Shown here: positions 1 through 53,273 of the stretch, piece by piece
Layout of the letters: each line of letters begins with the position of its first letter
How positions within the stretch are numbered: the stretch's first letter is position 1
From: a virus
Lineage: Duplodnaviria > Heunggongvirae > Uroviricota > Caudoviricetes
Strand: one strand, 5' to 3'
DNA length: 53,273 nt
IMG/VR virus record: IMGVR_UViG_3300043464_002177
Made by a program: the position numbers and the translations under genes
The notes under the pieces: generated by a model
The model's input: the letters and a program-made list of their open reading frames with translations, nothing else
Databases searched by the model: none
What the model was told of the DNA's origin: nothing

Positions 1-250
1 CTGTTTCTTTTTCTTTAATAATCACAGTTTTACCCCCACCACCAGATGCTTGTTGAGCTTGTTGATTTGAGTTTGTAATGTTAATTACTGGGGCTGCTTG
101 TTGTACCGGAGCTGGTTCATCACCACCACCCGTAATTTGGGTTACACCCCAAGTTCCTAGGCCCATAACTGCTGTTGTTGCTACACCTATAATGGTCTTT
201 TTTAATCCTGACCAAGTACCGTCATTTGCACTTTCTACTTCTTCTGACAT
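1..250 (-). CDS. hypothetical membrane-anchored protein (partial, runs off window start)
   Basis: Manual translation from ATG at 250: MSEEVESANDGTWSGLKKTIIGVATTAVMGLGTWG..., one hydrophobic segment then a Q/P/G-rich linker; open to base 1; co-oriented with the operon. Confidence 0.75.
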   Translation of the reverse strand, partial: MSEEVESANDGTWSGLKKTIIGVATTAVMGLGTWGVTQITGGGDEPAPVQQAAPVINITNSNQQAQQASGGGGKTVIIKEKET

Positions 251-270
251 ATTTGTTTGTTTTAGATTTT

Positions 271-651
271 TTAGTTTATTTTATTAAAATCAGTTATCCC
301 TAACTGTTTACCATTTGCATCAAAAAGTCCAATTCTATATGCAGATGATGGCAAAGCGTTAGTATAAACCTTCAATACATTATCTCCGGCAACAACATTC
401 ATAGTCTCCTTAGAAACTACTCTATTTGCTATATCGAAAATTCTGATTGTTACTGATCCGGCTGTTTCTGTTTTAACATTCATGGCAACTTCAGATGTTA
501 CAAAGGCTGTTTGTAATTTAATACCAACAGAACTTGCCATCTTAAGATCTTCAGATATTGCCTGTGGTGCAGGTAAAATATCATCCTTATAACATCCCGT
601 TAAAACTGTGGATATTAATACTATTAAGAGAGTTTTTTTCATTTTTGCCAT
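271..651 (-). CDS. putative lipoprotein with small Ig-like / T9SS C-terminal-domain-like fold
   Basis: Signal peptide with lipobox LTGC; C-terminal pattern (VTIRIFD..RVV..L.S.AYRIGL) resembles secretion-tail Ig domains. Confidence 0.6.
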   Translation of the reverse strand: MAKMKKTLLIVLISTVLTGCYKDDILPAPQAISEDLKMASSVGIKLQTAFVTSEVAMNVKTETAGSVTIRIFDIANRVVSKETMNVVAGDNVLKVYTNALPSSAYRIGLFDANGKQLGITDFNKIN

Positions 652-654
652 TTT

Positions 655-996
655 TTACTTTAATATTATTGTTGTCTTTTTTATTTGAGTTTTATCTCCA
701 TCTTCAAGAACTAAATATAAATATCTGACTTGTATGGATTTGGTATAAATTTTTTTAACATTCTCACCGATTTGACCGGTAAATTTTTCTCTACTTATTA
801 CTTGCCCGGTTTCTTTGTCAATTAATACTAAAAAGTATATTCCTGCCGACGGCAAATCAAAATAAATTGACTGGTTGTCGACAACATTACTTTCTCCCAC
901 ATTAAATATCTTTTCAACCGGCGGTTCCGGTGTCGGCAACTCAGGTTTAGTACACCCGGCAAATAAAAACAATGATATTAATATTAGTTTTTTCAT
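655..996 (-). CDS. putative lipoprotein
   Basis: MKKLILISLFLFAGC lipobox; paralog-like to the neighbouring lipoprotein. Confidence 0.7.
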   Translation of the reverse strand: MKKLILISLFLFAGCTKPELPTPEPPVEKIFNVGESNVVDNQSIYFDLPSAGIYFLVLIDKETGQVISREKFTGQIGENVKKIYTKSIQVRYLYLVLEDGDKTQIKKTTIILK

Positions 997-1890
997 TTAA
1001 AATTGAAAGTTTGTACCTACCATAAATAGGATTGGATTTGCCTTTTTATATCCTACGGATTCTGACAACTTATCCCAAGTTGTATTGTATCTAAGATTAG
1101 TATTCAAGACAAATCTTTTAGTTATTTTCCAGTTCATAGATACCCCATAATACAAGTCCAAATTGAAATCATCTACATATGCCAAATCCGATTCAGTACC
1201 ATCTTTGAATACTTTATACACGTCACTCATTGCAAACACTTGTGGTGAAATATCTACTCTCTTTGTTTTCAGTGTATATGTGTACATCACCATACCTCTA
1301 TAAATAAGCTCGCTCGATGCCGGCATTTGTGGGTATATTAAATCTAAAAAGTTACCATTCTCATCTACGGTGTATTTTCCTTCCCATTCACCCTGGTAGC
1401 TTCCCCAAAATGATTTTGACGCTGTTAAACTATAACCAAATGTCCCATACTTTTTTGTTCTATACACATCTATAAATGATAGATTAATATCTTTTTGGAA
1501 GTCAAAGTCCGTAGAATAGAATGTTTGTACTGTGGTAGTTCTTTTTTCTGTGTTTCTACTAAAGCCATAACCAACACCATAATAGTTCCATATAGGATTT
1601 ATAGATGCAGCAAATGAGTGTCCCCATTGCCCGGTTTTTGATGATTTATGATATCCTAAATTAAGAGTAGTAGATACTTGCCTACCAATTACACCTATTG
1701 AAAGATTTGATGATGAGAGAACGTCTTTTGAGAAATTAACATAGGATTGTAATATACCCACGTCGTTCCAATCATCACTTTCTCCAAATAGCTCCTTTGG
1801 TGATAGTAGTAATGTATCAGGTGTTTGTATTTGTGCTTTCGAAACAAATCCAATACAAAGTAAGGATAATATGATTATTAATTTTTTCAT
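997..1890 (-). CDS. putative outer-membrane beta-barrel protein
   Basis: Signal peptide, alternating aromatic/polar strands, C-terminal VGTNFQF ending in Phe (BAM-type signal). Confidence 0.6.
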   Translation of the reverse strand: MKKLIIILSLLCIGFVSKAQIQTPDTLLLSPKELFGESDDWNDVGILQSYVNFSKDVLSSSNLSIGVIGRQVSTTLNLGYHKSSKTGQWGHSFAASINPIWNYYGVGYGFSRNTEKRTTTVQTFYSTDFDFQKDINLSFIDVYRTKKYGTFGYSLTASKSFWGSYQGEWEGKYTVDENGNFLDLIYPQMPASSELIYRGMVMYTYTLKTKRVDISPQVFAMSDVYKVFKDGTESDLAYVDDFNLDLYYGVSMNWKITKRFVLNTNLRYNTTWDKLSESVGYKKANPILFMVGTNFQF

Positions 1891-2609
1891 TATGCACCCA
1901 ATGCTTTACTGAATCCATTAGGACAAGTTCTTTTACATATCAAATCTGCAACAATTGGTGCTACTGCAGCTCCGATTGCGATACCAACACCAGCTGGTGT
2001 TGCCCATAAGTGTGCAGACTCTAAACTATGATAGATACAATTTGAAATTACATTTTTTAATATTTCGTGGTCAACACTATCACTAACACCTGGTATTTGT
2101 AAAAATGCCTCTGTCACAATTACACCCATTGCTGTTGATACTACCATTTTAGCTGTCATATCTGCAATGTAAAGAACAGGTGTAGCCATCAATGATAATG
2201 TAGTTGAAGTTGCCGCTCCAGCAGGTTGTGCTGGTGTAAATGCCGCAACAACACCGGCAGAAATTGCGGCGGTTATTGCTATATTACATGCGTTTTCATC
2301 CACCCAGTTATATGCCATCACAGCACCATCTTTTACTACTTCATAGCCTTCTTTAACACCAGACTCTATTTGGTTTCCGACATTAATAAGTACCGGCATA
2401 ACTTCTTCATCCCACTCTCTACCTACCACATCTTCAACTCTATGATTTATTTCAGGATGGTCGTGAATATATCTTATTGCTTTATTGGTAAGCCCCCATG
2501 TGTCACATGATGAACAAGGGCCATCTCCACCAAATCCATACCATCTTACATAGTTTTCACCACAATCTGAGCGATGATATACTATTCCGTCTCCGTTTCT
2601 GTCTGCCAT
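1890..2609 (-). CDS. hypothetical protein, Cys-containing N-terminus and hydrophobic helical C-terminus
   Basis: 239-aa ORF coupled to neighbours; no recognised family. Confidence 0.7.
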   Translation of the reverse strand: MADRNGDGIVYHRSDCGENYVRWYGFGGDGPCSSCDTWGLTNKAIRYIHDHPEINHRVEDVVGREWDEEVMPVLINVGNQIESGVKEGYEVVKDGAVMAYNWVDENACNIAITAAISAGVVAAFTPAQPAGAATSTTLSLMATPVLYIADMTAKMVVSTAMGVIVTEAFLQIPGVSDSVDHEILKNVISNCIYHSLESAHLWATPAGVGIAIGAAVAPIVADLICKRTCPNGFSKALGA

Positions 2610-2621
2610 AATTTTTGTTTT

Positions 2622-4913
2622 TTAATTTAATTTTATTTTTAATTGTTTACCACTTTTATTAACTGCGTCGGTATTTGAAATTGATGTCAATCCCAACGTA
2701 CCTTGAATACCAATTTTTGGTACAAATATTATTTTATATTCAGTTGTTTTATCTAATATTGTTGAACCATCAGTAATTAAAGAACCGATTGTTACATAAT
2801 TCCCCTTGTTTGTTCCAAAATTAGTTGGGTTACCTTTTGTTACAAATTCTACCTTTTGAAATTCTAATGCTGTGTTATCATAATTTAATTGGAATTGCGT
2901 ACCAACTAATTCTTGTTGTAAAGGGTCCACCGATATTGTTACAACCACTTTCCCCCCAATATTTTCGCTCATAATCATTGCGTTAATTTCGTTTGAAATA
3001 GCGTTTGTTGTTAAACTCATACTTCTAATTGAACTACTAGCAACGCTGTTTACTGTTTGTTGAGCTGAATGTGATAAATTTACATCACCAACCCAAGTTA
3101 CATTTACGTTATATGTGTTATTCAAAGTACCACTATTCAAATTGAATGGGTATAAACTTCTAGTTGAATTGAATTGTGTGTTCCAATTCGTTTTAGTAAT
3201 TGCATCATATTCTGATTTACTATATAACTTCATTAAATAAGTTAATGTAGAATATTCAGTAAGTGATCTTGCCCCAGTTAAATGTTGTAATAATCTATAT
3301 GTGTCGGCCTCATTGAATAAACCATTTCCATCTATATCAGCATTCATAAATTGAATACCAGATGTGAATTCCAAACCACTTTGATTTCCAAATATTCCAC
3401 CGTTTGATAATTCTTTAAATGCAATAAACACATCTGATACTGTTACAATACTATTATATAGAGTGTTTAAATCAGTTTGATTGGTATATGATAAGTCGAT
3501 TCCATGTTGCTTAAATGCGGTGGTTGGTGTAAATGTAAACTCGGCTTTTAATCCGTAAAATCCATTTCCTGCCCTTATAGATGGCGCGAAAGACGAACCT
3601 GAGAAATTAAATTGTGTTGAGGTATAAACATAAACTTCAGTCCAACCATTTGCATCATATGAATTAAATGTTACAGGTCCGTTCCATAAATCAAATAATT
3701 GTAAACTACTAATTGTAGATGGATTGGTAAGTATACCATTTACTTCTCTACTATCAATACCAATTCTATATCTTTGGTTAGTTACATCATAATCATAAAT
3801 TACACACCATTCTACTTGTCCTGTGGTTGTTGTTGCTCTAATACCACCATTACTTACTTTTGCGGTATCTAAATCATTTGTAATATCAACTTTACCCAAC
3901 CCACTTAATACTCTTGATGTGTTAGTTGTTGTACCCCACACATTGTTTACATATCTGTTTGCCTTTGCTGAGAATTTGGTCTCATCTATATTACCACCAA
4001 AGTCAAAATTGAATCTTGCAGTTAATACCTCTCCGTTTGAATGTGTTACTGAATTTGTATAAAACTCTGTAAATGTTGCATCGTCAGGATTAGCCCAAGT
4101 TCCAAATTCAATCACATACGGATTTGAAAAATGGTTTGGTAAATCATTCCATTGAGAACCATTCCATTTAGTTACAGCATAATCTTCGTTACCACTATTG
4201 TTTGGTTCACCGGGTGCCCAGTTATTATATTGGCCTGGAATGTTTCCGTTTAGTTGTCCGTTATTTATTTTAATTAAAGTTCCAGCTTCAGGGCCCGCAT
4301 CAATTGTCCATCTAGCTTCACTTGCTTCATCAGTTAATGCAAACCAAATATTTGATTGAGGTACGTTATTAAAAATAAAAGCATCTTCATCTGCTGAAGT
4401 GATTGTTACTAAGTATCCTTGTTGTCCTTTGAATGTTTGTTGTGATGATAGTGTTCTAGCATTTGTATAAGTTGCTCCGGTTGATATTGGTCTATAAAAG
4501 TGTCCATTTGTTCCGTTATAAAAATATCCCGTCGGATTTACAGTTGCTGCTACCGATAGCGCGATATTACCTCTTACCGAACCTGTGTTTACTTTTAGAG
4601 ATGCTAAAGCTGTATTAATATTCGCCATCGTTCCCGTTACCACTAAACGAGTTTTATTACCAACTAAAGTAAAACCACTTGCAGCTGTTAAACCTGTTGT
4701 TGTGGTTAAATAAAAAGTTGTACCTGATGGTGGATTAACCAAACTGATTGATGCTAATATCGTTGCAGTAGAGTTAAATCCACTTAAACTAAATCCACTA
4801 GCATCTTGTCCCGTTGTGGATGGTAAAAATGATTTAGAGTCCGGAGCAGATACACTCTGTCCGAACCCTAAAAATGAGATTAGTAAAAAACATATTACTA
4901 ATAATTTTTTCAT
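2622..4913 (-). CDS. secreted C-type lectin domain protein with dockerin-like and C-terminal cohesin-like modules
   Basis: Signal peptide; C-type lectin motifs (GYLVTITS, YNNWAPGEPNN, EDYA, WND); EF-hand-like ADIDGNG..ADTYRLLQHL; C-terminal GTQFQLNYD cohesin-like strand. Confidence 0.7.
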   Translation of the reverse strand: MKKLLVICFLLISFLGFGQSVSAPDSKSFLPSTTGQDASGFSLSGFNSTATILASISLVNPPSGTTFYLTTTTGLTAASGFTLVGNKTRLVVTGTMANINTALASLKVNTGSVRGNIALSVAATVNPTGYFYNGTNGHFYRPISTGATYTNARTLSSQQTFKGQQGYLVTITSADEDAFIFNNVPQSNIWFALTDEASEARWTIDAGPEAGTLIKINNGQLNGNIPGQYNNWAPGEPNNSGNEDYAVTKWNGSQWNDLPNHFSNPYVIEFGTWANPDDATFTEFYTNSVTHSNGEVLTARFNFDFGGNIDETKFSAKANRYVNNVWGTTTNTSRVLSGLGKVDITNDLDTAKVSNGGIRATTTTGQVEWCVIYDYDVTNQRYRIGIDSREVNGILTNPSTISSLQLFDLWNGPVTFNSYDANGWTEVYVYTSTQFNFSGSSFAPSIRAGNGFYGLKAEFTFTPTTAFKQHGIDLSYTNQTDLNTLYNSIVTVSDVFIAFKELSNGGIFGNQSGLEFTSGIQFMNADIDGNGLFNEADTYRLLQHLTGARSLTEYSTLTYLMKLYSKSEYDAITKTNWNTQFNSTRSLYPFNLNSGTLNNTYNVNVTWVGDVNLSHSAQQTVNSVASSSIRSMSLTTNAISNEINAMIMSENIGGKVVVTISVDPLQQELVGTQFQLNYDNTALEFQKVEFVTKGNPTNFGTNKGNYVTIGSLITDGSTILDKTTEYKIIFVPKIGIQGTLGLTSISNTDAVNKSGKQLKIKLN

Positions 4914-4914
4914 A

Positions 4915-6567
4915 TTACTCGACGATTAAATCAACTTTATTTCCTTTTGCATCAACAGCATCTGATAAAACAAAGAAGAATAAACCGGCGGTATTAGTTA
5001 AAGTGGTTTTTGGTGTAAATATTAATTTATACGGTGTACCAACTTTAATTCTTGCAGTTTTAGTTTGATCAATAGAACCAAACGTTAATCTACGACCTTC
5101 ATGTGTTGTGAAGTTAGTGATTGTAGAACCTGCATCGAATATTACATCATCCAAACTTAATTTTGAATCATCATAATTCATGATAACTTGTAAGCCCGCC
5201 AATTCTGCTTTTGTTAATGTTGTTGTTAATATCACTTTACCGTTCTCTAATGTTGATGACACCCCTAGTTTAGCGGTTTCAACAGTGGCTGTTTTATATG
5301 CCATAGGTGTTGACATGCTCATAGTTTTTAATGTGTTTACTTCGCCATTTACAGAGTTGGTATATATTCCAGAACTTATTCTGCTAGCAATTACTGCTGG
5401 ATCAGATGAATGTGACCAGTTCAAATCACCACCCCAAGCAAACACTGCATGAACTTCTTTTATTGGTGTATCGATCAATACTCTATTCTTAACCACACCA
5501 TCTAACCAACTTTGATTTAATAAACCACTATACCATCTAACTGATGTTGAAGTTGATGTCGGGATCATTGCGGTTGTTGTCATGTTTTGTCCCATAACAT
5601 GGGCAAATAAAGCATATGAATCAGCTTCTCCAAACGTATTTGAATTAAGTGTAACTTTACCAACTCTTTTCTCCAATGCTGGTAGTGTAAAGAAGTTAGG
5701 TGTACCACTAATATCTGTTTGTGAATGCCCTAAAAATGCTTTATATGCATCTGATACTGTCACGATATTATTCATCCACGCTTTAGTCATTGCCGGTCCA
5801 ACAAATACACCAACTGAATCACCAACCTTAACTTGTGTTGTGAAAAGTGCTTCACCACTAGCATCTAATGGTAATTGAGCAATTGGTTGTTGTGACCAAT
5901 CGATATCACCACTACCATCTGATTTTAATCTCATTAATTGAACACTATGATCAGTAATTGTGTAACCTTGTGGAAATAATACTTTAACTTTAAATTGTGA
6001 TGTATTACCAACAACCCCAGTTAAAGATGACGAACCACCACCATATATTGTTCCAACATTAGCACCAGTTGTATCTGTACCTGTAGCTAAATCAATTTTA
6101 AAAATATTATTATAAGTGTTCTGATCTTTTAAAATGTATTTTTGTGTTGCTATTAATCCGTTAATAGATTGATCAGCTCTTTGAACTGTTAATTGACCAA
6201 CATTCCAGTCAGCGTTTACAGCATAATTCCAAGGTGTTAATCCATACTGAACATCTAAATTATTATCACCACCTTGACTATTATGTGTAAATTTATAGTT
6301 ATTCCAACCTGTATAAAAAGTTTGTGCTGATGATCCTTGGTTAAAAGCTGTTGAAACATATGTTAACGCTTTATTATTAAACTGATATCTAAACCAAATA
6401 TAACGTGGATTCTTTATTACAGTACCTTTTGTTAAATTATATCTAACAGTAATAGTATCACCAACCTTTAATCCACTTGCTGGTGTTAAAGATTGACTTA
6501 TTGTTAGTTGAGCAAATGACGAAAGAGATATCATGAATATCCCTAAAAATAAAATTAGTTTTTTCAT
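4915..6567 (-). CDS. secreted cohesin/dockerin-like domain protein
   Basis: Signal peptide; VGDTITV N-terminal and GLQVIMNYD C-terminal cohesin-like modules; shares VTVSD, GD(L/V)N.SHS and the C-terminal domain with the 763-aa neighbour. Confidence 0.65.
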   Translation of the reverse strand: MKKLILFLGIFMISLSSFAQLTISQSLTPASGLKVGDTITVRYNLTKGTVIKNPRYIWFRYQFNNKALTYVSTAFNQGSSAQTFYTGWNNYKFTHNSQGGDNNLDVQYGLTPWNYAVNADWNVGQLTVQRADQSINGLIATQKYILKDQNTYNNIFKIDLATGTDTTGANVGTIYGGGSSSLTGVVGNTSQFKVKVLFPQGYTITDHSVQLMRLKSDGSGDIDWSQQPIAQLPLDASGEALFTTQVKVGDSVGVFVGPAMTKAWMNNIVTVSDAYKAFLGHSQTDISGTPNFFTLPALEKRVGKVTLNSNTFGEADSYALFAHVMGQNMTTTAMIPTSTSTSVRWYSGLLNQSWLDGVVKNRVLIDTPIKEVHAVFAWGGDLNWSHSSDPAVIASRISSGIYTNSVNGEVNTLKTMSMSTPMAYKTATVETAKLGVSSTLENGKVILTTTLTKAELAGLQVIMNYDDSKLSLDDVIFDAGSTITNFTTHEGRRLTFGSIDQTKTARIKVGTPYKLIFTPKTTLTNTAGLFFFVLSDAVDAKGNKVDLIVE

Positions 6568-6569
6568 TT

Positions 6570-7112
6570 TTACTTTTTGTTAAAAAATACTTTGTTTATT
6601 AAAGACTCACAAGTCTTTTTAATTGCTGAAGAAAGTGCTTGTTGATTTATTTTATCACTTCCCTCATCAGTTATTAATGTTGATGTTGAAATCTCAGAAC
6701 TAGATTCTTCTGCAATAGCGTCTTTTATTTTTTTACCCGATTTATCTGTTAACGTACCCTTCATTGTTACTAAAGTCTCCTCAACATCGGAATGAAAAAC
6801 GGATATATTTCTTTTAGTTCTATTCACATCAAAATACATGATCTCTGAACTAAAAACTAAATCTGCTGATTCTTTATCTTCAACAATGTTGAATCCTTTT
6901 TCCTGAAGAATTTCCTCAAAGATGTTTTTACAACCAAAAGCCAAATTTCGATTGTTCGCTAACTTACCAATTTTGATTTTGTTCTCTACACCTGATATAT
7001 AAACTGATTTAGGATCTTCGATCGGATTTACTATATATGAGTATAATCCAAAGAACCCAAAAACAACTAATAACGGTAATAGAGACACGTTTAGTGTTTT
7101 ATTTCTTGCCAT
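6570..7112 (-). CDS. membrane-anchored periplasmic protein (CsgG/LptE-like alpha-beta fold, tentative)
   Basis: N-terminal TM segment then ..FEEILQEKGFNIV..ADL....I pattern; start moved to ATG at 7112 (MARNK) just after a TATTTAT motif. Confidence 0.55.
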   Translation of the reverse strand: MARNKTLNVSLLPLLVVFGFFGLYSYIVNPIEDPKSVYISGVENKIKIGKLANNRNLAFGCKNIFEEILQEKGFNIVEDKESADLVFSSEIMYFDVNRTKRNISVFHSDVEETLVTMKGTLTDKSGKKIKDAIAEESSSEISTSTLITDEGSDKINQQALSSAIKKTCESLINKVFFNKK

Positions 7113-7216
7113 ATTGATAAATATCACTAAGGCAACTACTAGTACACAACCTGCCCGATTTTTATATTATTTTATATTAATTTTTTATTTTTCTTGATTT
7201 TTAGAATACTTATTAT

Positions 7217-7224
7217 TATCTTTG
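7217..7224 (+). promoter_or_regulatory. Bacteroidota-type -7 promoter element (TATCTTTG) for leader 1 / tRNA array 1
   Basis: Matches TAnnTTTG consensus, with TTG upstream. Confidence 0.7.
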
Positions 7225-7253
7225 TTAAAGATTTAAAATTTAAAAAGAATTCA

Positions 7254-7352
7254 ATGAGACAACAAAAACATACAATGTCATTTATTATCTGCTCAAAATG
7301 GGCGGATGAGCGTGCTATGTCCGATAGTCTCGAAGATACTGATGTGGGTTAA
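7254..7352 (+). CDS. leader peptide of tRNA array 1 (32 aa, MRQQKHTMSFIICSKWADERAMSDSLEDTDVG)
   Basis: Short ORF between promoter and terminator; codons 8-24 all read by array-1 tRNAs. Confidence 0.8.
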   Translation: MRQQKHTMSFIICSKWADERAMSDSLEDTDVG

Positions 7353-7376
7353 ATTAGTTTAACTTAAAATATTAGA

Positions 7377-7410
7377 AAACCTCGGGACAAAATCTCGGGG
7401 TTTTTTGTTT
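7377..7410 (+). terminator. intrinsic terminator / attenuator upstream of tRNA array 1
   Basis: AAAACCTCGGGA-caaaa-TCTCGGGGTTTT stem followed by U-tract. Confidence 0.8.
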
Positions 7411-7412
7411 TT

Positions 7413-7482
7413 GGGCCGGATGTCAATGGCAGACCACCTGATTTGCAATCAGAGTGAATGGGTTCGATTCCCAACGTGTCCA
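7413..7482 (+). tRNA. trnA: tRNA-Ala(UGC), degenerate acceptor stem
   Basis: G3:U70 and A73, loop TT-TGC-AA, T arm ATGGG-TTCGATT-CCCAA; two mismatches in the acceptor stem. Confidence 0.65.
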
Positions 7483-7487
7483 CATAT

Positions 7488-7560
7488 TCTTAGGTAGCTC
7501 AATGGTGAGAGCACCCGCCTGATACGCGGAAGGTTGATAGTTCGAATCTATCTCTAAGAA
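7488..7560 (+). tRNA. trnI: tRNA-Ile(GAU)
   Basis: Cloverleaf; anticodon loop CT-GAT-AC. Confidence 0.9.
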
Positions 7561-7565
7561 CATAA

Positions 7566-7638
7566 GGAGATGAAGCTAACTTAGTAGAAGCGGAGGACTG
7601 AAAATCCTCAGGAATTGGAGCGTAACCAATCATCTCCA
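7566..7638 (+). tRNA. trnF: tRNA-Phe(GAA), atypical T loop
   Basis: GGAGATG/CATCTCC acceptor; loop CT-GAA-AA; T loop AGCGTAA. Confidence 0.85.
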
Positions 7639-7642
7639 CAAT

Positions 7643-7716
7643 GATCTCGTAGCTCAATTGGTTAGAGCACTACACTTTTAATGTAGGGGTTCTGCGTTCG
7701 AGTCGCAGCGGGGTCA
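7643..7716 (+). tRNA. trnK: tRNA-Lys(UUU)
   Basis: Cloverleaf; loop CT-TTT-AA. Confidence 0.92.
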
Positions 7717-7722
7717 CATTAC

Positions 7723-7793
7723 ATGGGTGTGGTGCAATGGTAGCATTCCGGTCTCCAAAACCGTCGATGGGAGTTCGAATCTCTCCACCCGTG
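7723..7793 (+). tRNA. trnW: tRNA-Trp(CCA)
   Basis: Cloverleaf; loop CT-CCA-AA; G73. Confidence 0.9.
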
Positions 7794-7807
7794 CTAAAAA
7801 TAAAATT

Positions 7808-8062
7808 ATGGATAATGACAACGTATTAAACAGATTAGTACCAAGATTAAAAAAAATAGGAATAGAGATTGAAATGTCTGGAAATATCCCTTGGATTTAT
7901 CTTGATAAAGTTAATGGGAATAGAGTAAAAAAAGAAGATTATTTCTGTGGCAATCACGGTTTTACAATTGCGTTTTATCCCATTAAACCTGATCAAAAAA
8001 TGGAACTAACAGATATAAAAGAGGTCTTTAGAATAATAAGGAAATATAAAACGGTCTCATAG
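7808..8062 (+). CDS. hypothetical phage protein inside tRNA array
   Basis: ATG at 7808 after A-rich leader (the track start 7727 lies inside tRNA-Trp); stop overlaps tRNA-Arg. Confidence 0.75.
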   Translation: MDNDNVLNRLVPRLKKIGIEIEMSGNIPWIYLDKVNGNRVKKEDYFCGNHGFTIAFYPIKPDQKMELTDIKEVFRIIRKYKTVS

Positions 8063-8123
8063 TTTAATGGAAAAACGTCTCGCTACGGACGAGATAATTG
8101 GGGTTCGAATCCCTGTGAGACCT
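8053..8123 (+). tRNA. trnR: tRNA-Arg(ACG)
   Basis: GGTCTCA/TGAGACC acceptor; loop CT-ACG-GA. Confidence 0.9.
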
Positions 8124-8183
8124 CTGTTCACAAAAACTTATTGTTCACGGTTCGTGAACAGCGAACAAATGTGAACAAAATAA

Positions 8184-8254
8184 GTCAGGTTGGCCGAGTG
8201 GTTAGGCTGAGGTCTGCAAAACCTCCCACATTGGTTCGAATCCAATACTTGACT
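8184..8254 (+). tRNA. trnC: tRNA-Cys(GCA)
   Basis: Loop CT-GCA-AA; U73. Confidence 0.92.
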
Positions 8255-8256
8255 CT

Positions 8257-8333
8257 GTGATTGATGTTCGTATGGTAGAACACTAGCTTGTGGCGCTAGA
8301 ATAGAGCGAGTTCGAATCTCGTCAATCACCCCA
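8257..8333 (+). tRNA. trnH: tRNA-His(GUG)
   Basis: Loop TT-GTG-GC; C73; encoded CCA; T rather than G at -1. Confidence 0.9.
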
Positions 8334-8334
8334 T

Positions 8335-8403
8335 TGTGGGGAGGTTAGGTAACCCGTTTGGTCTCATAAGCCAGATATCCAGGTTCGATTCCTGGCCCCG
8401 CAA
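8335..8403 (+). tRNA. trnM: tRNA(CAU), probable elongator Met with shortened D arm
   Basis: TGTGGGG/CCCCGCA acceptor; loop CT-CAT-AA; D loop only ~4 nt. Confidence 0.7.
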
Positions 8404-8435
8404 CAAATAGATTTGAAATATTAAAAATAATTTCT

Positions 8436-8443
8436 TATCTTTG
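8436..8443 (+). promoter_or_regulatory. internal Bacteroidota-type promoter (TATCTTTG) upstream of initiator tRNA
   Basis: TAnnTTTG with TTTG at 8412-8415. Confidence 0.7.
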
Positions 8444-8453
8444 TTAAAGAAAT

Positions 8454-8525
8454 CGCGAGATAGAGCAGCGGTAGCTCGGAAGGCTCATAACCTTTAGGTC
8501 GGGGGTTCGATTCCCTCTCTCGCAA
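8454..8525 (+). tRNA. trnfM: initiator tRNA-fMet(CAU)
   Basis: CGCGAGA..TCTCGCA with C1:A72 mismatch; loop CT-CAT-AA. Confidence 0.85.
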
Positions 8526-8543
8526 CTAAAACTTAATAATACT

Positions 8544-8672
8544 ATGGCGAAAGCACCTAGAACATCGAAAAGAGTTGCAAAAAAAGCTAGTAAAGCACTT
8601 AAAAGTGGTAGCACTAGTAAAACAACAAAAACTTTAGCTGGTTCAGCTTTACGTCAGCGTAGAACTAAGTAA
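8544..8672 (+). CDS. small very basic protein (42 aa, MAKAPRTSKRVAKKASKALKSGSTSKTTKTLAGSALRQRRTK)
   Basis: Manual translation; A-rich upstream; K/R/S/A-rich. Confidence 0.7.
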   Translation: MAKAPRTSKRVAKKASKALKSGSTSKTTKTLAGSALRQRRTK

Positions 8673-8677
8673 AAAAA

Positions 8678-8862
8678 TACAGGTGACGACGGAGGTGGAA
8701 CCCCTCTGTCTATAAATCTCAACACCCGCCTTGATTCGCGGTATTATAGCGGTGAGAGTAGAGTTACTACAAGTCGGGAGTAATTACCCCAATAACAAAA
8801 ATGTAACCACCAATGTAGAAATATGTTGGTTATGATGTACAAAAGGGTACAAAAAACCTGTA
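8678..8862 (+). ncRNA. candidate multi-stem structured RNA
   Basis: Closing TACAGGT/ACCTGTA helix enclosing GACGGAGG/CCTCTGTC, TCTCA/TGAGA, TAACCA/TGGTTA and TGTAC/GTACA stems; no ORF. Confidence 0.5.
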
Positions 8863-8947
8863 AATTATTGAGACTAACTCAACGAGGACTTTGTCAACCA
8901 GAGCATGACTCGGATGGTGCAATTTAAGGTGAGTTAGAATCAAACAC

Positions 8948-9021
8948 GGATTGTTGGTGAAGTTGGTTATCATGCTACCCTGTCACGGTAGAGTTCACGG
9001 GTTCGAGTCCCGTACAGTCCG
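8948..9021 (+). tRNA. trnD: tRNA-Asp(GUC)
   Basis: Loop CT-GTC-AC; G73. Confidence 0.92.
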
Positions 9022-9029
9022 CATTTATT

Positions 9030-9116
9030 GGAGGCTTGCCAGAGTGGTTGAATGGAACGGTCTTGAAAACCGTCATACTGGAAACGGTATCTGGGGTTCG
9101 AATCCCTGAGCCTCCG
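9030..9116 (+). tRNA. trnS: tRNA-Ser(UGA)
   Basis: Long variable arm; loop CT-TGA-AA; G73. Confidence 0.93.
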
Positions 9117-9121
9117 CACTT

Positions 9122-9193
9122 GCTCGGTTCGACTAGTGGTTAGGTCACCACCCTTTCACGGTGGTTGCACGGGTTCGAATCCCGTACCGAGTA
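9122..9193 (+). tRNA. trnE: tRNA-Glu(UUC)
   Basis: Loop CT-TTC-AC. Confidence 0.92.
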
Positions 9194-9271
9194 CAATATT
9201 TTTTTATATCAAGATATTGATTTACAATATTTTATTCTGTATATTTATCATATTATTAATATTTATAATAT

Positions 9272-9574
9272 ATGATAGATAAAATCACATTATCGTTAAT
9301 GTTATTTTTTAACACATTAACATCATCTATCGACCCAAGTCTTTCCGATGAAAGAAAGTCAGTTAATCAAATAAAAAAAGAGATTAAGTCTCTTGAAAGA
9401 AAGATTGAATGGGTTGAAGTAACAGATGAGAATTACGCTAGCAGGGCCGTCAAAACCAAAGAAATCACGGACGAGATTACCAAATTGAATGGTAAAATTG
9501 TAAAGATTGAGAAGGTAGCAATTTTAAAAGAGAAATGGGCTAAGGAAGATTCCTTGTCCAAATCAAAAAAATGA
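9272..9574 (+). CDS. hypothetical coiled-coil protein with N-terminal signal-like segment
   Basis: ORF track; two TATTTAT motifs upstream. Confidence 0.75.
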   Translation: MIDKITLSLMLFFNTLTSSIDPSLSDERKSVNQIKKEIKSLERKIEWVEVTDENYASRAVKTKEITDEITKLNGKIVKIEKVAILKEKWAKEDSLSKSKK

Positions 9575-10020
9575 AAAAAATTTTTTTAGTGCTAACGTTA
9601 CTTTTGGGAGTGGAAGTCGTAGCAAATGGACAAGAGTGGTTTATAACCGCCACTCGAAAAGGTGGTCCATCAGATGGTTATATAACAGGTGCTTTTATGA
9701 AAAAAGGTTGGGGATTCTATGCGGGTCTTCCATATGGTGAATTGAGTAATCAAAATGGTGGAATCGTAATTCCTCCTGGCGTCAATACCAAAACAGGAAA
9801 CGTATCAGATAACATGAAGTTCGGTGTCCTTAGACAAGTAAAAGAGGACAAGGCGATTGTTGGATTTGGATTACAACCAACAATTGGTGGGAACAAACCA
9901 AATTTTCTTATAATGTACAATCCACTTAGACCAAGTAGTGTTATAAATCTATGGACAATTGGTAATGTTGTTGGTGATGATTTAACATTAGGACTTGGAT
10001 TATCATATAAAATAAAATAA
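9571..10020 (+). CDS. secreted, possibly small outer-membrane beta-barrel protein
   Basis: Signal peptide; amphipathic strands, C-terminal GLGLSYKIK. Confidence 0.6.
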   Translation: MKKIFLVLTLLLGVEVVANGQEWFITATRKGGPSDGYITGAFMKKGWGFYAGLPYGELSNQNGGIVIPPGVNTKTGNVSDNMKFGVLRQVKEDKAIVGFGLQPTIGGNKPNFLIMYNPLRPSSVINLWTIGNVVGDDLTLGLGLSYKIK

Positions 10021-10045
10021 TTTAGTTAACTATTGATAGTTTTCG

Positions 10046-10053
10046 TATATTTG
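10046..10053 (+). promoter_or_regulatory. Bacteroidota-type promoter (TATATTTG) for leader 2 / tRNA array 2
   Basis: TAnnTTTG 17 nt before the leader ATG. Confidence 0.7.
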
Positions 10054-10070
10054 CATATACTTATTAAACG

Positions 10071-10178
10071 ATGAAGAATATAAATAACATATTAACGAGT
10101 ACAAGACCCCTTAACAATGGTAATGGGTATGGTGTGCAACCGTTAAATTACTTATGTTCGGATATTAATAGAGAATAA
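10071..10178 (+). CDS. leader peptide of tRNA array 2 (35 aa, MKNINNILTSTRPLNNGNGYGVQPLNYLCSDINRE)
   Basis: Short ORF between promoter and terminator; codons 3-28 all read by array-2 tRNAs. Confidence 0.85.
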   Translation: MKNINNILTSTRPLNNGNGYGVQPLNYLCSDINRE

Positions 10179-10201
10179 TAAAATCTTAAACTTATATCAA
10201 G

Positions 10202-10235
10202 ACCCGAACAAACTAAAAAATGTTCGGGTTTTTTT
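10202..10235 (+). terminator. intrinsic terminator / attenuator upstream of tRNA array 2
   Basis: ACCCGAACA-loop-TGTTCGGGT plus U-tract; competing TGTTCGG inside the leader ORF. Confidence 0.85.
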
Positions 10236-10293
10236 ATGTTATTTTTTATTCTTATATTTGAATTAGTTCTTTGACATATTGGAAAATCGTAAT

Positions 10294-10379
10294 GCCTGGG
10301 TGATGAAATCGGTATACATGCAAGACTTAAAATCTTGTGGGCCGTAAGGCCCGTGCGGGTTCGACCCCCGCCCCAGGTA
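10294..10379 (+). tRNA. trnL: tRNA-Leu(UAA)
   Basis: Long variable arm; loop CT-TAA-AA. Confidence 0.93.
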
Positions 10380-10384
10380 CAATT

Positions 10385-10457
10385 GGTCTGGTAGCTCAGT
10401 GGATAGAGCAACTGCCTTCTAAGCAGTAGGTCATTGGTTCGAATCCAATCCGGATCA
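10385..10457 (+). tRNA. trnR: tRNA-Arg(UCU)
   Basis: Loop CT-TCT-AA. Confidence 0.93.
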
Positions 10458-10459
10458 CT

Positions 10460-10597
10460 AAGATAATGGTCTGATGTTATTATGATTGTCGACAAATCAT
10501 GGTAACTATTAAACAGACAGCACCCTCTGCCGATGCATCGTAAAACTATTACTAAGCAGTTAAGATTGGAACGAGACGGGTATTCCAACATTATCTT
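10460..10597 (+). ncRNA. candidate multi-branch structured RNA between tRNAs
   Basis: AAGATAATG/CATTATCTT closing helix with GTCTG/CAGAC, CTGC/GCAG and TTGGAA/TTCCAA internal stems. Confidence 0.5.
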
Positions 10598-10602
10598 TAT
10601 TT

Positions 10603-10676
10603 TGGGAATTAGCGTAGTCCGGTATCGCGCTTGGTTTGGGACCAAGAGGCCGTAGGTTCGAATCCTGCATTCCCAA
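10603..10676 (+). tRNA. trnP: tRNA-Pro(UGG)
   Basis: Loop TT-TGG-GA. Confidence 0.92.
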
Positions 10677-10681
10677 CAAAA

Positions 10682-10753
10682 GCTGATGTAGCTCAACGGC
10701 AGAGCAATTGACTGTTAATCAATAGGTTGAGATATCGTAATTCTCCATCAGCG
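10682..10753 (+). tRNA. trnN: tRNA-Asn(GUU), atypical T loop
   Basis: Loop CT-GTT-AA; T loop ATCGTAA; G73. Confidence 0.85.
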
Positions 10754-10760
10754 CAACAAT

Positions 10761-10841
10761 GGCCGAGTGGTGAAATGGGAGACACGCTAGTTTTAGGCAC
10801 TAGTGTCGAAAGACGTGAGAGTTCGAATCTCTCCTTGGTCA
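10761..10841 (+). tRNA. trnL: tRNA-Leu(UAG)
   Basis: Loop TT-TAG-GC; variable arm. Confidence 0.92.
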
Positions 10842-10846
10842 CAAAA

Positions 10847-10926
10847 TGGGGTATCGCATAGCGGCAATTGCGGCTGACTGTAAATCAGCTCCTTAGGGTT
10901 CGGCGGTTCGAGTCCGTCTACCCCAA
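10847..10926 (+). tRNA. trnY: tRNA-Tyr(GUA)
   Basis: Loop CT-GTA-AA; variable arm. Confidence 0.92.
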
Positions 10927-10940
10927 CAAATAAAAATATT

Positions 10941-11060
10941 ATGAACAGAGAAGAACATTTAATTAAAACATTTCCAACTAAAGAAGGGAAAACATATATT
11001 CAATCTTTAGATGAGCATAATTCAAAAAAAGGAAAAAAAATGAAAAAAGAAAAAAAATAA
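10941..11060 (+). CDS. small lysine-rich hypothetical protein (39 aa)
   Basis: Manual translation MNREEHLIKTFPTKEGKTYIQSLDEHNSKKGKKMKKEKK. Confidence 0.5.
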   Translation: MNREEHLIKTFPTKEGKTYIQSLDEHNSKKGKKMKKEKK

Positions 11061-11068
11061 AAATATAT

Positions 11069-11175
11069 GCCGGAGTGGCGGAAAGAGGTATGTACAGCCT
11101 TGAGACGTCCCCGAACTAGGAAGGGTGGTGTATCCGAAATGGACATCGTGTGAGTAACCAATCTCTCCTCCGGCA
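11069..11175 (+). ncRNA. tRNA-Leu-like RNA with D-loop insertion and non-canonical anticodon and T loops
   Basis: Perfect GCCGGAG/CTCCGGC acceptor + A73, Leu-type GCGGAA..AGACG D arm, extra hairpin, no TTCG motif. Confidence 0.6.
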
Positions 11176-11182
11176 CCGCATT

Positions 11183-11259
11183 GGACTTGTAGCTCAGTTG
11201 GTTAGAGCACTTCACTCATAATGAATAGGTCCCTGGTTCGAGCCCAGGCTGGTCCACCA
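11183..11259 (+). tRNA. trnI: tRNA(CAU), probable Ile2 (lysidine-modified, reads AUA)
   Basis: GGACTTG acceptor, A73, loop CT-CAT-AA, CCA encoded; Ile2 identity is inferred (ATA codons occur in leader 2). Confidence 0.75.
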
Positions 11260-11262
11260 AAT

Positions 11263-11335
11263 AGAAGATTAGCTCAGATGGAAGAGCGCTTGCCTTACAT
11301 GCAAGATGTCACTGGTTCGATCCCGGTATCTTCTA
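11263..11335 (+). tRNA. trnV: tRNA-Val(UAC)
   Basis: Loop CT-TAC-AT. Confidence 0.92.
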
Positions 11336-11341
11336 CAATAA

Positions 11342-11413
11342 GCCTCTTAAGCATTGCAGGCGATGCGCATGACTTGTAATCATGATAACTCGGTTCGATT
11401 CCGGGCGGAGGCT
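11342..11413 (+). tRNA. trnT: tRNA-Thr(UGU)
   Basis: Loop CT-TGT-AA. Confidence 0.9.
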
Positions 11414-11418
11414 CACAA

Positions 11419-11491
11419 GCGAGTATAGTATAATGGCTCATTATGCCTTCCTTCCAAGTAGGATATGTCAGTTCGATTCTGACTACTCGCT
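11419..11491 (+). tRNA. trnG: tRNA-Gly(UCC)
   Basis: GCGAGTA/TACTCGC acceptor, U73; loop CT-TCC-AA. Confidence 0.92.
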
Positions 11492-11570
11492 CAATTCAAG
11501 TACCCGTATCGCACAGTAGGGTTAAATAAGATGGGAACTCTGTTGCGAGAGCCAGAATGCTTGAAATTAT

Positions 11571-11641
11571 TGTCCTTTGGTGTAACGGTAGCACAGGTGT
11601 TTTTGGTGCATCTAGTTGGGGTTCGAATCCCTGAGGGACAA
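11571..11641 (+). tRNA. trnQ: tRNA-Gln(UUG)
   Basis: Loop TT-TTG-GT. Confidence 0.9.
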
Positions 11642-11645
11642 CAAT

Positions 11646-11731
11646 GGAGGGTTACCCAAGTTGGTGAAGGGGGCAGTTTGCTAAACTGTTAGGTCATTCG
11701 TGGCGCGAGGGTTCGAGCCCCTCACTCTCCG
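11646..11731 (+). tRNA. trnS: tRNA-Ser(GCU)
   Basis: Loop TT-GCT-AA; long variable arm; G73. Confidence 0.93.
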
Positions 11732-11736
11732 CATAT

Positions 11737-11881
11737 TGTAGTGTGACGAAATTTGGCAAACGTACCGTCCTGTCTCGGCGGTGTGGAGCATCTGATAAAC
11801 GTAGGATAATGGGTTGACCACAAAGCGCGCAATGTCCTATGGCTAAAGACCACTTGGATGGTTCGAATCCTCCCACTACAG
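11737..11881 (+). ncRNA. tRNA-like RNA with ~74-nt variable arm (GUC in anticodon position)
   Basis: TGTAGTG/CACTACA acceptor, class-II-type D arm, CCGTC/GGCGG stem with loop CTGTCTC, TTCGAAT T loop, long hairpin insertion 11782-11855. Confidence 0.7.
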
Positions 11882-11910
11882 CTAAAATAATTATATTAAA
11901 ATGAAATGAA

Positions 11911-12372
11911 ATGAAACAATTTAAAACTCTCTATGGAACTAATATTCCTGATTTGATTGGGTATGTAAGAGAATACATCTCAACAAGAGAGAACGTAGAA
12001 ATTCTCATTGGGTCTGACTCACAATGTTACGGGCATAAAAAAACTATCTATGGTGTTGTAATTGCATTATATACACCAGGGAAAGGTGCTCATGTGTTGT
12101 GTAATCGTGAAACTACCCCGATGGAATATAATACCCCATCTAGATTGTTAAATGAAGTTTGGAGATCCATTGAAATTGCTGAATGGATGAAAGAAAATGG
12201 TTTACCTAAAGCCACATGGATTGATATTGATCTTAACCCAGATCCAAAATTTAAATCAAACTCAGTTTTAAGACAAGCAGTTGGATTAGTTGAAGGTATG
12301 GGTTATAAGGTAAGGTATAAACATTTAGGAGCATTAACAACATATGCTGCAAACCATTTAGTTAGAATTTAA
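11911..12372 (+). CDS. RNase H-like YkuK/DUF458 family protein
   Basis: Motifs IGSDSQ, RLLNEVWRS, IDIDLN recalled as typical of the family. Confidence 0.7.
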   Translation: MKQFKTLYGTNIPDLIGYVREYISTRENVEILIGSDSQCYGHKKTIYGVVIALYTPGKGAHVLCNRETTPMEYNTPSRLLNEVWRSIEIAEWMKENGLPKATWIDIDLNPDPKFKSNSVLRQAVGLVEGMGYKVRYKHLGALTTYAANHLVRI

Positions 12373-12420
12373 AAAAAAAATATTTTTTTACAAATTCTTC
12401 TTTTTTTGAAATATATTATC

Positions 12421-12428
12421 TATCTTTG
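12421..12428 (+). promoter_or_regulatory. Bacteroidota-type promoter (TATCTTTG) upstream of the large ncRNA
   Basis: TAnnTTTG with TTTG ~-33; followed by boxA-like AGTTCTTTGAA at 12447. Confidence 0.7.
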
Positions 12429-12464
12429 TAAAAGAGTTAAGGAAATAGTTCTTTGAATTAAAAA

Positions 12465-13268
12465 TATTGGCCGCCTATGGTCGATTAAAATAAACCATGA
12501 AAGTGGGATAAAGTGAATCTGAATTAGTTGTTTGGGTTTGCGGTTTCAGCAATGGAACTTGAGTAGGCAAGCGGGATATCATTAAGCCGTAAGTACTGAG
12601 GGTGACACTGTAGGGAAAGTGGTTTGGTGACTGAGCGATACCGGTCGTTTGGTTGAGGTGGGAACACCAATAAGAATAACTCGTAGAATTGTTGTGAGAA
12701 ATATGACCTCCAATCATATTATTGCGGGATTCAATACAATGGGAATCTTAAAACCGAAAGGTATGGTTGTGTACAGGTGGTGCTGTTACAATCCTTGATT
12801 TAAATCTACCAAGGTTTTTATCTCGAAGGGGTCCAGAAGTGTGGAGGCAGGGATGTCTCAGAGGGTAGTTTAGTATCGTGTCGTCCAAAAGATGGCATGG
12901 CTGGCGGCGAGCCACTACCTTCCAGATCGGTAACTAAAATCATTTTGTTAATTCAGGTTTAACAACTTATAAACAAAAGGAAAAGTGCTCGTCAGTCATT
13001 AGAGACAGGTGACTACATAGTCGTGAGGGGTTCACGGCCACAAAGGGTCCCAAGCCCAATGTGAGTTTCCAGAAAGTTCTCTAGTCCCGCAAGGACTAAT
13101 CGGGGTGGCAACCTCGAAGAGTAATAAGTAAGGTGAGAGTATCTAATGACTTAAGGATTGGTTAATCTAATTGACCGTCACTGGTTGGTACAGTTCAAAA
13201 GACTGTGGATATGAGAGGAAACAATAATCTTTCTAAAGTCAACTACTAAAACTTGTAATCTCAGAGTT
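12465..13268 (+). ncRNA. large structured ncRNA, GOLLD-like
   Basis: ~800 nt with no credible sense ORF, GC-rich, many GNRA/CAAAA-capped hairpins, long-range pairing 12596-12632 with 13237-13264, own promoter and terminator, next to a phage tRNA array; family assignment not computed. Confidence 0.65.
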
Positions 13269-13343
13269 TTTATTTTTTTAGTTTAGAAAAACTAAATGGT
13301 GGAAGAGACCTCACAAAAATATTAACCGTGCGGCCCCGAATTG

Positions 13344-13372
13344 AGTCAGAAGAAATTCTGACTTTTTTTTTG
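13344..13372 (+). terminator. intrinsic terminator after large ncRNA
   Basis: AGTCAGAA-gaaa-TTCTGACT + long U-tract. Confidence 0.85.
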
Positions 13373-13403
13373 TTTTTAAAAAAAAATTAAGTATATTATG
13401 TGA

Positions 13404-14150
13404 ATGAGAATCATTTGCATATCAGATACACATAGTCTTCACCCAATGATGGGTTATGATCTACCTGAAGGTGATGTTTTAATCCATTCGGGTGATTGTA
13501 CAAATAAAGGTCAACGTCAAGATGTTGAGAATTTTGTTCATTGGTTTATGGATCAAAAATATGATACAAAGATCTTTGTTGCTGGTAATCACGATTTTGC
13601 ATTTGAAGAACATAGATACCCACATCACAAAGGAGATTACGATTGGTATTATAATTTAATGGATAAAGAAACATTGTCACAATCCGATGTAGTTTATTTA
13701 GAAGATAACCAATGTATAATTGACTCACCAGAATTCTCCAGACCAATAAAGTTTTGGGGTAGTCCATGGCAACCAGAATTTTATAATTGGGCATTTAATT
13801 TACCAAGACTAGGTGAAGATCTTCAAAAGTATTGGTCAATGATTCCTGAAGATACTGATGTATTAATAACACATGGGCCGCCTCATGGATGTAGAGATTT
13901 TGTTAGTAATTGGAGACAAGGAGACATGAACGTTGGTTGTGAATTACTTGCGTTCCATGTGGAACGTGTAAAACCATTATTACATGTATTTGGTCATATT
14001 CACGGGGCATATGGAGGAATGTATAAAAATGATACATTATTTGTTAATGCTGCCATCTGTACTGAACAATATATTCCATCAAATAAACCTATCATCGTTG
14101 AATTAAAAGAATACGATGGCGAAATTGTAGCAACTTATGTCGAAGAATAA
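13404..14150 (+). CDS. calcineurin-like metallophosphoesterase
   Basis: DTH, GD, GNHD, THGPP, GHIH motifs. Confidence 0.92.
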   Translation: MRIICISDTHSLHPMMGYDLPEGDVLIHSGDCTNKGQRQDVENFVHWFMDQKYDTKIFVAGNHDFAFEEHRYPHHKGDYDWYYNLMDKETLSQSDVVYLEDNQCIIDSPEFSRPIKFWGSPWQPEFYNWAFNLPRLGEDLQKYWSMIPEDTDVLITHGPPHGCRDFVSNWRQGDMNVGCELLAFHVERVKPLLHVFGHIHGAYGGMYKNDTLFVNAAICTEQYIPSNKPIIVELKEYDGEIVATYVEE

Positions 14151-14820
14151 CGAACCAATAAGTGTTGTTATACCAACACGAAAAATTGATGATACATACT
14201 TAAAGCATGTTGAGAAAATGTTCTCTCATCCTAGAACTGAAATTTTAATTTATGAGAATGATGGTAGCGAACCATTAGCCAAAATTTATAATGATGGATT
14301 AAAAGATGCTAAGAATGATATTATTGTTTTCATGCATGATGATTTAATTCTTGAAACAAAAAATATTACACCTAAAGTCATTAGGTTATTTGATAAAAAC
14401 CCTCAATATGGTATTATTGGTTTAGCCGGTACAGATAACCTTCTTAGTGGAATGTGGTGGCAAGATAGATCATCAATGTATGGTATTGTTGGTCATGAAC
14501 ACGAAGGTAAGCGTCATGTCAATCATTACTCAAAAGGTGATTACAGTGAAAACTTAAAAGAGGTGATCGTTGTTGATGGGTTATTTATGATGATTCATAG
14601 AGAAAGATTAAAACATACTTTCAATGAACAGTTTGAAGGGTTTCATTTTTATGATCTACCAATATGTGTTGAAAATCATTTAAATAGTGTTAAAATTGGT
14701 GTGACAACCAAAATTAGAGTTACACATAAATCGGTCGGTATGGTTAATAAAAAATGGGAGAAGAATAAATTATTCTTTGAAGCATTATATGATAAGAATT
14801 TCCCTTTGAAAATCTCTTAA
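14137..14820 (+). CDS. glycosyltransferase family 2-like protein
   Basis: YNDG, VFMHDD, VDGLF, FHFYDL motifs. Confidence 0.8.
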   Translation: MSKNNEPISVVIPTRKIDDTYLKHVEKMFSHPRTEILIYENDGSEPLAKIYNDGLKDAKNDIIVFMHDDLILETKNITPKVIRLFDKNPQYGIIGLAGTDNLLSGMWWQDRSSMYGIVGHEHEGKRHVNHYSKGDYSENLKEVIVVDGLFMMIHRERLKHTFNEQFEGFHFYDLPICVENHLNSVKIGVTTKIRVTHKSVGMVNKKWEKNKLFFEALYDKNFPLKIS

Positions 14821-14827
14821 CTATTTA

Positions 14828-14835
14828 TACCTTTG
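14828..14835 (+). promoter_or_regulatory. Bacteroidota-type promoter (TACCTTTG) of tmRNA
   Basis: TAnnTTTG followed by boxA-like AGTTCTTTAAA. Confidence 0.65.
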
Positions 14836-14855
14836 TAATAGTTCTTTAAAATAAT

Positions 14856-15255
14856 GGGGGTGTCTGGTATTGATTGGCGTTGATATGGTAAATGGGCACG
14901 TAGTCGGATGTCATCTACGACTTTAATCCACGGTGGTAAAATTTAAACGGCAACGTTTATAACAACATGGAAGCTTGCGGCTTGATCGCAACTTCTAACG
15001 TAGCAGTAGCCTAAGGCGAAACTATATCGGGTCGACTGGCATATAACCTAGGAACAGAAGCCTTCAAGGTGTAATACCGCCTCAGAGTGTTGGAGAATGG
15101 TCTGATTGTCTCTTTAAAATCTAGTCAGAAACAGGTTTGTTGTGTAGCTGTGTATGAAACCAACTATTTGTCAGTTGAGAACCAATTGAATAAACGTGTA
15201 GTCCATTTATGATATGGCGAGCAAGACACGGGTTCGAATCCCGTCACCTCCACCA
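14856..15255 (+). ncRNA. ssrA: tmRNA; tag (A)GNVYNNMEACGLIATSNVAVA at 14949-15014
   Basis: GGGGGTG..ATTGA 5' end, T arm GGTTCGAATCC, CACCTCC-A-CCA 3' end with G3:U70, internal tag ORF ending in hydrophobic AVA-stop. Confidence 0.93.
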
Positions 15256-15256
15256 T

Positions 15257-15283
15257 AAACCCATCTTCGGATGGGTTTTTTTA
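15257..15283 (+). terminator. intrinsic terminator after tmRNA
   Basis: AAACCCATC-ttcg-GATGGGTTT + U-tract. Confidence 0.88.
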
Positions 15284-15423
15284 TTTGGTACCTCTATAAA
15301 CGAACAAAAGGTCCGAAGACCCTTTGCCGAGATTTAGAATACCTCCTTTCGTTTTTTTTCTATTATCATTTGATGGCGACCAAACCAATCAAACTCTGAT
15401 AATAAATATCTTTTAAACAACAA

Positions 15424-16389
15424 TTATTTAAATTCTTGTAGGTATTTTCTTAATATTTTTTTTCTTGATTCTTGCATAATAGAAGAATCTGATCCTGGAA
15501 CTTCAAATGGATCTTTTACACTGGTAGCTTGATTTGTTGAACTGTTACTTGCTGCTGACCCATCATTTAATTTTGGCCAAGTATCTTTACCAACAGCACC
15601 ATCATCTTCTAATCCGTTAGCTGCCTGAAAAGCCATAACCATTCTTTTTGTTCTGTTACCAAAAATACCGTCTGGTTTATCATTTTTACTTACGTGAATA
15701 AATCCTTTAGCAATTAATAATTCTTGAATCTTTGTAACAATATCACCTCTCATTCCCACTTTAACAAATTTACCTGCCGCTAAATCATCACCAGTTAAAT
15801 TTGTATCAGTAATTGTTGTGGTGTTAGACGATGAAGATGATGAAGATGATGAGGCTGAACTAGTAGTCCATTTATTAGTTTTAGATGAATAAGTACTACC
15901 ATCATCTAATTTAATAGTATATGCATCTGTTCCGTCACAAGACCATGAGCCATTCTTTTTACTAAAACTACTATGAAATCTATTATTAGAAAAAAATGCC
16001 CAGTAAGCTGGTTTTTTGGTATCATCATCAACAGCATCATATCTTACATAATTATGACTTTTAACAAATTTAAGATCAGTGTCTTTTAAAAGGCAATCAA
16101 AAATACCACCAGCCGTATTAGATGAACCACCGCAATATGTTAATTTTTTTGCCCAAGTAAGATCGCATGCGAATTTTTCAAAAAATGCTTTTTCGGTAAA
16201 TGGCGGTTCAAAAATACCCATATTAGTGATATTGGTAAAAAGGGCTTTAACAGACGCCTCGTCTTTAAAATTCGCTGCAGTCCAATCAGGATATCCTTTT
16301 GGATATTTTTGAGCAAATTTAACAACCTCCTTATTTTTGGTTGCAAATCCTAAAACATCATTGAATAATTTTTTTCTTTTATCTTCCAT
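15424..16389 (-). CDS. peptidoglycan-binding domain protein
   Basis: PG_binding_1-like VTKIQELL..DGIFG..TKRMVMAFQ..NGLEDDGAVGKDTW; Ser/Thr-rich linker. Confidence 0.8.
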   Translation of the reverse strand: MEDKRKKLFNDVLGFATKNKEVVKFAQKYPKGYPDWTAANFKDEASVKALFTNITNMGIFEPPFTEKAFFEKFACDLTWAKKLTYCGGSSNTAGGIFDCLLKDTDLKFVKSHNYVRYDAVDDDTKKPAYWAFFSNNRFHSSFSKKNGSWSCDGTDAYTIKLDDGSTYSSKTNKWTTSSASSSSSSSSSNTTTITDTNLTGDDLAAGKFVKVGMRGDIVTKIQELLIAKGFIHVSKNDKPDGIFGNRTKRMVMAFQAANGLEDDGAVGKDTWPKLNDGSAASNSSTNQATSVKDPFEVPGSDSSIMQESRKKILRKYLQEFK

Positions 16390-16390
16390 A

Positions 16391-17401
16391 TTAATAACTA
16401 TATGAATCTTTTTTATTACTTGTATCTCCTGCAGGTTCTTTTGTTGAATTTTTCATATTCTCTAAAGCCTCTGTTTCCTGTTCAGCTTTGGTTTTTTTAT
16501 CCGCAAAAAAACGTTTAACTTTTTCAGCGGTCCTTCCTTGACCCCCACCTAAAAGAAGTGGAGAAACTAATTCGTTATATACTACTGCTACTGGAAATAC
16601 CCAATGTAATCCAACAGGTTCCCAAGCTTTCACTAATCTATCCCAAGCCGCTTCTATTTCAGAATCATAAACTGGTGTTTCTTCTGGAACATCTTTAAGA
16701 CAATCGTATAAAAAATTTGCACCAGTAAAAAGACCTGTCCAAAATGCCCATTTTTTAAAAATTTGACCTGTAAAATTTGCAATAGCGTTTGGCCACCCAT
16801 TTCTCTGAAGTGTAGCTTTAATTAAAGAAAAGTCACCAACCCCAGTCCAAAACCATGAATGTACTTTTTTCAATTCTTCTGGTTTTAATTTGGTAATATA
16901 TGGTCTAGTAAATTTTAAAAGAAACGGAATATTCCTTGCAACACCTTTTGCAAATAAAGTTGGGGCACCAGAAACCTTCCAACCAGCTTTAAACGATTGC
17001 GCTATAGTTTCTGTACTTCTTGTATATGCTTCTGCAATTTTTTTAAATGATCCTTTATAGGTGTCAATTGCAGTTTCGCTAACATCTATTTTGTTTTTGG
17101 CTACTAATTGTTTAAAAGTATCTAGAATATAATCCCACTTAAACAAAACCATAATTTCATCAACGCTAAGTTTTGCCCAATCAATTGATTGAATACCCTT
17201 TGCTGCTGTAAGTGTAACTTTACCAGATTTAACTAAATCTTTTAATTCATCTGATTTTAGTAAATCATCTGGTACTCTTTTCACGCCAGCTTTTATCATT
17301 CCTAAAAATTCAGCAACCCATGATGTAGGACCAGTGGCTTCATTTAAAACACCACTTAATTTTCTAAATTTTTCTATTTCTTCGTTTAAATTATTTTTCA
17401 T
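16391..17401 (-). CDS. hypothetical late protein with N-terminal (I/L)xE motif
   Basis: MKNNLNEEIEKFRKLSGVLNE; hydrophobic C-terminal segments. Confidence 0.8.
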   Translation of the reverse strand: MKNNLNEEIEKFRKLSGVLNEATGPTSWVAEFLGMIKAGVKRVPDDLLKSDELKDLVKSGKVTLTAAKGIQSIDWAKLSVDEIMVLFKWDYILDTFKQLVAKNKIDVSETAIDTYKGSFKKIAEAYTRSTETIAQSFKAGWKVSGAPTLFAKGVARNIPFLLKFTRPYITKLKPEELKKVHSWFWTGVGDFSLIKATLQRNGWPNAIANFTGQIFKKWAFWTGLFTGANFLYDCLKDVPEETPVYDSEIEAAWDRLVKAWEPVGLHWVFPVAVVYNELVSPLLLGGGQGRTAEKVKRFFADKKTKAEQETEALENMKNSTKEPAGDTSNKKDSYSY

Positions 17402-17423
17402 ATCGTCCTTTTATTTTAAATAT

Positions 17424-18947
17424 TTAATTTTTATCTAATTGATCAGCAATTACATCAAGATCAGAATTTGGGTCTTTAAAAAATGCATCCAAAACACCTT
17501 TTTGTATTTTTCTAAGCTTATTAAGTTTATTTTCATCATCAACATCATACATTCCACCATACTTTTCAAATATTGGTTTAATGATCATAGAATATGTTGC
17601 GGGGTCTTGTTCTTTAGCTTTTTTAGCTAAACTTGCAATTTGTTGATCCTCATTAGAAGGTAACATACCTTGTAATACTTGTTGCTGAGCTTTTTTATTT
17701 AAGTATTCGTCAACTTTTATACCTCCATATATTATTAATCCACTAGCCGTTAAATCAAACCCAAATCTCCTTAATGCTAAATTATTATATAATTGAGTGG
17801 CTTTAACTTTATCAAGTTGACCATTTCTAATTAATACATTTAATCTTTTAACAACATCAATAGAATTTTCTCTTGTGACATTCTCAAGAACTTCCTTTTC
17901 TATTAGTTTTCTCAATTTATCTGGGTTTTCAGCCAATAAATTTTGCATGAAAACTCTTTCTTTATTTGGTAAAGTTTCTACCTTAGCAATAAGATCTGAT
18001 TTACTAGTTATTGGAGCAAATTCTTTAGCTAATTTTTCAGCAGTTTCTTTTGGTACATTAAGCAATTTGTTATATTTGCCAATAACAGGTATGAATGCCA
18101 AAATAGTGCTAACACCAGCACCAATTGTATCACCTTCTGAATATTGAAGTGCAGCCGAAACCAAATCTATACCAATAGATACCAAAATACCTCCGACCCC
18201 AGGAATTAATACTGCAGCCAATATAGACGCCCCAGTAAGTATTTCATATTTCCACTTTTCCCAAAAAGTTTTTTCAATCTCAACACCAACAAATCCGGAA
18301 CCTTGATCACTATAATAACCAACAAATTTCCATCCGTTAGGTTCTGGATACATCACATAAAATTTTCGTTGAAACTCCTCAGCGCTTACATTTCTAAATT
18401 GTTCTAATTTTGGGTGTTTAAAAGAGGCTGTGTATGTTTTATTATCTGGGGTTTTAAATGTACTAACACTATTTAGTTTTATTATTTTCGACCAATCTGT
18501 AGGTATCCATTTTTCTGTTTCTTTATTACCTAAACCACCGTTCTCTTTTGAAATCATGGGCTTCAATGAATTTTTAAATTTACTACCATTCATTGAACTT
18601 TGATCAAAAAAACCAATAATCTGTGTATTAGCCGGAGCATTCATGATTTTACCATCTGGTCTTAAAATTTGAACAACAGAATTAGATGCTTGTTCACTTA
18701 ATGGGTTTGCTTTACCTCTACTAATCTTTGAACCAACAATTTCTGACCATGTTGTGACACCAACTTGATTAGCTGGTCCTCTGGTAACCCCGCTTTCCCA
18801 TTTAGACGCACCAGTTTTCTTTTCACCATCGCTAGACGTACCGGCTTCAGGCGCCCCTTCACCGGCCCCTTGTTCCTTAAGTTCCTGATTATTAGATGTT
18901 AATCTAATTAATTCCTTAAGTTGTTTTTCTGTAATAACTAAACGCAT
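17424..18947 (-). CDS. hypothetical late protein with central hydrophobic (pre-toxin-TG-like) segment
   Basis: MRLVITEKQL start; IGAGVSTILAFIPVIGK segment. Confidence 0.8.
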   Translation of the reverse strand: MRLVITEKQLKELIRLTSNNQELKEQGAGEGAPEAGTSSDGEKKTGASKWESGVTRGPANQVGVTTWSEIVGSKISRGKANPLSEQASNSVVQILRPDGKIMNAPANTQIIGFFDQSSMNGSKFKNSLKPMISKENGGLGNKETEKWIPTDWSKIIKLNSVSTFKTPDNKTYTASFKHPKLEQFRNVSAEEFQRKFYVMYPEPNGWKFVGYYSDQGSGFVGVEIEKTFWEKWKYEILTGASILAAVLIPGVGGILVSIGIDLVSAALQYSEGDTIGAGVSTILAFIPVIGKYNKLLNVPKETAEKLAKEFAPITSKSDLIAKVETLPNKERVFMQNLLAENPDKLRKLIEKEVLENVTRENSIDVVKRLNVLIRNGQLDKVKATQLYNNLALRRFGFDLTASGLIIYGGIKVDEYLNKKAQQQVLQGMLPSNEDQQIASLAKKAKEQDPATYSMIIKPIFEKYGGMYDVDDENKLNKLRKIQKGVLDAFFKDPNSDLDVIADQLDKN

Positions 18948-19030
18948 ACCCTATAAATATAAAAATATTTGAGTTTTTTTTGGTGATATCAAGAAAATAT
19001 ACTTGTTTTGCACATTAAAATCAATAAAAA

Positions 19031-19579
19031 ATGAAAAAATTACTTTTAATACTAATACCAGTCCTCTTATCTGGTTGTGAGAAGATCGAATTTGAAACAT
19101 ATCCCAAATTATCGGGTCAGTGGAAATTAATATCAGCAGATATTACAATACAAGGTATTCATGGAGATTCCGTGATCCATATTTTAAATGACACAATTAT
19201 CACTGAACAATATAATGTAAGTTCAATAAATGGTAATGTGGTGACTTTTAAACAGAATTATAGTAGAGCTAAACCATTAGATCGTTTTGTTTTAAATAAA
19301 ACTATTTGGGAATTTGAAACAAATATTTTAGGATTACCGACCATGATTAACAACGCACCTGGATATGAATATCAAACATATTATAGTCCAACACAAGATC
19401 TATATTCTGGGAAATATAACGCAATTAAAACGGCTGAAGGTAGATATATTCAAATAAACCAATATGGGTTAACTGAATTAAAGTTGGTATATCCTAACGT
19501 TTGGACAATGTTTAGAAGAAATACCAATGTTGAGGTGTTTATGAAGGAAAATGTTGTTCTTCATTTTAGAAGAATTTAA
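19031..19579 (+). CDS. putative lipoprotein
   Basis: Lipobox LSGC; LSGQWKL lipocalin-like start. Confidence 0.75.
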   Translation: MKKLLLILIPVLLSGCEKIEFETYPKLSGQWKLISADITIQGIHGDSVIHILNDTIITEQYNVSSINGNVVTFKQNYSRAKPLDRFVLNKTIWEFETNILGLPTMINNAPGYEYQTYYSPTQDLYSGKYNAIKTAEGRYIQINQYGLTELKLVYPNVWTMFRRNTNVEVFMKENVVLHFRRI

Positions 19580-19948
19580 TTATTCTTCATATATAGTTGG
19601 GTCTTTTTGAGCAAACATCTTGATGTATTGTCCCGCTTTAGCATTTGCTTCATCCTCGATTTCACCCCCAATGTCTGGTGGTTTAACCTCTAAACGACCT
19701 TGTTCATATTGTTTATGGTGAACAAGCTCATGAGCAATACTACGCATGACATCAACCACCATTCTATTTTTAACATTAACCCTGATCACTTTTTCAGGTT
19801 TAGTGTAATCATAGTTTGCGGTTGTTTTTAGATTTTTTTTACCATTTTGTAAAACAACAGATGGGGTGGTTTTTAATCCTAAATCACCCTTTACGAATTT
19901 TATAAATTCTTTAATTGTTTCCCTTTGCTTATCGTTTAAAAAAGACAT
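19580..19948 (-). CDS. putative zinc metallopeptidase (HExxH)
   Basis: RSIAHELVHHKQ followed by EDEANA. Confidence 0.75.
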   Translation of the reverse strand: MSFLNDKQRETIKEFIKFVKGDLGLKTTPSVVLQNGKKNLKTTANYDYTKPEKVIRVNVKNRMVVDVMRSIAHELVHHKQYEQGRLEVKPPDIGGEIEDEANAKAGQYIKMFAQKDPTIYEE

Positions 19949-19961
19949 ATAATAATAAATA

Positions 19962-20255
19962 TTACAAAATTTCTTCTCCGGGTAAATCGTTACGATTTAA
20001 ATACTCAATTATGATTTCAGATATGAAATCTTCATCTATTTCTGTATCTTCATCGATTATCGATGGGGAGTAAAAATCCACATCTTCCGCGGTTAACTCT
20101 AAAATTCTATAAAAATCATCACCATCTTCTTCCGTTGAGAATTCAATATATAGATTCCCAGTTTCTTCGTTTAAGTAAAATTCTCGTATTATCATTTTTT
20201 CAAGTAACACCAAATAAGTATGTCTTTTTTTATTAAAAGTCATCTTTTTATTCAA
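19962..20255 (-). CDS. acidic hypothetical protein
   Basis: ORF track; D/E-rich. Confidence 0.7.
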   Translation of the reverse strand: MNKKMTFNKKRHTYLVLLEKMIIREFYLNEETGNLYIEFSTEEDGDDFYRILELTAEDVDFYSPSIIDEDTEIDEDFISEIIIEYLNRNDLPGEEIL

Positions 20256-20609
20256 TTGATGATAGATATTTGTTATATTATGCTTATGTTTGATTGGTAT
20301 TGTATTGAATTTTTATATCCTAAAGCCTTTAAAAGGTTTAATGATGTTATGTTCCCTAATATAGGTGTTTTAAGCATTTCAACTATTACAACATATGATC
20401 TTAAAAAATTATATCGCTTCTTTGATAAGGAAGGTGTTTTTTTAACTATTGAAATGTATAACCCAAAACAGTGGTTATTCAGCATATCATTAAATAACGG
20501 CATTGTTTTTGGCCCGACACAATCTTCTAAAGAAACTAGAGAAGAATGTGAATCAGATGGTTTTTTGGAGTGTTTTAGAATATTAGAAAAAAAGTTGACA
20601 GATGAGTAG
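20220..20609 (+). CDS. hypothetical protein (start uncertain, probably ~20280)
   Basis: ORF track; overlaps the next ORF by 8 nt. Confidence 0.65.
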   Translation: MSFFIKSHLFIQLMIDICYIMLMFDWYCIEFLYPKAFKRFNDVMFPNIGVLSISTITTYDLKKLYRFFDKEGVFLTIEMYNPKQWLFSISLNNGIVFGPTQSSKETREECESDGFLECFRILEKKLTDE

Positions 20610-20916
20610 CCCACTATTTATGGATATGTCAATATCATTTTTACTACAAGCAACAAGGGTTTTACACGTAGGAAACTATGATGAAGATGAAGTACAAATG
20701 ATATATGATTATATTAGAAACCTTGACAATGAACTAATTTTTCATTATCATTCAAATAAAACCATATTAAGTTATGAAAATGATCTCGAGTTATTAATAG
20801 AGATCATTGATAAAATGATTCACATATTGGAACAAACAGAAGAATATGAGAAATGTTTAATCTTAAAAAATAAAAAAGAAAACTGTAAAAAAATAAACTT
20901 AAAAAAAACAATTTAA
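20602..20916 (+). CDS. hypothetical protein with C-terminal EEYEKC (UVR-like) motif
   Basis: ORF track. Confidence 0.7.
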   Translation: MSSPLFMDMSISFLLQATRVLHVGNYDEDEVQMIYDYIRNLDNELIFHYHSNKTILSYENDLELLIEIIDKMIHILEQTEEYEKCLILKNKKENCKKINLKKTI

Positions 20917-20917
20917 A

Positions 20918-21064
20918 ATGAATAACGTATTTAAAATGAACGAGGAAGAAAAAAAGAAAATCCTTGAAAAACACAAAGAAGCAACTAAAAATCATTATCA
21001 GAAAAAAGATGAAGATAAAAAGGGTTTACAAAAACCTAACACCGAAAACAAGAAAACCTCCTAA
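20918..21064 (+). CDS. small charged protein (48 aa, MNNVFKMNEEEKKKILEKHK...)
   Basis: Manual translation; N-terminus resembles LTEEERKQIMGMH of the 46167 ORF; followed by a terminator. Confidence 0.65.
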   Translation: MNNVFKMNEEEKKKILEKHKEATKNHYQKKDEDKKGLQKPNTENKKTS

Positions 21065-21078
21065 TTGGAGGTTTTTTT
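21053..21078. terminator. bidirectional terminator between convergent genes
   Basis: AAAACCTC-ctaattg-GAGGTTTT. Confidence 0.75.
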
Positions 21079-21303
21079 ATTTAAAAGCTTCGTAAACCAA
21101 ATATAAAACCCAAAAAATAGCCCCGCAATACAATACAAGACGAAGTTCGCTTTCCATAAACTTCCCGTCAGTACAAACAGGGAATACTGAACGGCATCGA
21201 ACCCAAATGGATTGAAGAATAGTGCTAACATTAACATCATATCTTTTAATATATGAAGTCTTTGTTCCCTTTGTTTTAAGGATTTTATTTTCTTGATCAC
21301 CAT
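21061..21303 (-). CDS. small membrane protein
   Basis: Two hydrophobic segments; preferred over the overlapping 21077..21313 frame. Confidence 0.6.
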   Translation of the reverse strand: MVIKKIKSLKQREQRLHILKDMMLMLALFFNPFGFDAVQYSLFVLTGSLWKANFVLYCIAGLFFGFYIWFTKLLNKKTSN

Positions 21304-21356
21304 CAGCGTCCATGTATAAAGGGTTTATCTAGTTATGGATATAGTATCCTATAAAA

Positions 21357-22448
21357 CTATAAATATGTGTTAATTTCTTCTTTTACCCTTTTTAACGCTG
21401 ATGCAACAACTTGATGCATATCATAATATTTGTAATCAGCCAATCTTCCACCAAATATTACGTTTTCTTCTAAAACCATTAATTTTTTATATTCACCATA
21501 TCTAATATTATTAGCTTCATTGTTTATGGGATAATATGGCTCACCTTCTGTTCTTGGGTATTCTTCTGTTACAACTGTTTTTAATTGATCCCCGAACTCA
21601 AAGTGTTTATGTTCGATTATTCTTGTGTATTCTGTTTCTAAGTCTGTATAATTTACAACTGCATTGCCCTGAAAATCTTTAGAATTTATTGTTTTTGTTT
21701 TAAACTCTAAACTTCTATATTCTAATTTACCAAAAATAAAATCATAATATCGATCTATTGGCCCGGTATAAACCACCTTAGTTGCTTGATCATCCCAGTG
21801 TTTTCGATCTTCAAAATAATCAACATTTAATTTAACATCAATACCATCTAATAGTTTATTAAAGATTTCTGTATAACCACCTATTGGTATGCCCTGATAT
21901 TTGTCAAAAAAATAGTTGTCATCATAATTCAATCTTATTGGTAATCTTTTTATGATACTTGTTGGTAGTGATTTAGGATCACAACCCCATTGCTTAGTGG
22001 TATATCCCTTTATGAATATTTCATAAATCTCTTTTCCAACTTGTGATAATACCCAATCCTCCAAATTTCTTGGTGTTGGTATATCATATCTTACATGTTC
22101 TAAAATTAATTTAGCTTGTTCTGGTGTTGATACATTATATATTTGATATAATGTCATTAAATTTATTGGGAAAGAATAAATGTTGTTTTTATAATTTACT
22201 TTAGGTCTATTAACAAAGTGATTAAACTTAGTGTATTTGTTCATGTATTCCCAAACTCTATCATCTGATGTATGAAAAATGTGTGGACCATATTTGTGCA
22301 CATTAATACCCTCTATATTTTCCGTAAAACAATTACCGCCGATATGGTTTCTCTTATCTATTACAAGACATTTAAATCCCTTATCGGTTAATTCTCTTGC
22401 AAAAATAGAACCAAATAATCCAGAACCAACGATTAGATAGTTATACAT
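21357..22448 (-). CDS. glf: UDP-galactopyranose mutase
   Basis: GSGLFG FAD motif, HIGGNC, YGPHIFHT, KYQGIP, GRLADYKYYDM. Confidence 0.96.
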   Translation of the reverse strand: MYNYLIVGSGLFGSIFARELTDKGFKCLVIDKRNHIGGNCFTENIEGINVHKYGPHIFHTSDDRVWEYMNKYTKFNHFVNRPKVNYKNNIYSFPINLMTLYQIYNVSTPEQAKLILEHVRYDIPTPRNLEDWVLSQVGKEIYEIFIKGYTTKQWGCDPKSLPTSIIKRLPIRLNYDDNYFFDKYQGIPIGGYTEIFNKLLDGIDVKLNVDYFEDRKHWDDQATKVVYTGPIDRYYDFIFGKLEYRSLEFKTKTINSKDFQGNAVVNYTDLETEYTRIIEHKHFEFGDQLKTVVTEEYPRTEGEPYYPINNEANNIRYGEYKKLMVLEENVIFGGRLADYKYYDMHQVVASALKRVKEEINTYL

Positions 22449-23071
22449 GGTCTAGAATATACATTTGTAAAAATATTATCATAACCAATAAAGCCACCAA
22501 CATTATCACTTACACTGTCTATTTGTGAAACCATTAAAGGATATCCACCTAATTTACTGAAAGGCTGTTGTGTCATCCACGCATCGATTGGTGGATGCAC
22601 TTCTGGATCATAAGCTAACATTTTATCATACGCTCTGGATGGAATGATATAAGCATGAACACAATAACAACCATGTATGCGTAATAAATTTTCATCAATC
22701 ACATTCAATGGATTATCGAATATGTTTGCGTTAACATAGTATATATCCCAATCGTCTCTCTTAAATAAACTTTTTAAAGATTGTTCTAGTAAATTAATTG
22801 TACCTTCTTTAAAGAAAATATCATCTTCCAATATTAGAATATTATCTAAATTTTTGTCTTTAGCATATTGTATTAAATTGCGGTGTGATGTTCCACTCGC
22901 TATAACACAATTTTGTGGTGTTCTATTTTCAGCTTTAATTGCACTATATCTCTGTACAAAATCTTCTAAACCATATTTGGCTAATTCTTTATCCATGTGT
23001 TGTTTTCTATCTGGACGATCATCCAAATTTATATACCAAGCTTCGCTAACGTAATTTTTTAAAAATGTCAT
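22433..23071 (-). CDS. glycosyltransferase family 25-like
   Basis: YINLDDRPDR, SH, ILILEDD, HAYII motifs. Confidence 0.85.
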   Translation of the reverse strand: MTFLKNYVSEAWYINLDDRPDRKQHMDKELAKYGLEDFVQRYSAIKAENRTPQNCVIASGTSHRNLIQYAKDKNLDNILILEDDIFFKEGTINLLEQSLKSLFKRDDWDIYYVNANIFDNPLNVIDENLLRIHGCYCVHAYIIPSRAYDKMLAYDPEVHPPIDAWMTQQPFSKLGGYPLMVSQIDSVSDNVGGFIGYDNIFTNVYSRPCITI

Positions 23072-23114
23072 ATTTTATTTATTTTGTTTTAATTATTATA
23101 CTTGCCTCAAACTA

Positions 23115-24344
23115 TTATATCTTAAAATATGATGGTGTTTTCCATTCAAGATCATTTGAAAACGGCCATACTAATAATTGTGTTGGTATTTGTCTATTTT
23201 TAGATCTATCAAATTTAAAATTTCTTGATGTAATTTTTCCGTCGATAATATCTTTATTTTCGGTATAAACAATATCTTCTCTATGTATTGCAACACCATT
23301 TTGATCTAGAACAATCATGGCCCAAAATCTAACATTATCCACTTTTTCTATTTTTTCAAAATCCCAAGATAATTTATCATTAAAGGTCACTTGTTCATTG
23401 TCCCAACCTTCTTCAGAGTTTGAACACGGTGGTTCAATACCTTTTTCAGCATCTTTGTGTACCAAATATTTTACAAAATCAACACCCGAATAGTTTGTGT
23501 AATCTTCTAATGTTCTTTTTGTTCCCAAACCATAAATCCCCAACTCATAATTTTTATTTCTACCAAGCAAACAATCTAATCTATCGTGTGCAACTCTATT
23601 GTATGTTGACCAATTCTTATCATCATCCCAATGTTTTGAATTACCTAATCTCTGATAGAAATGATAAACGATAACTCTGTGTGAATTGTAAATGTTGTAA
23701 CCATGTGTATAGTATCTTACAGCCATTGCAGTTTCTTCTCCAGAAAAATAAAAATCAGGATCATAAGGAACTGTTTGATTAATTTCACCTGGTCCAAATA
23801 TAAAACCAGCTGAAATATGTATACCCCTAGGTGGTTTTGTTTTTAATTCCCAACCATCCATATTTGCTGGGCGATTTAAAGGATATCTATGATCAAATCT
23901 ATAAACATTACATATCTGTGGGACATTGTACCAAGTACTTTCTGAACTTTCCGGATTAAAATTAGGTGGATATCCAGTTATAATTGCATTTTCATCATCT
24001 AAAGATTCCCAAATATTAATTAGGGTTTCGTCCCAGTTTTCAATAAACCTCATATGAGAATCTAATTGAAGTGAAAACTTTTCACCATTCCATTGTTTCT
24101 GTGTAACATTACGAGCCCAACAAGCGCCCTTAGATTCCGTGTAATTATAATCTAATATTTTAAATCTGGGGTCATCTTTAAATTCATCTAAAGTATCCCA
24201 TACGTCATCCGGATTGTGTTGCCAACATATTGTAAAAACCAGATTTTCTGGATGTTTAGCTCTTTCAATACAATGTCTTAATGTTGGTAAAAGTTGAGCA
24301 TCTCGATATGATGCTATTTGTACAAAAATTTTATTATTGTCCAT
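23115..24344 (-). CDS. GlcNAc transferase ([Skp1]-hydroxyproline GlcNAc-T / GT60-like)
   Basis: IFVQIASYRD, GACWAR, LQLDSHMRF, FSGEE, VYHFY; start moved to MDNNK at 24344. Confidence 0.85.
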   Translation of the reverse strand: MDNNKIFVQIASYRDAQLLPTLRHCIERAKHPENLVFTICWQHNPDDVWDTLDEFKDDPRFKILDYNYTESKGACWARNVTQKQWNGEKFSLQLDSHMRFIENWDETLINIWESLDDENAIITGYPPNFNPESSESTWYNVPQICNVYRFDHRYPLNRPANMDGWELKTKPPRGIHISAGFIFGPGEINQTVPYDPDFYFSGEETAMAVRYYTHGYNIYNSHRVIVYHFYQRLGNSKHWDDDKNWSTYNRVAHDRLDCLLGRNKNYELGIYGLGTKRTLEDYTNYSGVDFVKYLVHKDAEKGIEPPCSNSEEGWDNEQVTFNDKLSWDFEKIEKVDNVRFWAMIVLDQNGVAIHREDIVYTENKDIIDGKITSRNFKFDRSKNRQIPTQLLVWPFSNDLEWKTPSYFKI

Positions 24345-24457
24345 ATTAGTATTTGTTAGAATAATTATACACAAAAAATATATCAAAACGAACCCTAAAA
24401 TCGATTTTTTATTTTGAAAAATTATTCTTATATTAGATCTTATAAACGACTTAATAC

Positions 24458-24844
24458 ATGGCTTACTTACCAAAAATAGAAAACATAGCAAATGAAATTA
24501 TTCAAACATTAATTGAAGATAAATTCTTTGAAGACTTTGAAATAGAAGACTATAGCTATACAAAAAAAAGATTTTGTGAGGAACTAACAACCAAGTTTTT
24601 ACTTAACGGTTTAGAAAACGAAGATATTGGTATTTTTAATGAAGATGAGTTTGATAAAATATTAAAAGAAATTGTTGCTGAGGATATGTTAAGAAGCTTA
24701 CAAAAAACTGGGCTTATAAATTCTTACGAAGATGATAATACCGAAGAAGTCTTTTTTTTAACTGAAAAAGGTCGTGAAGAAATGCAAAAAAAATTAGATG
24801 ATGAAAATGATATTTTGAATATTTTTGTTGATGATGATGTCTAA
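24458..24844 (+). CDS. acidic hypothetical protein
   Basis: ORF track. Confidence 0.7.
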   Translation: MAYLPKIENIANEIIQTLIEDKFFEDFEIEDYSYTKKRFCEELTTKFLLNGLENEDIGIFNEDEFDKILKEIVAEDMLRSLQKTGLINSYEDDNTEEVFFLTEKGREEMQKKLDDENDILNIFVDDDV

Positions 24845-25599
24845 TCTAATTCAAAGGTATCCTTAAATTTCTTTCCAGATTTTTTGTATGAAGCGGCTGT
24901 CTCGTCTTTAGGATTTTTAGTGTATTGCCAATTCCAACATAATTCATCTTTAACATCAAATCCAAAAAATGATAATACTTGTTTTTGTATGTTAATAGTA
25001 TTTTCACCATTCCAGTTTTGCCCCGTAGCAATGATACCACAAGATACATCTTTTAATATATTTGATTCACCCAATGTGCTATGTCTATTTTCCAACCAAG
25101 TTAATCTTTCAATTAAGTTTTGATATTGAGCATTCATTTGACCCCATCTAATAGAACCAAAAAAGACAACAGCATCTGACTCGAATAATTCCTTACTAAT
25201 TTTCCATAATTCATCATCAGGGTTGTTGATACTTCTCCAACATCTGTGATTACCGCTTGGGTTTTTATCTTTATCTTTTAAAGCTGATTTTTTTACACCA
25301 CACGAATTACCTTCCATATGTGAGACATTACCTTCACAATGGTGTATTTGTAAATTGATCGTTTCGAAAAGTGTACATTTTGATTTACCAAGATGAGATT
25401 GTATTGCTTTAGCTAACATAGTAGATTTCGGCTCCTCTTTTAATTCCTTCATAGCCCACTCACCTCTATTAGAGGTTGTTATGAACAACACTTTTTTCTT
25501 ACCTTCAAGAAACTCAATAGTTTCAATAAGTCTCTTATAATGTGGATCATTTTTCTTAAGTGTTGGATCAATTTCTTCTATAAGCTTTATAAGTTTCAT
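24841..25599 (-). CDS. flavodoxin-like / NAD(P)H-dependent FMN reductase family protein
   Basis: TTSNR..S, Cys-rich HCEG..C..C, SDAVVFFGSIRWG, GQNWNG. Confidence 0.8.
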   Translation of the reverse strand: MKLIKLIEEIDPTLKKNDPHYKRLIETIEFLEGKKKVLFITTSNRGEWAMKELKEEPKSTMLAKAIQSHLGKSKCTLFETINLQIHHCEGNVSHMEGNSCGVKKSALKDKDKNPSGNHRCWRSINNPDDELWKISKELFESDAVVFFGSIRWGQMNAQYQNLIERLTWLENRHSTLGESNILKDVSCGIIATGQNWNGENTINIQKQVLSFFGFDVKDELCWNWQYTKNPKDETAASYKKSGKKFKDTFELD

Positions 25600-25928
25600 T
25601 ACTTCTTTTTTTCTTCTATTTGTTGGTTATATAGAGTCTTTTTATATAGTTTTATTTTATCTTTTAACTGTGTGATTAATTTTTGCGCCGAACTTAAATT
25701 TTGAGAAATACCATTTATTCTCCCTGCTGCCACAGTTTTTAATCCACCTGGAACTGAGTCTTGCAATTTTCTTAATTCTTTTACCGTTTCATTTAATGAA
25801 TTTTGTAATTCATCTATTTTAAATTGAACTCTAGCAAACTCATCTCTCTTTACCTTGGACACCTCTTCGTTTATAATTCGATTGAGGATCGTTTTAATGT
25901 TATCTTCGAAAATTATCTTCTTTTCCAT
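25599..25928 (-). CDS. coiled-coil hypothetical late protein
   Basis: ILNRIINEE N-terminal motif. Confidence 0.75.
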   Translation of the reverse strand: MEKKIIFEDNIKTILNRIINEEVSKVKRDEFARVQFKIDELQNSLNETVKELRKLQDSVPGGLKTVAAGRINGISQNLSSAQKLITQLKDKIKLYKKTLYNQQIEEKKK

Positions 25929-26010
25929 AATAATATAAATACTTTTTTTATTGATAATTTTTTATTCTACCCGTTTTTTCCTATATTAGATCTACCAAAA
26001 TGATTTAGAA

Positions 26011-27090
26011 ATGAACAACACCCCAGAACAATTGTACGATTTTGATGATTTTCTTATTGAACCAGCAACTTTCACTACAATAAGTAGTAGAAGTGAGATT
26101 AATATTACGAAAACATTTAATACATCAAATGTACTTCCAATAATGACAGCACCAATGGATACTGTTGTAAGTCAAGATAATTTTCATTTATTTAAAAATC
26201 AAGGTATTATTCCAGTTTTACCCAGAATTAGTGATCCAAATAAAGAATGGGTTGATTATTCATACTTCCTATCTTATAGTCTACAAGACTTCGAAAGATT
26301 ATTTTTGAGGGAAAAAGTCTCTGTTCCGGATGGTGATTGTATATACGCATTAATTGATGTTGCCAATGGACACATGCTTAATCTTTTTGAGGCGGCTAAA
26401 AAAGCCAAAATAATGTATAGTGAGCAAATGTGCTTGATGGTTGGTAATGTTGCTAATCCTGCGACATTTCACAAATACTGTGAAATAGGTGTTGATATGG
26501 TTAGGATCGGTATTGGTAACGGCGGAGGATGTCTAACAACAGTTCAAACTGGGGTTGGGTACCCTATGGCATCATTAATAAAAGAATGTAGTGATATACA
26601 GAAAAAGAAATATTATTTAGGTAATTGTAGACCATACGAAACGAAAATAATCGCAGATGGTGGTTTTAAGAAATACTCAGACATCATCAAGGCTTTAGCC
26701 CTGGGTGCTGACTATGTTATGTTGGGGTCCATTTTAAACAAATGTTTGGAAAGCGCTGGTGAAACAAGTAGGGAGAATTATGAAGTAATAAGTCAATATA
26801 CTAAACACGCTAATGAAATGTTCATGGCTGATGTGCCGCTTTATAAAAACTTTAGGGGTATGAGTACCAAAGAAGTTCAGAAATCCTGGGGTAAAGAAGT
26901 ATTAACAACATCTGAAGGTGTTGTTAGAAGAAATAAGGTAGAATATACAATTGAAGGGTGGGTTAAGAATTTTGAAGATTATCTTAAGTCCGCTATGAGT
27001 TACTCAGGAAAAAAAGAGCTCCACCAGTTTATTGGAGGAGCACAGATGAATCTTATTTCTAGAAACGCTTTTAAAAGATTTGATAAATAA
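26011..27090 (+). CDS. IMP dehydrogenase / GMP reductase family protein
   Basis: APMDTV, DVANGH, GNVA, RIGIGNGGGCLTT, IIADGG, GADYVMLG, FRGMST, SAMSYSG. Confidence 0.88.
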   Translation: MNNTPEQLYDFDDFLIEPATFTTISSRSEINITKTFNTSNVLPIMTAPMDTVVSQDNFHLFKNQGIIPVLPRISDPNKEWVDYSYFLSYSLQDFERLFLREKVSVPDGDCIYALIDVANGHMLNLFEAAKKAKIMYSEQMCLMVGNVANPATFHKYCEIGVDMVRIGIGNGGGCLTTVQTGVGYPMASLIKECSDIQKKKYYLGNCRPYETKIIADGGFKKYSDIIKALALGADYVMLGSILNKCLESAGETSRENYEVISQYTKHANEMFMADVPLYKNFRGMSTKEVQKSWGKEVLTTSEGVVRRNKVEYTIEGWVKNFEDYLKSAMSYSGKKELHQFIGGAQMNLISRNAFKRFDK

Positions 27091-27342
27091 TTAATCTACT
27101 CTGAAATCTCTATCTTCACTGCTAGTTAATTCCTTATCACGCTTCATACCTTCTTTGATATAACTTCTAATTAATTTAGATACTGTCATTTCTTTCTTGT
27201 CAGCAACCTTTTCAATCTCCTTGTAATATGCTGGAACAACTCTAAAAGAAAGCATTTGGATCAATTGCTTATGTTTTGGCATATCTGAACCAACATGGTC
27301 TTTGCGGTTTGATTGCATTTCTTTATATTTTTTTGAAGCCAT
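27091..27342 (-). CDS. ribbon-helix-helix DNA-binding protein
   Basis: MLSFRV..YKEIEKVA..MTVSKLIRSYI pattern. Confidence 0.7.
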   Translation of the reverse strand: MASKKYKEMQSNRKDHVGSDMPKHKQLIQMLSFRVVPAYYKEIEKVADKKEMTVSKLIRSYIKEGMKRDKELTSSEDRDFRVD

Positions 27343-27416
27343 TTTGATATATTTTTATATAAATATTTGGGAAACCGGATAATTTCCTTTATATTATGTA
27401 ATAAATCTAAAATATT

Positions 27417-27776
27417 ATGTCAGAAGAGAAAAACCAACCTATCGACCCAATCAAAGAATGTGAGTCGATGTACCCAGAAATGACTAAGGAATTTAAAAAG
27501 ATCCTTAAAGACAACTATGAATTGTTTTGTAGAAAACAACTCAATTATGGACCAGACAATATATCAGTCGGTACTAGATGTGAAACCCCTGAAGAATTGA
27601 AGTTATCACAAACTGGCTTATGGTTTAGAATGAATGATAAAATCCAGCGACTCAAGCAACTAGTTGTTTTAGGTAAAAATGATACTGTTGGTGAATCAAT
27701 TCAGGACACATATAGTGACTTATCTGTATATGGGGTTATTGCTCAAATAGTTTCCAGGGGAAAATGGGCTAAATAA
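27417..27776 (+). CDS. DUF1599 / nucleotide-modification-associated domain protein
   Basis: KQLNYG, RMNDKIQRL, ESIQDTYSDLSVYGVIA. Confidence 0.75.
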   Translation: MSEEKNQPIDPIKECESMYPEMTKEFKKILKDNYELFCRKQLNYGPDNISVGTRCETPEELKLSQTGLWFRMNDKIQRLKQLVVLGKNDTVGESIQDTYSDLSVYGVIAQIVSRGKWAK

Positions 27777-27877
27777 GAAATCTTAAACTAATTATCCGGG
27801 GGGAGGTTCAAAAAAAATTTGTTCTTCCCCCTTTTTATTAATAATGTAGGACCTATTTATTATCAAAAGGGTAAATC

Positions 27878-28234
27878 ATGAACGCAAACATAAACCACCC
27901 ATCAGTCATTAAATTTTTATCAGACTTGACAACTAATATCGTTTCAAGTATCTCAATAGAGAATTACTTTAACATATCAGAAGAGTCCAAAACAGCCCTA
28001 AATTACGCTGTTTTTAAAATTATCAAGGGAAGTACTGACAAAAGGGTAAACATAGGAGAAAACGAGTTTAAAGCACTTTTAATTGCGCTTTGGAAGAAGA
28101 ACGAGGAGGCTGAAAATTATGAAATAGCTGAGATCCTTAATGGTATTATTAAGAACTATGATTCAATTAAGGAGGTTGTAAAACCAATAAAGACCATCAA
28201 AAAACCCAAAATTGATAAAAAATCGAATGGCTAA
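27878..28234 (+). CDS. hypothetical protein
   Basis: ORF track; TATTTAT upstream. Confidence 0.75.
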   Translation: MNANINHPSVIKFLSDLTTNIVSSISIENYFNISEESKTALNYAVFKIIKGSTDKRVNIGENEFKALLIALWKKNEEAENYEIAEILNGIIKNYDSIKEVVKPIKTIKKPKIDKKSNG

Positions 28235-28625
28235 AAGAAACCTAGATTTTGAATTAAATAAAAAAAAATACACAGCATTAACAATAAAATGGTGTAAGCA
28301 AAACTTTGGGGTTAACGAAAGAAAAAGAACAAAACTAAAAATAGAGGTAACTAGTAGAAAAAGGACAATCAAAAAATCCATAATTTATGGGAATTATTGT
28401 TTCTACAGAAACAAAATGACAATACATTCAGATGCATGTAAAACGATATCTGACCTAGTGGGTACAGTTATACACGAATACACACATTACCTCCAATCCA
28501 GAAATTTATATCAACAATACGAGAAAACATACAGTTATTACACAAATCCATGTGAAAGAGAGGCTAGGAAAAATGAAAAATTATATACCAAGTATTGTAT
28601 AAAGGAAATAAAGAAATATTTATAA
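28227..28625 (+). CDS. putative zinc metallopeptidase (HExxH)
   Basis: TVIHEYTHYLQ, NPCEREA; start at MAKRN. Confidence 0.7.
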   Translation: MAKRNLDFELNKKKYTALTIKWCKQNFGVNERKRTKLKIEVTSRKRTIKKSIIYGNYCFYRNKMTIHSDACKTISDLVGTVIHEYTHYLQSRNLYQQYEKTYSYYTNPCEREARKNEKLYTKYCIKEIKKYL

Positions 28626-28640
28626 ATAAAACAATATAAA

Positions 28641-29162
28641 ATGTTACTAGAAACTATTATTAAAAAACAATTGCTAAACCTGGTAGAATCTAAAGAAGCC
28701 AAAGGTAAATTAGCTAAGCAGATTGACGAATTTGCAGAAATACACAGTCAGATCGTAAAACTTGAATCTGAAATTAAAAAATTAAAGGATAATCCAAAAT
28801 ATTCTGAGTCTAAAGAAAAAGTATCTCAGATTATGGAAGAGTTGAAAGCTACCGGTCAGGATACAATGGAAACCAAGCGTTTTATTGTTAAAATAACAAG
28901 AGCTGGTAGCGAATCAGAAATTCCTAAGTATGCGAAAATATTAGAAGATTTCTTACCAAAGGTATCAATTAAATTAAGAGAGACTTACAGCAAGATCAAA
29001 GAACAACACACAACAATAAGTAAAAAGAGCCCTAGTTTAGATGTTAAATCAAAAGAGGAAGTTAAAGAAAGTGGTTCTGGAAAAGCTTCTTTGGGTGGTG
29101 TTTTATCAAGTATCAAGACTGTTCACTCAATGATCAACAGACTTAAAGCTAAGTTTGATTAA
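28641..29162 (+). CDS. coiled-coil hypothetical protein
   Basis: MLLETIIKKQLLNLVE N-terminal motif. Confidence 0.75.
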   Translation: MLLETIIKKQLLNLVESKEAKGKLAKQIDEFAEIHSQIVKLESEIKKLKDNPKYSESKEKVSQIMEELKATGQDTMETKRFIVKITRAGSESEIPKYAKILEDFLPKVSIKLRETYSKIKEQHTTISKKSPSLDVKSKEEVKESGSGKASLGGVLSSIKTVHSMINRLKAKFD

Positions 29163-29364
29163 TTACAATAGCATCAGATATTTCACGTAAAAAGAGGAAG
29201 ACGTCATCATTAGTTTGATGTCTTCCTCTTATCACGATATCACATACCCAAAATTCTTTTAATTCCGAAACGTACTCTGTTTTTAGTTGTGTTGATTTAA
29301 CTTTCCTATAAATGTAATATAGTTTATTCTGATACGTTACTGTTTCTTTTCCTAATATAATCAT
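29149..29364 (-). CDS. hypothetical protein
   Basis: ORF track, start MIILGKE. Confidence 0.65.
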   Translation of the reverse strand: MIILGKETVTYQNKLYYIYRKVKSTQLKTEYVSELKEFWVCDIVIRGRHQTNDDVFLFLREISDAIVINQT

Positions 29365-29365
29365 A

Positions 29366-29968
29366 CTAATTGTGGTCACCAGCTTCGCAAAGCATTTCTA
29401 ATTGGTCCCACTTAAATTTAGGTTTTTCATTTAAAAAAACAAAGCATCTCCATTTTTTTTGTTTTTCAAAATATATATGTTTTTGTAAATGTGATGGTAT
29501 TGCAGCATTTGTAGCAATTCTTTTTACTGGCTTGTCAAAAAACACTTTAATTAATACTGTTAAATTTTCACTATCATCCCATTTTCTTTCTTGCTCCTCT
29601 AGCAATCTCCATTCCCCTCTATTAAGGTATTGATCCTGTAAAATACAATTTAAGTATGTAAAGGTTTGTTTAAGGTTTTCCATATTATCAGAAAAAGTGG
29701 CAGCCGGGGCTCCGTGACCTTTATCATATATGTTTGCTTTATAATCCAATGCGTCCGAAGTCTTTATATTCTTTTCCGTATAAAAGTCCATAGTGCCTCT
29801 ATTGACGTTTGTTGGTCTGTTTGTTGAACGATACTTGATCCAAACTGGTTGCTCTAAATTTTGAGAATAAAGTACTTCAAATACTTGGTTTTTTACTCTT
29901 ATTGTGTCTTGTGAAAATGCACTAATTCCAATTAAAAAGAATAGGGTTAGTAATAAATTTTTTTTCAT
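29366..29968 (-). CDS. secreted DNA/RNA non-specific endonuclease (NucA-like, beta-beta-alpha-metal)
   Basis: Signal peptide; YDKGH, TF.YLNC..Q...LNRGEW..LE, IPSH. Confidence 0.88.
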   Translation of the reverse strand: MKKNLLLTLFFLIGISAFSQDTIRVKNQVFEVLYSQNLEQPVWIKYRSTNRPTNVNRGTMDFYTEKNIKTSDALDYKANIYDKGHGAPAATFSDNMENLKQTFTYLNCILQDQYLNRGEWRLLEEQERKWDDSENLTVLIKVFFDKPVKRIATNAAIPSHLQKHIYFEKQKKWRCFVFLNEKPKFKWDQLEMLCEAGDHN

Positions 29969-30519
29969 AAATTGTCCTGTGTTATATAGTTAAATATATC
30001 CACAGCAGTATTTGTATCAACAGAAAATTCAGCAAAAGGTATAGAGTTAATAAGTAATGTCTGTTTTATATCCTCATCAATTTCTTGGGCCTCTTGTAAG
30101 TTTTGTAATCTACCACTTGTATCATATGATTCGTTGTTTCTGGTTAGTAATATGTTTACGTTATTGTATTGTTTAAACAATCCCCATAAGAACTTACTTA
30201 ACCCCGTTAAACTATAGAAAGACGCCGGATAATCATTACCATATCTTTGTTCATAAAAACACCCTAATATAATTGGTGAGTCAACAATAATATATTCCAC
30301 CTTACCATACAATCTACTAATATTCCTATGCTGATTAGCGGTGATAAAGAACTGATCTTTTAATTGACTTATATTACCTTCCCAAGCAACTTCTTTAGGG
30401 AATTCATATGTATATTCAACATTCATATGATGCTTCTTCATTTCAGTAAAAAGACCAGAAGCTTGGGTTGACTTACCTATTCCAGGCCCGCCAAAAAAAT
30501 TAATAATTTTGCTTTCCAT
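29965..30519 (-). CDS. P-loop ATPase / nucleotide kinase (AAA_28, NadR-like)
   Basis: GGPGIGKST Walker A; IIVDSP; GRLQ. Confidence 0.8.
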   Translation of the reverse strand: MESKIINFFGGPGIGKSTQASGLFTEMKKHHMNVEYTYEFPKEVAWEGNISQLKDQFFITANQHRNISRLYGKVEYIIVDSPIILGCFYEQRYGNDYPASFYSLTGLSKFLWGLFKQYNNVNILLTRNNESYDTSGRLQNLQEAQEIDEDIKQTLLINSIPFAEFSVDTNTAVDIFNYITQDNL

Positions 30520-30733
30520 GTTAAAATATACATAAAAAAAGGGAAAAAACCAAATTTCTCCCCTTTGTCGATTAACTATAAATGTTCCCCAACATTCAAA
30601 AATAAATAAATCAATAATTTAAAAAAATCACATAAAATGGCTGTCTATTTGTCATGTTTAAATTAATTTGGGATAATAAATCCAATATCGAGAAAAATGT
30701 GGAATTTTTATTTTTATTTGGTATTTATCTAGT

Positions 30734-31033
30734 ATGGAAAACATTTATTCAGTATTGATTGCGGTTGTTTCAGTATTAGGATCTGCGGCCGCGTTTAGAT
30801 TCTATGAGAAACGAGCACTTAATAAAGAAAGAGACGATGACTTTATTAGACATGATTGCAAAGATAGAATCGCTAAATTAGAAGCACTATTAGTTCAATC
30901 ATCCGTAGAAAAAGATGAACTTCGTAAAATGGTTTTAGGTTTAACCAAAGAGGTTGCGGCCCTGACGGTTAAAGTTGAATATCTAACGAAAGAGAATGAT
31001 GAATTAAATAAAAAAAGAAGAATAGTAAAATAA
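30734..31033 (+). CDS. single-TM coiled-coil protein
   Basis: N-terminal TM then heptad repeats. Confidence 0.75.
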   Translation: MENIYSVLIAVVSVLGSAAAFRFYEKRALNKERDDDFIRHDCKDRIAKLEALLVQSSVEKDELRKMVLGLTKEVAALTVKVEYLTKENDELNKKRRIVK

Positions 31034-31034
31034 T

Positions 31035-31481
31035 ATGAAAAAATATATCTTTACAGAAGGGCAAGTTAAAAAAGTTATCGATCATTTAATGAATGAAGAA
31101 ATGTCATCAGCGGCCCCTAAAAGTGTTTCTGGGACAATTAGAAAAGCACAAACAATTCAGGATGATATTGACACGATACAAAATTTAAAAACTAAGAAAG
31201 TTAAATTAGAAGTATTAGGTTTCCGCTCTTCTGTTTCAACTTCAGATCTTTATAATAAAAATTACAAAAAACCAATTTCAATTGGTTCAATTGGGGGTAC
31301 ACCTATAGATAGAAATTCAACAGGTAAACAATTTGATAATGATACTACAATCACATTAATTGAAGGTGGAACACTTGTATTTGGTATTGTTGGTGTTAAT
31401 AAAAGATATGCAGAAGCTAATGGAGGTTTAACTATAAGAAATGAAGGTGGTAAGCTTCGTTTAGATTTTGCTTGGGATTAA
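31035..31481 (+). CDS. hypothetical late protein
   Basis: MKKYIFTEGQVKKVIDHLMNEE N-terminal motif. Confidence 0.75.
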   Translation: MKKYIFTEGQVKKVIDHLMNEEMSSAAPKSVSGTIRKAQTIQDDIDTIQNLKTKKVKLEVLGFRSSVSTSDLYNKNYKKPISIGSIGGTPIDRNSTGKQFDNDTTITLIEGGTLVFGIVGVNKRYAEANGGLTIRNEGGKLRLDFAWD

Positions 31482-32050
31482 ACCCCTTTAGTTGTTTTAT
31501 CAAAAATTTCAATAATTTCATCTAAACATAGATAATTAAAACATTCGGAATAACCCGAAAAAGATTCTAAAACTGGTCGGTATTTTTTAACCGACCTTTT
31601 TTTATTTAATTTTTCTTTTATTTCTGTTTCTAATCTTTCGGCTTCCGGTGTATCGATTCTTCTTAATATCGATTCTAAAGTATAACCGTCATAACCATAC
31701 GCCTTACTAAATCTACGCATAATAAACCTTTTAGAAGTAATACCCACTTTAACAAAGGTTTTACCAGTAGCCTCCTCTTTAATTAAAACTAAATAAAGTG
31801 ATTTGGGTATTTTACTTAATTTCTGTTCCTTGGTTTTATTATGTTTTATTATTTTAAGTGCCGCGTAATCTTTAGCTTTTTCTAAGGATTTAAACTTTTT
31901 CTTGTCTCTATTTTTATTTACAATATATTTTTTTAATCTCTCAATAAAAATGTATTGGCCATTATCAACCTCATAACTTATTGATAATCCGCTTTTTAAT
32001 TCACTTATTTGATAAAAACCAACTTTAAATAATGGTGTTTTTTTCTCCAT
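31478..32050 (-). CDS. T5orf172 / GIY-YIG-like domain protein
   Basis: LYLVLI..FVKVGITS..RF..LETEIK..FSGYSECF. Confidence 0.6.
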   Translation of the reverse strand: MEKKTPLFKVGFYQISELKSGLSISYEVDNGQYIFIERLKKYIVNKNRDKKKFKSLEKAKDYAALKIIKHNKTKEQKLSKIPKSLYLVLIKEEATGKTFVKVGITSKRFIMRRFSKAYGYDGYTLESILRRIDTPEAERLETEIKEKLNKKRSVKKYRPVLESFSGYSECFNYLCLDEIIEIFDKTTKGV

Positions 32051-32113
32051 TCTTTTTAATTTTTTTTTTGATATTGTTAAAAAGTTGCTATATTTGCATC
32101 CTAATATAATTAG

Positions 32114-32467
32114 ATGATTATGACAGAAAGAAAAGAAAAATGTTGCACAGGCTGTAAAAAGACTTTACCTCTATCGCAGTTTTACAAGAACAAAACAAAC
32201 GAAGATGGTAAAAGCATCTATTGTAAATCTTGTACTAAATTGAACGCTAAGAAATACTATCAAAAGAAACTTTTGAAGTTAGCTAGCAAGAACAATGGGA
32301 TCACTATTAAGGATAGTATCTTTCCAAGTAATCTTGTTAGTCTTGGTGAAAGAAAGACAGACATTGCACTTAAAGTAGCTTTAATTCAAAGATTAATGTT
32401 AACGGTAAGTAGCGAAATAAAAGAACTCGTCGATTATATATCAGAAGACGAAAAAATCTTTAAGTAA
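32114..32467 (+). CDS. zinc-finger protein (CxxC..CKSC, endonuclease-VII-like N-terminus)
   Basis: KCCTGCKKTLPLSQFYKNK..DGKSIYCKSC; TATATTTG promoter at 32089. Confidence 0.7.
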   Translation: MIMTERKEKCCTGCKKTLPLSQFYKNKTNEDGKSIYCKSCTKLNAKKYYQKKLLKLASKNNGITIKDSIFPSNLVSLGERKTDIALKVALIQRLMLTVSSEIKELVDYISEDEKIFK

Positions 32468-32499
32468 AAATAAACCCCCGATTTTCGGGGGTTTATTAT
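32468..32499. terminator. bidirectional terminator
   Basis: AATAAACCCCCGA-ttt-TCGGGGGTTTATT between convergent genes. Confidence 0.85.
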
Positions 32500-33342
32500 T
32501 TATGCTAATAAGTGATAGTATTCTTTAAAATGTTTGATTCTATCTGGTAAACCTATTGTTCCTCCATTAACTCTTTTTGTTATAGATGTAACAACCTGAT
32601 CACTAGCACCACCATCCGCTAGGGTGTTTAACCCATTTTTAGACCAGAACCAAGCTGCAGACAACAATGCGTATTTTCCAGAAACAACATCTGGATTGTT
32701 CGCGATATCTTCATTGATTGCTTTACCGAATGCGGTGTAATTTGCTCTACCGGTTAATTGGATATACCCGCGACCACGGAATTTAAAACCATCACCGCTA
32801 GCTTCGCTACCATTATCCATTCTTGATGCATATACCTTATTGGCAATCTTTTGTGGCTGTCTTTGATAAGCCTCAGCCAATTGTTGAGTTGGGAAATATT
32901 TTTTAAATATACCCATTAAGCCCTTTGCTGAATAATTTAAATTCTCTTGTGTTACTTTAAAACCACCGCTTTCATGGCCGCATTGTGCTAAAAAGTGTGC
33001 CAGTCTTAATGGGGTATTAATGTTAAATTTAGCTGCTGTGTCTGGTATTTGAGCAATAACAGCGTCAGGTATATGTCCCTTTAATTTCTCCAATTTTAAC
33101 CCACCAACTGTGGCTACCGGAGCTGGTTCAGTAATAACAGCAGGTGCTGATTGTGTACTTTCGCCCATTAATTTAGCCCATGTTGCTGGCCCTACCACAC
33201 CATCTGCAGCCAAACCGTTTGCGGCTTGCCAAGCTTTTACTGCCGCATCTGTTTTAGGGCCAAATTTACCTATTGGGTCCACACCAAGTTTTATCTGTAA
33301 TTTCTTTACATCTTCTCCTTCAGATCCTAGTTTAAGTATCAT
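32500..33342 (-). CDS. endolysin: peptidoglycan-binding domain + GH19 (chitinase-like) muramidase
   Basis: N-terminal PG_binding_1; AHFLAQCGHESGGF, ENLNYS, FRGRGYIQLTGRANY, TKRVNGGTIGL. Confidence 0.93.
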   Translation of the reverse strand: MILKLGSEGEDVKKLQIKLGVDPIGKFGPKTDAAVKAWQAANGLAADGVVGPATWAKLMGESTQSAPAVITEPAPVATVGGLKLEKLKGHIPDAVIAQIPDTAAKFNINTPLRLAHFLAQCGHESGGFKVTQENLNYSAKGLMGIFKKYFPTQQLAEAYQRQPQKIANKVYASRMDNGSEASGDGFKFRGRGYIQLTGRANYTAFGKAINEDIANNPDVVSGKYALLSAAWFWSKNGLNTLADGGASDQVVTSITKRVNGGTIGLPDRIKHFKEYYHLLA

Positions 33343-33442
33343 AAAATATTGATTATCAGTTATTGTTTATTTTATTAATAAATATTCAAATTTTTTTTGT
33401 GAGATTAATAAAATGACATTACTTTTGTAAAAAATTATAGGT

Positions 33443-33670
33443 ATGAAAAATTTTATCTTTATATTATTACTATGTGGCGGTTCTTTGGTTGTTAATTCAC
33501 AGAGTCAGCCCCCCAAAAAATTAATCCCGGTTGATAAAACAATCAAATTACCAAGGATTTATAAAAACAATAAACCAATTGTACCTTCTAAAACACGAAG
33601 TGATGGTTATATTAGGATGTTAGTTGACACCACAAAAAACAAAAGAGATACCCTATTTGTGTATTTTTAA
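33443..33670 (+). CDS. small secreted hypothetical protein
   Basis: Signal peptide; TACTTTTG promoter at 33420. Confidence 0.65.
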   Translation: MKNFIFILLLCGGSLVVNSQSQPPKKLIPVDKTIKLPRIYKNNKPIVPSKTRSDGYIRMLVDTTKNKRDTLFVYF

Positions 33671-34827
33671 TTGTTTATTTTACCAGAACCAACTGTTTTG
33701 TTTTGCTGACTTAACTGTGTTCCACTTTGTGTTTGACCGGCTCTATAACTGTGAAATAAGAAATCATGATAATTTCCTAATGGTCTAGTTACAAATCTAG
33801 TATTAGGAATTAAAGGTAATATTCTATTCTGATCTTCAGGTAAATAATTTTGAACATATAGTTTAAAATTAGCCATATACGCTTGCTTTATCTTTTCTAT
33901 TAAATCTGGGAAAAATGTATCACTAATATTATTTAATTGATTTTTTTTGTTTGTGTTGTATTGTGGTTTTGATGAATATTCATAATCAAGCACCATATCT
34001 TCAACGCTTTGTAGTTTTTCTAATTGGTTAACAATATTTGTTAAATCAGCATCAACTTTAGTTACAAAACCTTTAGGTGTCAAATCAGCGATTATCTTAT
34101 CTGTTTTACTGGTATCCATAAAACCCGCACCACCAATTACGATTCTAGTTAAAAGAGTGTTTAAATAATCTTTTGTTTGTTGAGTTGTATAACCGCCAAA
34201 ATTACTTGTAGTCCCTTTTAAAAATTTCGGATCTATTGCAATTGATGTTAAATTATCCGCCAGAGTGTTTAATATTGGACTTTGATCTAGTGCCCTATCA
34301 GAATTAAAAGTAACAGATCCTACAATTCTTTCTTTATCTGCGGCTTCTCCTTGTTTCGCTGATCCAAAACTTATCTTTAAATTAGCTCCAGCACCTCCCA
34401 TGTTCACCATAGCTCTAGCAAGGGCCAATAAACCGTTGTGTGCCCCATATACATTACCATCAAAAAATTTAAAAACTTTAGTTCCAGATGCATTTAAATT
34501 TTGACCATTTACTTCAATATAGTCATAATAATATGTTGGTTTTGGGTCATATGCGTTTATTGGTTTGAACACAGATAAAAAATTAGAAACATTATTAGGA
34601 TCTGCGCTAATCGCTATAACATCTTTAATATTAGCTCCGTAATAATAATTTTCATGTTTTGACCCATTAGGTAAACCGTATTGTTTTGATAAATAGGCGT
34701 GGCTTATCCTGTTTGCATCTGTTCCAGCATAAACGGTTTTTACGTTTATTCCTGGGGTTTTTTGCTCAGAAATAAGTGTATCTACAATTAATCTGGCTTG
34801 TGATTCTGTTACAACAATACGTTTCAT
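33667..34827 (-). CDS. hypothetical late protein
   Basis: Start moved to MKRIVVTESQARLIVDTLISEQ. Confidence 0.8.
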   Translation of the reverse strand: MKRIVVTESQARLIVDTLISEQKTPGINVKTVYAGTDANRISHAYLSKQYGLPNGSKHENYYYGANIKDVIAISADPNNVSNFLSVFKPINAYDPKPTYYYDYIEVNGQNLNASGTKVFKFFDGNVYGAHNGLLALARAMVNMGGAGANLKISFGSAKQGEAADKERIVGSVTFNSDRALDQSPILNTLADNLTSIAIDPKFLKGTTSNFGGYTTQQTKDYLNTLLTRIVIGGAGFMDTSKTDKIIADLTPKGFVTKVDADLTNIVNQLEKLQSVEDMVLDYEYSSKPQYNTNKKNQLNNISDTFFPDLIEKIKQAYMANFKLYVQNYLPEDQNRILPLIPNTRFVTRPLGNYHDFLFHSYRAGQTQSGTQLSQQNKTVGSGKINN

Positions 34828-34844
34828 TAAATTATCTTTATTAT

Positions 34845-34856
34845 ATAAATATTTAT
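34845..34856. promoter_or_regulatory. overlapping divergent TATTTAT motifs (ATAAATATTTAT), candidate phage late promoter
   Basis: Palindromic 12-mer between divergent starts at 34827 and 34862. Confidence 0.6.
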
Positions 34857-34861
34857 AAAGT

Positions 34862-35341
34862 ATGAATATACTCATCACTGAAAGCCAGTATAATAAACTA
34901 ATCAAAAAACATAGAGAAACCAACGAAAAACCGTCGGTTAATTTCGATAATCTTTATGGTACTGAGCTTTCTCATCAGTATGGATTTGGTGATAATTTAA
35001 CATCAGATGATGTTTGGGATATGTGGGTTAAATGTAGAGAAGATGAGGATTGTACTGACATCGTAAACCTAACAGAAAGACTAGGAACAATTTTCCCGTA
35101 TATCGATACTAGTAAATTAAAAACTAGACAAAAAGTTGAGATTTTAATGGGTATGGCCAGTGAATATAATCCTTTTGATATTGTTTCTTTTGCTGTCCAT
35201 AAAATATATGGAGATAATAATGTTGAACAAAAAAGGTTAATAAAACAATTACCCCCTGAAGTTGCTTACAACTTACAATGGGTTTTATCCCAACATAGCA
35301 TGGATATTGTAAGATCAAAATTTGGAATAAATGAAATTTAG
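34862..35341 (+). CDS. hypothetical late protein
   Basis: MNILITESQYNKLI N-terminal motif. Confidence 0.8.
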   Translation: MNILITESQYNKLIKKHRETNEKPSVNFDNLYGTELSHQYGFGDNLTSDDVWDMWVKCREDEDCTDIVNLTERLGTIFPYIDTSKLKTRQKVEILMGMASEYNPFDIVSFAVHKIYGDNNVEQKRLIKQLPPEVAYNLQWVLSQHSMDIVRSKFGINEI

Positions 35342-36887
35342 AAATTTATTAGAAACTATATTAATTGAAGAAAGTAAAAAGGATGTCCTTGTAAACAAAA
35401 TAGGGCTTAACGAACCTATTGCTTCGGCGTTTGTTGATATTTGTGGACCTTTATCGGTTATTCTATTTAATAAAGCAATGCAAGCTTCTATTGATATTAA
35501 TACATCAAGACCCGATGTATATAAGATGAGCGGACTTTCTTACTATGATGGTAAAACACTAAAAGAAAAAATAATCAATTATTTCAACGATAGAAGAAGT
35601 GGTTTATTCGATGTTTTTGGCGGTAGACAAGAATTGATTGGTTTAATGGATTACATTAGAGTTGGTTTATATGGTAATTTTAAAAGCGTCCAAAATCTAA
35701 ATCTTAATGAATTACTTACAAAATCAAAAGAATGGCATGAATCTCTTGGTGTCGGTGATTCAAAAATTGATTATGTTGAGGAAAACCATATAATATTAGA
35801 TTTCAGAAAAGATGGTGAAGGATATTATTGGGTCGATTTTGGTGTAACCAATTGTTCAGAAGAAGCAAAAAGAATGGGGCACTGCGGAAGTTCAGGAGGT
35901 AATTTATTTTCACTAAGAAGTTATAGAAAAATAGAAAACAACCACACATTAAATAAAAGCCATTTAACCGCTTCAATAGATCGTTATGGTGCTTTATTAC
36001 AATTAAAGGGTCCTAAAAACTCAAAACCAACTAGCGAATATCATGGTCTTATTTTACCCTTACTTTATTTGAAAATAGATGATAGATTCCTTATCAAAAG
36101 TATTGGTTATGAATATAATAGTGCGAATGATTTTAAGATAGGTGATTTAACCGAAGATGAAATTAAAAAACTTTATCAGGACAGACCGGAATTGTTTAAA
36201 GGTAGACAAGAATATAAATTGTTAAGGAGTATTGGTTTAGTTGAGCCAGTAAAGTATGGAATTTTTACATTAACAATTTATCCAAAACAAGCTGAAGATT
36301 ATGTTAGAGGAGACTATAGTAATATTGTTGATGACGTTTTGGTTGGCAATACTTGGCAATTTTGGGACAATAGTGAGTATGCTGATTGGAAATATGCTGT
36401 TGAAAATGAATTAAACGATGAGAATGTTTCAAAAATCATCAGTTTACTAAAACAAAAAAATCCAAACATAACAGGCTCTGAGAATTTGTTAGAACTTATT
36501 GAGGAATATGACGAGGATCATGAAATTAAAAATAGAATCCGCTGGTCAGTTAATGATGCCGAAGCAAGTGATTATGAAAATTATTTATATAAAAATGTAA
36601 AGAACGCATTTGAAGAATATGGTGATATTGTAAGTATGAACGATGAGGGTATTGTTATTTCAATAGATTTAGAAACATTAATATCAAATAACAATATTAG
36701 TGATGAAGATATGGATGAAATTACTGAACGATGTGGTGATGATAGTGATGTTGAATGTATATTCAATGAATTATTAGGAGATGGGTATATTGAAAAACCT
36801 AGATTAGATGTTGATGATAGATGGTACCCAGATGCTGATAGAAATTATTTTAACGAAATATTAAACGATAGATTACATGAAATTTAG
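35331..36887 (+). CDS. PcfJ-like domain protein
   Basis: SKEWHESL..EEAKRMGHCG..LFSLR..GPKNSKP pattern. Confidence 0.6.
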   Translation: MKFRNLLETILIEESKKDVLVNKIGLNEPIASAFVDICGPLSVILFNKAMQASIDINTSRPDVYKMSGLSYYDGKTLKEKIINYFNDRRSGLFDVFGGRQELIGLMDYIRVGLYGNFKSVQNLNLNELLTKSKEWHESLGVGDSKIDYVEENHIILDFRKDGEGYYWVDFGVTNCSEEAKRMGHCGSSGGNLFSLRSYRKIENNHTLNKSHLTASIDRYGALLQLKGPKNSKPTSEYHGLILPLLYLKIDDRFLIKSIGYEYNSANDFKIGDLTEDEIKKLYQDRPELFKGRQEYKLLRSIGLVEPVKYGIFTLTIYPKQAEDYVRGDYSNIVDDVLVGNTWQFWDNSEYADWKYAVENELNDENVSKIISLLKQKNPNITGSENLLELIEEYDEDHEIKNRIRWSVNDAEASDYENYLYKNVKNAFEEYGDIVSMNDEGIVISIDLETLISNNNISDEDMDEITERCGDDSDVECIFNELLGDGYIEKPRLDVDDRWYPDADRNYFNEILNDRLHEI

Positions 36888-38712
36888 AGATATTATATTT
36901 GAATGGCTTCTTATTGAAAATAAAGAAGAGGTATATAAAAAATACTATTCCGACATTGATCGTGATAATTTTATTAGGATAATAAAAGCAGATCCTAAAA
37001 CCAATGTTCTTAATAATGAAATAAAGGCTATTGGCCCATATTCTAAAATATTAGTGGACATGTATAGAAAAGGTAAATTAATGTTTGAAGATTTACCAAA
37101 AGCGAATGAATATCTAACTTTAGTTTATCGCCATAGAATACCTGTTGATGCATCAAAAATGGAAACAATCGCTAGCATGTATGATTTGGTTAAGGAATAC
37201 ATCGTTAAAAGTGAAAAAAGCTTAGCAACAATTTTAGCAGCATTAAATAAAGACGAATATCAATTATTTGCAAATACCAAATCTTGGTATGTCTTTATAC
37301 CTAAAACAGAAAAAGCTGCGGCTTATCTTGGTGTGAATACTGAGTGGTGTACGGCATGGGGAAAATATTCATTAAACCCCGATTACAAAGAAAGAACTAA
37401 TCACTATAAGAATCATGGTGGTAATTTATACATTATGATTAATAAGGAAAACGAATCGGACAAGTACCAGCTTCATTTTGAAACCGATCAATTTAAAAAT
37501 CCCGCAGACCGTGAAATATCAAACAGACCTGTATTTTTTGATGAAAGATTAGAACTTAAACAAGCAATGTTTCCGTTTGTATTTAAATCCGATCTTGATT
37601 TTGATGAAGTTAAAGATGGTTTAACAAAGTCCAAAAATTTCTTATCAGAAAGTGATTATGAAAATATCATACAACAATTTATGACCATGGTTGGTAGTGA
37701 GAATTCTTTAATTTCTATATTAACAAATTATACTTCAGAACAAGAAGAATTATTACTAAAATTCATATCAGATCCGATTGTACAAGGTGTGGATGTGAAT
37801 CGTAACGGGTTAGAAATAGAAGTAAAAGATTTACCAAGATCCGCACAAAGTTATTACCATGGGCTCAACAACTTAAAAGCATATAAAGAAAGCGCGTATA
37901 ACGACATGAGGGATTATGAATATAATTCATATAGTGATAGTGATTGGGTTGACAGAACGATGAGGGGATTTCTAGAGACATACTATAAAAATAATGTGTC
38001 GGAATTAAAATCTAAGTTTGGTCATTTTGCTGCTAGTTTTGATAAATTTTATGACAAATTTGGAGATGACATTATTGATGATGAAAAAATAAAGGACGGT
38101 TATATTGATCATGCTAGTGATGTTAGCGGCGCATCATTAGAAAATGCATATAGAGAAGAGATCAAAAAAAATGAAGAATATTTAGATATTGATTTGGGTT
38201 GGTCATTAAGGACTATATCATTCCCAATTGAAAATTTAATAATGTATCTAGGTAAAAAAGATATTAAACTTATTCCAAGTTTAGATTCATTTATTGAAGA
38301 TTATATGTATGAACATGATTTAGTTAGTGAAGATTATTATGATGAGCCTGAACACGACTGGGGTTATGCAACTCAAGAACAAATGGATGTTTTATTTGAT
38401 GAATTTTTTGATGACCTTGAGGAAGATCTAGAACAAAACCCTGATTGTTTAGAGGATGCAACAGAGTTTTCAAAAATCTATGAAAAATATTTTAACAATT
38501 CTAATGAGACATTTGAAAATGAATTTGTTAAAATAACTATCATTGATGATACTGTTGATTGTGAGAATGGTATCGAAGTTAATTATCTAAACAAAAAAAC
38601 AAACGAAACTTATGAGGGTTTTATAAAGGTAGATAATATAATAAACTACATACAAACAGAGCCCCTATTTGAGAGGCTCAGTTTAAGTAAATTATTAAAA
38701 GATTTAAATTAA
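36877..38712 (+). CDS. large acidic hypothetical protein (PcfJ-like segment)
   Basis: AAYLGVNTEWCTA..LYIMINK..KYQLHF..F..PAD. Confidence 0.65.
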   Translation: MKFRDIIFEWLLIENKEEVYKKYYSDIDRDNFIRIIKADPKTNVLNNEIKAIGPYSKILVDMYRKGKLMFEDLPKANEYLTLVYRHRIPVDASKMETIASMYDLVKEYIVKSEKSLATILAALNKDEYQLFANTKSWYVFIPKTEKAAAYLGVNTEWCTAWGKYSLNPDYKERTNHYKNHGGNLYIMINKENESDKYQLHFETDQFKNPADREISNRPVFFDERLELKQAMFPFVFKSDLDFDEVKDGLTKSKNFLSESDYENIIQQFMTMVGSENSLISILTNYTSEQEELLLKFISDPIVQGVDVNRNGLEIEVKDLPRSAQSYYHGLNNLKAYKESAYNDMRDYEYNSYSDSDWVDRTMRGFLETYYKNNVSELKSKFGHFAASFDKFYDKFGDDIIDDEKIKDGYIDHASDVSGASLENAYREEIKKNEEYLDIDLGWSLRTISFPIENLIMYLGKKDIKLIPSLDSFIEDYMYEHDLVSEDYYDEPEHDWGYATQEQMDVLFDEFFDDLEEDLEQNPDCLEDATEFSKIYEKYFNNSNETFENEFVKITIIDDTVDCENGIEVNYLNKKTNETYEGFIKVDNIINYIQTEPLFERLSLSKLLKDLN

Positions 38713-39831
38713 TTATTTGTGCGGAGGAAATTGTTGTGGTTTAGTAAATTGGAAAAATATTTGTTTTACCGGAACCGTACTATCTTCGTATGTGGTTATT
38801 AATTCAATATCACCCGCACCAATTCCTTGTAATTTTTGTTCTAATGATTTCCCGTCTTTATTTTCAGACCCATCAATTTGACCATCGGCTCTTTTTACAT
38901 AATCTGAACCGAAAGAACCTCTAGATGTAAATCCCATCCACGCTTTACCATCATTACTTTTACCAACAGTTGCACTATATGTTGTACTAAATTGATTTTC
39001 TGATCTTGTTATTTTTGCATTTAAACTTACAATTTTTGGATTAATACCTTTATCATAAATTTCTTTTAACGCCGGCCCAAGTTTGTCTTCTAAATTCTTA
39101 AAATTATGTGCGGTATCACCATCATTTGATGTAAAAGTCCCGGAAACTGTTTTACTAACTTCACTAACTTCATTTTTATTAGCTGGCGTATCGGCTTGTT
39201 GAGCTGTAGGTGCTTGTGTTGGTTGTGGTGTAGTTACGCTTCCATCTGGTTCAACTTCTGCTCTTTGATAACCCTCTGGTCTACCACCGGAAACGAACAT
39301 TATATAAAGATTATAGGTTTTTTGCGGATCGTTAGGGTCTAAATTAGGTAATTGATCCATTTGAATATGGTTTCTACCTAACACTTTGATTTTACCCCTA
39401 GCACCAACAAATGCACGACTTTTTTCTGCTGCTTTGTCCATTACTTTAGCGGTTAAAACATTTTCAGCGCTACTATTAACCTGGCTATAAATCGATAATG
39501 CTAGATCAAAATACCAATCTCTTTCCTCTTCTTTACATGGTTCTAAAGTTAACGTTAACTTTAATTTTGACCCTTGTATTGAGGCTTTTGCAACACCTCC
39601 TGGATTGTTTGTTTTAACTTTATATGGTGTAGAACCTCTTAACGCTTTTTCAACATCAGTTTTAAGTGTTTTTATTAAGGTTTTTAAACCATCAAAATTA
39701 GGACTAGTCCCCAATTCATTACTAACAACAACAGATATTGGTTGAGCCGCAGTTTGTTCTGCCTGCTCACTAATTACTTTTTCAATAATATCTAAAATAT
39801 TAGATTCCTTAATTTTAATTACTTTCTTCAT
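38713..39831 (-). CDS. hypothetical late protein
   Basis: MKKVIKIKESNILDIIEKVISEQ N-terminal motif. Confidence 0.8.
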   Translation of the reverse strand: MKKVIKIKESNILDIIEKVISEQAEQTAAQPISVVVSNELGTSPNFDGLKTLIKTLKTDVEKALRGSTPYKVKTNNPGGVAKASIQGSKLKLTLTLEPCKEEERDWYFDLALSIYSQVNSSAENVLTAKVMDKAAEKSRAFVGARGKIKVLGRNHIQMDQLPNLDPNDPQKTYNLYIMFVSGGRPEGYQRAEVEPDGSVTTPQPTQAPTAQQADTPANKNEVSEVSKTVSGTFTSNDGDTAHNFKNLEDKLGPALKEIYDKGINPKIVSLNAKITRSENQFSTTYSATVGKSNDGKAWMGFTSRGSFGSDYVKRADGQIDGSENKDGKSLEQKLQGIGAGDIELITTYEDSTVPVKQIFFQFTKPQQFPPHK

Positions 39832-40801
39832 TATTATTAAATATTTGATAAGTTATATACATTCCAGGATTTTCTGAATATATTTTACGTCTCTTTAACC
39901 AGTCATTAATATTATCTAACTGTTTTAATTGATATCCCCAAATATAATCAGCACCGATAGTCTGTGGGTAAACTATTAATTGCTTCCCAATTCCCAAGTT
40001 TTTAAATCTACTAGAAATACCTAGAGCGACCCCTTGAATACCGATCATATCATCAGTTATTTCTATTCCTTCTTTTTGTGGTAGATCTTCTTGTGTTAAA
40101 AAATAAAAACCACCAACTTCACCATTAACTTCAGCAACAACACTTAAACCAAAATTATTATTACATTGACCTTTTATTACTGCCCATATTGATCCGGCTT
40201 TCATTCCACCAAGTTTACTATAAACATCTTCGAGCATATTGAAAACGGCTTCATAATCATCATCTCTATATGATCTTATAATAACATTACTTTCATCACC
40301 CTCGTTTAAATCTATTTGTTCATTTTCTTTCAAAACCTCAAAGAAAAAGTAATTCCTTTCTCTCCATATTTCTTCTAACTGTCCTTCGTTATATTCTAAC
40401 TGACCTAACCATGGATCGTTCACATAAAAAGTATTTGGGGCTTCTGGATTATACGAATGAACAACGATCCAATGTGGTACTCTATGTGTTAATGTTCTCA
40501 ACATTGTAACACTACCTCTATCGATAGCTTCTCTTAATGAATTATATGGATTCTCATCGTCCATATGCTCTATGTATTTTATGTCCAAAGAATTTAACCC
40601 CTTTCTCATTCTTTCCGGTGGCGTCCCAGTAATATTATCAGTACCACAACTCTTACATATTTCAGAAATACTAGCAACTTCTCCTTTAAAGAAATCACCA
40701 ACCATTTTAATACAAGTTGGACCACAACTAATACCATCTGGTTGTCTAATCTGTTTTACCAATCTCTTGTATTGGTCTTCTGTTATTACTAGTTTTTTCA
40801 T
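39815..40801 (-). CDS. peptidase C39-like + GNAT acetyltransferase fusion
   Basis: QPDGISCGPTC..HWIVV..VNDP; C-terminal GVALGISSRFKNLGIGKQL acetyl-CoA motif. Confidence 0.8.
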   Translation of the reverse strand: MKKLVITEDQYKRLVKQIRQPDGISCGPTCIKMVGDFFKGEVASISEICKSCGTDNITGTPPERMRKGLNSLDIKYIEHMDDENPYNSLREAIDRGSVTMLRTLTHRVPHWIVVHSYNPEAPNTFYVNDPWLGQLEYNEGQLEEIWRERNYFFFEVLKENEQIDLNEGDESNVIIRSYRDDDYEAVFNMLEDVYSKLGGMKAGSIWAVIKGQCNNNFGLSVVAEVNGEVGGFYFLTQEDLPQKEGIEITDDMIGIQGVALGISSRFKNLGIGKQLIVYPQTIGADYIWGYQLKQLDNINDWLKRRKIYSENPGMYITYQIFNNNEESN

Positions 40802-41946
40802 TAGCTTTGATATATTTTTAAAAATCCACCCATTTTTTCACCATATACACTATTACCTGTATCAGCAACAACAATGTCGTCATCCTTAAGAATGGCTTTA
40901 TGCTCTTTACCCATATCATCAACGAAAACAACCTCATTCGGTAATTCCTTCATCATTTTTTTCCATAACCCTACCGCTTGATATGATTGAGCTTTACCAG
41001 ATGCTATTGCGCCGAATTTTAAAACAGTTTTATATATTTCTAATGCAATACCCATTTTACGGTATTCCGGTCTAACATATGGTAAAGTTATAAAAAATGT
41101 ATCAGCACTCCTCATTTCAAATTCAGCTATAGCAACTTTAATTTTTTTAAATGGATCAACAACGTGTATCGCAACCATTTCATTACCATCGTTGTATATG
41201 TCATAATGATAAACAAAACCACCAGCCTCTTTTAACTTTGGGATATTTTCTTTAACATGCATGTATTCTTTATAGTTCTCTTCAGGGTCATTTTTCTTAT
41301 ACTTTGGCCCCAGCTCACTAAATCTATAACGATCGATTTCTTTTAGATCTCTATCGTGTTTTTTATATCTATCCGGATTAGCCATCATCTCAGGTTTACT
41401 AAATAATCGCTTCTTTCTTGTAAAGGCGAAACTTCTACTTCTTTCGTCAACTTCTTGATTTTCAGTTACATGTGTATTATGTTTACCGCACCAAGGACAT
41501 ATAGGTAATGACTTTTTCTTTTTATGTATGGTTTGTGTAAAGAATTTTTTACAAGCTGAGCATTTAATAAATTTTGCTGTGTTGTCTTTTTTGTTTTTTT
41601 CCTTGTATAGGTCTATACTTCTCAATATTTGATTATACTTGTCATCTGATAATTCAAATTGACCAACTTCATTCCACCACTTAATAGATCCGTTTTTGGT
41701 AAAATGTTTTGCTTTTCTAACCCATTCTTGACCCGGCTCTGGGTGTTCAACATTCCATAATGTTATAAGATTGGTATCATGCTCCCAGTTCGATTCTACT
41801 CTTTCCCCATTTTCATGAGGTTCCACCACCCATAAAATACCCTTACTAACAAGATTGAAAAAATCAAACGTTTTTCGCTCTTTGTTGGCTTCTCTAAGAT
41901 TTGCAACAATTTTATTTAATTGTTGTTCAGAAATCATAATCTTCAT
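40801..41946 (-). CDS. multidomain protein with zinc ribbon and C-terminal GNAT acetyltransferase
   Basis: CSAC..CPWC; VRPEYRKMGIA..QSYQAVGLWKK; start MKIMISEQQL. Confidence 0.75.
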   Translation of the reverse strand: MKIMISEQQLNKIVANLREANKERKTFDFFNLVSKGILWVVEPHENGERVESNWEHDTNLITLWNVEHPEPGQEWVRKAKHFTKNGSIKWWNEVGQFELSDDKYNQILRSIDLYKEKNKKDNTAKFIKCSACKKFFTQTIHKKKKSLPICPWCGKHNTHVTENQEVDERSRSFAFTRKKRLFSKPEMMANPDRYKKHDRDLKEIDRYRFSELGPKYKKNDPEENYKEYMHVKENIPKLKEAGGFVYHYDIYNDGNEMVAIHVVDPFKKIKVAIAEFEMRSADTFFITLPYVRPEYRKMGIALEIYKTVLKFGAIASGKAQSYQAVGLWKKMMKELPNEVVFVDDMGKEHKAILKDDDIVVADTGNSVYGEKMGGFLKIYQS

Positions 41947-41996
41947 ATACATAAATATAAAAAAATTTATTAACTTTGTACTAATATTTATGAATT

Positions 41997-42899
41997 ATGA
42001 GGTTATTAGACGTCCTAACTGAAGAACAAAGCTATAAAGTATCCTATTCTGCTGTCGTTTTAGACAAACAGTCAAGAGACGCTATATTAAACCATTTATC
42101 GATCCCAAATGGTTGGAAAACAATTTGTCATCATATGACAATTAAATTGGGCGAATTACCCGATAATCTAAAAAACAGAATCGGTGAAAAGGTCACCCTG
42201 AGAATCAACAAGTTAGGTGAATCTGATAAAGCATTGGCAGTTGGTGTTGATACCGATTTGTCAATGAACGCGATACCACATATCACTGTGGCGATTAATG
42301 TAGCAAACGGGGCAAAGCCAAAAGATTCAAACGACATCAAAGATTGGAAAGATCTTTCAGAAAGTTTTAATGTTACAGGTAAAATCGAAGAGATATTATA
42401 TCAAGTACCATTTAAAGCTAAAGGTTCACCCACAGTTTTAAATGTGTTCGATTTTGATGGTACATTAATGGATTCACCATTACCTGAAACTGGTAAAGAA
42501 CAATATAAAGAAATTACTGGTAAAGACTGGCCACATAAAGGATGGTGGGGACAAATTGATAGTTTAGAACCATTTGAGGTTAAACCAATAGAAGATACAA
42601 AAGATCTTTATAATCAATATTCTGTTATTCCTAATTCAATTAATGTTTTGATGACAAATAGGTTAGCAAAATTTGAACCAGTTGTAAAAGATAAATTGAG
42701 AGGATTATACGTTTTTGATTATTATGATTTCAAAAATGATAATAGAGAAAAGCCTGAAAGGATTAAAGAAATTTTAAAGAACAATCCATCAGTAGATACC
42801 ATCAATATTTTTGATGATATGGATGAACAGATTGAAAGGTTTAATAGATTCAAGGAAGAAAATCCCAACTTAGAGATTAACGTTTTTCAAATAAAATAG
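41997..42899 (+). CDS. 2H phosphodiesterase + HAD phosphatase (RNA end-healing-like enzyme)
   Basis: HHMTI and PHITV 2H motifs; FDFDGTL and IFDD HAD motifs; TAACTTTG promoter at 41971. Confidence 0.8.
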   Translation: MRLLDVLTEEQSYKVSYSAVVLDKQSRDAILNHLSIPNGWKTICHHMTIKLGELPDNLKNRIGEKVTLRINKLGESDKALAVGVDTDLSMNAIPHITVAINVANGAKPKDSNDIKDWKDLSESFNVTGKIEEILYQVPFKAKGSPTVLNVFDFDGTLMDSPLPETGKEQYKEITGKDWPHKGWWGQIDSLEPFEVKPIEDTKDLYNQYSVIPNSINVLMTNRLAKFEPVVKDKLRGLYVFDYYDFKNDNREKPERIKEILKNNPSVDTINIFDDMDEQIERFNRFKEENPNLEINVFQIK

Positions 42900-42901
42900 T
42901 T

Positions 42902-43390
42902 TTATTTTAAAAGATTTTTAATTCTAGTAACGTTTTCGTTTACTTGTTCATTTTCATCTTCCCAAACTTTACTTAATTCAATAACAACAAGTTTCATGTA
43001 ATTACCGTTTTCTAATTGAAATAAAGCGTCGTCTACAATATCTGCGCCAAACTTAGCTTGTTGTTTACCCATCTTTTTTAAGATAGCAACTCTGGCATTC
43101 ATCATTGCTGCAGTTGTTACTGAGTTTTGGTTTTGACCAACAGCTTCACCATAACCTTTCATGTTACTTTTGTCTTGATTGATCTTAGACCATTCAGCTC
43201 TAAGTTGTTCAAGATCTCTACCTTTATCTGGTTTACCTGGTTGTGGTACTTCTTTATTTTGGATCGCGCCTTTTACTTTATCAACAACATTTTGAACCCC
43301 GGTTTTAATTTTGTTACCTAGGTTTTTTAATACTTGTTCGCTTACCATTAATCTTTGTAATTGTTCTTCGGTTATTTTAATTTTTTTCAT
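42902..43390 (-). CDS. hypothetical late protein
   Basis: MKKIKITEEQLQRLMVSEQ; C-terminal VNENVTRIKNLLK. Confidence 0.8.
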   Translation of the reverse strand: MKKIKITEEQLQRLMVSEQVLKNLGNKIKTGVQNVVDKVKGAIQNKEVPQPGKPDKGRDLEQLRAEWSKINQDKSNMKGYGEAVGQNQNSVTTAAMMNARVAILKKMGKQQAKFGADIVDDALFQLENGNYMKLVVIELSKVWEDENEQVNENVTRIKNLLK

Positions 43391-43391
43391 A

Positions 43392-44036
43392 TTAGAAATC
43401 TAAACATTTTAAATTGCCCTTTTTATCATATCCAAAATTATAACGATGAAGATCCGGAACCTGTTTGGATACTTTTTGTATTTTTTCAGTTAATTTTATG
43501 TAATTCATGAAGATTGGATACAATTGAGGGTAGTACTTCTTAACCTCTTCATCTACCTTTGCAATGGTTGCATCGCTGTCATATCCGTTTGCTTTAGCTT
43601 TTGGAGAATTTGTCATGTAAATAATAAGGAAATCTAGGAACTCATAACCATCACGTTCGGTCAAAGTCTCTAACATCTCATCAAGTAAATCCCATTCCTT
43701 ATTAACTCTAACGGTATCAAGTTTTTCCATCTCAACATAATCCATTGGAACCACAGTACCTGCAGGAACACTTTTAGATCCTTTATTAAGTCTATAAAAA
43801 AAAAGATCTGATTTAAGTTTAATCTTTGTGGTGCCTCTTTTGTATACTTTAGGGAATATAGATGGGTCTTGTTTAAATTCTTCGATCCAAGAATCAATAG
43901 ACCTCTTAGAACCCAATTTATAAACAATATTAGGATCTGTGGTAGACGGGAATACCTTGTGCTCAACACCGGCACCCATTTCCTTACGGGAACGCCCTTC
44001 ACTAAATTCGTTATTAATTATCTCTAGAAGTTTCAT
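43392..44036 (-). CDS. protein-kinase-like fold protein
   Basis: GAGVEHKVF Gly loop, VYK, catalytic DLHRYN, LDF. Confidence 0.75.
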   Translation of the reverse strand: MKLLEIINNEFSEGRSRKEMGAGVEHKVFPSTTDPNIVYKLGSKRSIDSWIEEFKQDPSIFPKVYKRGTTKIKLKSDLFFYRLNKGSKSVPAGTVVPMDYVEMEKLDTVRVNKEWDLLDEMLETLTERDGYEFLDFLIIYMTNSPKAKANGYDSDATIAKVDEEVKKYYPQLYPIFMNYIKLTEKIQKVSKQVPDLHRYNFGYDKKGNLKCLDF

Positions 44037-44466
44037 TATATGGGCTTACGCTTTTCATTTTTTTAGCATAATCAATTATTTCTTCAAGAGAATCTGCTAC
44101 TCTATATAAATCGTTTTGAATTGTGTCTATCTCTTGATTAACTTTATCCAATTCCGTTACATTATCAGGTCTATCCATCCAATCATACATTTCAACAATA
44201 TCATAGTATTTGTTAAAAATACTTTCATAGTGTTTTTGTTGTGCCTCAAGTTCCTGATGAAATTGTTCAAAACGATCAGGTGCATCCATTATTTCACCAA
44301 TGGTCACAGCACTAATAGCATTAAAAGCAGCTCTTAGTACTTTATTTGCTTTATCCAGATTCTTTTTATTAATTTCAACAAACTCATCAATTTTCTCCGG
44401 AGAGTATTGCCACCCTTCTTCTTGTAATATTTTAAACTGAGCTTCAGTTACAATTATTTTTTTCAT
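44014..44466 (-). CDS. helical hypothetical late protein
   Basis: MKKIIVTEAQFKILQEE. Confidence 0.75.
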   Translation of the reverse strand: MKKIIVTEAQFKILQEEGWQYSPEKIDEFVEINKKNLDKANKVLRAAFNAISAVTIGEIMDAPDRFEQFHQELEAQQKHYESIFNKYYDIVEMYDWMDRPDNVTELDKVNQEIDTIQNDLYRVADSLEEIIDYAKKMKSVSPYNETSRDN

Positions 44467-44519
44467 AGTCAATTAAGTTTGTTTTAAATAACGCGGCGCA
44501 GCCGTCGTGCCATCAGAGC

Positions 44520-45080
44520 TTATCTATCTCTATAATCATCCTCATCTGGACCGTAATCCAAATCTGAAATCAATTCAACCAAAGTATCTTCAAATTCACT
44601 ATACATTATATCAGCACCACTTATTTCTTTTTGACCTTCTTTCATAGGAGGAAAAGTCATGTCCATGAAATCGCTAATATCTTTACCGTTATAGATTACA
44701 GTTTCTTCACCGCTATCAGATATTTCCTTAACGGTTAGTCTCATTTTTTCAAATTCCCATTCAGGACCTTCTTGATATCCAGGGGTATAATAGTCACCTG
44801 GTTCATAAGAACCATAAGAAGTAATGTTAATATCAAAATTATATTCTAAGGTGTACTTACCTTCTTGATCCCCAATGATAAAGAAACCATCTCCGGAGCT
44901 AACGCTAGAATCATCAAAATAGGGACTCTTTGCGAAATCTTGCAATACACCCATAATGATGCTTTTTATTTCTTCATTATTATCACCAGAAGATTGTAAT
45001 TCAGGTGAGCTAAAATCACTTTCCTGAATCATTCTCATCATACCTTTAATTCTGTTTATAGATTCGTTTAAATTTTTCAT
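44520..45080 (-). CDS. acidic hypothetical late protein
   Basis: MKNLNESINRIKGMMRMIQE. Confidence 0.78.
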   Translation of the reverse strand: MKNLNESINRIKGMMRMIQESDFSSPELQSSGDNNEEIKSIIMGVLQDFAKSPYFDDSSVSSGDGFFIIGDQEGKYTLEYNFDINITSYGSYEPGDYYTPGYQEGPEWEFEKMRLTVKEISDSGEETVIYNGKDISDFMDMTFPPMKEGQKEISGADIMYSEFEDTLVELISDLDYGPDEDDYRDR

Positions 45081-45105
45081 ATACATAAATATAAATAAGT
45101 TATTA

Positions 45106-45618
45106 TTACCATCTCAAAAGACCAAACAAACCTCTTGATCTTGTCCCATCACAAAAATACGTAGTTCTTTTTCTAAAATGAATAAATCTACTTAAAAATG
45201 TTAACAGCATAATAAAGATAATACCACCGATAGCAATTGCAAAAGCTGGTGGCATGCTAACACCCAATAAGCTTATTACAGCAGGCCCAGCGACTTGCTC
45301 CGTTTGTTGTCTTGATTGTCTCTTTAAATCCTTTAATTGTTTTTTTACTTGCATTAGTTGAGCAAATGATGCGCCCTTCATCTTTTCTTTTAGCTCATTC
45401 ACCTTTTGCATCTGCTCGTCGGTAATGTTTGGCATATCAAATTCGCCAGGTTCCGCACACATTACTTCCTTATATTCTTCTGTAGATAAGTTTTCACCCA
45501 CCTTCTGATTAAATTCACTTGTCATTTGCTGAACTTCCATCTCTTGTTGGTTTTCTCTTATTACCTTTTTAACCAGATTTGTTAGTTCGCTTTCCGTTAA
45601 TCTTACTACTTTAGCCAT
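45106..45618 (-). CDS. late protein with C-terminal TM segment
   Basis: MAKVVRLTESELTNLVKKVIRE; hydrophobic helix near the C-terminus. Confidence 0.78.
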   Translation of the reverse strand: MAKVVRLTESELTNLVKKVIRENQQEMEVQQMTSEFNQKVGENLSTEEYKEVMCAEPGEFDMPNITDEQMQKVNELKEKMKGASFAQLMQVKKQLKDLKRQSRQQTEQVAGPAVISLLGVSMPPAFAIAIGGIIFIMLLTFLSRFIHFRKRTTYFCDGTRSRGLFGLLRW

Positions 45619-45641
45619 TATGTTTTGTTTTAATTATAATA

Positions 45642-46082
45642 TTAATCAGGAGTGTTAAATCCATCATATAATTCTGTTTCAGTTACTCGATAAAAAATTG
45701 TTTCATTACCATCTTTATCAACCATAGCGTCCATTTCAACGTTACCATATGCTAAATCAAGAGCATTGAACATTTCCTCAGGTAATTCCTCACCACCATT
45801 ATATACCAATTTGAATATCACACTCTGGTAATAGGAACCTCTATTTTTTCCTGAGTCGTATTTTGTGTCAACCACATTAACGTCAATATCTTCACCAAAT
45901 TGATTTTTCAAAAATTGATCTGGTTCAACATCAACTTCCAAGTAACTATCAGCACCCGGATGGTCATATTCAGGAGGAGTCCCGCCCATATAGTTACCTT
46001 TACTATCATAGTCACCTTCATTCATTGATCTCATCATTCCCTGAATACGAGATACTTGTTCTTCTAATGTTTGTTTTTTCAT
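45642..46082 (-). CDS. acidic hypothetical late protein
   Basis: MKKQTLEEQVSRIQGMMRSMNE. Confidence 0.78.
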   Translation of the reverse strand: MKKQTLEEQVSRIQGMMRSMNEGDYDSKGNYMGGTPPEYDHPGADSYLEVDVEPDQFLKNQFGEDIDVNVVDTKYDSGKNRGSYYQSVIFKLVYNGGEELPEEMFNALDLAYGNVEMDAMVDKDGNETIFYRVTETELYDGFNTPD

Positions 46083-46116
46083 AATAATTTTAGCTTAATA
46101 ATAAATATAAAGAAAA

Positions 46117-46146
46117 AGCCCTTCAGCGCTTTATGCTGAAGGGCGT
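46117..46146 (-). terminator. intrinsic terminator (minus strand)
   Basis: GCCCTTCAGC-gcttta-TGCTGAAGGGC preceded by an A-run on + strand. Confidence 0.75.
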
Positions 46147-46166
46147 TATTATTGATTTAATTTTAT

Positions 46167-47126
46167 TTACGGTTCATATATACCTCTATTTCTGTAATCA
46201 TCATATGATTTGTATTTGTACTGATGTTCAGCATCTGGTTCTGTGTTTCTATGGTATTTCTTAACCTCGGCTTCAAAGTCAGAACGTCCTTCTATGCTTC
46301 TTTCGTGAGCATATACTTTGGTATTCACATATTCCTCATATGCTTTTATATCTTCTATTTTACCATCGGCATTATACCATTCACCAGGCGCGAACTCAAC
46401 CGCTACCAAACCATTATATGACCTTTGAAATCTACCAGCCATTTGATGTTTTTCTTCATCTGATAATTCTTTTGGTGAATCTATTTTAATTTTAGTTAAC
46501 CAACTCGCACCAAAAATTTCATTGATCGGTTTCTTATGTGTTACTTCTTTTTCGTTAATAACAAATCTATTAAAAATTGCTTTTAATTCTTTTTGGCCCT
46601 CGTTTAATTCTTCGCTATCAGCTACTTTACGTTTACCCATCATTATATTAAATTTGTCTTCCTTTCTTTTTCTTTCCGCTGGTGGAAGGTTATGTATTGT
46701 TCCTCTTTTAGCTGTATAATCATCATAAGAAGAATATTGATATTGATGTGGTGAATCCGGTTCGGTATTTCTTCTAGTTTTTTTAATATTTGCTTCAAAT
46801 TCAGCATTTTGTGGGCTTTTCCAGCGACCATATACTTTAGTATTCACATGATTTTCATAGTCTTCAATATTTTCTATTTTACCATCCATATTAAACCACT
46901 CACCAGGTTCGAACTCAACAGCAAGCAAGCCATTCCAACCTCGTTGAAATTTATTAGCCATTTCGTGCTTTTGATCATCTGTTAATTTTTCTGGTGAATC
47001 AATTTTGATCTTGGTCAACCATGTTGCACCCATCGATTCGTTAATTGGTGCTTTATAACCATGAGACTTATGCATCCCCATGATTTGTTTTCTTTCTTCT
47101 TCTGTTAAATTAAAATTCTTGTACAT
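46167..47126 (-). CDS. late protein with two tandem ~115-aa repeats
   Basis: Two copies of (A)xWLTKIKIDSP..FQR..NGL.AVEF.PGEW.N.DGKIE..VNTKVY. Confidence 0.85.
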   Translation of the reverse strand: MYKNFNLTEEERKQIMGMHKSHGYKAPINESMGATWLTKIKIDSPEKLTDDQKHEMANKFQRGWNGLLAVEFEPGEWFNMDGKIENIEDYENHVNTKVYGRWKSPQNAEFEANIKKTRRNTEPDSPHQYQYSSYDDYTAKRGTIHNLPPAERKRKEDKFNIMMGKRKVADSEELNEGQKELKAIFNRFVINEKEVTHKKPINEIFGASWLTKIKIDSPKELSDEEKHQMAGRFQRSYNGLVAVEFAPGEWYNADGKIEDIKAYEEYVNTKVYAHERSIEGRSDFEAEVKKYHRNTEPDAEHQYKYKSYDDYRNRGIYEP

Positions 47127-47434
47127 TATATAAATCTTTTAAATTGTGATTTTATTTTTTGAATTGATTCATTCATCATGGTATCATTACCTTCTTCTGA
47201 TTTAGTCTCACGATTTGGGTAATCCGCATAAGGTTCTGGTAATTTTTCCACATATGTCTCTAGAACGTATTTAATAGCCGCCATAAATCTCATCTCTTCA
47301 TTTGATCTAACACCCTGTGGATGATCAACATCTGATTCTGTATCTTCAACATCAGCTCTATCTGACATGTATTCATGAAGTTCTTCTAATAGTTCTACTA
47401 GTTCTCTTTTTGTTGCTGGATAGTAAAAGCCCAT
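47126..47434 (-). CDS. hypothetical protein
   Basis: C-terminal MMNESIQKIKSQFKRFI motif. Confidence 0.75.
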   Translation of the reverse strand: MGFYYPATKRELVELLEELHEYMSDRADVEDTESDVDHPQGVRSNEEMRFMAAIKYVLETYVEKLPEPYADYPNRETKSEEGNDTMMNESIQKIKSQFKRFI

Positions 47435-47521
47435 AATTTCTTGTTTTTATATAAATATATTATGTACATAAAAAAGCCCCACCAGTTATAGTGAGGCTCT
47501 CAAGTATTATGTTATATTTAA

Positions 47522-48316
47522 TTAAAATCTTTTGTATGTGGGTGTATACGGAAACTCAACACCATCTCTACCAACTTCTGATTTACCACCAATCTCTCTT
47601 TCTCTGCTTGTAATTTCGATATTATTAGATGCTGGGGTCTTCACTTTAACCATAGCATTATATGTTTTATCTCCAACAACACCATCGTCTTTTAATTGTT
47701 GACCTTTATCATCTTTATTTCCTCTCTGAAATTCAATTACTTTATTTTTTGTTATATTACCAAAATATCCGGTTTGGTGTTTTGTTTCCATACCCAATAA
47801 CTTTTGCAATTCTTTAACAGCTTCAGTGCTACAACCAAATTTAAGAACCTTAATACCACCTTCTTTAATGTCACCCAATGAAGCCGCACAATTTGTGGTA
47901 TTTACTGCAGGTGCCGCTGCTGCTGGGGCTTGAACCTTTCCTAAGTATCTTATTGCTTTAGGGTCCGCATCTGAAATAAATTCAACACCATTCGTACCAC
48001 ACTTCCATTTACCTTTATTGTGCGCACCACGTGCTATAATATTTCCTGTACCATCACTGTATAATACAACTCTTTCTGCTACACCACCTGAAACTGCACT
48101 CGGTAGATCATATGCATAATATGTTTTACCATCTCCGCTCTTTTGTGTGAAAAGCTTTGCATCAACACAAGATAAATCCGCTTTTTTCATTTCTGGTGTC
48201 CAAGAAGGAACCCCAAATGTTTGATTACTTCCTGCTGGTTGAACCAACTGCTCCTTTATTACGTTCTTAACTAAATTTACTAGTTCTGATTCTGTTAGTC
48301 TAATAACTTTTTTCAT
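47522..48316 (-). CDS. peptidoglycan-binding domain protein
   Basis: MKKVIRLTESEL start; AVKELQKLLG..GYFGNIT..VIEFQ..LKDDGVVGDKTY. Confidence 0.8.
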   Translation of the reverse strand: MKKVIRLTESELVNLVKNVIKEQLVQPAGSNQTFGVPSWTPEMKKADLSCVDAKLFTQKSGDGKTYYAYDLPSAVSGGVAERVVLYSDGTGNIIARGAHNKGKWKCGTNGVEFISDADPKAIRYLGKVQAPAAAAPAVNTTNCAASLGDIKEGGIKVLKFGCSTEAVKELQKLLGMETKHQTGYFGNITKNKVIEFQRGNKDDKGQQLKDDGVVGDKTYNAMVKVKTPASNNIEITSREREIGGKSEVGRDGVEFPYTPTYKRF

Positions 48317-48365
48317 GTCTATTTTCGATTTATTATAAATATATTATTATTGGATAATATCTTAA

Positions 48366-48872
48366 TTATACTTTTACTAAACTGATCTCAACACCACTTC
48401 CTACATTAATTTCAGCACTTGATCCTTGATTATCATGTAATTGAACTAGGGCCGCATTTAATTTATCTACAGGTACTTCTATTTCTAACCACCCATCTTC
48501 CGTTAAAGAACGATCCGGTATTAACTTTTTCATTATTTTAGCCACAGTGCCATTCGTTGGCATTACTTCACCTGACAACTTTCCAGTTCCCCTATTTCTA
48601 ACAACATTTCTAAGTTTGATATCGAAATCAATAAATCCATATGAACCAGAAAGTTTATAGGAGAATTTTGAGTTGGGTATTTCTTTTCCATCCTCACCTC
48701 TTCTTGTTAAATAAATAATGTTTGTATTATTGGTTCCACCAATTGGGTTATACCCCATTTTCGTTTTGTCCGTTAATGTATCAACAGTTGGGAATATGGA
48801 TATAAATGCCATTTTCTTTTGTTCTAATAACATTACCTCCCTTATTCTTGATATATTCTCCTGTAAGTTCAT
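48366..48872 (-). CDS. hypothetical late protein
   Basis: MNLQENISRIREVMLLEQ. Confidence 0.75.
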   Translation of the reverse strand: MNLQENISRIREVMLLEQKKMAFISIFPTVDTLTDKTKMGYNPIGGTNNTNIIYLTRRGEDGKEIPNSKFSYKLSGSYGFIDFDIKLRNVVRNRGTGKLSGEVMPTNGTVAKIMKKLIPDRSLTEDGWLEIEVPVDKLNAALVQLHDNQGSSAEINVGSGVEISLVKV

Positions 48873-48882
48873 TTGTTGATGT

Positions 48883-49347
48883 TTATTTGAACCAAACATA
48901 GTTGGGGTTCTTTTGTGAAATCTGTAATGGAACGTTTAATGCATACGCAACCTCTTCACCATTTTGCGTTCCATATAATTTACCAGGATTTATTATTACA
49001 ATTTCATTTGGTGCTTTATTTTGCATTATTTGAACATATTCGTCCATGCTCTTAACGGATAGTTCTTTAACAATTTGATTGGTTTCTTTATTCTTAATAA
49101 TACCACTAACAGGTTTATTTTTTATTATGTGTTGCAATTTTGCTTCTTCCAACAAATCCCAATCAACATCTGAGTTCTTATAGGACGCACCGTATGCGTT
49201 TTTAAATTGTTCATCTGTTTTTAACTTATTTACAAAAGCAATTGGATCTTTTATTAATTCATCCAAATAGCTTTTAAGGTCGGTAGATACTTGTTCATTA
49301 AGTCCCATTACCTGTTTGATTCTATGTATGTTTTCCTGTAAGTTCAT
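48883..49347 (-). CDS. hypothetical late protein
   Basis: MNLQENIHRIKQVMGLNEQ. Confidence 0.78.
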   Translation of the reverse strand: MNLQENIHRIKQVMGLNEQVSTDLKSYLDELIKDPIAFVNKLKTDEQFKNAYGASYKNSDVDWDLLEEAKLQHIIKNKPVSGIIKNKETNQIVKELSVKSMDEYVQIMQNKAPNEIVIINPGKLYGTQNGEEVAYALNVPLQISQKNPNYVWFK

Positions 49348-49350
49348 ATA

Positions 49351-50259
49351 TTAAAATCCGTATCTACTTTTTTCGTTATTAAAGTTTGATGCAACTTGAG
49401 AATCGGATATTGCACCATCATATATCTTAACCGTCATCAATCCTCCACCCCAATATTCAGCTCCGTCCCATCTTCTCATCAATCTAATACCACTCTCATT
49501 ACTACTTAAAGTTTGTCCTATTACCTCTTGAGTAAAACCAAGACCACCATTCACATATAGTTTAAGGTTTGTACCATCAAAACTACCAACAATATGGTAC
49601 CAAGCATTTGGGGTTGTTATTGAATAACCCGTATTTGTGTAGTACCAATTACCGTTGTAGAACGATGCGGCAACGTTTGCATTGTTTGGTGGACTAAATC
49701 CACTACAACCCAATGCATAGTTTATTCCATAAGAACCTCCTTGGAGGTACGCCTCACTAACAATGGTAGGTGCATCACCCGTATTGGTTCCTGTATAATA
49801 CTGCCAAACCTCCACGGTCCAAGTTGGTAGTAATGGAAGTGATGTTGGTGTATCAGCCCATTGATTGGTACCGTTAAATGTAAGGAACCCTACATACTCC
49901 GGTGAACCACGTAATGTGAATTCTTTCCCGCCAACCAAATCGGTCCAAGTTGTTCCCGTACCAGGATATGATAAAGGTTCACCCGAATCTAAATGTAATA
50001 ATAATGTGGTAGGTGGAACAGGTACATTAGACCAATCAACTATATAAGTTGCATAAGTCCCCATATCATTTGTCTTCTTTGTAACATTATACTCATAGGT
50101 ATTAATCAGAATTGACATCATGTTATCATTCATGTGTGGTGAATTTATAAATGTTCGATACTCACCTCTACTACATGCACTAACAACCATATCATTTATA
50201 TAACTTAATGAATCTATAATTGATTGACTATCTAATTCTGAATTTGTTGCTAATTCCAT
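49351..50259 (-). CDS. LamG / concanavalin-A-like lectin domain protein (tail-associated type)
   Basis: LLLHLDSG..SYPGTGTTWTDL, WTVEVW, WYHIVGSFDGTNLKLYVNG, KIYDGAIS. Confidence 0.88.
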   Translation of the reverse strand: MELATNSELDSQSIIDSLSYINDMVVSACSRGEYRTFINSPHMNDNMMSILINTYEYNVTKKTNDMGTYATYIVDWSNVPVPPTTLLLHLDSGEPLSYPGTGTTWTDLVGGKEFTLRGSPEYVGFLTFNGTNQWADTPTSLPLLPTWTVEVWQYYTGTNTGDAPTIVSEAYLQGGSYGINYALGCSGFSPPNNANVAASFYNGNWYYTNTGYSITTPNAWYHIVGSFDGTNLKLYVNGGLGFTQEVIGQTLSSNESGIRLMRRWDGAEYWGGGLMTVKIYDGAISDSQVASNFNNEKSRYGF

Positions 50260-50284
50260 TACGTTTTGTTTCTATGATAAATAC

Positions 50285-50512
50285 AAAAAATTCCCAAAAA
50301 TTTTTTTTTGACTTTAGGGGTATGATCCGGAATTACAGATTTTTTCTGGAAAATTTTTTTTTCTAAAATGGGGGTAAGGTCCCCTTTTCCAGATTTTTTC
50401 CGGAAAAATTTCTCTCACGGTATTGTCCCCCCTGTACAGATGCCAAAAAACCCCTTATATAAGGGGGGATACCGGAGGGGAGGGGGAGGGTAGGTATGCT
50501 ACCCCCTACCCC
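50285..50512. other. non-coding palindrome- and G-tract-rich element (candidate terminus / pac / origin)
   Basis: TTTTTCCGGAAAAA (50395-50408), CCCCTTATATAAGGGG (50451-50466), repeated TTTTC(C/T)GGAAAA, four G-runs at 50463-50490. Confidence 0.5.
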
Positions 50513-50916
50513 TTACTACATTCAGCACCCATACCCCTTTCAATACTTTCAGGGGTAGTCAATTTTCGCCCACACTTACAGCATCTACCCTCGTGCCATA
50601 TTTCAGTACGGCTATCTATTACCCCATTAAGCAGTCGGCTATAAATAAAGCCAAAAGCCAAAGCAGGTGCAAGACCTTTGTGGCTACTCTTGGCGGTTTG
50701 GAAAAAACCTCGTTGGTCGTTTATGCAACCTATATAAAGATAGTCGCTCTCGTTGTTAGCACCTACCAATAAAGATACAAAATACATATCGCCCTTATCG
50801 GCTTTGCGTACCTTATAAGTGTAACGGCTTGATTGACCTACAAAGGTTGCAGTCGCATTACCGCCTTGCAAAAATTCAAGGGCTTGGCTTGGGTTGGTTA
50901 TTTTTCTAGCATTCAT
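50506..50916 (-). CDS. DUF6011-like zinc-finger protein
   Basis: C-terminal EGRCCKCGRKLTTPESIERGMGAEC; start moved to MNARKIT. Confidence 0.75.
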   Translation of the reverse strand: MNARKITNPSQALEFLQGGNATATFVGQSSRYTYKVRKADKGDMYFVSLLVGANNESDYLYIGCINDQRGFFQTAKSSHKGLAPALAFGFIYSRLLNGVIDSRTEIWHEGRCCKCGRKLTTPESIERGMGAECSKG

Positions 50917-50956
50917 TTTAAGATAGTTTAATTGCGTTTTAAGACACTTTAAAAAA

Positions 50957-50978
50957 AAGGGGTAGGTTACCCTACCCC
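50957..50978 (-). terminator. intrinsic terminator (minus strand)
   Basis: GGGGTAGG-ttac-CCTACCCC preceded by an A-run on + strand. Confidence 0.75.
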
Positions 50979-50985
50979 ATTCCAT

Positions 50986-51576
50986 TTAATCCTCTACAAC
51001 CTCATAAATAACCCCATTCACACGCACCTCTCGGATAGACCTCAAACTCGGATTAATAATCTTGATTTGATTTTCTTTTGTCAAGCCTAATTGCTCGGCT
51101 TGTTTCTTGCTATCCCTATTCGGTAGGTATGGCTTTACTTGTTCATAGGTTAGGGGTTGCATATTGCCATCAAAATACTCGGCTTGGATAGTTGCCCCAT
51201 CGTGAAAAATAAATTGGTTGTAAAGTCGCTTATCATCAAAAGGAAGTTCGCCATCGGCATCGTGGCAAATAACACTACCACCCATTTTGATATTTGCGTA
51301 ATTGTGTGCTTGTGGGGTAAAGTTTGAGAAGTCAATTCCCATTTTACCACAAAGCAATTCTAATGCTCGTAGGTACTCACGATTTGCACAAAATACATAG
51401 TGTGCCATTTTGTAAACCCCACCACTAAAAAAGGCTTCGGTTTTTTTACCACCGCTTAAAACGGATTTGGTAAATAGAACAATGCCCTCAAAGGTTTGAC
51501 CTTTGATTGAAGTTAATAATGCGTAAAGTTGTAGGTAATTGATACGCACTCTTGGTTTTTGATTTTGCTTTTCCAT
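50986..51576 (-). CDS. hypothetical early protein
   Basis: ORF track; minus-strand TATCTTTG promoter at 51652-51659. Confidence 0.8.
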   Translation of the reverse strand: MEKQNQKPRVRINYLQLYALLTSIKGQTFEGIVLFTKSVLSGGKKTEAFFSGGVYKMAHYVFCANREYLRALELLCGKMGIDFSNFTPQAHNYANIKMGGSVICHDADGELPFDDKRLYNQFIFHDGATIQAEYFDGNMQPLTYEQVKPYLPNRDSKKQAEQLGLTKENQIKIINPSLRSIREVRVNGVIYEVVED

Positions 51577-51651
51577 TTTTTTATTGGTTTTAGCGTTTCG
51601 GTATCTTAATTGGGTGCTACCGATTTAACCCCTTTGGCTGATTTGCTGATG

Positions 51652-51836
51652 CAAAGATAAGGGGTTGCAAATTACTACGCAAATTTTTTTTTGTATTTGA
51701 AATAAATTTATTTTAAAAATGCCCTTAACTGCTTGGAAATGAATGTTTTAGGGGTAAAAAAAAATTTAAAAAAAAATTAATTTTAAAAAAAACTATATTG
51801 TTTTTGGTAATTTTAAAATAAAACTATATAACTTTG
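51652..51836. promoter_or_regulatory. divergent Bacteroidota-type promoters
   Basis: CAAAGATA (minus TATCTTTG) at 51652-59 and TAACTTTG at 51829-36, separated by A/T tracts. Confidence 0.7.
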
Positions 51837-51871
51837 CGTCAGCCTTTCGGTAGTGGGTTAACCGATATATT

Positions 51872-52717
51872 ATGTTTATGGAAACAACTATTTTAAAACA
51901 AGCAAATTTGGATTGGTCAGTTAATGCTGAAAGATTGGTTACTGCTGAAAGTAACATTGAAACAAAAAGCATTGCTATTGTTCGCCAGGATAACAACGCT
52001 ATCCTGGGGGTGCATGGCGATGGCTACCACCCTTTGCAAAATTCCGAAATGATGGAAATTCTTGACCGCATTAGCGGTAAAATGGGATTGCCATTACACA
52101 AAGGGGGGTACTTTGGTCAAGGGGAAAAAGTCTATATTCAATTAAAGACGCAAGACCTTAAAGTCGGTACGGATAAAGTTAAGGGTTACCTAACTTGCGT
52201 GAATTCTTTTGATGGTTCAACCTCTCTGGCTTTTGGGCATAGCAACCTAACTATTTCTTGCCAGAATACATTCTTTGCAAATTACAGAGAGATGGCAAAC
52301 AAGGTTCGTCATACACAGAAGATGCACGAGCGTATTGATATTATCTGTATGCAGATTGAAGATGTACTACGCGCTGAGCAAAAGATATTCCAGAGCATTA
52401 CCAGAATGAGCGAAGTAAAGATTGACCAGAAGGTTCGCGACATGGTGCTGGAAAGAATTCTTAATCTGGATAAGGAGGAGCGTCTGGCGGATCTAACTAC
52501 CTTGTCTACCAGAAAGAAAAATATATTGAGCGACCTTGAAGTGAATATCGCTGGGGAGGTTCAAGACAAGGGAGGCAATCTCTGGGGGTTATTCTCAGGT
52601 ATTACAAAGTATACCACTCATAGTTTAAAAGGGGATAGCAACGAGAATAAGTTGTTCGGGGTATATGGCCGTAGAGAGCGTGAAGTATTCGCTGAGTTAT
52701 CCCAGCTGGTTTCATAA
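51872..52717 (+). CDS. DUF932 family phage/plasmid protein
   Basis: LDWSV..AIVRQDN..LGV..YHPLQN..GG.F..G.KVYIQL..NSFDGS..ISCQNT..RHT..WGLFSGITKY. Confidence 0.88.
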   Translation: MFMETTILKQANLDWSVNAERLVTAESNIETKSIAIVRQDNNAILGVHGDGYHPLQNSEMMEILDRISGKMGLPLHKGGYFGQGEKVYIQLKTQDLKVGTDKVKGYLTCVNSFDGSTSLAFGHSNLTISCQNTFFANYREMANKVRHTQKMHERIDIICMQIEDVLRAEQKIFQSITRMSEVKIDQKVRDMVLERILNLDKEERLADLTTLSTRKKNILSDLEVNIAGEVQDKGGNLWGLFSGITKYTTHSLKGDSNENKLFGVYGRREREVFAELSQLVS

Positions 52718-52727
52718 GTGTACTACA

Positions 52728-52752
52728 AGGGCTGGTGAAATATCCAGCCCTT
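52728..52752 (+). terminator. hairpin after DUF932 gene
   Basis: AAGGGCTGG-tgaaatat-CCAGCCCTT. Confidence 0.6.
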
Positions 52753-52824
52753 AAAAATAATTTTTGGATATTAAAAGTTTATTGCTAAATTTGTCATACA
52801 ATTCTAATTAAAACTATTTCAATT

Positions 52825-53046
52825 ATGGGAAGTATCAAAATTACAACGGGTAACCACGGCTATTTTCTTAATGTTGATGGTATGGCTATTAAAAAGGACA
52901 ATCAATCCTTTTATGGTATTACAAGCACCAGAACCCCCAAAGCAAATAATTGGATTGCTACTGAATTCAGCGACCTAAAAGTATTAAGGGAATTTTGGAC
53001 AAAGTATCGTATCTTGATTTTAGAATCTGTTAAACAACCTAAATAA
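52825..53046 (+). CDS. hypothetical early protein
   Basis: ORF track; TAAATTTG promoter at 52786. Confidence 0.72.
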   Translation: MGSIKITTGNHGYFLNVDGMAIKKDNQSFYGITSTRTPKANNWIATEFSDLKVLREFWTKYRILILESVKQPK

Positions 53047-53054
53047 TTTCAATT

Positions 53055-53273
53055 ATGGAGAAAAATGTAAATGCACCCGAGAACCTTAAAGTTAAGGTAA
53101 GCAAATTCAAGTCCGACCTATCATTCAATGAATGGGCAGAGCAGTATAAAGTTGGACACGGGTATATTCAACCCACAAAGTATTTTCAAGGGAATGTAGG
53201 TGCTGGAATTCACCCACAAGTTAATGATGAACCTACATTCTGGGAAGAACTTAAAAGATTATTTATTATGCGT
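53055..53273 (+). CDS. hypothetical protein (partial, runs off window end)
   Basis: Manual translation MEKNVNAPENLKVKVSKFKSDLSFNEWAEQYKVGHG... Confidence 0.65.
   Translation, partial: MEKNVNAPENLKVKVSKFKSDLSFNEWAEQYKVGHGYIQPTKYFQGNVGAGIHPQVNDEPTFWEELKRLFIMR

Follow-up and report, generated by a model that had tools for sequence, protein, structure and literature searches.

Organisation of the tRNA array 1 cassette

The 53,273-nt stretch of DNA analysed here (the window; IMG/VR record IMGVR_UViG_3300043464_002177) is best read as part of the genome of a lake-water giant phage with a Bacteroidota-type host. A DNA search of the phage collection returned matches at the level of tRNAs only, and no close relatives. 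Ahead of the first of two tRNA arrays lies a compact cassette on the + strand, the elements of which we confirmed. A Bacteroidota-type −7 promoter element, TAnnTTTG (TATCTTTG, 7217–7224), sits within a 16-mer, TTATCTTTGTTAAAGA (7216–7231), that recurs exactly at 8435 and with two mismatches at 12420. It is followed by a leader ORF of 32 codons (leader 1; MRQQKHTMSFIICSKWADERAMSDSLEDTDVG, 7254–7352), read directly from the ATG at 7254 to the TAA at 7350–7352 and lacking a Shine–Dalgarno sequence. An intrinsic terminator (AAAACCUCGGGA and UCUCGGGGUUUU plus a U-tract, 7376–7412; regions 3 and 4 of the proposed switch described below) then separates the leader from the array, its hairpin spanning 7373–7407 with 15 pairs, 5 of them G–C, before the run of T residues; the first tRNA gene begins at 7413. 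This order of a close upstream promoter, leader ORF, intrinsic terminator and regulated genes is that of a leader-peptide attenuator. The original prediction, made from the letters and their open reading frames, had placed a promoter at 7217, a 32-codon ORF, a terminator between ORF and array, and an internal promoter near 8436, and each was found where expected. The gene upstream of leader 1 is divergent, and the array therefore receives no further transcript from that direction.

Array 1 comprises 13 tRNAs. The first, tRNA-Ala(UGC) (7413–7482), directly follows the U-tract and is a marginal tRNA, carrying G3:U70 and two acceptor-stem mismatches and scoring 30.1 bits against an Rfam cut-off of 29. 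ARAGORN did not call it, even at a relaxed threshold; it was recovered by an nhmmer profile of orthologues (E = 3 × 10−6). The tRNAs for Ile-GAU, Phe, Lys, Trp, Arg-ACG, Cys, His and Met-CAU follow (7488–8404, +), with an 84-aa ORF (7808–8062) between tRNA-Trp and tRNA-Arg. The exact copy of the promoter 16-mer (8435–8450, +) lies directly 5′ of an initiator-like tRNA-Met (CAU, C1/A72), which is followed by tRNAs for Asp, Ser-UGA and Glu; these last four occupy 8454–9194 (+) together with a 42-aa basic ORF (8544–8672) and approximately 270 nt of non-coding sequence. The promoter copy at 8435 could let these last four tRNAs be expressed outside the control of the attenuator.

A sister cassette on the same strand, comprising leader 2 (10071–10178) and a terminator (10201–10237), stands ahead of array 2. 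Among related phages, TAnnTTTG lies 27–54 nt, mostly 33–39 nt, 5′ of the ATG in 21 of 22 leader-1-type ORFs, and the motif is found 25–54 nt (mostly 25–39) upstream of the ATG in nearly all leader-1 and leader-2 ORFs taken together. It is absent upstream of the ATG in the leaders of relatives that have a single array. Metatranscriptome contigs from four RNA libraries provide essentially zero cover at 7254–7412. Separately, one metatranscriptome contig with a depth of 2.4 crosses the array-2 terminator (10151–10301), which may represent read-through RNA or contaminating DNA.

Correspondence between leader codons and array tRNAs

The core of leader 1, codons 8–24 (7275–7325, +), is read entirely by array-1 tRNAs and samples 11 of the 12 array-1 specificities, a result that depends on the low-scoring tRNA-Ala(UGC); the remaining specificity, His, is found at codon 6. 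The control codons of the leader therefore match the products of the genes that follow it, with each specificity sampled just one to three times, and the predictions that the core is wholly array-1-read and that codon 6 completes the set both held. The mismatches are codons 2–4 and 7 (AGA, CAA, CAA and ACA), which belong to array 2.

AT-rich spacers commonly hold short ORFs, and the antiterminator of the window taken alone is not significant, so leader 1 might be a chance ORF beside an ordinary terminator. We assessed this in a blind scan of the window that covered approximately 26,000 codon runs across the six reading frames. Leader 1 contains the longest run read only by array-1 tRNAs (17 codons, 11 specificities); the runner-up has 13 codons, and no other run reaches more than 8 specificities. 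Leader 2 contains the longest array-2-only run (26 codons, 12 of 12 specificities), with a runner-up of 16 codons. Both top-scoring leaders sit between promoter and terminator, directly 5′ of their own array. The codon match is confirmed to be far beyond chance, and the argument that two leaders mirroring the split of tRNAs between arrays could hardly be coincidental is borne out by each leader topping the scan for its own array. With the leader also conserved and co-varying in relatives, as described below, which contradicts a chance origin, we regard that origin as exceedingly improbable. An open search for codon runs over all contiguous tRNA blocks was dropped, as it was swamped by low-complexity coding sequence and over-large blocks.

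The match extends to isoacceptors. In the cores of leader-1-type ORFs, Arg is encoded by CGN in 10 of 10 cases, Ser by UCN in 44 of 44 and Ile by AUY in 25 of 25. Leader-2 cores use AGR for Arg (16 of 16), favour AGY over UCN for Ser (17 versus 8) and encode Ile by AUA 22 times and by AUY once. The earlier assignment of the array-2 CAU tRNA to ATA codons is supported by its best Escherichia coli matches, which are tRNA-Ile with anticodon CAT. Such agreement at the level of codon boxes indicates that the match of leaders to arrays is not a product of selection on the peptide.

We then compared leader content with array content across lineages. Among 47 leader–array pairs scored for 22 specificities, 917 of 1,034 cells agree (odds ratio of 67, a pooled statistic that overstates independence because the lineages are related), compared with a mean of 546 and a maximum of 685 agreeing cells in 5,000 permutations of the leader–array pairing. 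Relocated tRNA genes are accompanied by altered leaders. In six lineages (L031, L032, L033, L034, L040 and L046), array 1 holds the Val and Thr tRNAs; their leader 1, MKRFTHIITMSFTTCSKWAEVADIRMSR, has 29 of 30 codons read by its own array and covers 14 of 14 specificities, and their leader 2 has no Thr codon. In the group with the relocated tRNA-Val, leader 2 nevertheless keeps Val as its fifth codon. Where tRNA-Thr lies in array 1 (L083) the leader-2 core has no Thr codon, versus two in the sister lineage with tRNA-Thr in array 2 (L084). Leader 1 of L026, whose Asp and Glu tRNAs lie elsewhere, contains neither D nor E, and in L094, with Asp and Ser-UGA relocated, there is no D or S among leader 1 codons 1–19. 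In L058 and L078 the Thr and Gly tRNAs are upstream of the leader, whose core has neither T nor G; one Thr is retained in L052, another member of that group. No mini-leader was found for the Leu, Thr and Gly tRNAs upstream of the leader in this group. Several relatives (L004, L006 and L084) have Thr within the core of leader 1 even though array 2 holds their tRNA-Thr. Leaders of four single-array relatives (L048, L062, L067 and L074) contain all 20 amino acids within 44–53 codons. A whole-ORF ‘purity’ score, comparing own arrays with those of other lineages, gave no information, since one of the array sets fully contains the other and codons at the N terminus and in the tail do not serve as control codons.

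A proposed terminator–antiterminator switch in the window and its relatives

The ORF tail could provide the alternative RNA fold of an attenuator. Codons 25–27 (7327–7335, +; region 2) are predicted to pair with 7380–7388 when the 3′ arm of the terminator is absent: with that arm omitted, GUCUCGA (7327–7333) with UCGGGAC (7382–7388) is the minimum-free-energy (MFE) pairing, in agreement with the original prediction of pairing between codons 25–27 and the terminator 5′ arm. The window has a short duplex of 7 bp plus 1 that includes one G–U pair (−9.6 kcal/mol), with p = 0.08 against shuffles and p = 0.58 under another definition of the arm. This pairing is the weakest of the family and, taken alone, no more than suggestive. 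For 7320–7412 the two folds are predicted to be close in energy, at −23.8 kcal/mol for the terminator and −20.6 kcal/mol for the forced antiterminator. The antiterminator helix would enclose a spacer hairpin that includes the stop codon (7339–7375, +). Within the core, an 11-bp hairpin is predicted at 7285–7309 (+; codons ICSKWADE) and may act as a pause hairpin. A possible region 1, GAGAC at 7256–7260 (+), would pair with GUCUC at 7327–7331 in the full-length fold; comparable pairing of ORF start with ORF tail appears in the predicted MFE folds of most relatives. Region 2 lies where a ribosome that has reached the last codons could mask it.

Approximately 40 non-redundant leaders from related IMG/VR giant phages keep the Bacteroidota-type promoter (except in the single-array leaders), the ORF (29–53 codons), the terminator, the array and, through compensatory changes, the antiterminator pairing. 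Absence of a conserved ORF or antiterminator pairing was what the original prediction had named as grounds for its refutation, and it passes this test. A crude finder located a terminator after 48 of 50 leaders, and the other two are visible by eye. In nearly all lineages the ORF tail contains a complement of the terminator 5′ arm, mostly between −28 and −2 nt relative to the stop codon, and this complement tracks the stem through 12 listed stem variants, including the pairs CCTCTAAC/GTTAGAGG, GCCCTGG/CCAGGGC, ACCCTGAC/GTCAGGGT, TCCTGGTT/AACCAGGA, ACCCGAACA/TGTTCGG and AACCTCGGG/CCCGAGGT. The antiterminator duplex has p ≤ 0.05 against shuffles in 34 of 48 leaders, with a mean energy of −10.6 kcal/mol for the ORF tail versus −2.9 kcal/mol for the ORF 5′ end. 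Pairing was scored per sequence because a MAFFT alignment of 18 leader 3′ regions contained register shifts that make counting by fixed columns unsuitable.

The small ORF might alternatively code for a functional micro-protein and be followed by a terminator of its own, with the array transcribed from elsewhere and the codon match arising as a by-product. The leader-1 peptide has a core common to relatives, HTMSF[IT]ICSKWA, of which CSKWA is well conserved across lineages, and a copy of the promoter lies within the array. A selected peptide does not account for synonymous box choice that tracks the tRNA arrays, for amino-acid content that shifts with tRNA gene content, or for an ORF tail that complements the terminator arm through many compensatory variants. 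Nor would the array readily be transcribed from elsewhere: there is neither room nor a promoter motif between the terminator and tRNA-Ala (0–17 nt in most leader-1 cassettes, likewise lacking the motif), and the divergent gene upstream sends no transcript into it. We therefore give the micro-protein explanation very little credence.

A probable leader-peptide attenuator for tRNA genes

Together, the sequence features make it highly probable that a ribosome-mediated, leader-peptide transcription attenuator gates tRNA array 1, switching it on when the codons of the leader are decoded slowly. With a codon-matched leader and a switchable terminator ahead of them, the tRNAs would probably be made only under slow decoding. 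Transcription would start at approximately 7230, just past TAnnTTTG, and a ribosome would load on the 32-codon leader. Its start codon would call for the initiator tRNA, codon 6 for His and codons 8–24 for Ala, Ile-GAU, Phe, Lys, Trp, Arg-ACG, Cys, Met, Asp, Ser-UGA and Glu. Under full tRNA supply the ribosome would reach codons 25–32 and the stop codon, covering region 2 (7327–7335) and the spacer hairpin; the terminator (7376–7404 plus the U-tract) would then form and transcription would end 1–2 nt short of tRNA-Ala. Scarcity of any one sampled aminoacyl-tRNA would stall the ribosome upstream of region 2, leaving that strand to pair with 7380–7388, so that the polymerase would read through and transcribe the array. 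The outcome would be a negative feedback loop sustaining just the array-1 subset of the tRNA pool. The trigger may be decay or cleavage of host tRNAs in the infected cell, or a heavy draw on the pool by phage genes. The sequence elements, their conservation, the tracking of array content by leader codons and the compensatory pairing are observed directly; that the leader is translated, in which sense and how strongly read-through responds, and what triggers it in nature are inferred from them.

The cassette might instead be real and conserved while reporting a general signal, such as the supply of ribosomes, the level of charged tRNA when the host starves or the time point in the infection, so that general translation capacity or amino-acid starvation is sensed rather than phage tRNA abundance and the codon match merely broadens the sensor. 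Attenuators of this type, including those of trp and his, respond alike whether a tRNA is absent or uncharged, and the single-array relatives, in sampling all 20 amino acids, resemble a gauge of translation speed. A general gauge, however, would need neither the exact partition of codons between two-array leaders, which matches the split of the tRNAs even at the level of the Arg, Ser and Ile codon boxes, nor the loss of codons from a leader when a tRNA gene leaves its array. We judge a general signal improbable on this basis, and favour a sensor of the tRNAs that the array encodes.

The proposed attenuator shares its logic with several known systems. Multivalent enterobacterial attenuators (ilvGMEDA for Ile, Leu and Val; the thr leader for Thr and Ile; and trpL, hisL, leuL and pheL) likewise have a short promoter-proximal ORF with control codons 5′ of the antiterminator strand and an intrinsic terminator before the regulated genes; the position of the ribosome selects between two RNA folds, and more than one amino acid can be sensed. 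They regulate biosynthetic enzymes through runs of codons for one to three amino acids, whereas the phage leaders precede tRNA genes, sample 12 to 20 specificities once or a few times each and match them at the isoacceptor (codon-box) level. The phage setting, with Bacteroidota-type promoters and no Shine–Dalgarno sequence, also differs, and there is no sequence similarity. Another parallel is the pheST attenuator of E. coli, in which a leader with Phe codons precedes the genes for phenylalanyl-tRNA synthetase; there too the decoding speed of cognate codons controls a component of the translation apparatus, although the system is cellular, acts on a synthetase and senses a single amino acid, in contrast to the viral, tRNA-directed cassette. 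T-box riboswitches similarly place a terminator/antiterminator switch before translation-related genes and report the state of a specific tRNA. They bind uncharged tRNA directly and have no ORF, whereas the ribosome would be the reader in the phage cassette. A T-box identity was rejected: no covariance model for it matched in 7200–7412, and neither a T-box nor any other Rfam cis-regulatory family reached threshold on 6500–16000 (searched at E ≤ 1). The only Rfam match in 7200–7412 was the sRNA STnc180, at chance level (21.7 bits versus a cut-off of 50; E = 0.88).

Most discussion of tRNA genes in phages treats them as aids to codon usage or as substitutes for tRNAs that infection destroys, and to our knowledge little has been described of how their expression is controlled. 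Our literature search, which reached few subscription journals, returned no published report of tRNA genes being controlled by a leader-peptide attenuator. One tentative reading, which we consider possible but on balance doubtful, is that the cassettes are modular tRNA-pool sensors for counter-defence, one leader per array, replacing precisely those tRNAs removed by host anticodon nucleases or phage-induced host shut-off, and doing so only once the loss is felt by ribosomes. Movement of a tRNA gene between arrays would then entail rewriting of the leaders, which is the co-variation seen.

More broadly, a leader that lists the contents of its array by codon box and is rewritten as tRNA genes move suggests that a classic switch in the style of the trp operon now serves the homeostasis of the tRNAs themselves. 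If so, the known range of leader-peptide attenuation would come to include non-coding RNA genes, viruses and Bacteroidota-type hosts, and the leader would be a readable ‘label’ predicting the tRNAs of one transcription unit. Such leaders would also constitute a natural decoding-speed sensor for up to 20 amino acids simultaneously, and the question of when a phage needs its own tRNAs would become testable.

Anatomy of the leader-1 cassette

The window carries two tRNA arrays, both on the + strand: array 1 (7413-9194; Ala-UGC, Ile-GAU, Phe, Lys, Trp, Arg-ACG, Cys, His, two CAU tRNAs, Asp, Ser-UGA and Glu) and array 2 (10294-11732; Leu-UAA, Arg-UCU, Pro, Asn, Leu-UAG, Tyr, a CAU tRNA, Val, Thr, Gly, Gln and Ser-GCU). 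Between the divergent gene upstream of array 1 (6570-7127, - strand) and the first array-1 tRNA we found all three parts of the proposed attenuator that the original prediction had placed there: a promoter element (TATCTTTG, 7217), the 32-codon leader-1 ORF (7254-7352) and a terminator hairpin of 15 pairs with a T-run (7373-7407). The U-tract ends 1-2 nt before tRNA-Ala, and in most leader-1 cassettes terminator and tRNA-Ala are almost contiguous, with no promoter motif between them. This tRNA-Ala is marginal (Rfam 30.1 bits, cut-off 29); it was missed by ARAGORN and recovered by a profile of its own orthologues, and it retains G3:U70, the anticodon arm and the T arm, with two mismatches in the acceptor stem. 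The exact promoter 16-mer is repeated at 8435, so independent expression of the initiator-like tRNA and of Asp, Ser-UGA and Glu is also possible.

Among the array-1 tRNAs, the CAU tRNA at 8335-8404 (Rfam 33 bits) stands out for its unusually short D region; BLAST against E. coli genomes returned no match for it, and it is presumably elongator Met. Within array 1, past the initiator-like tRNA, lies a conserved, very basic ORF of 39-42 amino acids (MAKAPRTSKRVAKKASKALKSGSTSKTTKTLAGSALRQRRTK; 8544-8672 in the window, 4422-4541 in the relative L009) with no Pfam match. Directly 3′ of array 2 is an RNase H-like protein (11911-12372; PF04308, E 1.3e-15) that shows 52-97% identity across all 80 loci retrieved with it, with tRNA arrays adjacent every time. 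Farther downstream are a GOLLD RNA (12861-13267; Rfam RF02032, 321.6 bits), just 3′ of the arrays with a promoter-like 16-mer at 12420, and a phage-encoded tmRNA (14856-15255; Rfam 91 bits; ARAGORN tag peptide GNVYNNMEACGLIATSNVAVA). Over 12500-13180, stacked freshwater metatranscriptome contigs reach summed depths of thousands, much higher than on the flanks.

Codon match between leaders and arrays

Each sense codon was labelled by which array encodes its tRNA, and the 53-kb window was then scanned in all six frames. The longest run of array-1-only codons is 7275-7325, codons 8-24 of leader 1, with 17 codons and 11 of 12 specificities; the second best run has 13 codons, and no other run samples more than 8 specificities. 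The longest array-2-only run, 10077-10154, lies in leader 2, the sister ORF ahead of array 2, and spans 26 codons and 12 of 12 specificities (second best, 16 codons). Both top runs have a promoter-like motif 5′, a terminator 3′ and their own array immediately downstream. Chance is excluded as the source of these codon-matched leaders. Codons 2-4 and 7 of leader 1 are array-2 codons, possibly reflecting constraint from initiation or from pairing of the ORF start (region 1) with the antiterminator 5′ strand in the ORF tail (region 2), and some leader-1 cores include Thr codons though the array lacks a Thr tRNA.

Where the isoacceptors of one amino acid are divided between the arrays, the choice of codon box is nearly absolute. 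Arg is CGN in 10/10 leader-1 and AGR in 16/16 leader-2 codons of the cores; Ser is UCN in 44/44 versus 17 AGY and 8 UCN; Ile is AUY in 25/25 versus 22 AUA and 1 AUY. For the array-2 CAU tRNA (11183) the best match is E. coli tRNA-Ile with anticodon CAT, of the lysidine type, in support of the assumption that it reads AUA. Selection on peptide sequence would not produce this codon-box pattern.

Conservation and co-variation in relatives

A DNA search of a named-phage collection found no close relative; searching with two flanking proteins yielded 97 IMG/VR loci, on contigs of up to 334 kb. The stretch turns up in metagenome sequencing runs from lake water and fresh water. Both ORFs are kept in relatives, with cores HTMSF[IT]ICSKWA (leader 1) and N[IL]NNI..RP.N.GNG[YR]G (leader 2). 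The Bacteroidota-type promoter TAnnTTTG lies 25-54 nt, mostly 25-39, 5′ of nearly all leader-1 and leader-2 ATGs; it is absent from single-array leaders.

The order of tRNA genes varies between lineages, providing a natural experiment on the leader-array match. Six loci (L031, L032, L033, L034, L040 and L046) carry tRNA-Val and tRNA-Thr within array 1; their leader 1 (MKRFTHIITMSFTTCSKWAEVADIRMSR-gIV) has 29 of 30 codons for its own array and samples 14 of 14 specificities, Val and Thr included, and none of their six leader-2 peptides (…YIQQP[LS]NNPLSGNGRGIYL…) has a Thr codon. The sisters L083 and L084 differ in the location of tRNA-Thr, with 0 and 2 Thr codons, respectively, in the leader-2 core. 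Where Asp and Glu tRNAs sit in the other block (L026), leader 1 (…SKWTAIRHIPMSR) is without D or E; where Asp and Ser-UGA are now in array 2 (L094), leader codons 1-19 (MKRFTHITFTTFAAKWCAM) are without D and S. In L052, L058 and L078 the Thr and Gly tRNAs are located 5′ of the leader; the core lacks T and G and uses the other 18 amino acids in L058 and L078, and L052 keeps one Thr. Loci with one large array (L048, L062, L067 and L074) have leaders of 44-53 codons with all 20 amino acids. These cases represent at least five separate rearrangements.

For a pooled test we compared 47 leader-array pairs across 22 specificities, defining the core as all codons of the ORF except the start and the last nine. 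A cell agrees when the leader's own array has the tRNA and the core has its codon, or when both are missing. Agreement was found in 917 of 1034 cells (odds ratio 67), against a mean of 546 and a maximum of 685 when arrays were permuted among leaders (5000 permutations), a comparison that overstates independence because the lineages are related.

A second TAnnTTTG usually lies 3′ of the leader-2 terminator (10253-10293 in the window; also L004-L046, L052 and L078), so array 2 may have its own promoter beyond its attenuator. A conserved motif, GTTCTTTGACAT, is always 5′ of the first array-2 tRNA and is also present without TAnnTTTG in L052 and L026. L032, L040, L046 and L084 encode an amber-reading tRNA with anticodon CUA (ARAGORN call 'Pyl CTA'), which suggests that some of the related giant phages suppress or recode TAG. 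In L040 the first array-2 tRNA, tRNA-Leu(UAA), is in two halves about 680 nt apart (5818-5863 and 6548-6599; profile positions 1-46 and 36-87), which points to an intron or inserted element.

The putative antiterminator switch and its proposed role

In the full-length fold, 7376-7387 and 7393-7404 make up the terminator stem, and 7327-7331 is paired to the ORF start (GAGAC, 7256-7260). Folded without the terminator 3′ arm, GUCUCGA (7327-7333) pairs with UCGGGAC (7382-7388) around a hairpin (7339-7375) that holds the stop codon. Over 7320-7412 the terminator state has -23.8 kcal/mol versus -20.6 kcal/mol for the antiterminator state. Alone, the window's antiterminator is modest (duplex -9.6 kcal/mol, p 0.08 versus shuffles); comparative support is strong. 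In nearly all lineages the terminator 5′ arm has a complement, mostly 2-28 nt 5′ of the stop codon, that covaries with the stem. Arm and ORF-tail complement are CCCTGAGA and TCTCGGAG in L006, AACCTCGGG and CCCGAGGT in L031, AACCTCGGGA and TCTCGAGGTT in L094, ACCCTGAC and GTCAGGGT in L045, CCTCTAAC and GTTAGAGG in L048, CCCCTAAC and GTTAGGGG in L055, GCCCTGG and CCAGGGC in L062, TCCTGGTT and AACCAGGA in L067, GCCCTGGT and ACCAGGGC in L074, and ACCCGAACA and TGTTCGG in leader 2. This arm-tail pairing reaches p<=0.05 in 34 of 48 leaders and p<=0.01 in 22, and mean duplex energy is -10.6 kcal/mol for the ORF tail versus -2.9 for the 48 nt at the 5′ end of these ORFs. The control codons stop where region 2 starts, and the geometry fits the textbook attenuator model.

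The leader-1 cassette displays the four sequence-level hallmarks of a leader-peptide attenuator; coverage by RNA-library contigs does not reach leader 1. The analysis establishes its anatomy, conservation and co-variation; translation of leader 1, termination and the trigger are inferred. We read the cassette as most probably a ribosome-mediated attenuator, one that would raise array-1 transcription on slow decoding of any array codon. Region 2 would be masked by a ribosome at the stop codon and exposed when the ribosome stalls in the core. Nearest in mechanism are the multivalent ilvGMEDA and thr leaders and pheST. A T-box identity for the cassette was rejected by an Rfam search of 6500-16000, in which no family reached its threshold within 7200-7412.

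A full-text literature search, largely outside subscription journals, found no description of such tRNA-gene attenuation. What is new is that tRNAs are the regulated product, that 12 to 20 specificities are sampled, with one or a few codons for each, that the match extends to isoacceptors and that the setting is a virus with a Bacteroidota-type promoter. The attenuator would operate as a feedback loop on the array-1 share of the tRNA pool.

Follow-up and report, generated by a model that had tools for sequence, protein, structure and literature searches.

A viral DNA sequence of 53,273 nucleotides (IMGVR_UViG_3300043464_002177; this whole stretch is here called the window) contains a tRNA island that was initially annotated as the smallest complete tRNA set, able to replace the entire host tRNA pool. 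The locus raises the question of whether such an island could carry translation by itself or whether it supplements the tRNAs of the host. Twenty-five canonical, co-oriented tRNA genes were located on the plus strand at positions 7413 to 11732, in two arrays of 13 (7413 to 9194) and 12 (10294 to 11732) genes (Table 1), confirming both the anticodons and the split given in the initial annotation. ARAGORN with default settings found 24 of these, and all 25 scored above the gathering score of Rfam RF00005 (29 bits, the cutoff used for canonical tRNAs), ranging from 30.1 to 72.5 bits, with tRNA-Ala(UGC) and the first CAU tRNA (class A; 33.3 bits) as the marginal scorers. No further canonical tRNA was detected in the 53-kb window by ARAGORN or by Rfam in gathering mode, nor at positions 7000 to 15500 by Rfam in E-value mode. 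CCA is not encoded in 23 of the 25 genes. With 25 genes in 4,320 bases (5.8 per kb), the island is a viral tRNA gene cluster as previously defined (a minimum of 15 tRNA genes, with no fewer than 2 per kb; PMC6409571), and the clustering of these genes within 4.3 kb is far beyond chance.

Table 1. Features of the tRNA island and its neighborhood in the window
Feature	Coordinates	Strand	Basis or remark
tRNA-Ala(UGC), aberrant	7413..7483	+	Rfam 30.1 bits; ARAGORN only at relaxed -ps90
tRNA-Ile(GAU)	7488..7561	+	ARAGORN; Rfam 66.6 bits
tRNA-Phe(GAA), unusual T loop AGCGUAA	7566..7639	+	ARAGORN; Rfam 48.4 bits
tRNA-Lys(UUU)	7643..7717	+	ARAGORN; Rfam 66 bits
tRNA-Trp(CCA)	7723..7794	+	ARAGORN; Rfam 56.9 bits
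tRNA-Arg(ACG), sole A34 tRNA	8053..8124	+	ARAGORN; Rfam 61.8 bits
tRNA-Cys(GCA), U73	8184..8255	+	ARAGORN; Rfam 56.6 bits
tRNA-His(GUG), encoded C73-CCA, T at -1	8257..8333	+	ARAGORN; Rfam 45 bits
tRNA(CAU) class A, probable elongator Met	8335..8404	+	ARAGORN; Rfam 33.3 bits
tRNA(CAU) class B, initiator	8454..8526	+	ARAGORN; Rfam 63.6 bits
tRNA-Asp(GUC), G73	8948..9022	+	ARAGORN; Rfam 61.8 bits
tRNA-Ser(UGA), class II	9030..9117	+	ARAGORN; Rfam 51.5 bits
tRNA-Glu(UUC), end of array 1	9122..9194	+	ARAGORN; Rfam 62.9 bits
Inter-array spacer	9195..10293	+	Two ORFs (9272-9574, 9571-10020), no known family
tRNA-Leu(UAA), class II, start of array 2	10294..10380	+	ARAGORN; Rfam 53.7 bits
tRNA-Arg(UCU)	10385..10458	+	ARAGORN; Rfam 72.5 bits
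tRNA-Pro(UGG)	10603..10677	+	ARAGORN; Rfam 67.4 bits
tRNA-Asn(GUU), unusual T loop	10682..10754	+	ARAGORN; Rfam 57.9 bits
tRNA-Leu(UAG), class II	10761..10842	+	ARAGORN; Rfam 50.7 bits
tRNA-Tyr(GUA), class II as in bacteria	10847..10927	+	ARAGORN; Rfam 52.6 bits
tRNA(CAU) class C, probable tRNA-Ile2, encoded ACCA	11183..11259	+	ARAGORN; Rfam 64.1 bits
tRNA-Val(UAC)	11263..11336	+	ARAGORN; Rfam 63.5 bits
tRNA-Thr(UGU)	11342..11414	+	ARAGORN; Rfam 41.3 bits
tRNA-Gly(UCC), U73, sole Gly tRNA of the window	11419..11492	+	ARAGORN; Rfam 58.1 bits
tRNA-Gln(UUG)	11571..11642	+	ARAGORN; Rfam 50.6 bits
tRNA-Ser(GCU), class II, last canonical tRNA	11646..11732	+	ARAGORN; Rfam 53.3 bits
26th tRNA-shaped gene	11737..11881	+	Sequence; T-loop motif match
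PF04308 RNase H-like protein	11911..12372	+	Conserved island neighbor
GOLLD RNA	12861..13267	+	Rfam RF02032, 321.6 bits; 416-position model matched in full
Phage tmRNA	14856..15255	+	ARAGORN; Rfam RF00023, 91.2 bits

PHROG matches place the window in a phage context, and its source is probably a large uncultured T4-like freshwater (lake) phage. Using the PF04308 RNase H-like protein as bait, we found 80 relatives in IMG/VR on contigs of up to 334 kb, one of which has terminal repeats and is 100% complete according to CheckV, and the Gp23 capsid family was detected in four of the five relatives searched. Close relatives keep the gene order of the island, and two of the related loci (L002 and L003) have a different 2.8-kb insert in place of the spacer between the arrays. 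The T4 tRNA region consists of eight tRNAs in two subclusters together with the stable RNAs C and D, and T4 repairs tRNA by means of Rnl1 and Pnkp. The island resembles that region in its T4-like lineage (Gp23 family in relatives), its two subclusters, the non-decoding tRNA-like RNA at its end, and the Rnl1-family ligase, which is found here in relatives. However, the eight T4 tRNAs provide only partial coverage, whereas the 25 genes described here provide full coverage and have GOLLD and a tmRNA attached.

Clustered tRNA genes and complete tRNA sets have previously been described in phages (PMC6409571, PMC5852040, PMC7162821), and the island is a clean example of this habit. Like the clusters surveyed by Morgado and Vicente (2019; PMC6409571), that of the Xanthomonas jumbo phage XacN1 (56 tRNAs, all 20 amino acids; PMC5852040), and those of huge phages (up to 67 tRNAs, with tmRNAs; PMC7162821), it is dense, lies on one strand, covers all 20 amino acids, belongs to a large virulent-type myovirus-like phage, and has a tmRNA alongside. 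The sets of XacN1 and the huge phages are redundant, whereas this island lacks duplicate isoacceptors and equals the 25-species minimum. GOLLD RNAs often occur near phage or prophage tRNA islands (Rfam RF02032; Kretsch et al., doi 10.1101/2024.12.08.627333), as is the case here, where the last tRNA is followed by GOLLD after ~1.1 kb, but the match extends over 407 nt (the full 416-position Rfam model) versus >800 nt in many members.

The anticodon list is that of the minimum set of 25 species, including the initiator, which was deduced under maximal wobble and superwobble by Alkatib et al. (2012; PMC3499367), and the earlier designation of the island as the theoretical superwobble minimum was thus correct. 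On paper, 25 is the smallest set able to read the genetic code. One tRNA is present per codon box, as proposed, and the U34 proposed for the family boxes was found in seven of the eight (Leu UAG, Val UAC, Ser UGA, Pro UGG, Thr UGU, Ala UGC, and Gly UCC), the exception being the CGN box with A34 (ACG). In the split boxes, U34 is used for purine-ending and G34 for pyrimidine-ending codons, and the Trp anticodon is CCA. After inosine formation, an A34 tRNA-Arg(ACG) reads CGU, CGC, and CGA. The plastid-type minimal set (PMC3499367) has the same 25 anticodon classes, with U34 in the family boxes, ACG for CGN, and an initiator, an elongator Met, and a CAU-type AUA reader. Plastids, however, actually keep ~30 tRNAs, 25 being an experimentally inferred minimum (PMC3499367), and the phage set, unlike that of a plastid, exists alongside a complete pool of host tRNAs, so that superwobble is not forced.

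The three CAU tRNAs represent three classes, A, B, and C, that are conserved across related phages. Bacterial initiators are recognized by a 1x72 mismatch, A11:U24, and G:C pairs at 29-31:39-41. Class B is clearly the initiator; it was scored as such on the basis of C1xA72, A11:U24, G30:C40, and G31:C39, but has A29:U41 and hence two of the three G:C pairs. Positions 30:40 and 31:39 are G:C in 17 of 17 class B sequences of the phage family, and the gene is 77% identical to E. coli metZ. Class A combines an initiator-type acceptor, in which U1:A72 is paired, with U31.G39 and a short D arm. Within this class, 1:72 is paired in 26 of 26 sequences and U31.G39 is present in 25 of 26, and the 28:42 and 29:41 pairs of the anticodon stem covary in a compensatory manner; class A is probably an initiator-derived elongator Met. 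Class C has G1:C72, C4:G69, and U5.G68. Within this class, C4:G69 was found in 35 of 38 sequences and C5:G68 in 20 of 38, along with compensatory anticodon-stem changes, while in classes A and B the pair is reversed (G4:C69) in 42 of 43 sequences. C4:G69 is critical for the TilS enzymes of E. coli and Burkholderia cenocepacia, the second element being 5:68 or 3:70 (PMC11947777), and class C has both C4:G69 and a second element, although these determinants may not be those of the host of this phage. Its acceptor stem thus points to a probable tRNA-Ile2, which would read AUA after lysidine formation; counting against this assignment, class C as a whole resembles E. coli metT (83%) more than ileX (75%). 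Because the Ile2 and Met roles were assigned from acceptor-stem marks only, the isotypes in the initial annotation are firm for the initiator and probable for the other two, and the three tRNAs would most likely serve as initiator, AUA-reading Ile2, and elongator Met.

Immediately after the second array, the 26th tRNA-shaped gene, which is conserved and was not included in the initial count, has an acceptor and a T arm, a CUGUCUC loop in which GUC occupies the anticodon position and is followed by U37, and a ~74-nt extra arm, and its acceptor and anticodon stems covary through compensatory changes in loci L019 and L023. It has no RF00005 match at E <= 1 and thus falls outside the canonical cutoff. 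A word-index lookup also placed in this genome, ~62 kb outside the window, a sequence in which 20 of the 20 short words of a relative's tRNA-Arg(CCG) recur. The notion of exactly one nonredundant set therefore holds only for the canonical tRNAs inside the window, and the genome has candidates for further isoacceptors in this CCG look-alike and in the GUC-loop gene.

In a comparison of 44 distinct related islands, all with 22 or more tRNAs, the 23 core anticodons were each present in 34 to 44, and the commonest extras were Gly-GCC (29 islands) and Ile-UAU (10 islands); single isotypes were missing from some relatives within the fetched locus. The islands with Gly-GCC include L002, whose bait protein is identical to that of the window, where Gly-GCC is absent. 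The tRNAs of the window and L002 are mostly 100% identical, but those for Asn and Gly-UCC are only 71% and 70% identical; conversely, the tRNAs of L018 are mostly 65 to 90% identical to those of the window, but its tRNA-Asn is 100% identical. The one-per-box core thus recurs in this T4-like phage family while single tRNA genes are swapped, a slot conservation with allele exchange that we did not find described in the papers on phage tRNA clusters consulted here. Since related islands do not keep to a total of precisely 25, this number looks incidental rather than designed, and would reflect the lack here of the Gly-GCC that most relatives have and the probable location of one or more additional tRNAs (CCG) in another part of the genome.

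Codon use was counted over the 14,527 codons of the window genes. CGG, the only codon that the I34 tRNA-Arg reads badly, is absent (0 of 507 Arg codons), so the set could read every codon of these genes. AGA makes up 72% of Arg, UUA 57% of Leu, and AUA 37% of Ile codons, and the third base of family-box codons is A or U in 82% of cases (39% A, 42.6% U). The commonest family-box ending is thus NNU, which U34 reads only via U-U wobble, and the family-box NNY codons (2,492 of 14,527; 17%) could be read by the set only by U-U or U-C wobble. As it includes no G34 family-box tRNA, the set is not tuned to the commonest codons of the phage itself; GGU constitutes 57% of Gly codons, yet Gly-GCC is the tRNA missing. 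Together with the NNU preference and a tRNA-His for which G-1 is not encoded, the detection of TilS in none and of a CCA-adding enzyme in one of the five relatives searched indicates that dependence on the host remains.

The explanation that we favor, and consider probable, is that of a one-decoder-per-box island of a T4-like phage that aids the reading of AT-rich codons and insures late translation. The set would supply decoders for the AT-rich phage codons AUA, AGA, UUA, and NNA, and may protect late translation from host tRNA loss or cleavage; phage tRNAs can rescue infection from tRNA-cleaving defenses (PMC10264068, PMC11464382). The set would rely on the synthetases, CCA addition, and modification enzymes of the host, with selection presumably acting on the repertoire, so that related phages retain the core but trade single genes. 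Complete replacement, in which the host pool is destroyed and late translation depends solely on the 25 phage tRNAs, with superwobble in all family boxes, is very unlikely: the anticodons do cover all codons used in the window, the list equals the published minimum, and the family conserves the one-per-box core, but 17% of the codons are family-box NNY, Gly-GCC is missing despite the abundance of GGU and its retention by most relatives, tRNA-His has no templated G-1, CCA addition, lysidine formation, and charging would depend on the host, and no host-tRNA nuclease was identified among the window genes. It is also quite unlikely that the family maintains by selection on the repertoire a self-sufficient one-per-box set truly working by superwobble in the bacterial cytoplasm, built partly from repurposed parts (an initiator turned elongator Met, a tRNA-His without templated G-1, and a tRNA-Ala with a broken acceptor stem). 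If true, the family would show that, outside organelles, the 25-tRNA minimum can exist in nature and be stable over evolutionary time.

The known tRNA-cutting effectors include PrrC/RloC, PARIS, and retron- and Schlafen-type systems. The phage tRNAs could substitute for host tRNAs cleaved by anticodon nucleases while being insensitive to these enzymes themselves, a complete set giving blanket protection; this is unlikely in itself but does not conflict with the favored explanation, and both may hold. It agrees with the rapid turnover of single tRNA alleles between related phages and with a T4 Rnl1-type RNA ligase (PF09511, the family of the T4 tRNA repair ligase) in three of the five relatives, located ~12 kb from the island in genome G001, although no RtcB was found. 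Published cases exist (PMC10264068, PMC11464382, PMC11555353), but these involve one or a few target tRNAs and not all 25.

It is least probable that the set is partly decayed, with tRNA-Ala(UGC), CAU class A, and the G-1-less tRNA-His as nonfunctional relics and the host covering those amino acids. The low Rfam scores of the first two, the absence of single isotypes from some relatives, and the structure of tRNA-Ala (C5xU68 and G6xG67 acceptor mismatches, a 3-bp D stem, and a 4-bp T stem) would fit decay. However, G3.U70, as expected of a tRNA-Ala, is present in the window copy and in 31 of 31 distinct sequences of the family, the 49:65 pair shows a compensatory swap, and the gene is near-invariant across relatives whose bait protein is down to 82% identity; the pairing and covariation of class A argue likewise. 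Bacterial tRNA-His genes encode G-1 opposite C73, whereas the window gene has T at -1, and no Thg1 family gene was found in the five relatives searched. T at this position is shared by L014, L016, L020, L023, and L036, most other relatives having G, and the U(-1) form is thus conserved in six loci with differing tRNA bodies.

ARAGORN identified 24 tRNA genes and one tmRNA in the window, all on the plus strand, and Rfam recovered the same 24 tRNAs plus a 25th, Ala-UGC, so that the 25 tRNAs of the initial annotation, their anticodons, and their division into arrays of 13 and 12 genes were borne out. The 25 genes lie within 4.3 kb. Ala-UGC scored 30.1 bits in Rfam, where the gathering score is 29, and was reported by ARAGORN solely at a relaxed threshold; the first of three CAU tRNAs (here class A, followed by classes B and C) was weak too, at 33.3 bits, and the remaining 23 scored 41 to 72 bits. 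Only the His and CAU class C genes encode the CCA 3' end. No further canonical tRNA was detected in the 53-kb window by Rfam in gathering mode or by a T-loop motif search, nor over positions 7000 to 15500 by Rfam in E-value mode. Rfam scans of whole records of relatives were used to seek tRNAs outside the islands, and for one such gene, the CCG tRNA of G003, all 20 index words recur in the genome of the window, in a 90-nt stretch located 62 kb past the window end. This raises the tRNA count to at least 26 at the genome level, and the description of the set as exactly one nonredundant set holds only for canonical tRNAs inside the window.

Features of the tRNA island region and tRNAs outside the islands of relatives (window positions unless a locus is named; G001 to G004 are long IMG/VR records)
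Feature	Position	Observation
Terminator-like hairpin	7373-7407	Strong; 15 pairs and a T run; ends 6 nt before Ala (promoter/terminator scan)
Array 1	7413-9194	13 tRNA genes
tRNA-Ala(UGC)	7413-7482	3-bp D stem, 4-bp T stem
tRNA-Phe	7566-7639	T loop AGCGUAA, not the standard UUCRANY
tRNA-His	8257-8333	T at -1, then G1:C72, C73, encoded CCA
CAU class A	8335-8404	Initiator acceptor UGYGGGG/CCCCGCA
CAU class B	8454-8526	C1xA72, A11:U24, G30:C40, G31:C39
Spacer between arrays	9195-10293	Variable hotspot; two small ORFs
Array 2	10294-11732	12 tRNA genes
tRNA-Asn	10682-10754	T loop AUCGUAA, not the standard UUCRANY
CAU class C	11183-11259	G1:C72; standard elongator D arm
tRNA-shaped gene	11737-11881	Directly after Ser-GCU
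PF04308 RNase H-like gene	11911-12372	Adjoins island
GOLLD RNA	12861-13267	321.6 bits; 416-position Rfam model matched in full
Terminator-like hairpin	13343-13364	
tmRNA	14856-15255	ARAGORN and Rfam; ARAGORN-predicted tag ends ...ATSNVAVA
Alternative spacer insert	L002:5440-8234	2.8 kb, including a PG_binding_1 gene
G001 (324 kb, 97% complete)		26 tRNA matches; none outside island
G002 (311 kb, complete)	L132	34 tRNA matches; Met-CAU and Arg-UCU outside island
G003 (251 kb, 75% complete)	L131:1000-1090	23 tRNA matches; 91-nt class II-like tRNA-Arg(CCG) outside island
G004 (181 kb, 54% complete)	L130:1040-1113	27 tRNA matches; Ile-UAU outside, ~65 kb from island

According to Alkatib et al. (PMC3499367), the standard code can be read with as few as 25 tRNA species, one of them the initiator, when wobble is maximal and superwobble operates. 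The anticodon list of the window matches this set, in agreement with the earlier proposal that it equals the theoretical minimum. U34 is present in seven family boxes, and the CGN box is served by ACG; in the split boxes, G34 is used for pyrimidine and U34 for purine endings, Trp is read by CCA, and there are three CAU tRNAs. An ACG (inosine) tRNA reads CGG poorly under wobble rules, which fits the absence of CGG among the 507 Arg codons in the 61 ORFs of the window. Codon use in these ORFs is AT rich (AGA, 72% of Arg; UUA, 57% of Leu; and AAA, 79% of Lys codons), and family-box codons end in U (43%), A (39%), C (9%), or G (9%). The combination of U34 and G34 tRNAs covers this codon use with the fewest genes, and the set is untuned to the commonest family-box codons. 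Many large phages are known to carry dense tRNA clusters and complete sets (PMC6409571, PMC5852040, and PMC7162821), so the existence of such a set is not new. Its value lies in being a clean natural case in which the anticodon list equals an experimentally inferred minimum of 25 species; the evolution of the island by conserved slots and swapped alleles, together with three atypical tRNAs, is the more interesting by-product.

Islands with 22 or more tRNAs were retained from an ARAGORN run on all loci of relatives, giving 44 distinct ones. Each of 23 core anticodons was found in 34 to 44 of these islands, and 40 of them held two or three CAU genes. Extra genes were few: Gly-GCC in 29 of the 44 islands, Ile-UAU in 10, Lys-CUU in 5, and scattered others. 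The window island, to which that of the metagenome contig L001 is identical, was alone among the 44 in having all 25 without an extra, a duplicate, or a gap. L002 and L003, in which the RNase H-like protein is identical to that of the window, share this island, except that Gly-GCC stands between Val and Thr and the arrays are separated by a different insert. The anticodon core is conserved, and the exact count of 25 is incidental. Most tRNAs of the window are 100% identical to those of L002, the exceptions being Asn (71%), Gly-UCC (70%), and Pro (89%); compared with L018, most are 65% to 90% identical, the exceptions being Asn (100%), Lys (99%), and Leu-UAG (98%). In L019, the aberrant Ala is swapped for the canonical Ala of another lineage, and in more distant relatives the genes stand in a different order but the anticodons are the same. 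Selection appears to act on repertoire slots, not on individual genes, with the occupants being exchanged. Such conservation at the level of the repertoire could be useful to designers of reduced tRNA sets. No usable Pfam match was obtained for the small ORFs inside the island.

The atypical members, namely, an initiator-derived CAU tRNA, a His tRNA without G-1, and a mismatched Ala tRNA, depart from textbook identity rules in ways that can be tested. Ala-UGC has the mismatches C5xU68 and G6xG67. The alanyl-tRNA synthetase mark G3.U70 is present in 31 of 31 distinct sequences of its family, which are nearly invariant among relatives whose RNase H-like protein has diverged to 82% identity, and U49:A65 of the window is replaced by A49:U65 in L018 and L020. 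The gene is probably functional. The window's arrangement of the His tRNA 5' and 3' ends recurs in five relatives (L014, L016, L020, L023, and L036); in the majority of the other relatives, C73 faces a G at -1. A templated G-1 is the main bacterial histidyl-tRNA synthetase mark, and with T at this position the mark is not encoded in the window. A search of five relatives for Thg1 genes found none.

The three CAU tRNAs represent three classes conserved across the phage family. Class B, 77% identical to E. coli metZ, is the initiator, although A29:U41 leaves two of the three G:C pairs. In class A, positions 1:72 are paired in 26 of 26 distinct homologues, U31.G39 lies beside the anticodon loop in 25 of 26, and the D arm is degenerate; no BLAST match was found in E. 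coli genomes. Pairing at 1:72 affects EF-Tu use, from which we infer that class A appears to derive from an initiator copy that has become an elongator Met. Both classes carry G4:C69.

In class C, C4:G69 is present in 35 of 38 sequences, position 5:68 is C:G or U.G, and the anticodon stem covaries freely. C4:G69 is needed by the TilS of E. coli, together with 5:68, and by that of B. cenocepacia, together with 3:70; with the pair inverted to G4:C69, hardly any activity remains (PMC11947777). At the position where L072 and L074 have class C, their relatives in two distant sublineages (L084/85 and L076/77/80/81) have an Ile-UAU gene instead. Based on the TilS mark and this replacement, we consider it reasonably likely that class C is tRNA-Ile2. 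Counting against this assignment, class C is globally nearest to E. coli metT (83%), followed by ileX and ileT (75% each), and the L041 group has both Ile-UAU and class C. Whole-body similarity, for which the top-listed BLAST match in E. coli was the rRNA-operon tRNA-Ile(GAU), was set aside as a criterion between Ile2 and Met because the freely varying anticodon stem leaves it unable to decide. The "tRNA-Met" label on GenBank phage look-alikes was likewise rejected as evidence on CAU identity, since anticodon-based callers so name any CAU tRNA. AUA makes up 37% of the Ile codons in the window ORFs, so an AUA reader matters to the phage; five relatives encode no TilS, so the host would have to provide lysidine. 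The nearest GenBank matches were Bacteroidota phages (Cellulophaga and crAss-like), a weak host clue only.

Why phages carry tRNAs is debated in terms of codon supply, host shut-off, and evasion of tRNA-cleaving defenses, and the conservation of the repertoire across the family bears on this question. The initial annotation proposed that the phage can replace the whole host tRNA pool, and the set is complete on paper. However, family-box NNY codons account for 17% of all codons in the window ORFs, NNU would need U-U wobble, and GGU makes up 57% of Gly codons, yet a Gly-GCC gene is missing from the window island. We read these features as pointing to phage tRNAs that would act as supply and insurance added to the host pool; replacement is, as a hypothesis, somewhat disfavored. 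An Rnl1-type RNA ligase in three of five relatives hints that tRNA cleavage by host defenses is a pressure on the phage family, and published roles of phage tRNAs agree with such pressure (PMC10264068 and PMC11464382). RtcB was not found in the relatives searched, among which only G002 has a CCA-adding enzyme.

The phage setting is indicated by several PHROG matches in the window. Used as bait, the PF04308 protein retrieved 80 IMG/VR loci (52% to 97% identity) on contigs of up to 334 kb, including one with terminal repeats that is rated complete, and the T4 capsid family Gp23 was found in four of five relatives searched. The PF04308 gene also adjoins the island in the island-bearing relatives recovered in this way, and its product is a candidate tRNA-processing factor. 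Between it and array 2, the T-loop motif search and the sequence revealed a 26th tRNA-shaped gene. It combines an acceptor stem and a T arm with a 7-nt loop, CUGUCUC, in which GUC occupies the anticodon position; its extra arm is ~74 nt long. Compensatory changes in its acceptor and anticodon stems in L019 and L023, with an invariant loop, mark it as a real, conserved RNA gene; in some relatives there is also an insertion in the D region. The GOLLD RNA is flanked by the RNase H-like gene on one side and a metallophosphoesterase/glycosyltransferase pair on the other. GOLLD beside tRNA islands is a known association (Rfam RF02032; doi 10.1101/2024.12.08.627333). tmRNAs are already known in huge phages (PMC7162821); that of the window is conserved in relatives, with small changes in the tag.

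Follow-up and report, generated by a model that had tools for sequence, protein, structure and literature searches.

Two arrays of tRNA genes lie in the 53,273-nucleotide stretch of lake-phage DNA (Caudoviricetes) analysed here (the whole of which is referred to as the window), and each of them stands behind a short open reading frame (ORF) and a predicted intrinsic terminator. A sequence-only reading of the second array had proposed that the short ORF is itself the sensor: a leader peptide written in the codons that the downstream tRNAs decode, on which a stalled ribosome would release an antiterminator, as in trp/his-type attenuation. This proposal was examined through the codon content of the leaders, their counterparts in related loci and the predicted folding of the leader RNAs.

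Results

Anatomy of the leader units

The promoter, 35-codon ORF, terminator with its T-run and 12 tRNA genes described in the sequence-only reading were all found where it had placed them (Table 1). The stem of terminator 2 pairs positions 10199-10210 (5' arm) with positions 10221-10232 (3' arm); its core is ACCCGAACA/TGTTCGGGT. The putative promoter box of leader 2, of the form TAnnTTTG, keeps its spacing to the ATG in most W-type and L031-type relatives. A twin unit, comprising leader ORF 1 and terminator 1, lies 5' of array 1, and the anatomy therefore occurs twice in the window.

Array 2 contains, in order, the tRNAs Leu-UAA, Arg-UCU, Pro-UGG, Asn-GUU, Leu-UAG, Tyr-GUA, one with the anticodon CAU, Val-UAC, Thr-UGU, Gly-UCC, Gln-UUG and Ser-GCU. 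An ORF within this array (10941-11060) was considered as a further leader and rejected, as its codons are unmatched, it has no terminator and it lies in an insert missing from relatives. Intron-tolerant ARAGORN calls were spurious and were discarded.

Table 1. Features of the two leader units and tRNA arrays in the window.
Feature	Position	Strand	Remarks
Putative -7 promoter box of leader 1, TATCTTTG	7217..7224	+	Conserved in relatives
Leader ORF 1	7254..7352	+	32 sense codons and stop
Region 2 of leader 1, predicted antiterminator strand GTCTCGA	7327..7333	+	Codons 25-27
Predicted intrinsic terminator 1	7375..7410	+	13-bp stem, 5-nt loop, T-run
tRNA-Ala(UGC), first array-1 gene	7413..7482	+	Rfam, 30.1 bits
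Rest of tRNA array 1, 12 tRNAs	7488..9194	+	ARAGORN, Rfam
Putative -7 promoter box of leader 2, TATATTTG	10046..10053	+	Bacteroidota-type
Leader ORF 2	10071..10178	+	ATG start, 35 sense codons and stop
Array-2 codon checklist	10077-10154	+	Codons 3-28 of leader ORF 2
Region 2 of leader 2, predicted antiterminator strand TGTTCGG	10155..10161	+	Codons 29-31
Predicted intrinsic terminator 2	10199..10235	+	12-bp stem, 10-nt loop, T-run to 10235
Second TATATTTG, possible bypass promoter	10253..10260	+	Between terminator 2 and first tRNA
Conserved motif GTTCTTTGACATATTGG	10266..10282	+	5' of tRNA-Leu(UAA)
tRNA array 2, 12 tRNAs	10294..11732	+	ARAGORN, Rfam

Codon content of the leaders

Codons 3-28 of leader ORF 2 had been described as an unbroken run of codons read by array-2 tRNAs, in which all 12 tRNAs are represented. 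This holds given two assumptions: that U34 reads entire four-fold boxes (CCC, CTT and GGT twice), and that the CAU tRNA at 11183 is an Ile2 tRNA, an identity that we infer. If strict wobble is imposed, the run is interrupted at the four codons CCC, CTT and the two GGT. Codons 3-23 already cover 12/12 array-2 families. The run of 26 is the longest series of array-2 codons in the six frames of the window, the runner-up being shorter than 18, and the coverage of 12 families by 26 random codons has a probability of ~0.002.

Leader 1 is composed in the same manner. All 12 array-1 families are listed within its codons 5-20, Trp, Cys, His and Arg-CGT among them (P ~3e-4 for 12/12 coverage by 31 random codons), and the exceptions in this leader, AGA, CAA (twice) and ACA, are codons of array-2 tRNAs. 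Each leader thus holds 12/12 families of its own array, and the 25 tRNAs of the two arrays together partition the 61 sense codons. Leader codons were strongly associated with array membership ([[22,9],[6,28]], Fisher p=1.7e-5). Full coverage of either array (12/12) was found in three of the 160 ATG-initiated ORFs of 25-45 codons in the window, two of which directly precede their matching arrays. The third (15271-15399) was dismissed as a chance occurrence: it is unspecific (22 versus 19 codons) and has no tRNAs downstream. The sequence-only reading had suggested a permutation test of leader codons against array membership; the run length, the low probability of such coverage and the 3/160 ORFs place the pattern beyond chance.

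The Ala codons of leader 1 led to the tRNA-Ala(UGC) gene at 7413, which ARAGORN had missed here. The sequence (7413-7482) can be folded into a cloverleaf that has G3:U70 and A73; homologous copies were called in four relatives (L009, L026, L032 and L033), and the sequence is conserved at 16 further loci.

Amino acid composition could, in principle, produce such a match. Apart from the Arg AGR codons, for which Arg-UCU is in array 2, charged residues are served entirely by array-1 tRNAs, and largely uncharged peptides therefore lean to array 2; a spurious frame, uncharged and rich in Asn, Gly and Thr, might simply fall into the array-2 codon set, and the definition of a match requires lax wobble and the Ile2 assumption. 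This origin is, however, excluded by the run statistic within the window, by the complementary second leader and by the synonymous-box test described below, and again by conservation and covariation across 48 leaders; the chance that composition accounts for the match is vanishingly small.

Comparison with related loci

The comparison set consisted of 80 related IMG/VR loci with 48 distinct leaders, the counts from which are not phylogenetically independent. The order of leader, terminator and tRNAs is kept in the 48 distinct relatives, as are the frame of the ORF and the position of its stop codon. Across distinct leaders, 18-33 nt separate the stop codon from the hairpin, and region 2 precedes the last sense codon by 2-10 codons. 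ORFs homologous to leader 2 were found in at least 18 distinct relatives, and when these were aligned the indels in the sensing part were multiples of three.

The sensing regions of the 80 loci (again phylogenetically non-independent) represent 326/328 of the families in their own array and 69/325 of those in the other array. For Ile, Arg and Ser, the comparison can be made with the amino acid held constant, and the codon box of the own-array tRNA is used, by 74:1 and 58:9. In relatives with a single array, the 34-43 codons of the leader specify 19-20 different amino acids (P 0.001-0.007).

It had been suggested that leader codons should change in relatives whose array content has changed, and the two do change together for Val/Thr, Asp/Glu and Thr/Gly. 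In the loci L031-34/46, the Val and Thr tRNAs are relocated to array 1; leader 1 has gained AEVAD and extra Thr, and leader 2 has lost Thr. In L026, the Asp and Glu tRNAs are relocated; one leader has gained D/E, and KWADER has become KWTAIRH in the other. The L051-type leader is without Thr and Gly only, and the Thr and Gly tRNAs of this type are upstream of the leader. That upstream block (Leu-UAA/Thr/Gly/Gly) was predicted to have a Leu/Thr/Gly leader, which was not found 5' of it; the block is preceded by an ordinary 63-aa gene and no terminator. In a collection of named phages, blastn of positions 9500-12000 matched tRNAs alone, and tblastn of leader 1 gave no match.

The layout of array 2 might also be read as constitutive. 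The hairpin at 10199-10235 would then end the upstream unit (array 1 and the genes at 9272-10020), the box at 10253 would drive array 2, and the ORF would be incidental or an independent peptide gene. The box at 10253 is a good TAnnTTTG and recurs in ~12/18 leader-2 lineages, for which reason array 2 may also be transcribed, unregulated, from this position. There is no visible terminator in the interval from array 1 to leader 2, so the hairpin would also end the upstream unit, and a low-depth metatranscriptome contig, X18 (9960-10125), which is possibly DNA carry-over, extends from the gene at 9571-10020 into leader 2. Yet the constitutive layout leaves the codon checklist, the box matching, the tracking of relocated tRNAs and the covariation of region 2 unexplained, and six lineages (L004, L009, L014, L024, L026 and L035) keep the leader and have no second promoter. 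Nor is it applicable to array 1, where the ~7 nt between the stem of terminator 1 and the first tRNA leave no space for a bypass promoter and read-through is the sole visible entry, or to the many relatives in which the first tRNA lies 6-12 nt past the terminator. The caution in the sequence-only reading that the terminator might be bypassed is therefore pertinent to array 2 and does not extend to array 1, and a wholly constitutive layout is considered distinctly unlikely.

Nearly all relatives have the motif GTTCTTTGACATATTGG, even where the second TAnnTTTG is missing. A conserved motif, GTTCTTTGACAT, follows the terminator and precedes the first tRNA.

Six metatranscriptomes contain 5-7% of the sampled words of the window. 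In four of these the contigs are of low depth, are without ends or strand and are possibly DNA carry-over. One such contig, X17 (10151-10301; low depth, strandless and possibly DNA carry-over), spans terminator 2.

Predicted antiterminator pairing and folding

The proposed antiterminator strand of leader 2 is complementary over 7 bp to CCGAACA (10204-10210) in the 5' arm of terminator 2, as had been claimed. In leader 1, GTCTCGA pairs with TCGGGAC at 7382-7388, also over 7 bp, one of which is a G-U pair. When duplex energies were compared between own and foreign terminator arms, region 2 of leader 2 ranked 1/41 with its own arm (z=-2.1); over the leaders compared, the mean z was -2.2, and 27/53 were below -2. 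For no fewer than eight different stem sequences, the tail of the leader carries a stretch complementary to its own terminator. In 17 relatives, the paired columns of leader-1 region 2 and its arm are complementary in 117/130 cells (90%), versus 7-49% in slid registers, and the antiterminator column pairs include A-T/G-C double changes. GTTCGG is unchanged in all 18 aligned relatives, even in L020, where it falls in a different frame. The stem of terminator 2 was recovered by RNAalifold from 18 sequences, with compensatory changes at the stem ends, and compensatory changes occur in the consensus stems of both terminators.

The effect of a translating ribosome was simulated by folding a transcript that was masked with a ribosome footprint and cut before the 3' arm of the terminator. 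The antiterminator was predicted with a probability of 0.8-0.98 while the A site was at codons 1-24 of leader 2 or codons 1-21 of leader 1, and with a probability of 0 thereafter. The predicted switch points are codon 25/26 in leader 2 and codon 22/23 in leader 1, and all 12 families are sampled earlier. Folding under ribosome-footprint constraints had been put forward as a check in the sequence-only reading; the truncated fold predicts that the antiterminator forms only while the ribosome is inside the codon-matched run. In the untranslated truncated transcript, the antiterminator was favoured and read-through is predicted, unlike in the trp system. The full-length leader RNA adopted the terminator fold at equilibrium in every case, even with ribosome masks. 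Since the terminator always wins at equilibrium and the antiterminator comprises just 7 bp in the window, the switch must be kinetic. Pairing of regions 1 and 2 was present in single-sequence minimum free energy folds; RNAalifold found no conserved 1:2 protector helix, the terminator being the sole conserved helix.

The leader RNAs are more structured than shuffled controls (z -3.7 and -4.3), as might be expected of an RNA that binds tRNAs directly through codon-anticodon pairing, by T-box logic and with no ribosome. Such a sensor is very improbable, however. Neither T-box nor Rfam leader families (His_leader, Trp_leader etc.) were matched in positions 6500-16000 using Rfam 15 at E up to 0.1, where the matches were tRNAs, tmRNA, GOLLD and weak chance ones only. 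The matched triplets share one frame from ATG to stop over 20-45 codons, the indels respect that frame in being multiples of three, and no helix other than the terminator is conserved.

The switch might, alternatively, depend on translation and have an output other than termination: ribosome position might set the processing or the stability of the tRNA precursor, or the access of Rho, and the hairpin would then act in processing or stability. The checklist and the covariation indicate that decoding is sensed and do not specify what follows from it; the conserved GTTCTTTGACAT in the interval from the terminator to the first tRNA and the preference for the hairpin at equilibrium would also be compatible with such an output. 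It is nevertheless rather unlikely, as every unit has the hallmark of an intrinsic terminator, a GC-rich stem with an immediate T-run, and region 2 both pairs specifically and co-varies with the 5' arm of that stem.

Discussion

The anatomy of the units and its conservation, the covariation of leader codons with tRNA content and the covariation of region 2 with the terminator stem are apparent at the level of sequence, and they make it likely that a transcription attenuator, timed by the ribosome and responsive to tRNA supply, controls entry into each array. The original interpretation, stalling attenuation of the trp/his type, is supported, all of its predictions that are testable at this level having been borne out.

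Transcription would start at the promoter just 5' of the 32-35-codon leader ORF. The first part of this ORF would act as a checklist, with at least one codon for each tRNA species of the array behind it and few others, and region 2, immediately after the checklist, would be able to pair with region 3, the 5' arm of the terminator. An undelayed ribosome would cover region 2 before polymerase completes the terminator, which would then form and leave the array silent. A ribosome that is slowed at any checklist codon by a scarce aminoacyl-tRNA, or that is never loaded, would leave regions 2 and 3 free to pair; no terminator would form and polymerase would continue into the tRNA genes. The new phage tRNAs would then speed decoding of the leader and close the switch, providing negative feedback on tRNA supply. 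In this scheme we infer translation of the leader, kinetic coupling between ribosome and polymerase, the efficiency of termination and the physiological trigger, for which cleavage by an anticodon nuclease is one of several candidates. The tRNAs are each represented in the leaders by few codons, often by one, and there is no long run like those of hisL or pheL, so small shortages may have little effect.

Leader-peptide attenuators that respond to a single amino acid include trpL, hisL and leuL, and multivalent attenuators of enterobacterial amino-acid operons include the ilvGMEDA leader (Ile/Leu/Val) and the thr leader (Thr/Ile). To our knowledge, the targets of all ribosome-mediated attenuators are enzymes of amino-acid biosynthesis or aminoacylation. 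The pheL leader is a further single-amino-acid attenuator (PMC3082878). The units described here resemble the amino-acid attenuators in having a short leader ORF, the translation of which is predicted in this case, regulatory codons at which a stalled ribosome would free the antiterminator strand, an intrinsic terminator 5' of the regulated genes, 2:3 and 3:4 pairings that exclude each other, and kinetic control in which the terminator is thermodynamically the stronger structure. They differ in being phage-borne and in that the regulated genes are tRNAs rather than biosynthetic enzymes; the signal that expression would correct is tRNA abundance rather than amino-acid level. Whereas amino-acid attenuators carry runs of one to three codon kinds, these leaders list 12 to 25 tRNA species, some of them with one codon only, and would therefore time total decoding and not the supply of one amino acid. 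In the trp type, a protector/pause hairpin enforces termination if the leader is untranslated; here there is no conserved 1:2 helix, and the untranslated state is therefore predicted to be ON.

In pheST-type synthetase attenuators and T-boxes, as here, components of decoding are controlled by the condition of the cognate tRNA pool. However, pheST senses a single amino acid via Phe codons, and a T-box binds one uncharged tRNA directly, with no ribosome and through a defined fold that is absent here; neither controls tRNA genes.

A unit with the same logic of mini-ORF, terminator and tRNA block was found in phiCbK (JX100813), which differs from the phage of the window in lineage and host. Its ORF (51341-51439) is followed by an annotated terminator (51465-51502) and then by tRNAs for Phe, Val, Ile, Ile, Val, Gln, Gln and Gly; the leader also contains interspersed Arg codons that this tRNA block does not account for. 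A literature search found no publication on leader-peptide control of tRNA genes, and the claim in the sequence-only reading that no multi-codon attenuator has been described for a phage tRNA array agrees with that search.

Phage tRNAs have been presented as a counter-defence against tRNA-cleaving immunity in work on PARIS (PMC11464382) and on retron effectors (PMC11555353). As far as these accounts go, they concern the role of the tRNAs rather than the control of their expression. No tRNA-targeting defence is known to be linked to the present phage or its host. As phage tRNAs replace host tRNAs that are lost in infection, there is a plausible reason for a phage to sense decoding failure.

Production of a tRNA set is probably confined to times when the checklist codons are being read slowly by ribosomes. 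A more tentative suggestion is that checklist leaders might be inducible counter-defence sensors, in which the destruction of any tRNA would cause a stall and switch on only the block that holds its replacement. Candidate destroyers of tRNA, on that suggestion, are anticodon nucleases, PARIS-like or retron effectors, Schlafen-type tRNases and phage-induced host shut-off. If true, this would constitute a general viral strategy, a codon-by-codon watch on host translation, with two separately sensed regulons here and with representatives in phages as unrelated as giant Bacteroidota phages and phiCbK. As phiCbK is a cultured Caulobacter phage that shares the same logic, checklist control of tRNA genes is directly testable.

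Classical attenuation responds to the supply of amino acids through one to three types of codon; here the principle would be extended to the supply of tRNAs and would take in the entire genetic code. The correspondence between leader and array may allow tRNA regulons to be predicted from sequence alone and can detect tRNA genes missed by gene finders, as with the tRNA-Ala at 7413, and the units are compact natural models on which reporters of tRNA availability could be built. With regard to the long-standing question of why and when phages use their tRNA genes, these units suggest that the tRNAs may be provided on demand, according to the measured speed of decoding.

Leader-terminator-tRNA units in the window

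The source phage is large, AT-rich (33% GC) and uncultured, and recurs in lake-water metagenomes. Its window contains 24 ARAGORN-predicted tRNAs, a tmRNA and a GOLLD RNA. The sequence-only reading had proposed that a codon-matched leader-peptide attenuator controls the second tRNA block (array 2), and the leader, hairpin, promoter boxes and 12 tRNAs that it described were all located. Its central claim also held: codons 3-28 of leader 2 are all array-2 codons and represent 12/12 tRNAs, given that U34 decodes entire four-fold boxes and that Ile2 is the identity of the CAU tRNA at 11183; four codons, CCC, CTT and GGT twice, drop out of the match if wobble is strict. In window genes, 53% of codons belong to the array-2 set. 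Across all six frames of the window (53 kb), no other run of array-2 codons is as long as this one of 26 codons (runner-up <18), and 26 random codons would represent all 12 families with P ~0.002.

Array 1 has the same layout of promoter box, short ORF, terminator and tRNAs. Codons 5-20 of leader 1 (KHTMSFIICSKWADER) name every one of the 12 array-1 families, Trp, Cys, His and Arg-CGT among them (P ~3e-4 for 31 random codons). The two leaders are complementary (leader-by-array codon table [[22,9],[6,28]], Fisher p=1.7e-5), and the array-2 codons in leader 1 (AGA, CAA twice, ACA) lie mostly at codons 2-4. Coverage of 12/12 families of either array was found in only 3/160 small ATG-ORFs of the window, two of which are leaders 1 and 2, each directly upstream of its own matching array.

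Coordinates of the leader-terminator-tRNA units
Feature	Position	Remark
Promoter box TATCTTTG	7217	upstream of leader 1
Leader 1, 32-codon ORF	7254-7352	
Region 2 of leader 1, GTCTCGA	7327-7333	right after matched codons
Terminator 1, 13-bp	7375-7405	
Promoter box TATATTTG	10046	upstream of leader 2
Leader 2, ATG ORF, 35 sense codons	10071-10178	
Region 2 of leader 2, TGTTCGG	10155-10161	right after matched codons
Terminator 2, 12-bp hairpin	10199-10232	T-run to 10235
Second TATATTTG	10253	past terminator 2
Array 2, 12 tRNAs	10294-11732	
phiCbK leader	4342-4440	on L082
phiCbK terminator	4466-4503	on L082
phiCbK tRNAs	4632-5587	on L082

The first array-1 tRNA (7413-7482) begins only ~7 nt after terminator 1 and was uncalled by ARAGORN (Rfam 30.1 bits). 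It was assigned as tRNA-Ala because of its UGC anticodon, G3:U70 pair and A73; its acceptor stem is imperfect, it is conserved in relatives, and the Ala codons of leader 1 had pointed to it. The 25 tRNAs, with U34 in every four-fold box (7413-11732), partition all 61 sense codons cleanly between the arrays, assuming four-way wobble, and this complement resembles a decoding set that is minimal and self-sufficient.

Several other elements were observed in this region. The GOLLD RNA is full-length (Rfam 321.6 bits); it and the tmRNA, at 12861-13267 and 14856-15255, lie just 3' of the arrays and form one RNA-gene block with them. After tRNA-Ser(GCU) comes a tRNA-like RNA (11733-11880) that is interrupted by a long internal insertion. 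Between tRNA-Tyr and the CAU tRNA of array 2 is a 255-nt insert (10928-11182), missing in relatives such as L004, that carries a 39-codon ORF rich in Lys and Glu (10941-11060), followed at 11067-11182 by a tRNA-like stretch that has an acceptor-like stem. A 421-nt tRNA-free gap in array 1 holds a very basic 42-codon ORF (8544-8672; Lys/Arg/Ser/Thr/Ala-rich) at the position of tRNA-Thr in relatives.

Leader content follows tRNA content

Relatives were retrieved via a neighbouring 153-aa protein (phrog_11311), yielding 80 IMG/VR loci (97-52% identity) with variable tRNA content and order. Searching these for tRNAs preceded by a hairpin and T-run, and for an ORF that ends immediately before the hairpin, gave 48-49 distinct leaders, nearly every one of which covers all families of its downstream array. 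When the sensing region was taken as codon 2 up to region 2 (the putative antiterminator strand), two-array loci, which are not phylogenetically independent, covered 326/328 own-array families and 69/325 other-array families. This gap is extreme.

Relocated tRNAs are mirrored in the leaders. Where Val-UAC and Thr-UGU are located in array 1 (L031-34/46), leader 1 reads ...CSKWAEVADIC... and Thr codons are gone from leader 2. In L026, Asp/Glu are relocated; one leader acquired D and E (IQETPNSVNGYDVPEVY) and in the other KWADER became KWTAIRH. The L051-type leader (KHCRSYQFSLKAAWMNRPVSEDI) is without only Thr and Gly, the tRNAs for which lie upstream of it; no leader was found for the small upstream tRNA block in these loci. 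In single-array relatives the sole leader, 34-43 codons long, encodes 19-20 different amino acids (P 0.001-0.007), and the number of tRNA families correlates positively with sensing length (Spearman 0.38, p=0.01). Separately, a 24-codon ORF (MDDFFPQDHIGMSLSGMEEHENGL) with a weak hairpin precedes tRNA-Glu in L014 (1079-1153) and L017 (6850-6924), and could represent a small third leader or have arisen by chance.

Ile, Arg and Ser tRNAs are each split between the arrays. For these, type-1 leaders (counterparts of leader 1) use the array-1 codon box 74:1 and type-2 leaders the array-2 box 58:9. Leader 2 has two ATA and no internal ATG, and leader 1 two ATG and no ATA. By their codon use, the leaders are matched to tRNAs, not to a peptide. 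Since codon-box use fits each leader's own array, the Ile2 assignment is supported; one of the other two CAU tRNAs has an initiator-like C1xA72 mismatch. Some tRNAs have one leader codon only.

The predicted switch

Region 2 of leader 2 had been proposed as an antiterminator, and in both leaders region 2 is complementary to the terminator 5' arm. The leader family has at least eight different terminator stems, each complementary to a segment in the tail of the leader that it follows. Own-arm duplex energies, relative to those with foreign terminator arms, averaged z=-2.2 (z < -2 in 27/53), and the own-arm duplex usually ranked 0-2 of ~45. In the leader-1 alignment eight antiterminator column pairs, including A-T/G-C and T-G/T-A/C-G changes, are kept in 117/130 cells, versus 7-49% in slid registers; GTTCGG does not vary in the leader-2 alignment, and L020, which reads it in a different frame, keeps it too. 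Spacing is also conserved, with 18-33 nt from stop codon to hairpin and 2-10 codons from region 2 to the last sense codon. RNAalifold recovered the terminators, with compensatory changes, and did not recover a conserved 1:2 (protector) helix on the leader alignments.

Compared with shuffled controls, both leader RNAs have more structure (z -3.7 and -4.3). At equilibrium the terminator is always favoured, as it is in trp, so control would have to be kinetic; the transcript was therefore folded after a cut before the terminator 3' arm. In the cut transcript, the antiterminator was predicted with P 0.8-0.98 for ribosomal A-site positions at codons 1-24 of leader 2 and 1-21 of leader 1, and P fell to 0 beyond these codons. 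All 12 families are read before the switch point in both leaders. Because the antiterminator also forms without a ribosome, the predicted default state is ON.

Putative promoters and upstream motifs

The second box at 10253 had been flagged as a possible bypass. This concern holds in part. A TAnnTTTG box recurs there in ~12/18 leader-2 lineages, so that some transcription of array 2 may escape regulation. The interval between terminator and first tRNA is too short to hold a promoter at array 1 and in many relatives.

Two further motifs were observed. GTTCTTTGACAT(A/T)(T/G)TGG (10266-10282; also L004-L046, L026, L051/58/60/61 and L034/L046) is conserved ~17 nt upstream of the first post-terminator tRNA or between two tRNAs, even where TAnnTTTG is missing, and might be a processing signal or promoter element. 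A motif like ATACTTATTA or CATATATTTATAAAC (7205-7216 and 10054-10070; also upstream of leaders in L044-L075) adjoins the leader start codons of every lineage, whether or not TAnnTTTG is present, and may be a phage-specific promoter or serve in initiation.

Relation to known systems

In the cultured Caulobacter phage phiCbK (JX100813), a sigma70-like promoter, an ORF (MSKTYRQFVRQIQVVRNIRAG...) and an annotated terminator precede Phe Val Ile Ile Val Gln Gln Gly. The ORF is rich in Gln, Phe, Val, Ile and Gly, with interspersed Arg codons not accounted for by the tRNA block. Likewise gp083, rich in Ser, Leu, Pro and Lys, and a terminator precede Pro Pro Lys Lys Leu Leu Leu Ser Ser. In its gene order and codon content, phiCbK shows what would be the leader-terminator-tRNA logic of the window's arrays.

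The tRNA-array leaders are proposed to work as the multivalent ilv and thr leader-peptide attenuators do; unlike those, they would regulate tRNA genes, list 12-25 tRNA species and are without a protector helix. An Rfam scan gave no match to leader or T-box models. The codon match, tRNA relocations, region-2 covariation and folding support the attenuator reading at the sequence level, and the leaders probably gate the tRNA arrays by ribosome-timed attenuation, a mechanism that we infer. Phage tRNAs are treated as counter-defence in PMC11464382 and PMC11555353. No description of leader-peptide control of tRNA genes was found in the literature searched; control of such genes by a multi-tRNA leader attenuator, apparently undescribed there, would be a variation on known leader-peptide attenuation.

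Follow-up and report, generated by a model that had tools for sequence, protein, structure and literature searches.

A tRNA-shaped RNA with a large structured variable arm, located at the end of a lake phage tRNA array, is a member of an undescribed family in Bacteroidota and their phages

Several non-proteinogenic tRNAs and tRNA-like RNAs, among them the staphylococcal cell-wall tRNA-Gly, the tRNA-like domain of tmRNA and YrlA, use the shape or the charging of a tRNA outside normal decoding. In addition, phage T4 encodes the stable species 1 and 2 RNAs, whose role is unknown, at the end of its tRNA cluster. To our knowledge, none of the cell-wall tRNA-Gly, tmRNA, YrlA and the T4 RNAs has a giant conserved variable-arm domain or the invariant set of nucleotides described in this study. 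Working tRNAs carry a purine at position 37, and U33 is needed for the turn of the anticodon. In E. coli, the aspartate identity set consists of G34, U35, C36, C38, G73, G2-C71 and G10. Among other RNAs, HIV-1 has a dimerisation site that is a self-complementary kissing loop. The allo-tRNAs have a long variable arm, G73 and frequently a GUC anticodon, and the study that describes them did not report any from Bacteroidota (PMC5389517). In engineered aptamer-tagged tRNAs, the tip of the variable arm acts as a protein-binding handle (PMC7590224). Furthermore, GOLLD RNAs lie near phage tRNA islands and form RNA-only cages of 14 chains, which are held partly by kissing loops (PMC12286853).

In this study, a tRNA-like element was analysed in a window of 53,273 nt, which is the whole stretch of DNA considered here, from a lake phage of the Caudoviricetes (IMG/VR record IMGVR_UViG_3300043464_002177). 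Read from its sequence, the element is a complete class II cloverleaf in which the variable arm is a 74-nt structured domain, and U8 and G9 are present in this copy (Table 1). ARAGORN, run on the window, did not call the element. A search with Rfam 15, which the initial annotation had proposed, gave no match at the element at gathering thresholds and none even at E ≤ 10, RF00005 included, and tmRNA and related Rfam models likewise had no match there. The energy of the single-sequence fold was unremarkable (z = -1.08), and the minimum-energy fold was not the cloverleaf. Because single-sequence folding was uninformative, the support for the element rests on conservation, which is far beyond chance.

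Table 1. Coordinates in the window of the tRNA-like RNA gene and its parts
Feature	Position	Strand	Description
Whole tRNA-like RNA gene	11737..11881	+	145 nt, U1 to G73; begins 4 nt past tRNA-Ser(GCU)
Acceptor stem, 5' strand UGUAGUG	11737..11743	+	7 of 7 pairs formed; pairs with 11874-11880
Class II D arm	11746..11763	+	3-bp stem, 11746-11748 with 11761-11763; GG in 12-nt loop
Anticodon-like arm	11765..11781	+	Stem 11765-11769 with 11777-11781; 5 bp, one G-U pair
Anticodon-like loop CUGUCUC	11770-11776	+	GUC at 11772-11774; U37 at 11775
Insert in variable-arm position	11782-11855	+	74 nt
Variable-arm domain	11783..11853	+	V1, internal loop, V2 and mini-hairpin all present
Basal helix V1	11783-11786 with 11850-11853	+	4 bp; double changes in 3 of 4 pairs
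Conserved internal loop of arm	Between V1 and V2	+	5' side …GAUAAAC, 3' side GCUAAAG
Helix V2	11800-11808 with 11833-11841	+	9 bp; invariant closing U-G pair plus A-U pair
Mini-hairpin U-GGG-UUGA-CC(A)C-A, bulged A	11810..11822	+	Sits atop V2; 97.7% paired
Perfect palindrome GCGCGC, A-flanked	11825..11830	+	Too short for a hairpin; candidate dimerisation site
T arm	11856..11873	+	GGA-(U11859 bulge)-GG, loop UUCGAAU, then CCUCC
Acceptor stem, 3' strand CACUACA, with G73 (11881) and encoded C74 (11882)	11874..11882	+	CCA incomplete (CUA encoded)

A search with the exact T arm and acceptor end found five IMG/VR contigs, between whose copies the stems of the D and anticodon arms differ by compensatory changes, and a search of IMG/VR with a looser pattern gave at least 80 loci among the matches listed. 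A first alignment was made of 54 unique full-length copies and contained 60 invariant columns. Over the cloverleaf and the two helices of the insert, 98.8% of the cells in this alignment were paired and double changes occurred in 21 of the 33 pairs, whereas none of 500 shuffles reached any of these measures and slid partners paired at 44-62% (about 50%). A second phage sample, drawn by a pattern without the anticodon loop, provided 77 further phage matches of at least 75 bits, where ordinary tRNAs scored at most 43 bits. The same loop-free pattern, applied to bacterial contigs representing one genome per species, gave 84 matches of at least 75 bits, all of which were in Bacteroidota. The carriers were Dyadobacter (many species), Aquirufa, Arcicella, Niastella and Haliscomenobacter as well as MAGs of Saprospiraceae, Chitinophagaceae and Cytophagaceae, and two or three tandem copies were present at some bacterial loci. 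The bacterial copies alone were 96.8% paired, again with double changes in 21 of 33 pairs.

Moreover, a covariance model built from 81 bacterial copies, with phage sequences excluded, recovered the phage element in the window with its exact ends and matched it along all 154 model positions (118.8 bits, E 8e-34). The next-best scores of this model in the window belonged to the two tRNA-Leu of the phage (47 and 42 bits) and to its tRNA-Asp (41 bits). The nearest copies were found on another phage contig (93% identity) and on chromosomes of Aquirufa and Cytophagaceae (79%), and none of 50,697 records of isolate phages matched the element in a blastn search. Altogether, the family was found on over 150 phage contigs of IMG/VR and at over 80 chromosomal loci of Bacteroidota. 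Among the Bacteroidota of soil and freshwater it is common, as it is in many large phages of these bacteria. The initial annotation had named lack of conservation as a ground for refuting the element and had proposed a covariance model from homologs; the RNA is kept, with compensatory substitutions, at hundreds of loci in phages and bacteria, and the alignments revealed strong covariation. Literature searches for a tRNA-like RNA in combination with GOLLD, Bacteroidetes, asnC or a long variable arm found no description of such a family. On comparative grounds, the element is a working representative of a so far undescribed family of RNAs with the shape of a tRNA, which is carried by Bacteroidota chromosomes and by phages of these bacteria.

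The frame of the RNA is closest to that of class II tRNAs and especially to tRNA-Leu (RF00005), with which it shares the 7/5 branch, the 3-bp D stem, the long D loop with GG and the placement of the extra arm. The D arm itself is most like that of tRNA-Leu and reads nearly identically to the phage's own tRNA-Leu. A perfect acceptor stem with G73 and a D arm of the Leu/Ser type had been recognised in the initial annotation, and both were confirmed. Across the family, double changes occur in 5 of the 7 acceptor pairs, with U1-A72 and G2-C71 unvarying, and the D stem covaries as ACG/CGU, UUG/CAA and GUG/CAC. The T loop had been described as normal, which is correct; the T stem is not fully regular because of the bulged U. 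This stem covaries around the bulge (GGA/UCC, GAG/CUC, AAG/CUU and GCA/UGC), and the bulged U is again present, next to covarying neighbours, in 26% of the copies from phages and 15% of those from bacteria. Half of the phage copies and 1% of the bacterial ones have an additional hairpin in the D loop, which is absent from the window copy.

In contrast to the variable arms of class II tRNAs, which measure 11-24 nt, the arm of the element has 74 nt and contains internal loops and a mini-hairpin. Three pairings had been suggested within the insert, of which GUGG/CCAC and GUAGGAU/GUCCUAU covary, whereas AGC/GCU is paired at 40.7%, which equals the slid controls. In helix V2, double changes were observed in 7 of 9 pairs in the first alignment and in all 9 pairs in bacterial copies. 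The best conserved motif of the arm is the mini-hairpin, with the family form N-GGG-UNGA-CC(A)C-N'. Its closing pair alternates between G-C, U-A and A-U and is Watson-Crick in 172 of 197 copies, and the mini-hairpin looks like a candidate docking or protein-binding site. In bacteria, the length of the arm reaches about 130 nt. There are also short bacterial variants of 109-121 nt, which keep the internal loop and lack the mini-hairpin.

The anticodon-like loop was surveyed only in samples that were not selected on loop sequence, comprising 77 bacterial and about 68 phage copies. In this census, G34-U35-C36 was present in 100% of copies, position 37 was U or C in about 99% and position 38 was C in about 93%. 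Position 33, however, was U in 94% of bacterial copies and in only about 45% of phage copies, the remainder having C, A or G. The loop of the window copy has the family form NN-GUC-Y-C, 7 nt on a 5-bp stem, so that the 5-bp stem, the CU-GUC-UC loop and the pyrimidine at 37 pointed out in the initial annotation proved correct, the last of them for nearly the whole family. The combination of U33 with a purine at 37 that defines canonical elongator tRNAs is not found here, since the window copy has U33 but U37. Given the pyrimidine at 37 and the loss of U33 in about half of the phage copies, codon reading is unlikely, and the RNA looks unfit for it. That GUC is conserved in a loop without the U-turn and the purine platform suggests that a protein, and not a codon, recognises it. 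The queuine-insertion enzyme (TGT) was considered as the reader of the conserved loop and is unlikely, because its UGU site includes U33, which phages do not conserve.

The other end of the molecule is equally restricted. U1-A72, G2-C71 and G73 occur together in 205 of 210 unique copies, and C74 is encoded in 99-100% of copies, with the full CCA in 11-12%; the fixed nucleotides and the encoded C74 indicate that the 3' end is also under selection. The fixed GUC, the mostly present C38, G73 and G2-C71 form what we take to be the recognition set of the bacterial aspartyl-tRNA synthetase (AspRS), and U1-A72 is the mark by which the bacterial GatCAB picks tRNA-Asn. The recognition marks of the element look closest to those of tRNA-Asp and of tRNA-Asn of the indirect pathway (AspRS plus GatCAB), with which it shares GUC, C38, G73, G2-C71 and U1-A72. 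Unlike these tRNAs, the element appears to be a non-decoder and is without G10: six of the seven aspartate identity nucleotides are present and conserved, and the window copy has A10. It differs from tRNA-Leu in having G73 instead of A73 and in its GUC, its pyrimidine 37 and its variable position 33.

In the window, the element is the last gene of the tRNA array of the phage, and the preceding tRNA-Ser(GCU) is the last of 25 tRNA genes. A regular tRNA-Asp(GUC), which the initial annotation had already noted, is located in the same array at 8948-9022, and tmRNA is a separate gene at 14856-15255. Among the phage copies, 77% lie within 3 kb of tRNAs of the same strand, and 45 of 150 are directly adjacent to one, mostly to tRNA-Ser. 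A promoter and terminator scan found nothing specific at the element, and no terminator was detected between it and the terminator at 13343-13364, which lies 3' of GOLLD. The spacing of 4 nt from the last tRNA and the lack of a terminator before 13343 suggest co-transcription with the tRNAs. The Pfam matches on the large ORFs of the window were uninformative on the phage host. Three complete phage genomes of about 320 kb that carry the element encode no GatB, asparagine synthase or class IIb synthetase; they thus give no phage-side pointer to a pathway, and any charging would depend on the host.

An ORF for an RNase H-like protein (PF04308) is situated directly 3' of the element in the window and likewise at 18 other loci. 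GOLLD RNA was found 569 nt downstream in the window. Counting the window, 19 of 142 phage loci have it on the strand of the element and in the few kb of sequence analysed around it. Both associations may simply reflect the kinship of the phages, and proximity is the only link observed between GOLLD and the element.

The DNA of the phage occurs in lake metagenomes of many studies. Transcription was examined in four lake or river metatranscriptomes, which consisted of contigs only, so that ends, CCA and level are not readable from them. In these data, the depth was 2-5 at the element and hundreds to tens of thousands in the GOLLD region. Standard libraries capture tRNA-sized structured RNAs poorly. 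The RNA contigs 11785-11959 and 11801-12006 continue into the next ORF, and 13506-14550 was empty. Contigs of depth 2-5 that run through the 3' end represent at most an unprocessed transcript and give at most a hint of transcription.

The bacterial gene stands alone, with tRNAs near only 4% of copies. At 44 loci in Cytophagales and Chitinophagales, a divergent regulator of the Lrp/AsnC family lies 130-330 bp from the RNA, and the protein identity of this regulator goes down to 50%. Copies in Saprospiraceae have no Lrp/AsnC neighbour, and tblastn found the regulator to be absent from all phage loci and from the window. The chromosomal location beside an amino-acid-responsive regulator points to metabolism rather than to defence. 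A connection with asparagine was investigated in 151 Bacteroidota genomes drawn evenly across the phylum, 14 of which were carriers (RNA of at least 88 bits). GatB was present in 14 of 14 carriers vs 112 of 137 non-carriers (126 of 151 overall), and it was also found in all 19 element-bearing genomes checked. Since GatB is also usual without the RNA, this is compatible with a role of GatCAB and indicates no specific tie to it. AsnA was found in 4 of the 151 genomes, none of them carriers, and an AsnB-family gene, with AsnB paralogues counted, in 12 of 14 carriers vs 87 of 151 genomes overall. The idea that the RNA replaces asparagine synthase was rejected, because its prediction did not hold in these 12 carriers.

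The phage copies differ from the bacterial ones in a further respect. A perfect palindrome of at least 6 nt follows the mini-hairpin in 95% of phage copies vs 15% of bacterial copies. In phages, its length is 6-12 nt with a mean of 8.8 (4.0 when shuffled), whereas the mean in bacteria is 3.0 (3.6 when shuffled). The phage palindromes are GC-rich and comprise more than 25 different sequences, including GCGCGC, GCAUGC, GCCGGCCGGC, GCUUGCAAGC and others, and in palindromes of 10 nt the would-be loop is itself self-complementary. Because palindromes of 6 nt cannot make a hairpin, because the loops of those of 10 nt are self-complementary and because the sequences are too varied for the DNA site of one protein, RNA-RNA pairing is the simplest common reading, and the palindrome suggests dimerisation of the phage RNA. 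Like the dimerisation site of HIV-1, the element would expose a GC-rich perfect palindrome of 6-10 nt, flanked by A, in a loop, although the dimer is here inferred from sequence. Alternatively, the palindrome could act at the DNA level or could make a small hairpin in the 10-nt cases.

From the fold, the conservation pattern and the genomic context observed above, we infer a pathway that combines tRNA-like processing, charging by AspRS, use off the ribosome, an arm that serves as a handle, co-expression with the tRNA array without AsnC-type control and self-pairing through the palindrome. We assign this reading as a whole a probability of about one half. The RNA would probably be made on the same transcript as the array tRNAs of the phage and be cut out by the tRNA-processing enzymes of the host, with cleavage by RNase P, 3' trimming and addition of CCA. 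Host AspRS would then load it with aspartate through GUC, C38, G73 and G2-C71, and the unchanging state of these nucleotides makes AspRS the most likely loading enzyme. The loaded RNA would be used away from the ribosome, and the big arm would be the handle for a partner. In bacteria, the gene would be controlled by the neighbouring amino-acid-sensing Lrp/AsnC regulator; the phage may have taken the RNA without the regulator and may express it together with its tRNAs. In addition, the self-complementary tip of the phage copies, GCGCGC in the window, would let two molecules pair. A non-translational role of the 74-nt arm fits with the reports that tRNAs with large variable-arm inserts are only marginally active and that tagged tRNAs are sequestered by their binding proteins (PMC7590224). 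The missing G10 speaks against charging by AspRS; the long variable arm, G73 and G2-C71 could attract the seryl-tRNA synthetase (SerRS) instead, and the fixed GUC could be read by a protein other than AspRS.

A second explanation, to which we give a limited chance, is that the RNA is an uncharged mimic of a tRNA, whose shape and GUC loop bind or titrate a protein and whose large arm holds a second partner. Possible targets are AspRS, an enzyme of tRNA modification, a sensor of starvation or an anticodon nuclease of the host directed against GUN tRNAs, and the phage copy would act as a decoy or regulate the physiology of the host. In the loop, the decoding features are relaxed while GUC is fixed, the strictly conserved mini-hairpin resembles a binding site, and phages carry the RNA without the host regulator, all of which is consistent with a mimic. 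The initial annotation had put forward a decoy or scaffold, and a non-decoding look-alike of a tRNA does fit the invariant GUC, the pyrimidine at 37, the unconserved U33 and the invariant acceptor end. Moreover, engineered tRNAs whose variable arm carried an aptamer at its tip could be sequestered by the cognate proteins (PMC7590224). However, the invariant G73, U1-A72 and G2-C71 and the encoded C74 suit a 3' end that is used by an enzyme, and a pure anticodon-loop decoy needs none of them. The amino-acid-responsive regulator beside the chromosomal copies likewise argues for metabolism and against a defence function.

Charging by AspRS, the reading preferred here, may also be carried further. 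In this doubtful extension, AspRS loads the RNA, GatCAB picks it by U1-A72 and makes asparagine on it, and the arm passes the product to an enzyme or avoids EF-Tu, so that the RNA is a carrier off the ribosome. The form captured by phages, free of AsnC control, dimeric and possibly associated with a GOLLD cage, would then reprogramme the amino-acid supply of the host.

Charging with serine, or another amino acid, by way of the long arm and G73, as proposed for allo-tRNAs, seems improbable. The long variable arm, G73 and G2-C71 are indeed present, and allo-tRNAs whose variable arm is long and that have G73 were inferred to be serine acceptors, with GUC as a predominant anticodon (PMC5389517). 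However, the branch of the allo-tRNAs is 8/4 or 9/3 and their anticodons are diverse (PMC5389517), whereas the acceptor/T branch of the element is 7/5, as supported by covariation, and its GUC is fixed. SerRS ignores the anticodon, which would leave 100% GUC in a non-decoding RNA unexplained. Furthermore, the arm opens into a large internal loop after a base of 4 bp, which is unlike the arms of tRNA-Ser.

It is very unlikely that the RNA is a working decoder of aspartate codons, such as a tRNA-Asp variant resistant to cleavage by host anticodon nucleases. The determinants of the L shape are complete (U8, GG in the D loop and the T loop UUCGAAU), GUC is placed in a 7-nt loop, U33 is present in the window copy, and small hairpin inserts in the variable arm are tolerable in translation (PMC7590224). 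Large inserts, however, gave only marginal tRNA activity in the same study (PMC7590224). The pyrimidine at 37 in about 99% of copies and C, A or G at position 33 in about half of the phage copies do not suit decoding, the regular tRNA-Asp(GUC) is already available in the same array, and in bacteria the RNA is encoded by single genes with a dedicated regulator. An ordinary tRNA gene with an intron or mobile insertion whose removal would yield a normal tRNA, an idea of the initial annotation that has the self-folding block between the anticodon and T arms in its favour, can practically be dismissed: the insert keeps its own invariant motifs and covarying helices in bacteria and phages alike, its 74 nt are far under the size of self-splicing introns and no Rfam intron model matches, a D arm of class II is the type that accompanies a long variable arm, this D arm and U37 would both be left after excision, and across 11855/11856 the RNA contigs follow the DNA sequence without a splice joint, although this last point is weak, as it comes from contigs only.

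In conclusion, if this reading is true, an entire family of RNAs shaped like tRNAs has escaped notice, since it is missed by tRNA finders and Rfam. For annotation, this means that the "tRNA arrays" of phages include genes that are not tRNAs. The family would represent a natural tRNA body to which a large functional domain is joined by way of the variable arm, and which has retained the recognition marks of a synthetase and dropped the features needed by the ribosome. It would also make testable the roles of charged tRNA-like molecules outside translation, the pairing of small phage RNAs by self-complementary loops beside cage-forming RNAs such as GOLLD, and the reasons why phage tRNA arrays hold more than decoding tRNAs.

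In the window, the tRNA-like RNA was followed directly on its 3' side by an ORF encoding an RNase H-like protein, and homologues of this protein were found at most 300 nt downstream of the RNA, on the same strand, at 18 further phage loci. This pairing may be mere synteny among related phages. Further downstream, an Rfam match to GOLLD RNA (12861-13267; 321.6 bits) was followed by a terminator-like hairpin at 13343-13364. In metatranscriptome contigs from four lake and river studies, depth over 12462-13331 ranged from hundreds to about 30,000 and far exceeded that of all surrounding sequence; moreover, the numerous variant letters of these contigs over the region show that they pool several related GOLLD RNAs.

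Locations of the features (L-numbers, database loci carrying copies of the tRNA-like RNA, with local coordinates).
Feature	Location	Strand	Basis
tRNA-Ala(UGC)	window 7413-7482	+	Rfam only, 30.1 bits
RNase H-like protein, 153 aa	window 11911-12372	+	PF04308, E 1.3e-15
GOLLD RNA region	window 12450-13331	+	Rfam match; metatranscriptome coverage
Phage-encoded tmRNA	window 14856-15255	+	Rfam 91.2 bits; ARAGORN tag peptide GNVYNNMEACGLIATSNVAVA
UDP-galactopyranose mutase	within window 21357-27090		PF03275
GlcNAc-type glycosyltransferase	within window 21357-27090		PF11397
IMPDH/GMP-reductase family protein	within window 21357-27090		PF00478
Short variants	L207:42-150; L207:358-466; L174:3384-3504; L238:6171-6286
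Tandem copies	L198:6974-7744; L165:3758-4451; L246:3514-4080; L174:3384-3941

Chromosomes of Saprospiraceae and some other Bacteroidota carried two to three tandem copies, at loci without the AsnC-type regulator neighbour. In one copy (L246:3706-3848), the 5' half, to just beyond the anticodon arm, was joined to unrelated sequence. Short variants of 109-121 nt adjoined full-length copies; these variants retained the cloverleaf and its GUCUC loop, and their arm still had the internal loop but no GGG-UNGA-CC(A)C mini-hairpin. The copy at L176, a 3.6-kb contig of a Bacteroidetes MAG, possessed the D-loop hairpin and the palindrome GCUUGCAAGC, both phage hallmarks, as is the tRNA end just upstream. 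L176 probably derives from a phage and was placed in this MAG by the binning, and part of the 15% of bacterial copies with the palindrome may likewise be misplaced phage contigs.

The phage also carried auxiliary metabolic genes (the three listed within 21357-27090) and, 1.5 kb downstream of GOLLD, a tmRNA gene partly covered by metatranscriptome contigs (14898-15071). The Rfam score of the tRNA at 7413-7482 was barely above threshold, and ARAGORN made no call there; its loop reads UUUGCAA and therefore identifies it as tRNA-Ala(UGC), with which the phage arrays reach a 20-amino-acid set.

Follow-up and report, generated by a model that had tools for sequence, protein, structure and literature searches.

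Swappable N-terminal leaders ending in a T4-type protease motif as probable capsid-targeting signals in a clade of tailed phages

Why do about 20 unrelated proteins encoded in one stretch of tailed-phage DNA begin with shared short leaders? The window analyzed here is the whole 53,273-nucleotide stretch (Caudoviricetes). The original prediction proposed that these leaders are portable capsid-targeting tags that end in a prohead protease site, (I/L)xE, and it sorted them into three classes.

Leaders in the window

All of the ORFs named in the original prediction exist and have N-termini as described (Table 1). Eleven ORFs in the window start with class 1, MKKxxITExQLxxL(I/V)..(I/L)xE, five with class 2, NLxExIxRIxxxM.LxE, and four to six with a weaker class 3, MK(L/F)xx(I/L)(I/L)xE; there are about 22 tagged genes within 33 kb. 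We built a class 1 profile from the 11 window members and ran it on the six-frame translation of the window. The profile scored 16.8 to 28 bits on the members and at most 4.3 bits on all else, and 11/11 matches opened at a Met start. A strict class 2 pattern also matched at Met starts only (4/4), and class 2 was N-terminal at 16391, 44520, 45642, 48366 and 48883, as predicted; indeed, every strong tag match in the window was at a Met start. Class 3 is short and weak. Its listed members 24841, 35331, 36877 and 41997 are clear, whereas 43392 and 28641 are doubtful, and the class gains support because its leaders occur on bodies with class 1 or class 2 orthologues. The class-2-like C-terminal copies that had been noted in 42902 and 47126 are visible but fall below the profile threshold.

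When the bodies of the tagged proteins in the window (residues 29 onward) were compared with one another, there was no pairwise BLASTP match at E <= 0.01. An [ILVM]xE within residues 3-12 was present in 22 of the 49 genes at 16-50 kb, compared with 0 of 21 in the rest of the window (Fisher p = 6e-5). The true signal peptides and lipoproteins of the window (e.g. 19031, 29366) look unlike the tags.

Table 1. Tagged ORFs and associated features of the window. Where an ATG position is given, that start is better than the start of the longest ORF.
Feature	Positions	Strand	Leader and remarks
Class 1, 507 aa	17424..18947	-	tag MRLVITEKQLKELIRL from 18947 downwards, then Gly/Glu/Ser-rich linker
TATTTATA-type motif	18960		upstream of ORF 17424..18947
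Class 1, 148 aa	31035..31481	+	MKKYIFTEGQVKKVIDHLMNEE
Class 1, 386 aa	33667..34827	-	ATG 34827; MKRIVVTESQARLIVDTLISEQ; late-type motif 34852
Class 1, 159 aa	34862..35341	+	MNILITESQYNKLIKK; late-type motif 34849
Class 1, 372 aa	38713..39831	-	MKKVIKIKESNILDIIEKVISEQ; weakest member, 16.8 bits
Class 1, 328 aa	39815..40801	-	C39-type cysteine peptidase (~residues 20-156) and GNAT acetyltransferase (~173-323) domains (Pfam, AF2, Foldseek)
Class 1, 381 aa	40801..41946	-	ATG 41946; MKIMISEQQLNKIVANLRE
Class 1, 162 aa	42902..43390	-	MKKIKITEEQLQRLMVSEQ; C-terminus NENVTRIKNLLK class-2-like
Class 1, 150 aa	44014..44466	-	ATG 44466; MKKIIVTEAQFKILQEE
Class 1, 170 aa	45106..45618	-	C-terminal transmembrane segment
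Class 1, 264 aa	47522..48316	-	MKKVIRLTESELVNLVKNVIKEQ; PG_binding_1 domain; late-type motif 48342
Class 2, 336 aa	16391..17401	-	MKNNLNEEIEKFRKLSGVLNEA
Class 2, 186 aa	44520..45080	-	ATG 45080; MKNLNESINRIKGMMRMIQES; late-type motif 45098
Class 2, 146 aa	45642..46082	-	MKKQTLEEQVSRIQGMMRSMNEG; late-type motif 46108
Class 2, 168 aa	48366..48872	-	ATG 48872; MNLQENISRIREVMLLEQ
Class 2, 154 aa	48883..49347	-	MNLQENIHRIKQVMGLNEQ
Class 3, 252 aa	24841..25599	-	MKLIKLIEEIDP; weak FMN_red-like match
Class 3, 518 aa	35331..36887	+	MKFRNLLETILIEE; weak methyltransferase-like match
Class 3, 611 aa	36877..38712	+	MKFRDIIFEWLLIEN
Class 3, 300 aa	41997..42899	+	MRLLDVLTEE; tRNA-ligase cyclic-phosphodiesterase-like and HAD (RNA-repair) domain matches
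Possible class 3, 214 aa	43392..44036	-	MKLLEIINNEFSE; doubtful
Possible class 3, 173 aa	28641..29162	+	MLLETIIKKQLLNLVES; doubtful; late-type motif 28616
ORF with internal duplication, 319 aa	46167..47126	-	fourth leader type MYKNFNLTEEERKQIMGMH
Small acidic ORF, 102 aa	47126..47434	-	C-terminus NESIQKIKSQFKRFI class-2-like; late-type motif 47458

The ending claimed for the tags also held: across 123 non-redundant class 1 tags, information content reached background level directly after the Glu of (V/I/L)(I/L/V)xE. A further (I/L)TE, almost invariant, occupies residues 6-9 of class 1; the original prediction did not name it as a candidate cut site. AF2 run on the class 1 tag alignment predicted a helix over residues 9-24, extending beyond this first (I/L)TE, with pLDDT of 90-95 over residues 1-20 and low confidence thereafter. 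In the AF2 model of the C39/GNAT protein, residues 1-7 are disordered and the leader helix is not packed against the domain. Tag-like helices are also found internally and at C-termini, and clearer C-terminal copies are present in relatives; the logic of an N-terminal propeptide is inapplicable to tag-like helices at these positions. The tag consensus is a charged amphipathic helix with no hydrophobic core of 10 or more residues, no twin-arginine motif and no lipobox, which rules against a Sec, Tat or lipoprotein signal peptide.

Distribution and exchange of the leaders

When IMG/VR was searched with a degenerate DNA pattern for the tag, at least 115 stretches matched, versus 2 for a control pattern of identical composition in which the codon order was scrambled. 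Class 1 was N-terminal at a Met start in 159 of 163 matches from 115 IMG/VR loci, and unconstrained tag positions had the same consensus in distant contigs. The tagged proteins of relatives comprise 57 body families among 166, and their cargo domains include ART-PolyVal, GNAT, PolyA_pol with HD, lysozyme and glucosaminidase. Several cargos have the cell-wall-binding domains PG_binding, LysM or OmpA. The content of the tagged gene island is strongly variable between close relatives. Full tags were nearly absent from prokaryote genomes (596 Gb; 4/80 versus 68/118, p = 1e-15), and a tblastn search of 50,697 phage records with one class 1 tag gave no match. No cultured member of the tag clade was found; the closest cultured capsid protein, from Flavobacterium phage immuto, is 42% identical, and immuto has no tags.

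The portability proposed for the tags was borne out by orthologous bodies that carry class 1, 2 or 3 leaders. One relative, G001, is a 251-kb IMG/VR contig that is syntenic with the window, with ~75% nucleotide identity over window positions 41-49269. The window protein at 45106 has a class 1 leader and its G001 orthologue (1683-2186) a class 2 leader on bodies that are 72% identical. Similarly, 24841 has a class 3 leader and its orthologues at five IMG/VR loci have class 2, the bodies being 56-59% identical. The C39/GNAT family, with 165 homologues, also has swapped leaders: among 95 unique leaders, 47 are class 1, 33 are class 2 and 15 are other. A [LIVMF]xE is present in 88 of the 95, mostly 5-11 residues ahead of the conserved body, and this hxE end is the only part that leaders of three different sequences have in common. 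The Glu is lost in 7 of the 95, and 7 of the 47 class 1 leaders have ITK or ITN in place of ITE and no other hxE. The tags are interchangeable, and their natural exchange indirectly favours the idea that a leader alone might carry a foreign protein into the head.

Head genes of relatives and comparison with known systems

There are no head genes in the window. The prohead protease gene that the original prediction implied was found instead in G001, which encodes a T4 gp21-type (S77) prohead protease (PF03420, E = 2e-24), a gp22-like scaffold and a gp23-type capsid protein (PF07068, E = 1e-63). The S77 protease was also present in 13 of 18 other tag-bearing contigs, compared with 2 of 5 in a small control, which is not a significant difference (p = 0.3). 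The G001 protease retains the catalytic motifs ELNHP and G(V/I)SSRG(L/V)GS, and its N-terminal LLIE is at the position of the T4 gp21 self-cut (PMC9958956). In the G001 capsid protein, a variable linker separates an invariant [IL][NS]E (near residue 58) from the conserved core that comes after it. Within the clade, (I/L)xE is kept at both the predicted capsid-protein cut and the protease N-terminus, and these conserved motifs suggest that the protease would be specific for (I/L)xE. As in the window, [ILVM]xE within residues 3-12 was more frequent in the G001 island (24 of 55 genes) than elsewhere (28 of 202; p = 6e-6). Tagged genes have the late-type upstream motif TATTTATA in common with head and tail genes, and NTATTTAT(A/T) is found at -12 or -24 of tagged, terminase, portal, protease, scaffold and tail-fibre-sized genes. 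In all 13 tag-bearing large contigs with the protease, the capsid protein is 55-82% identical to that of G001, and in two control T4-like contigs identity reaches only 32%. From these sequence comparisons we conclude that the tag is specific to one phage clade. Taken together, the tags exist, are almost all N-terminal, are interchangeable and belong to one clade with a T4-type protease.

The T-even capsid-targeting sequence (CTS) is a leader of ~10 residues, MKTYQEFIAE, found on Ip1-3 and their polymorphic relatives and removed by the gp21 prohead protease; these internal proteins are non-essential and highly variable (PMC9958956, PMC3012670, PMC12373910). This precedent is as the original prediction stated it. 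As with the CTS, the leaders here are short, N-terminal, end in (I/L)xE and are the sole similarity of otherwise unrelated proteins; their lineage shares with T4 the gp21-type protease, gp22-like scaffold and gp23-type capsid protein (seen in relatives), and the gene content of the tagged island varies among close relatives. Class 3 (MKFRDIIFE, MKLIKLIEE) matches the CTS in length and pattern, M-K-x3-4-h-h-x-E. In contrast, classes 1 and 2 are 17-23 residues long with no sequence similarity to MKTYQEFIAE, at least three leader classes swap on one body, tag copies are occasionally C-terminal or internal, there are ~22 tagged genes in 33 kb rather than three, and many cargos are recognizable enzymes rather than small inhibitor proteins. 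Packaging and cleavage are established for T4 and are predicted for the leaders here. The proposed packaging of enzymes also has a T4 counterpart in gpAlt, an ADP-ribosyltransferase that is packaged in the head core, injected and trimmed by gp21 (PMC9958956): ART-PolyVal occurs among the tagged proteins of relatives, although gpAlt lacks a consensus CTS and there is no ART among the window's own tagged proteins.

The prohead proteases of phiKZ and SPN3US process ~8-19 head and ejection proteins (PMC5694885, PMC7411985, PMC10052503), and the proposed likeness is that many proteins in a giant-phage head are cut after Glu. Those phages are of another lineage, with cuts after (S/A/G)xE and long protein-specific propeptides; because the clade has a gp23-type capsid protein, 55-82% identical among its members, and leaders that are short, shared and closed by (I/L/V)xE, we rejected propeptides of this kind. 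Encapsulin cargo-loading peptides are short, portable and usually C-terminal, and they direct enzymes that are unrelated to one another into an HK97-fold shell. A short portable terminal tag on unrelated enzymes is a likeness to these peptides, but they have a different motif, no protease step and a non-viral shell. We rejected this candidate as well, because the tags are N-terminal in 159/163 matches and the shell gene encodes a gp23-type phage capsid protein.

Capsid targeting and its alternatives

We consider it reasonably probable that this T4-like giant phage uses the leaders to target proteins to the capsid and to mark them for the prohead protease, as a diversified, multi-class enlargement of the T4 CTS. 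Counting against this are the absence of head genes from the window, the dissimilarity of classes 1 and 2 to the CTS, the class 1 leaders with ITK or ITN, the non-significant co-occurrence with the S77 protease, and the C-terminal and internal tag-like helices, which suit a binding helix more than a simple N-terminal propeptide. The helix could instead be a docking tag for another late assembly or hub, such as a decoration on the outside of the head, an intracellular scaffold made by the phage, or a component of the tail or baseplate; (I/L)xE would then be incidental, the amphipathic helix having many I, L, K and E residues. Such docking would fit the C-terminal and internal tag positions, the leaders that are missing the Glu, and cargos with PG_binding, LysM or OmpA domains that could act outside or at lysis. 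We nevertheless think it unlikely, because class 1 is conserved precisely up to the Glu and no further, three dissimilar leader sequences agree only in the hxE end, many cargos are enzymes that act in the cytoplasm (ART, GNAT, nucleotidyltransferase, RNA repair), and the tag motif is also found at the predicted cuts of the capsid protein and the protease. A role solely as a removable pro-peptide or timing device, keeping enzymes inactive or unstable until cut, with no targeting and no packaging, is quite improbable. The protease motif does close the leader, and in the C39/GNAT protein the leader adjoins the oxyanion Gln and the catalytic Cys (QPDGISCG, residues 20-27). T4-type prohead proteases work inside the prohead (PMC9958956), however, so cleavage would imply co-location; in the AF2 model the helix does not lie on the active site, and non-enzymatic and membrane proteins bear the same leader.

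It is less probable again, and in our view very doubtful, that the tag sends proteins to the host membrane, the periplasm, a secretion route or an infected-cell compartment. In its favour, some of the cargos bind or hydrolyse the cell wall and a transmembrane segment is present in one, but the leader lacks the three signal-peptide features listed above, the window's true signal peptides and lipoproteins (19031, 29366) are different, and prokaryote genomes are essentially without full tags. Hardly credible is a feature of the nucleic acid or its expression, namely a shared 5' recombination cassette, optimization of the translation start, or an artefact of AT-rich composition. MKK (ATGAAAAAA) starts are frequent in AT-rich genomes and the gene island differs strongly among relatives, and these two points speak for such a feature. 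In contrast, ACA, ACT, ACC and ACG are all used for the tag Thr and synonymous variation runs throughout the tag, so conservation is at the protein level rather than the DNA level; together with the 2 matches of the scrambled-order control versus at least 115, this largely refutes a nucleic-acid-level reading, and the consensus kept at unconstrained positions in distant contigs also argues against it.

For the capsid-targeting interpretation, we infer docking, cleavage, packaging and ejection. Because three swappable tags end in the motif of a T4-type head protease, the ~22 unrelated late proteins are, by analogy with T4's internal proteins, probably packaged in the capsid and trimmed inside it. 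They would be made late in infection alongside head proteins, and the amphipathic leader helix would dock them in the scaffold core while the prohead assembles. The gp21-type protease would then cleave after the Glu of (I/L)xE, either at the (I/L)TE of residues 6-9, at the helix-closing (V/I/L)(I/L/V)xE near residue 22, or in both places. After trimming, the cargo would remain in the head and go into the host with the DNA. Proposed cargo includes the C39-peptidase/GNAT protein, the RNA-repair-like phosphodiesterase and peptidoglycan-binding proteins, and in relatives it may extend to ADP-ribosyltransferases, GNATs, poly(A)/CCA-type nucleotidyltransferases and lysozymes.

Short leaders on unrelated proteins

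The window is AT-rich phage DNA (30-35% GC) with numerous ORFs assignable to no known family, together with the genes listed in the table. The original prediction held that many unrelated proteins encoded here begin with short leaders of three classes ending in (I/L)xE. On translation, the N-termini of the ORFs that it named were reproduced as written. Strict regular expressions gave eight six-frame matches for class 1 (MKKxxITExQLxxL, then (I/L)xE) and four for class 2 (NLxExIxRIxxxM, then LxE), all at Met starts (8/8 and 4/4). We also built a class-1 profile from 11 N-termini and ran it on 35,595 translated residues (six-frame). Because this profile was scored on the same N-termini that define it, only the absence of internal matches and the clean gap between the 11 class-1 ORFs (16.8-28 bits) and all others (at most 4.3 bits) are informative. 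Class 3, MK(L/F)xx(I/L)(I/L)xE, is short, and four of its proposed members are clear but two are doubtful; the class-2-like motifs at two C-termini can be seen but fall below the profile threshold. That the tagged proteins are unrelated held up, as BLASTP of residues 29 onward among 24 proteins gave no pair at E <= 0.01. The motif [ILVM]xE occurred within residues 3-12 in 22 of 49 genes at 16-50 kb, compared with 0 of 21 elsewhere in the window (p = 6e-5). We conclude that the tag observation in the window is confirmed.

Domains, genes and upstream motif found in the window
Feature	Location	Strand	Remark
C39 peptidase and GNAT	39815-40801	-	two-domain; N-terminal-acetyltransferase-like GNAT
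PG_binding_1 protein			tagged
Cyclic-phosphodiesterase and HAD (RNA-repair) matches			tagged
Weak methyltransferase-like and flavodoxin-like matches			tagged
One protein with transmembrane segment			tagged
Endolysin-like gene			with PG-binding domain
GH19/PG-binding gene
Glycosyltransferases
UDP-galactopyranose mutase
GMP-reductase-like gene
NS-type endonuclease
NTATTTAT(A/T)	upstream of 18947, 34827, 34862, 45080, 46082, 47434, 48316, 28641 and others		-12 or -24 of start codon

We scanned IMG/VR with a degenerate DNA pattern for the class-1 start M-K-K-(I/V)-x-x-T-E-x-(Q/E)-(L/F) and found it in at least 115 stretches, compared with two matches for a control made by reversing the codon order; a version shortened by 3 bits gave 21 matches, which calibrates chance. 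The matches also agree at unconstrained positions, reading L(I/V)(K/E)(K/R)(V/I/L)(I/L/V)xE, and across 123 non-redundant tags the information content drops to background directly after the final Glu. In the 1 Mb of loci examined among the matches listed, 159 of 163 class-1 matches were at Met starts, two were C-terminal and two internal; the same loci held 17 class-2 matches. The 166 complete tagged proteins from loci among the matches listed fall into 57 body families, a body being the protein after its leader.

A repeated DNA cassette or a compositional artefact could produce recurrent N-termini. The Thr of the tag is encoded by ACA, ACT, ACC or ACG, and the remaining tag codons also vary; this synonymous variation indicates that selection acts on the tag peptide. 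We therefore reject a DNA-level origin on the codon variation and on the reversed-order control. A classical secretion signal is rejected on the tag consensus and the helix prediction, which describe a charged amphipathic helix. AlphaFold2, run on an alignment of 80 tags, predicted residues 1-8 to be extended and 9-24 to be helical, with a pLDDT of 90-95 for residues 1-20 and low confidence beyond them. The hydrophobic moment of the helix exceeded about 98% of shuffles in three of four tags tested.

Leader exchange and the tagged cargo

The strongest new result is that leaders are interchangeable. A search with the C39/GNAT protein led to G001, a 251-kb IMG/VR contig whose first 57 kb align to the window in reversed order at ~75% nucleotide identity. 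The portability anticipated for the tags is directly visible here: the class-1 protein at 45106-45618 and the class-2 protein at 1683-2186 of G001 share 72% identity in their bodies, starting near residue 29. Similarly, the class-3 protein at 24841-25599 has class-2-bearing orthologues at 56-59% identity, and in another body family one phage has a class-1 leader where others have MKFLEILEE or MKLIDLLTE. Members of a large family (…RYMFFSNLEQMRRQC…) have either the full class-1 leader or its second half only (…LIKKVIKE).

The C39/GNAT protein allowed leaders to be counted within one family. It had 165 database homologues at E <= 1e-5, and we took leaders from the 112 with the conserved anchor QPxGxSCG. 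These carried 95 different leaders (47 class 1, 33 class 2 and 15 short or other), including hybrids such as MKKTTITEEVIRIKSIMGLSE. In 88 of the 95, [LIVMF]xE was present, mostly 5-11 residues ahead of the anchor; seven class-1 leaders had ITK or ITN and were without any hxE (hydrophobic residue, any, Glu). What is common to the leader classes, judged from sequence, is a predicted amphipathic helix ending in hxE right before the body.

The model of the window's C39/GNAT protein (mean pLDDT 84.8) has residues 1-7 disordered, a short helix at 8-14 that is not packed on the protein, then a C39-peptidase fold (TM 0.73-0.86 to the peptidase domains of ComA and PCAT1) and a GNAT fold at the end. This family is abundant in metagenomes and appears to be unstudied. 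Most of the window's tagged proteins were without matches in Pfam and PHROGs. In relatives, tagged cargo domains include ART-PolyVal, GNATs, PolyA_pol with HD, LysM, OmpA, lysozyme and glucosaminidase. In T4, the packaged proteins include the ADP-ribosyltransferase Alt as well as small restriction inhibitors (PMC9958956, PMC12373910).

We also observed that the 319-aa protein at 46167-47126 (-) is an internal duplication of a ~150-aa unit (…WLTKIKIDSP.(K/E)L(T/S)D…) and bears a fourth leader type, NLTEEERKQIMGMH.

One phage clade and its head genes

The prohead protease gene that the original prediction called for is present in G001 (Peptidase_S77, a T4 gp21 homologue, E = 2e-24), whereas the window contains no head module; an identity look-up with a window protein yielded contigs no longer than 5 kb. 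G001 also encodes a Gp23-family capsid protein (E = 1e-63). The order, in which genes were assigned from position and size, is terminase-like, portal-like, two small genes, protease, a very acidic scaffold-like gene and capsid protein, resembling T4 genes 17, 20, 67/68, 21, 22 and 23. PHROGs searches of the head-module neighbours were uninformative.

The clade protease retains ELNHP and G(V/I)SSRG(L/V)GS, and its N-terminus has G(I/L)L(I/L/V)E where T4 gp21 has LLIE, at which gp21 loses its own first nine residues (PMC9958956). In 14 capsid proteins from the clade, [IL][NS]E is invariant at about residue 58, followed by ~7 variable residues and the conserved SGSFETVVFPI(I/V)RR; T4 gp23 loses 65 residues after LTE (PMC9958956). 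Since the motif is kept at both the protease N-terminus and the capsid-protein site, as in gp21 and gp23, it is reasonable to infer that the clade protease would be specific for (I/L)xE.

Several neighbouring genes bear related motifs. The 249-aa gene at 76068-76817 of G001, between the portal-like gene and the protease in the position of T4 gp67/gp68, shares with its homologues the N-terminus MxNFGxhKxKhLxK(I/L)TESY. This contains the same (I/L)TES as class-1 tags, which may mark where this putative core protein is processed. Capsid-gene neighbours at 82241-83519 of G001 and at 273.8-275.2 kb of G004, another relative, have internal or C-terminal class-1-like or class-2-like motifs (KIIQISEDQFNRL; IKITEEQFKKLFES; NLQENIQRIKEVMG). 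In G001 the head module lies next to a member of the RYMFFSNLEQMRRQC family, which is widespread and carries tags in many relatives.

S77 proteases were found in 13 of 18 tag-bearing contigs of at least 100 kb, including all four that are at least 80% complete. With two of five control contigs also positive (p = 0.3), the count fails to discriminate, since many large low-GC contigs come from T4-like phages. Capsid-protein identity discriminates better: all 13 tag-bearing contigs with the protease have capsid proteins 55-82% identical to that of G001, whereas identity in the two T4-like control contigs is no higher than 32%, over part of the protein. We conclude that the tag is specific to a single clade of uncultured T4-like phages. 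Lake samples holding such contigs include those behind IMG/VR UViG 3300021963 and 3300024346. Among cultured phages, the closest capsid proteins come from Flavobacterium phage immuto (42% identity over 58%) and Rhodothermus phage RM378. In immuto, a loosened tag pattern gave four matches versus one for the control. At least one of the four falls within an annotated gene, and this phage is not an obvious experimental system. Among 50,697 phage records there was no match to the island DNA, a tagged protein or the 26-aa tag.

The class-1 DNA pattern occurred in 80 stretches among 596 Gb of prokaryote genomes. Among the matches listed, four of these 80 had the full tag, compared with 68 of 118 in IMG/VR (p = 1e-15); the four are on small low-GC MAG contigs and look like mis-binned phage DNA.

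Full class-1 tags were seen, at times more than one per contig, on L222, L225 and L248 (Wolfebacteria MAG NORP124), on L246 and L202 (Chitinophagales and Sediminibacterium MAGs) and on L043, L138 and L158 (IMG/VR 'GVMAG' records). Such contigs in bacterial or giant-virus MAGs are probably mis-binned fragments of clade phages, and the Bacteroidota bins (Chitinophagales, Sediminibacterium) may hint at the host. L193 and L203, small contigs of the Belliella buryatensis strain 5C isolate assembly, have first ORFs starting MKKIIITENQLQKL; they could be phage DNA carried in culture and, if so, a route towards an experimental system.

Members of the clade differ strongly in how far the tagged island has expanded or contracted. 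G004 (310 kb, 93% complete) has ~6 class-1 and four class-2 N-terminal tags, compared with 16 across 33 kb in the window.

Expression timing and a putative capsid-loading code

Within 40 bases upstream of gene starts, the 8-mer TATTTATA and its neighbours were enriched more than any other words. In G001, words of this type are positioned at -12 or -24 relative to the genes for the terminase-like and portal-like proteins, the protease and the scaffold, and to many very large, tail-fibre-sized genes. The first genes of tagged runs in G001 and the window have them at the same distances. An early-gene signal was not found upstream of tagged genes, save one variant. The motif NTATTTAT(A/T) looks like the clade's late promoter, and at -12 it would leave almost no mRNA leader. 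The shared upstream words and the near-absence of an early signal suggest that tagged genes are co-expressed with virion genes.

At least ten T4-type internal proteins are known (PMC12373910, PMC3012670). The T4 capsid targeting sequence (CTS) is sufficient to package GFP, and its recognition is still unknown and described as mysterious (PMC9958956). The present system follows the same logic, but class 1 and class 2 differ from the T4 CTS in sequence, the leaders in length and helix, and the system in the number of leader classes and in the number and nature of cargos. Our literature search found no description of such expanded tags in metagenomic T4-like phages.

Taken together, the best explanation of the leaders is that they are capsid-targeting and protease signals, a reading that we consider rather probable on the sequence evidence. 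More tentatively, the clade's interchangeable address helices, of at least three classes and at either terminus, may be a general code that loads almost any enzyme into the capsid for delivery with the DNA into the host. With the tag profile, hundreds of metagenomic proteins without a known family can be annotated cheaply, and new packaging tags could serve protein loading into phage capsids. Natural leader swaps on one body family are a comparative data set for finding what the CTS binds; if the loading code is true, comparing leaders could reveal the CTS receptor in the scaffolding core, because several leader sequences would bind the same site. Loadable enzymes would then include peptidase/acetyltransferases, ADP-ribosyltransferases, RNA-repair and RNA-tailing enzymes and wall hydrolases. 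The system would be the phage equivalent of secretion-system effectors whose signals can be exchanged, at about ten-fold the scale of T4. The known set of proteins that T4-like phages inject would expand, from a handful of small restriction inhibitors to dozens of enzymes in each genome, and candidates for early-acting host-takeover or anti-defence effectors would be readable from sequence alone.
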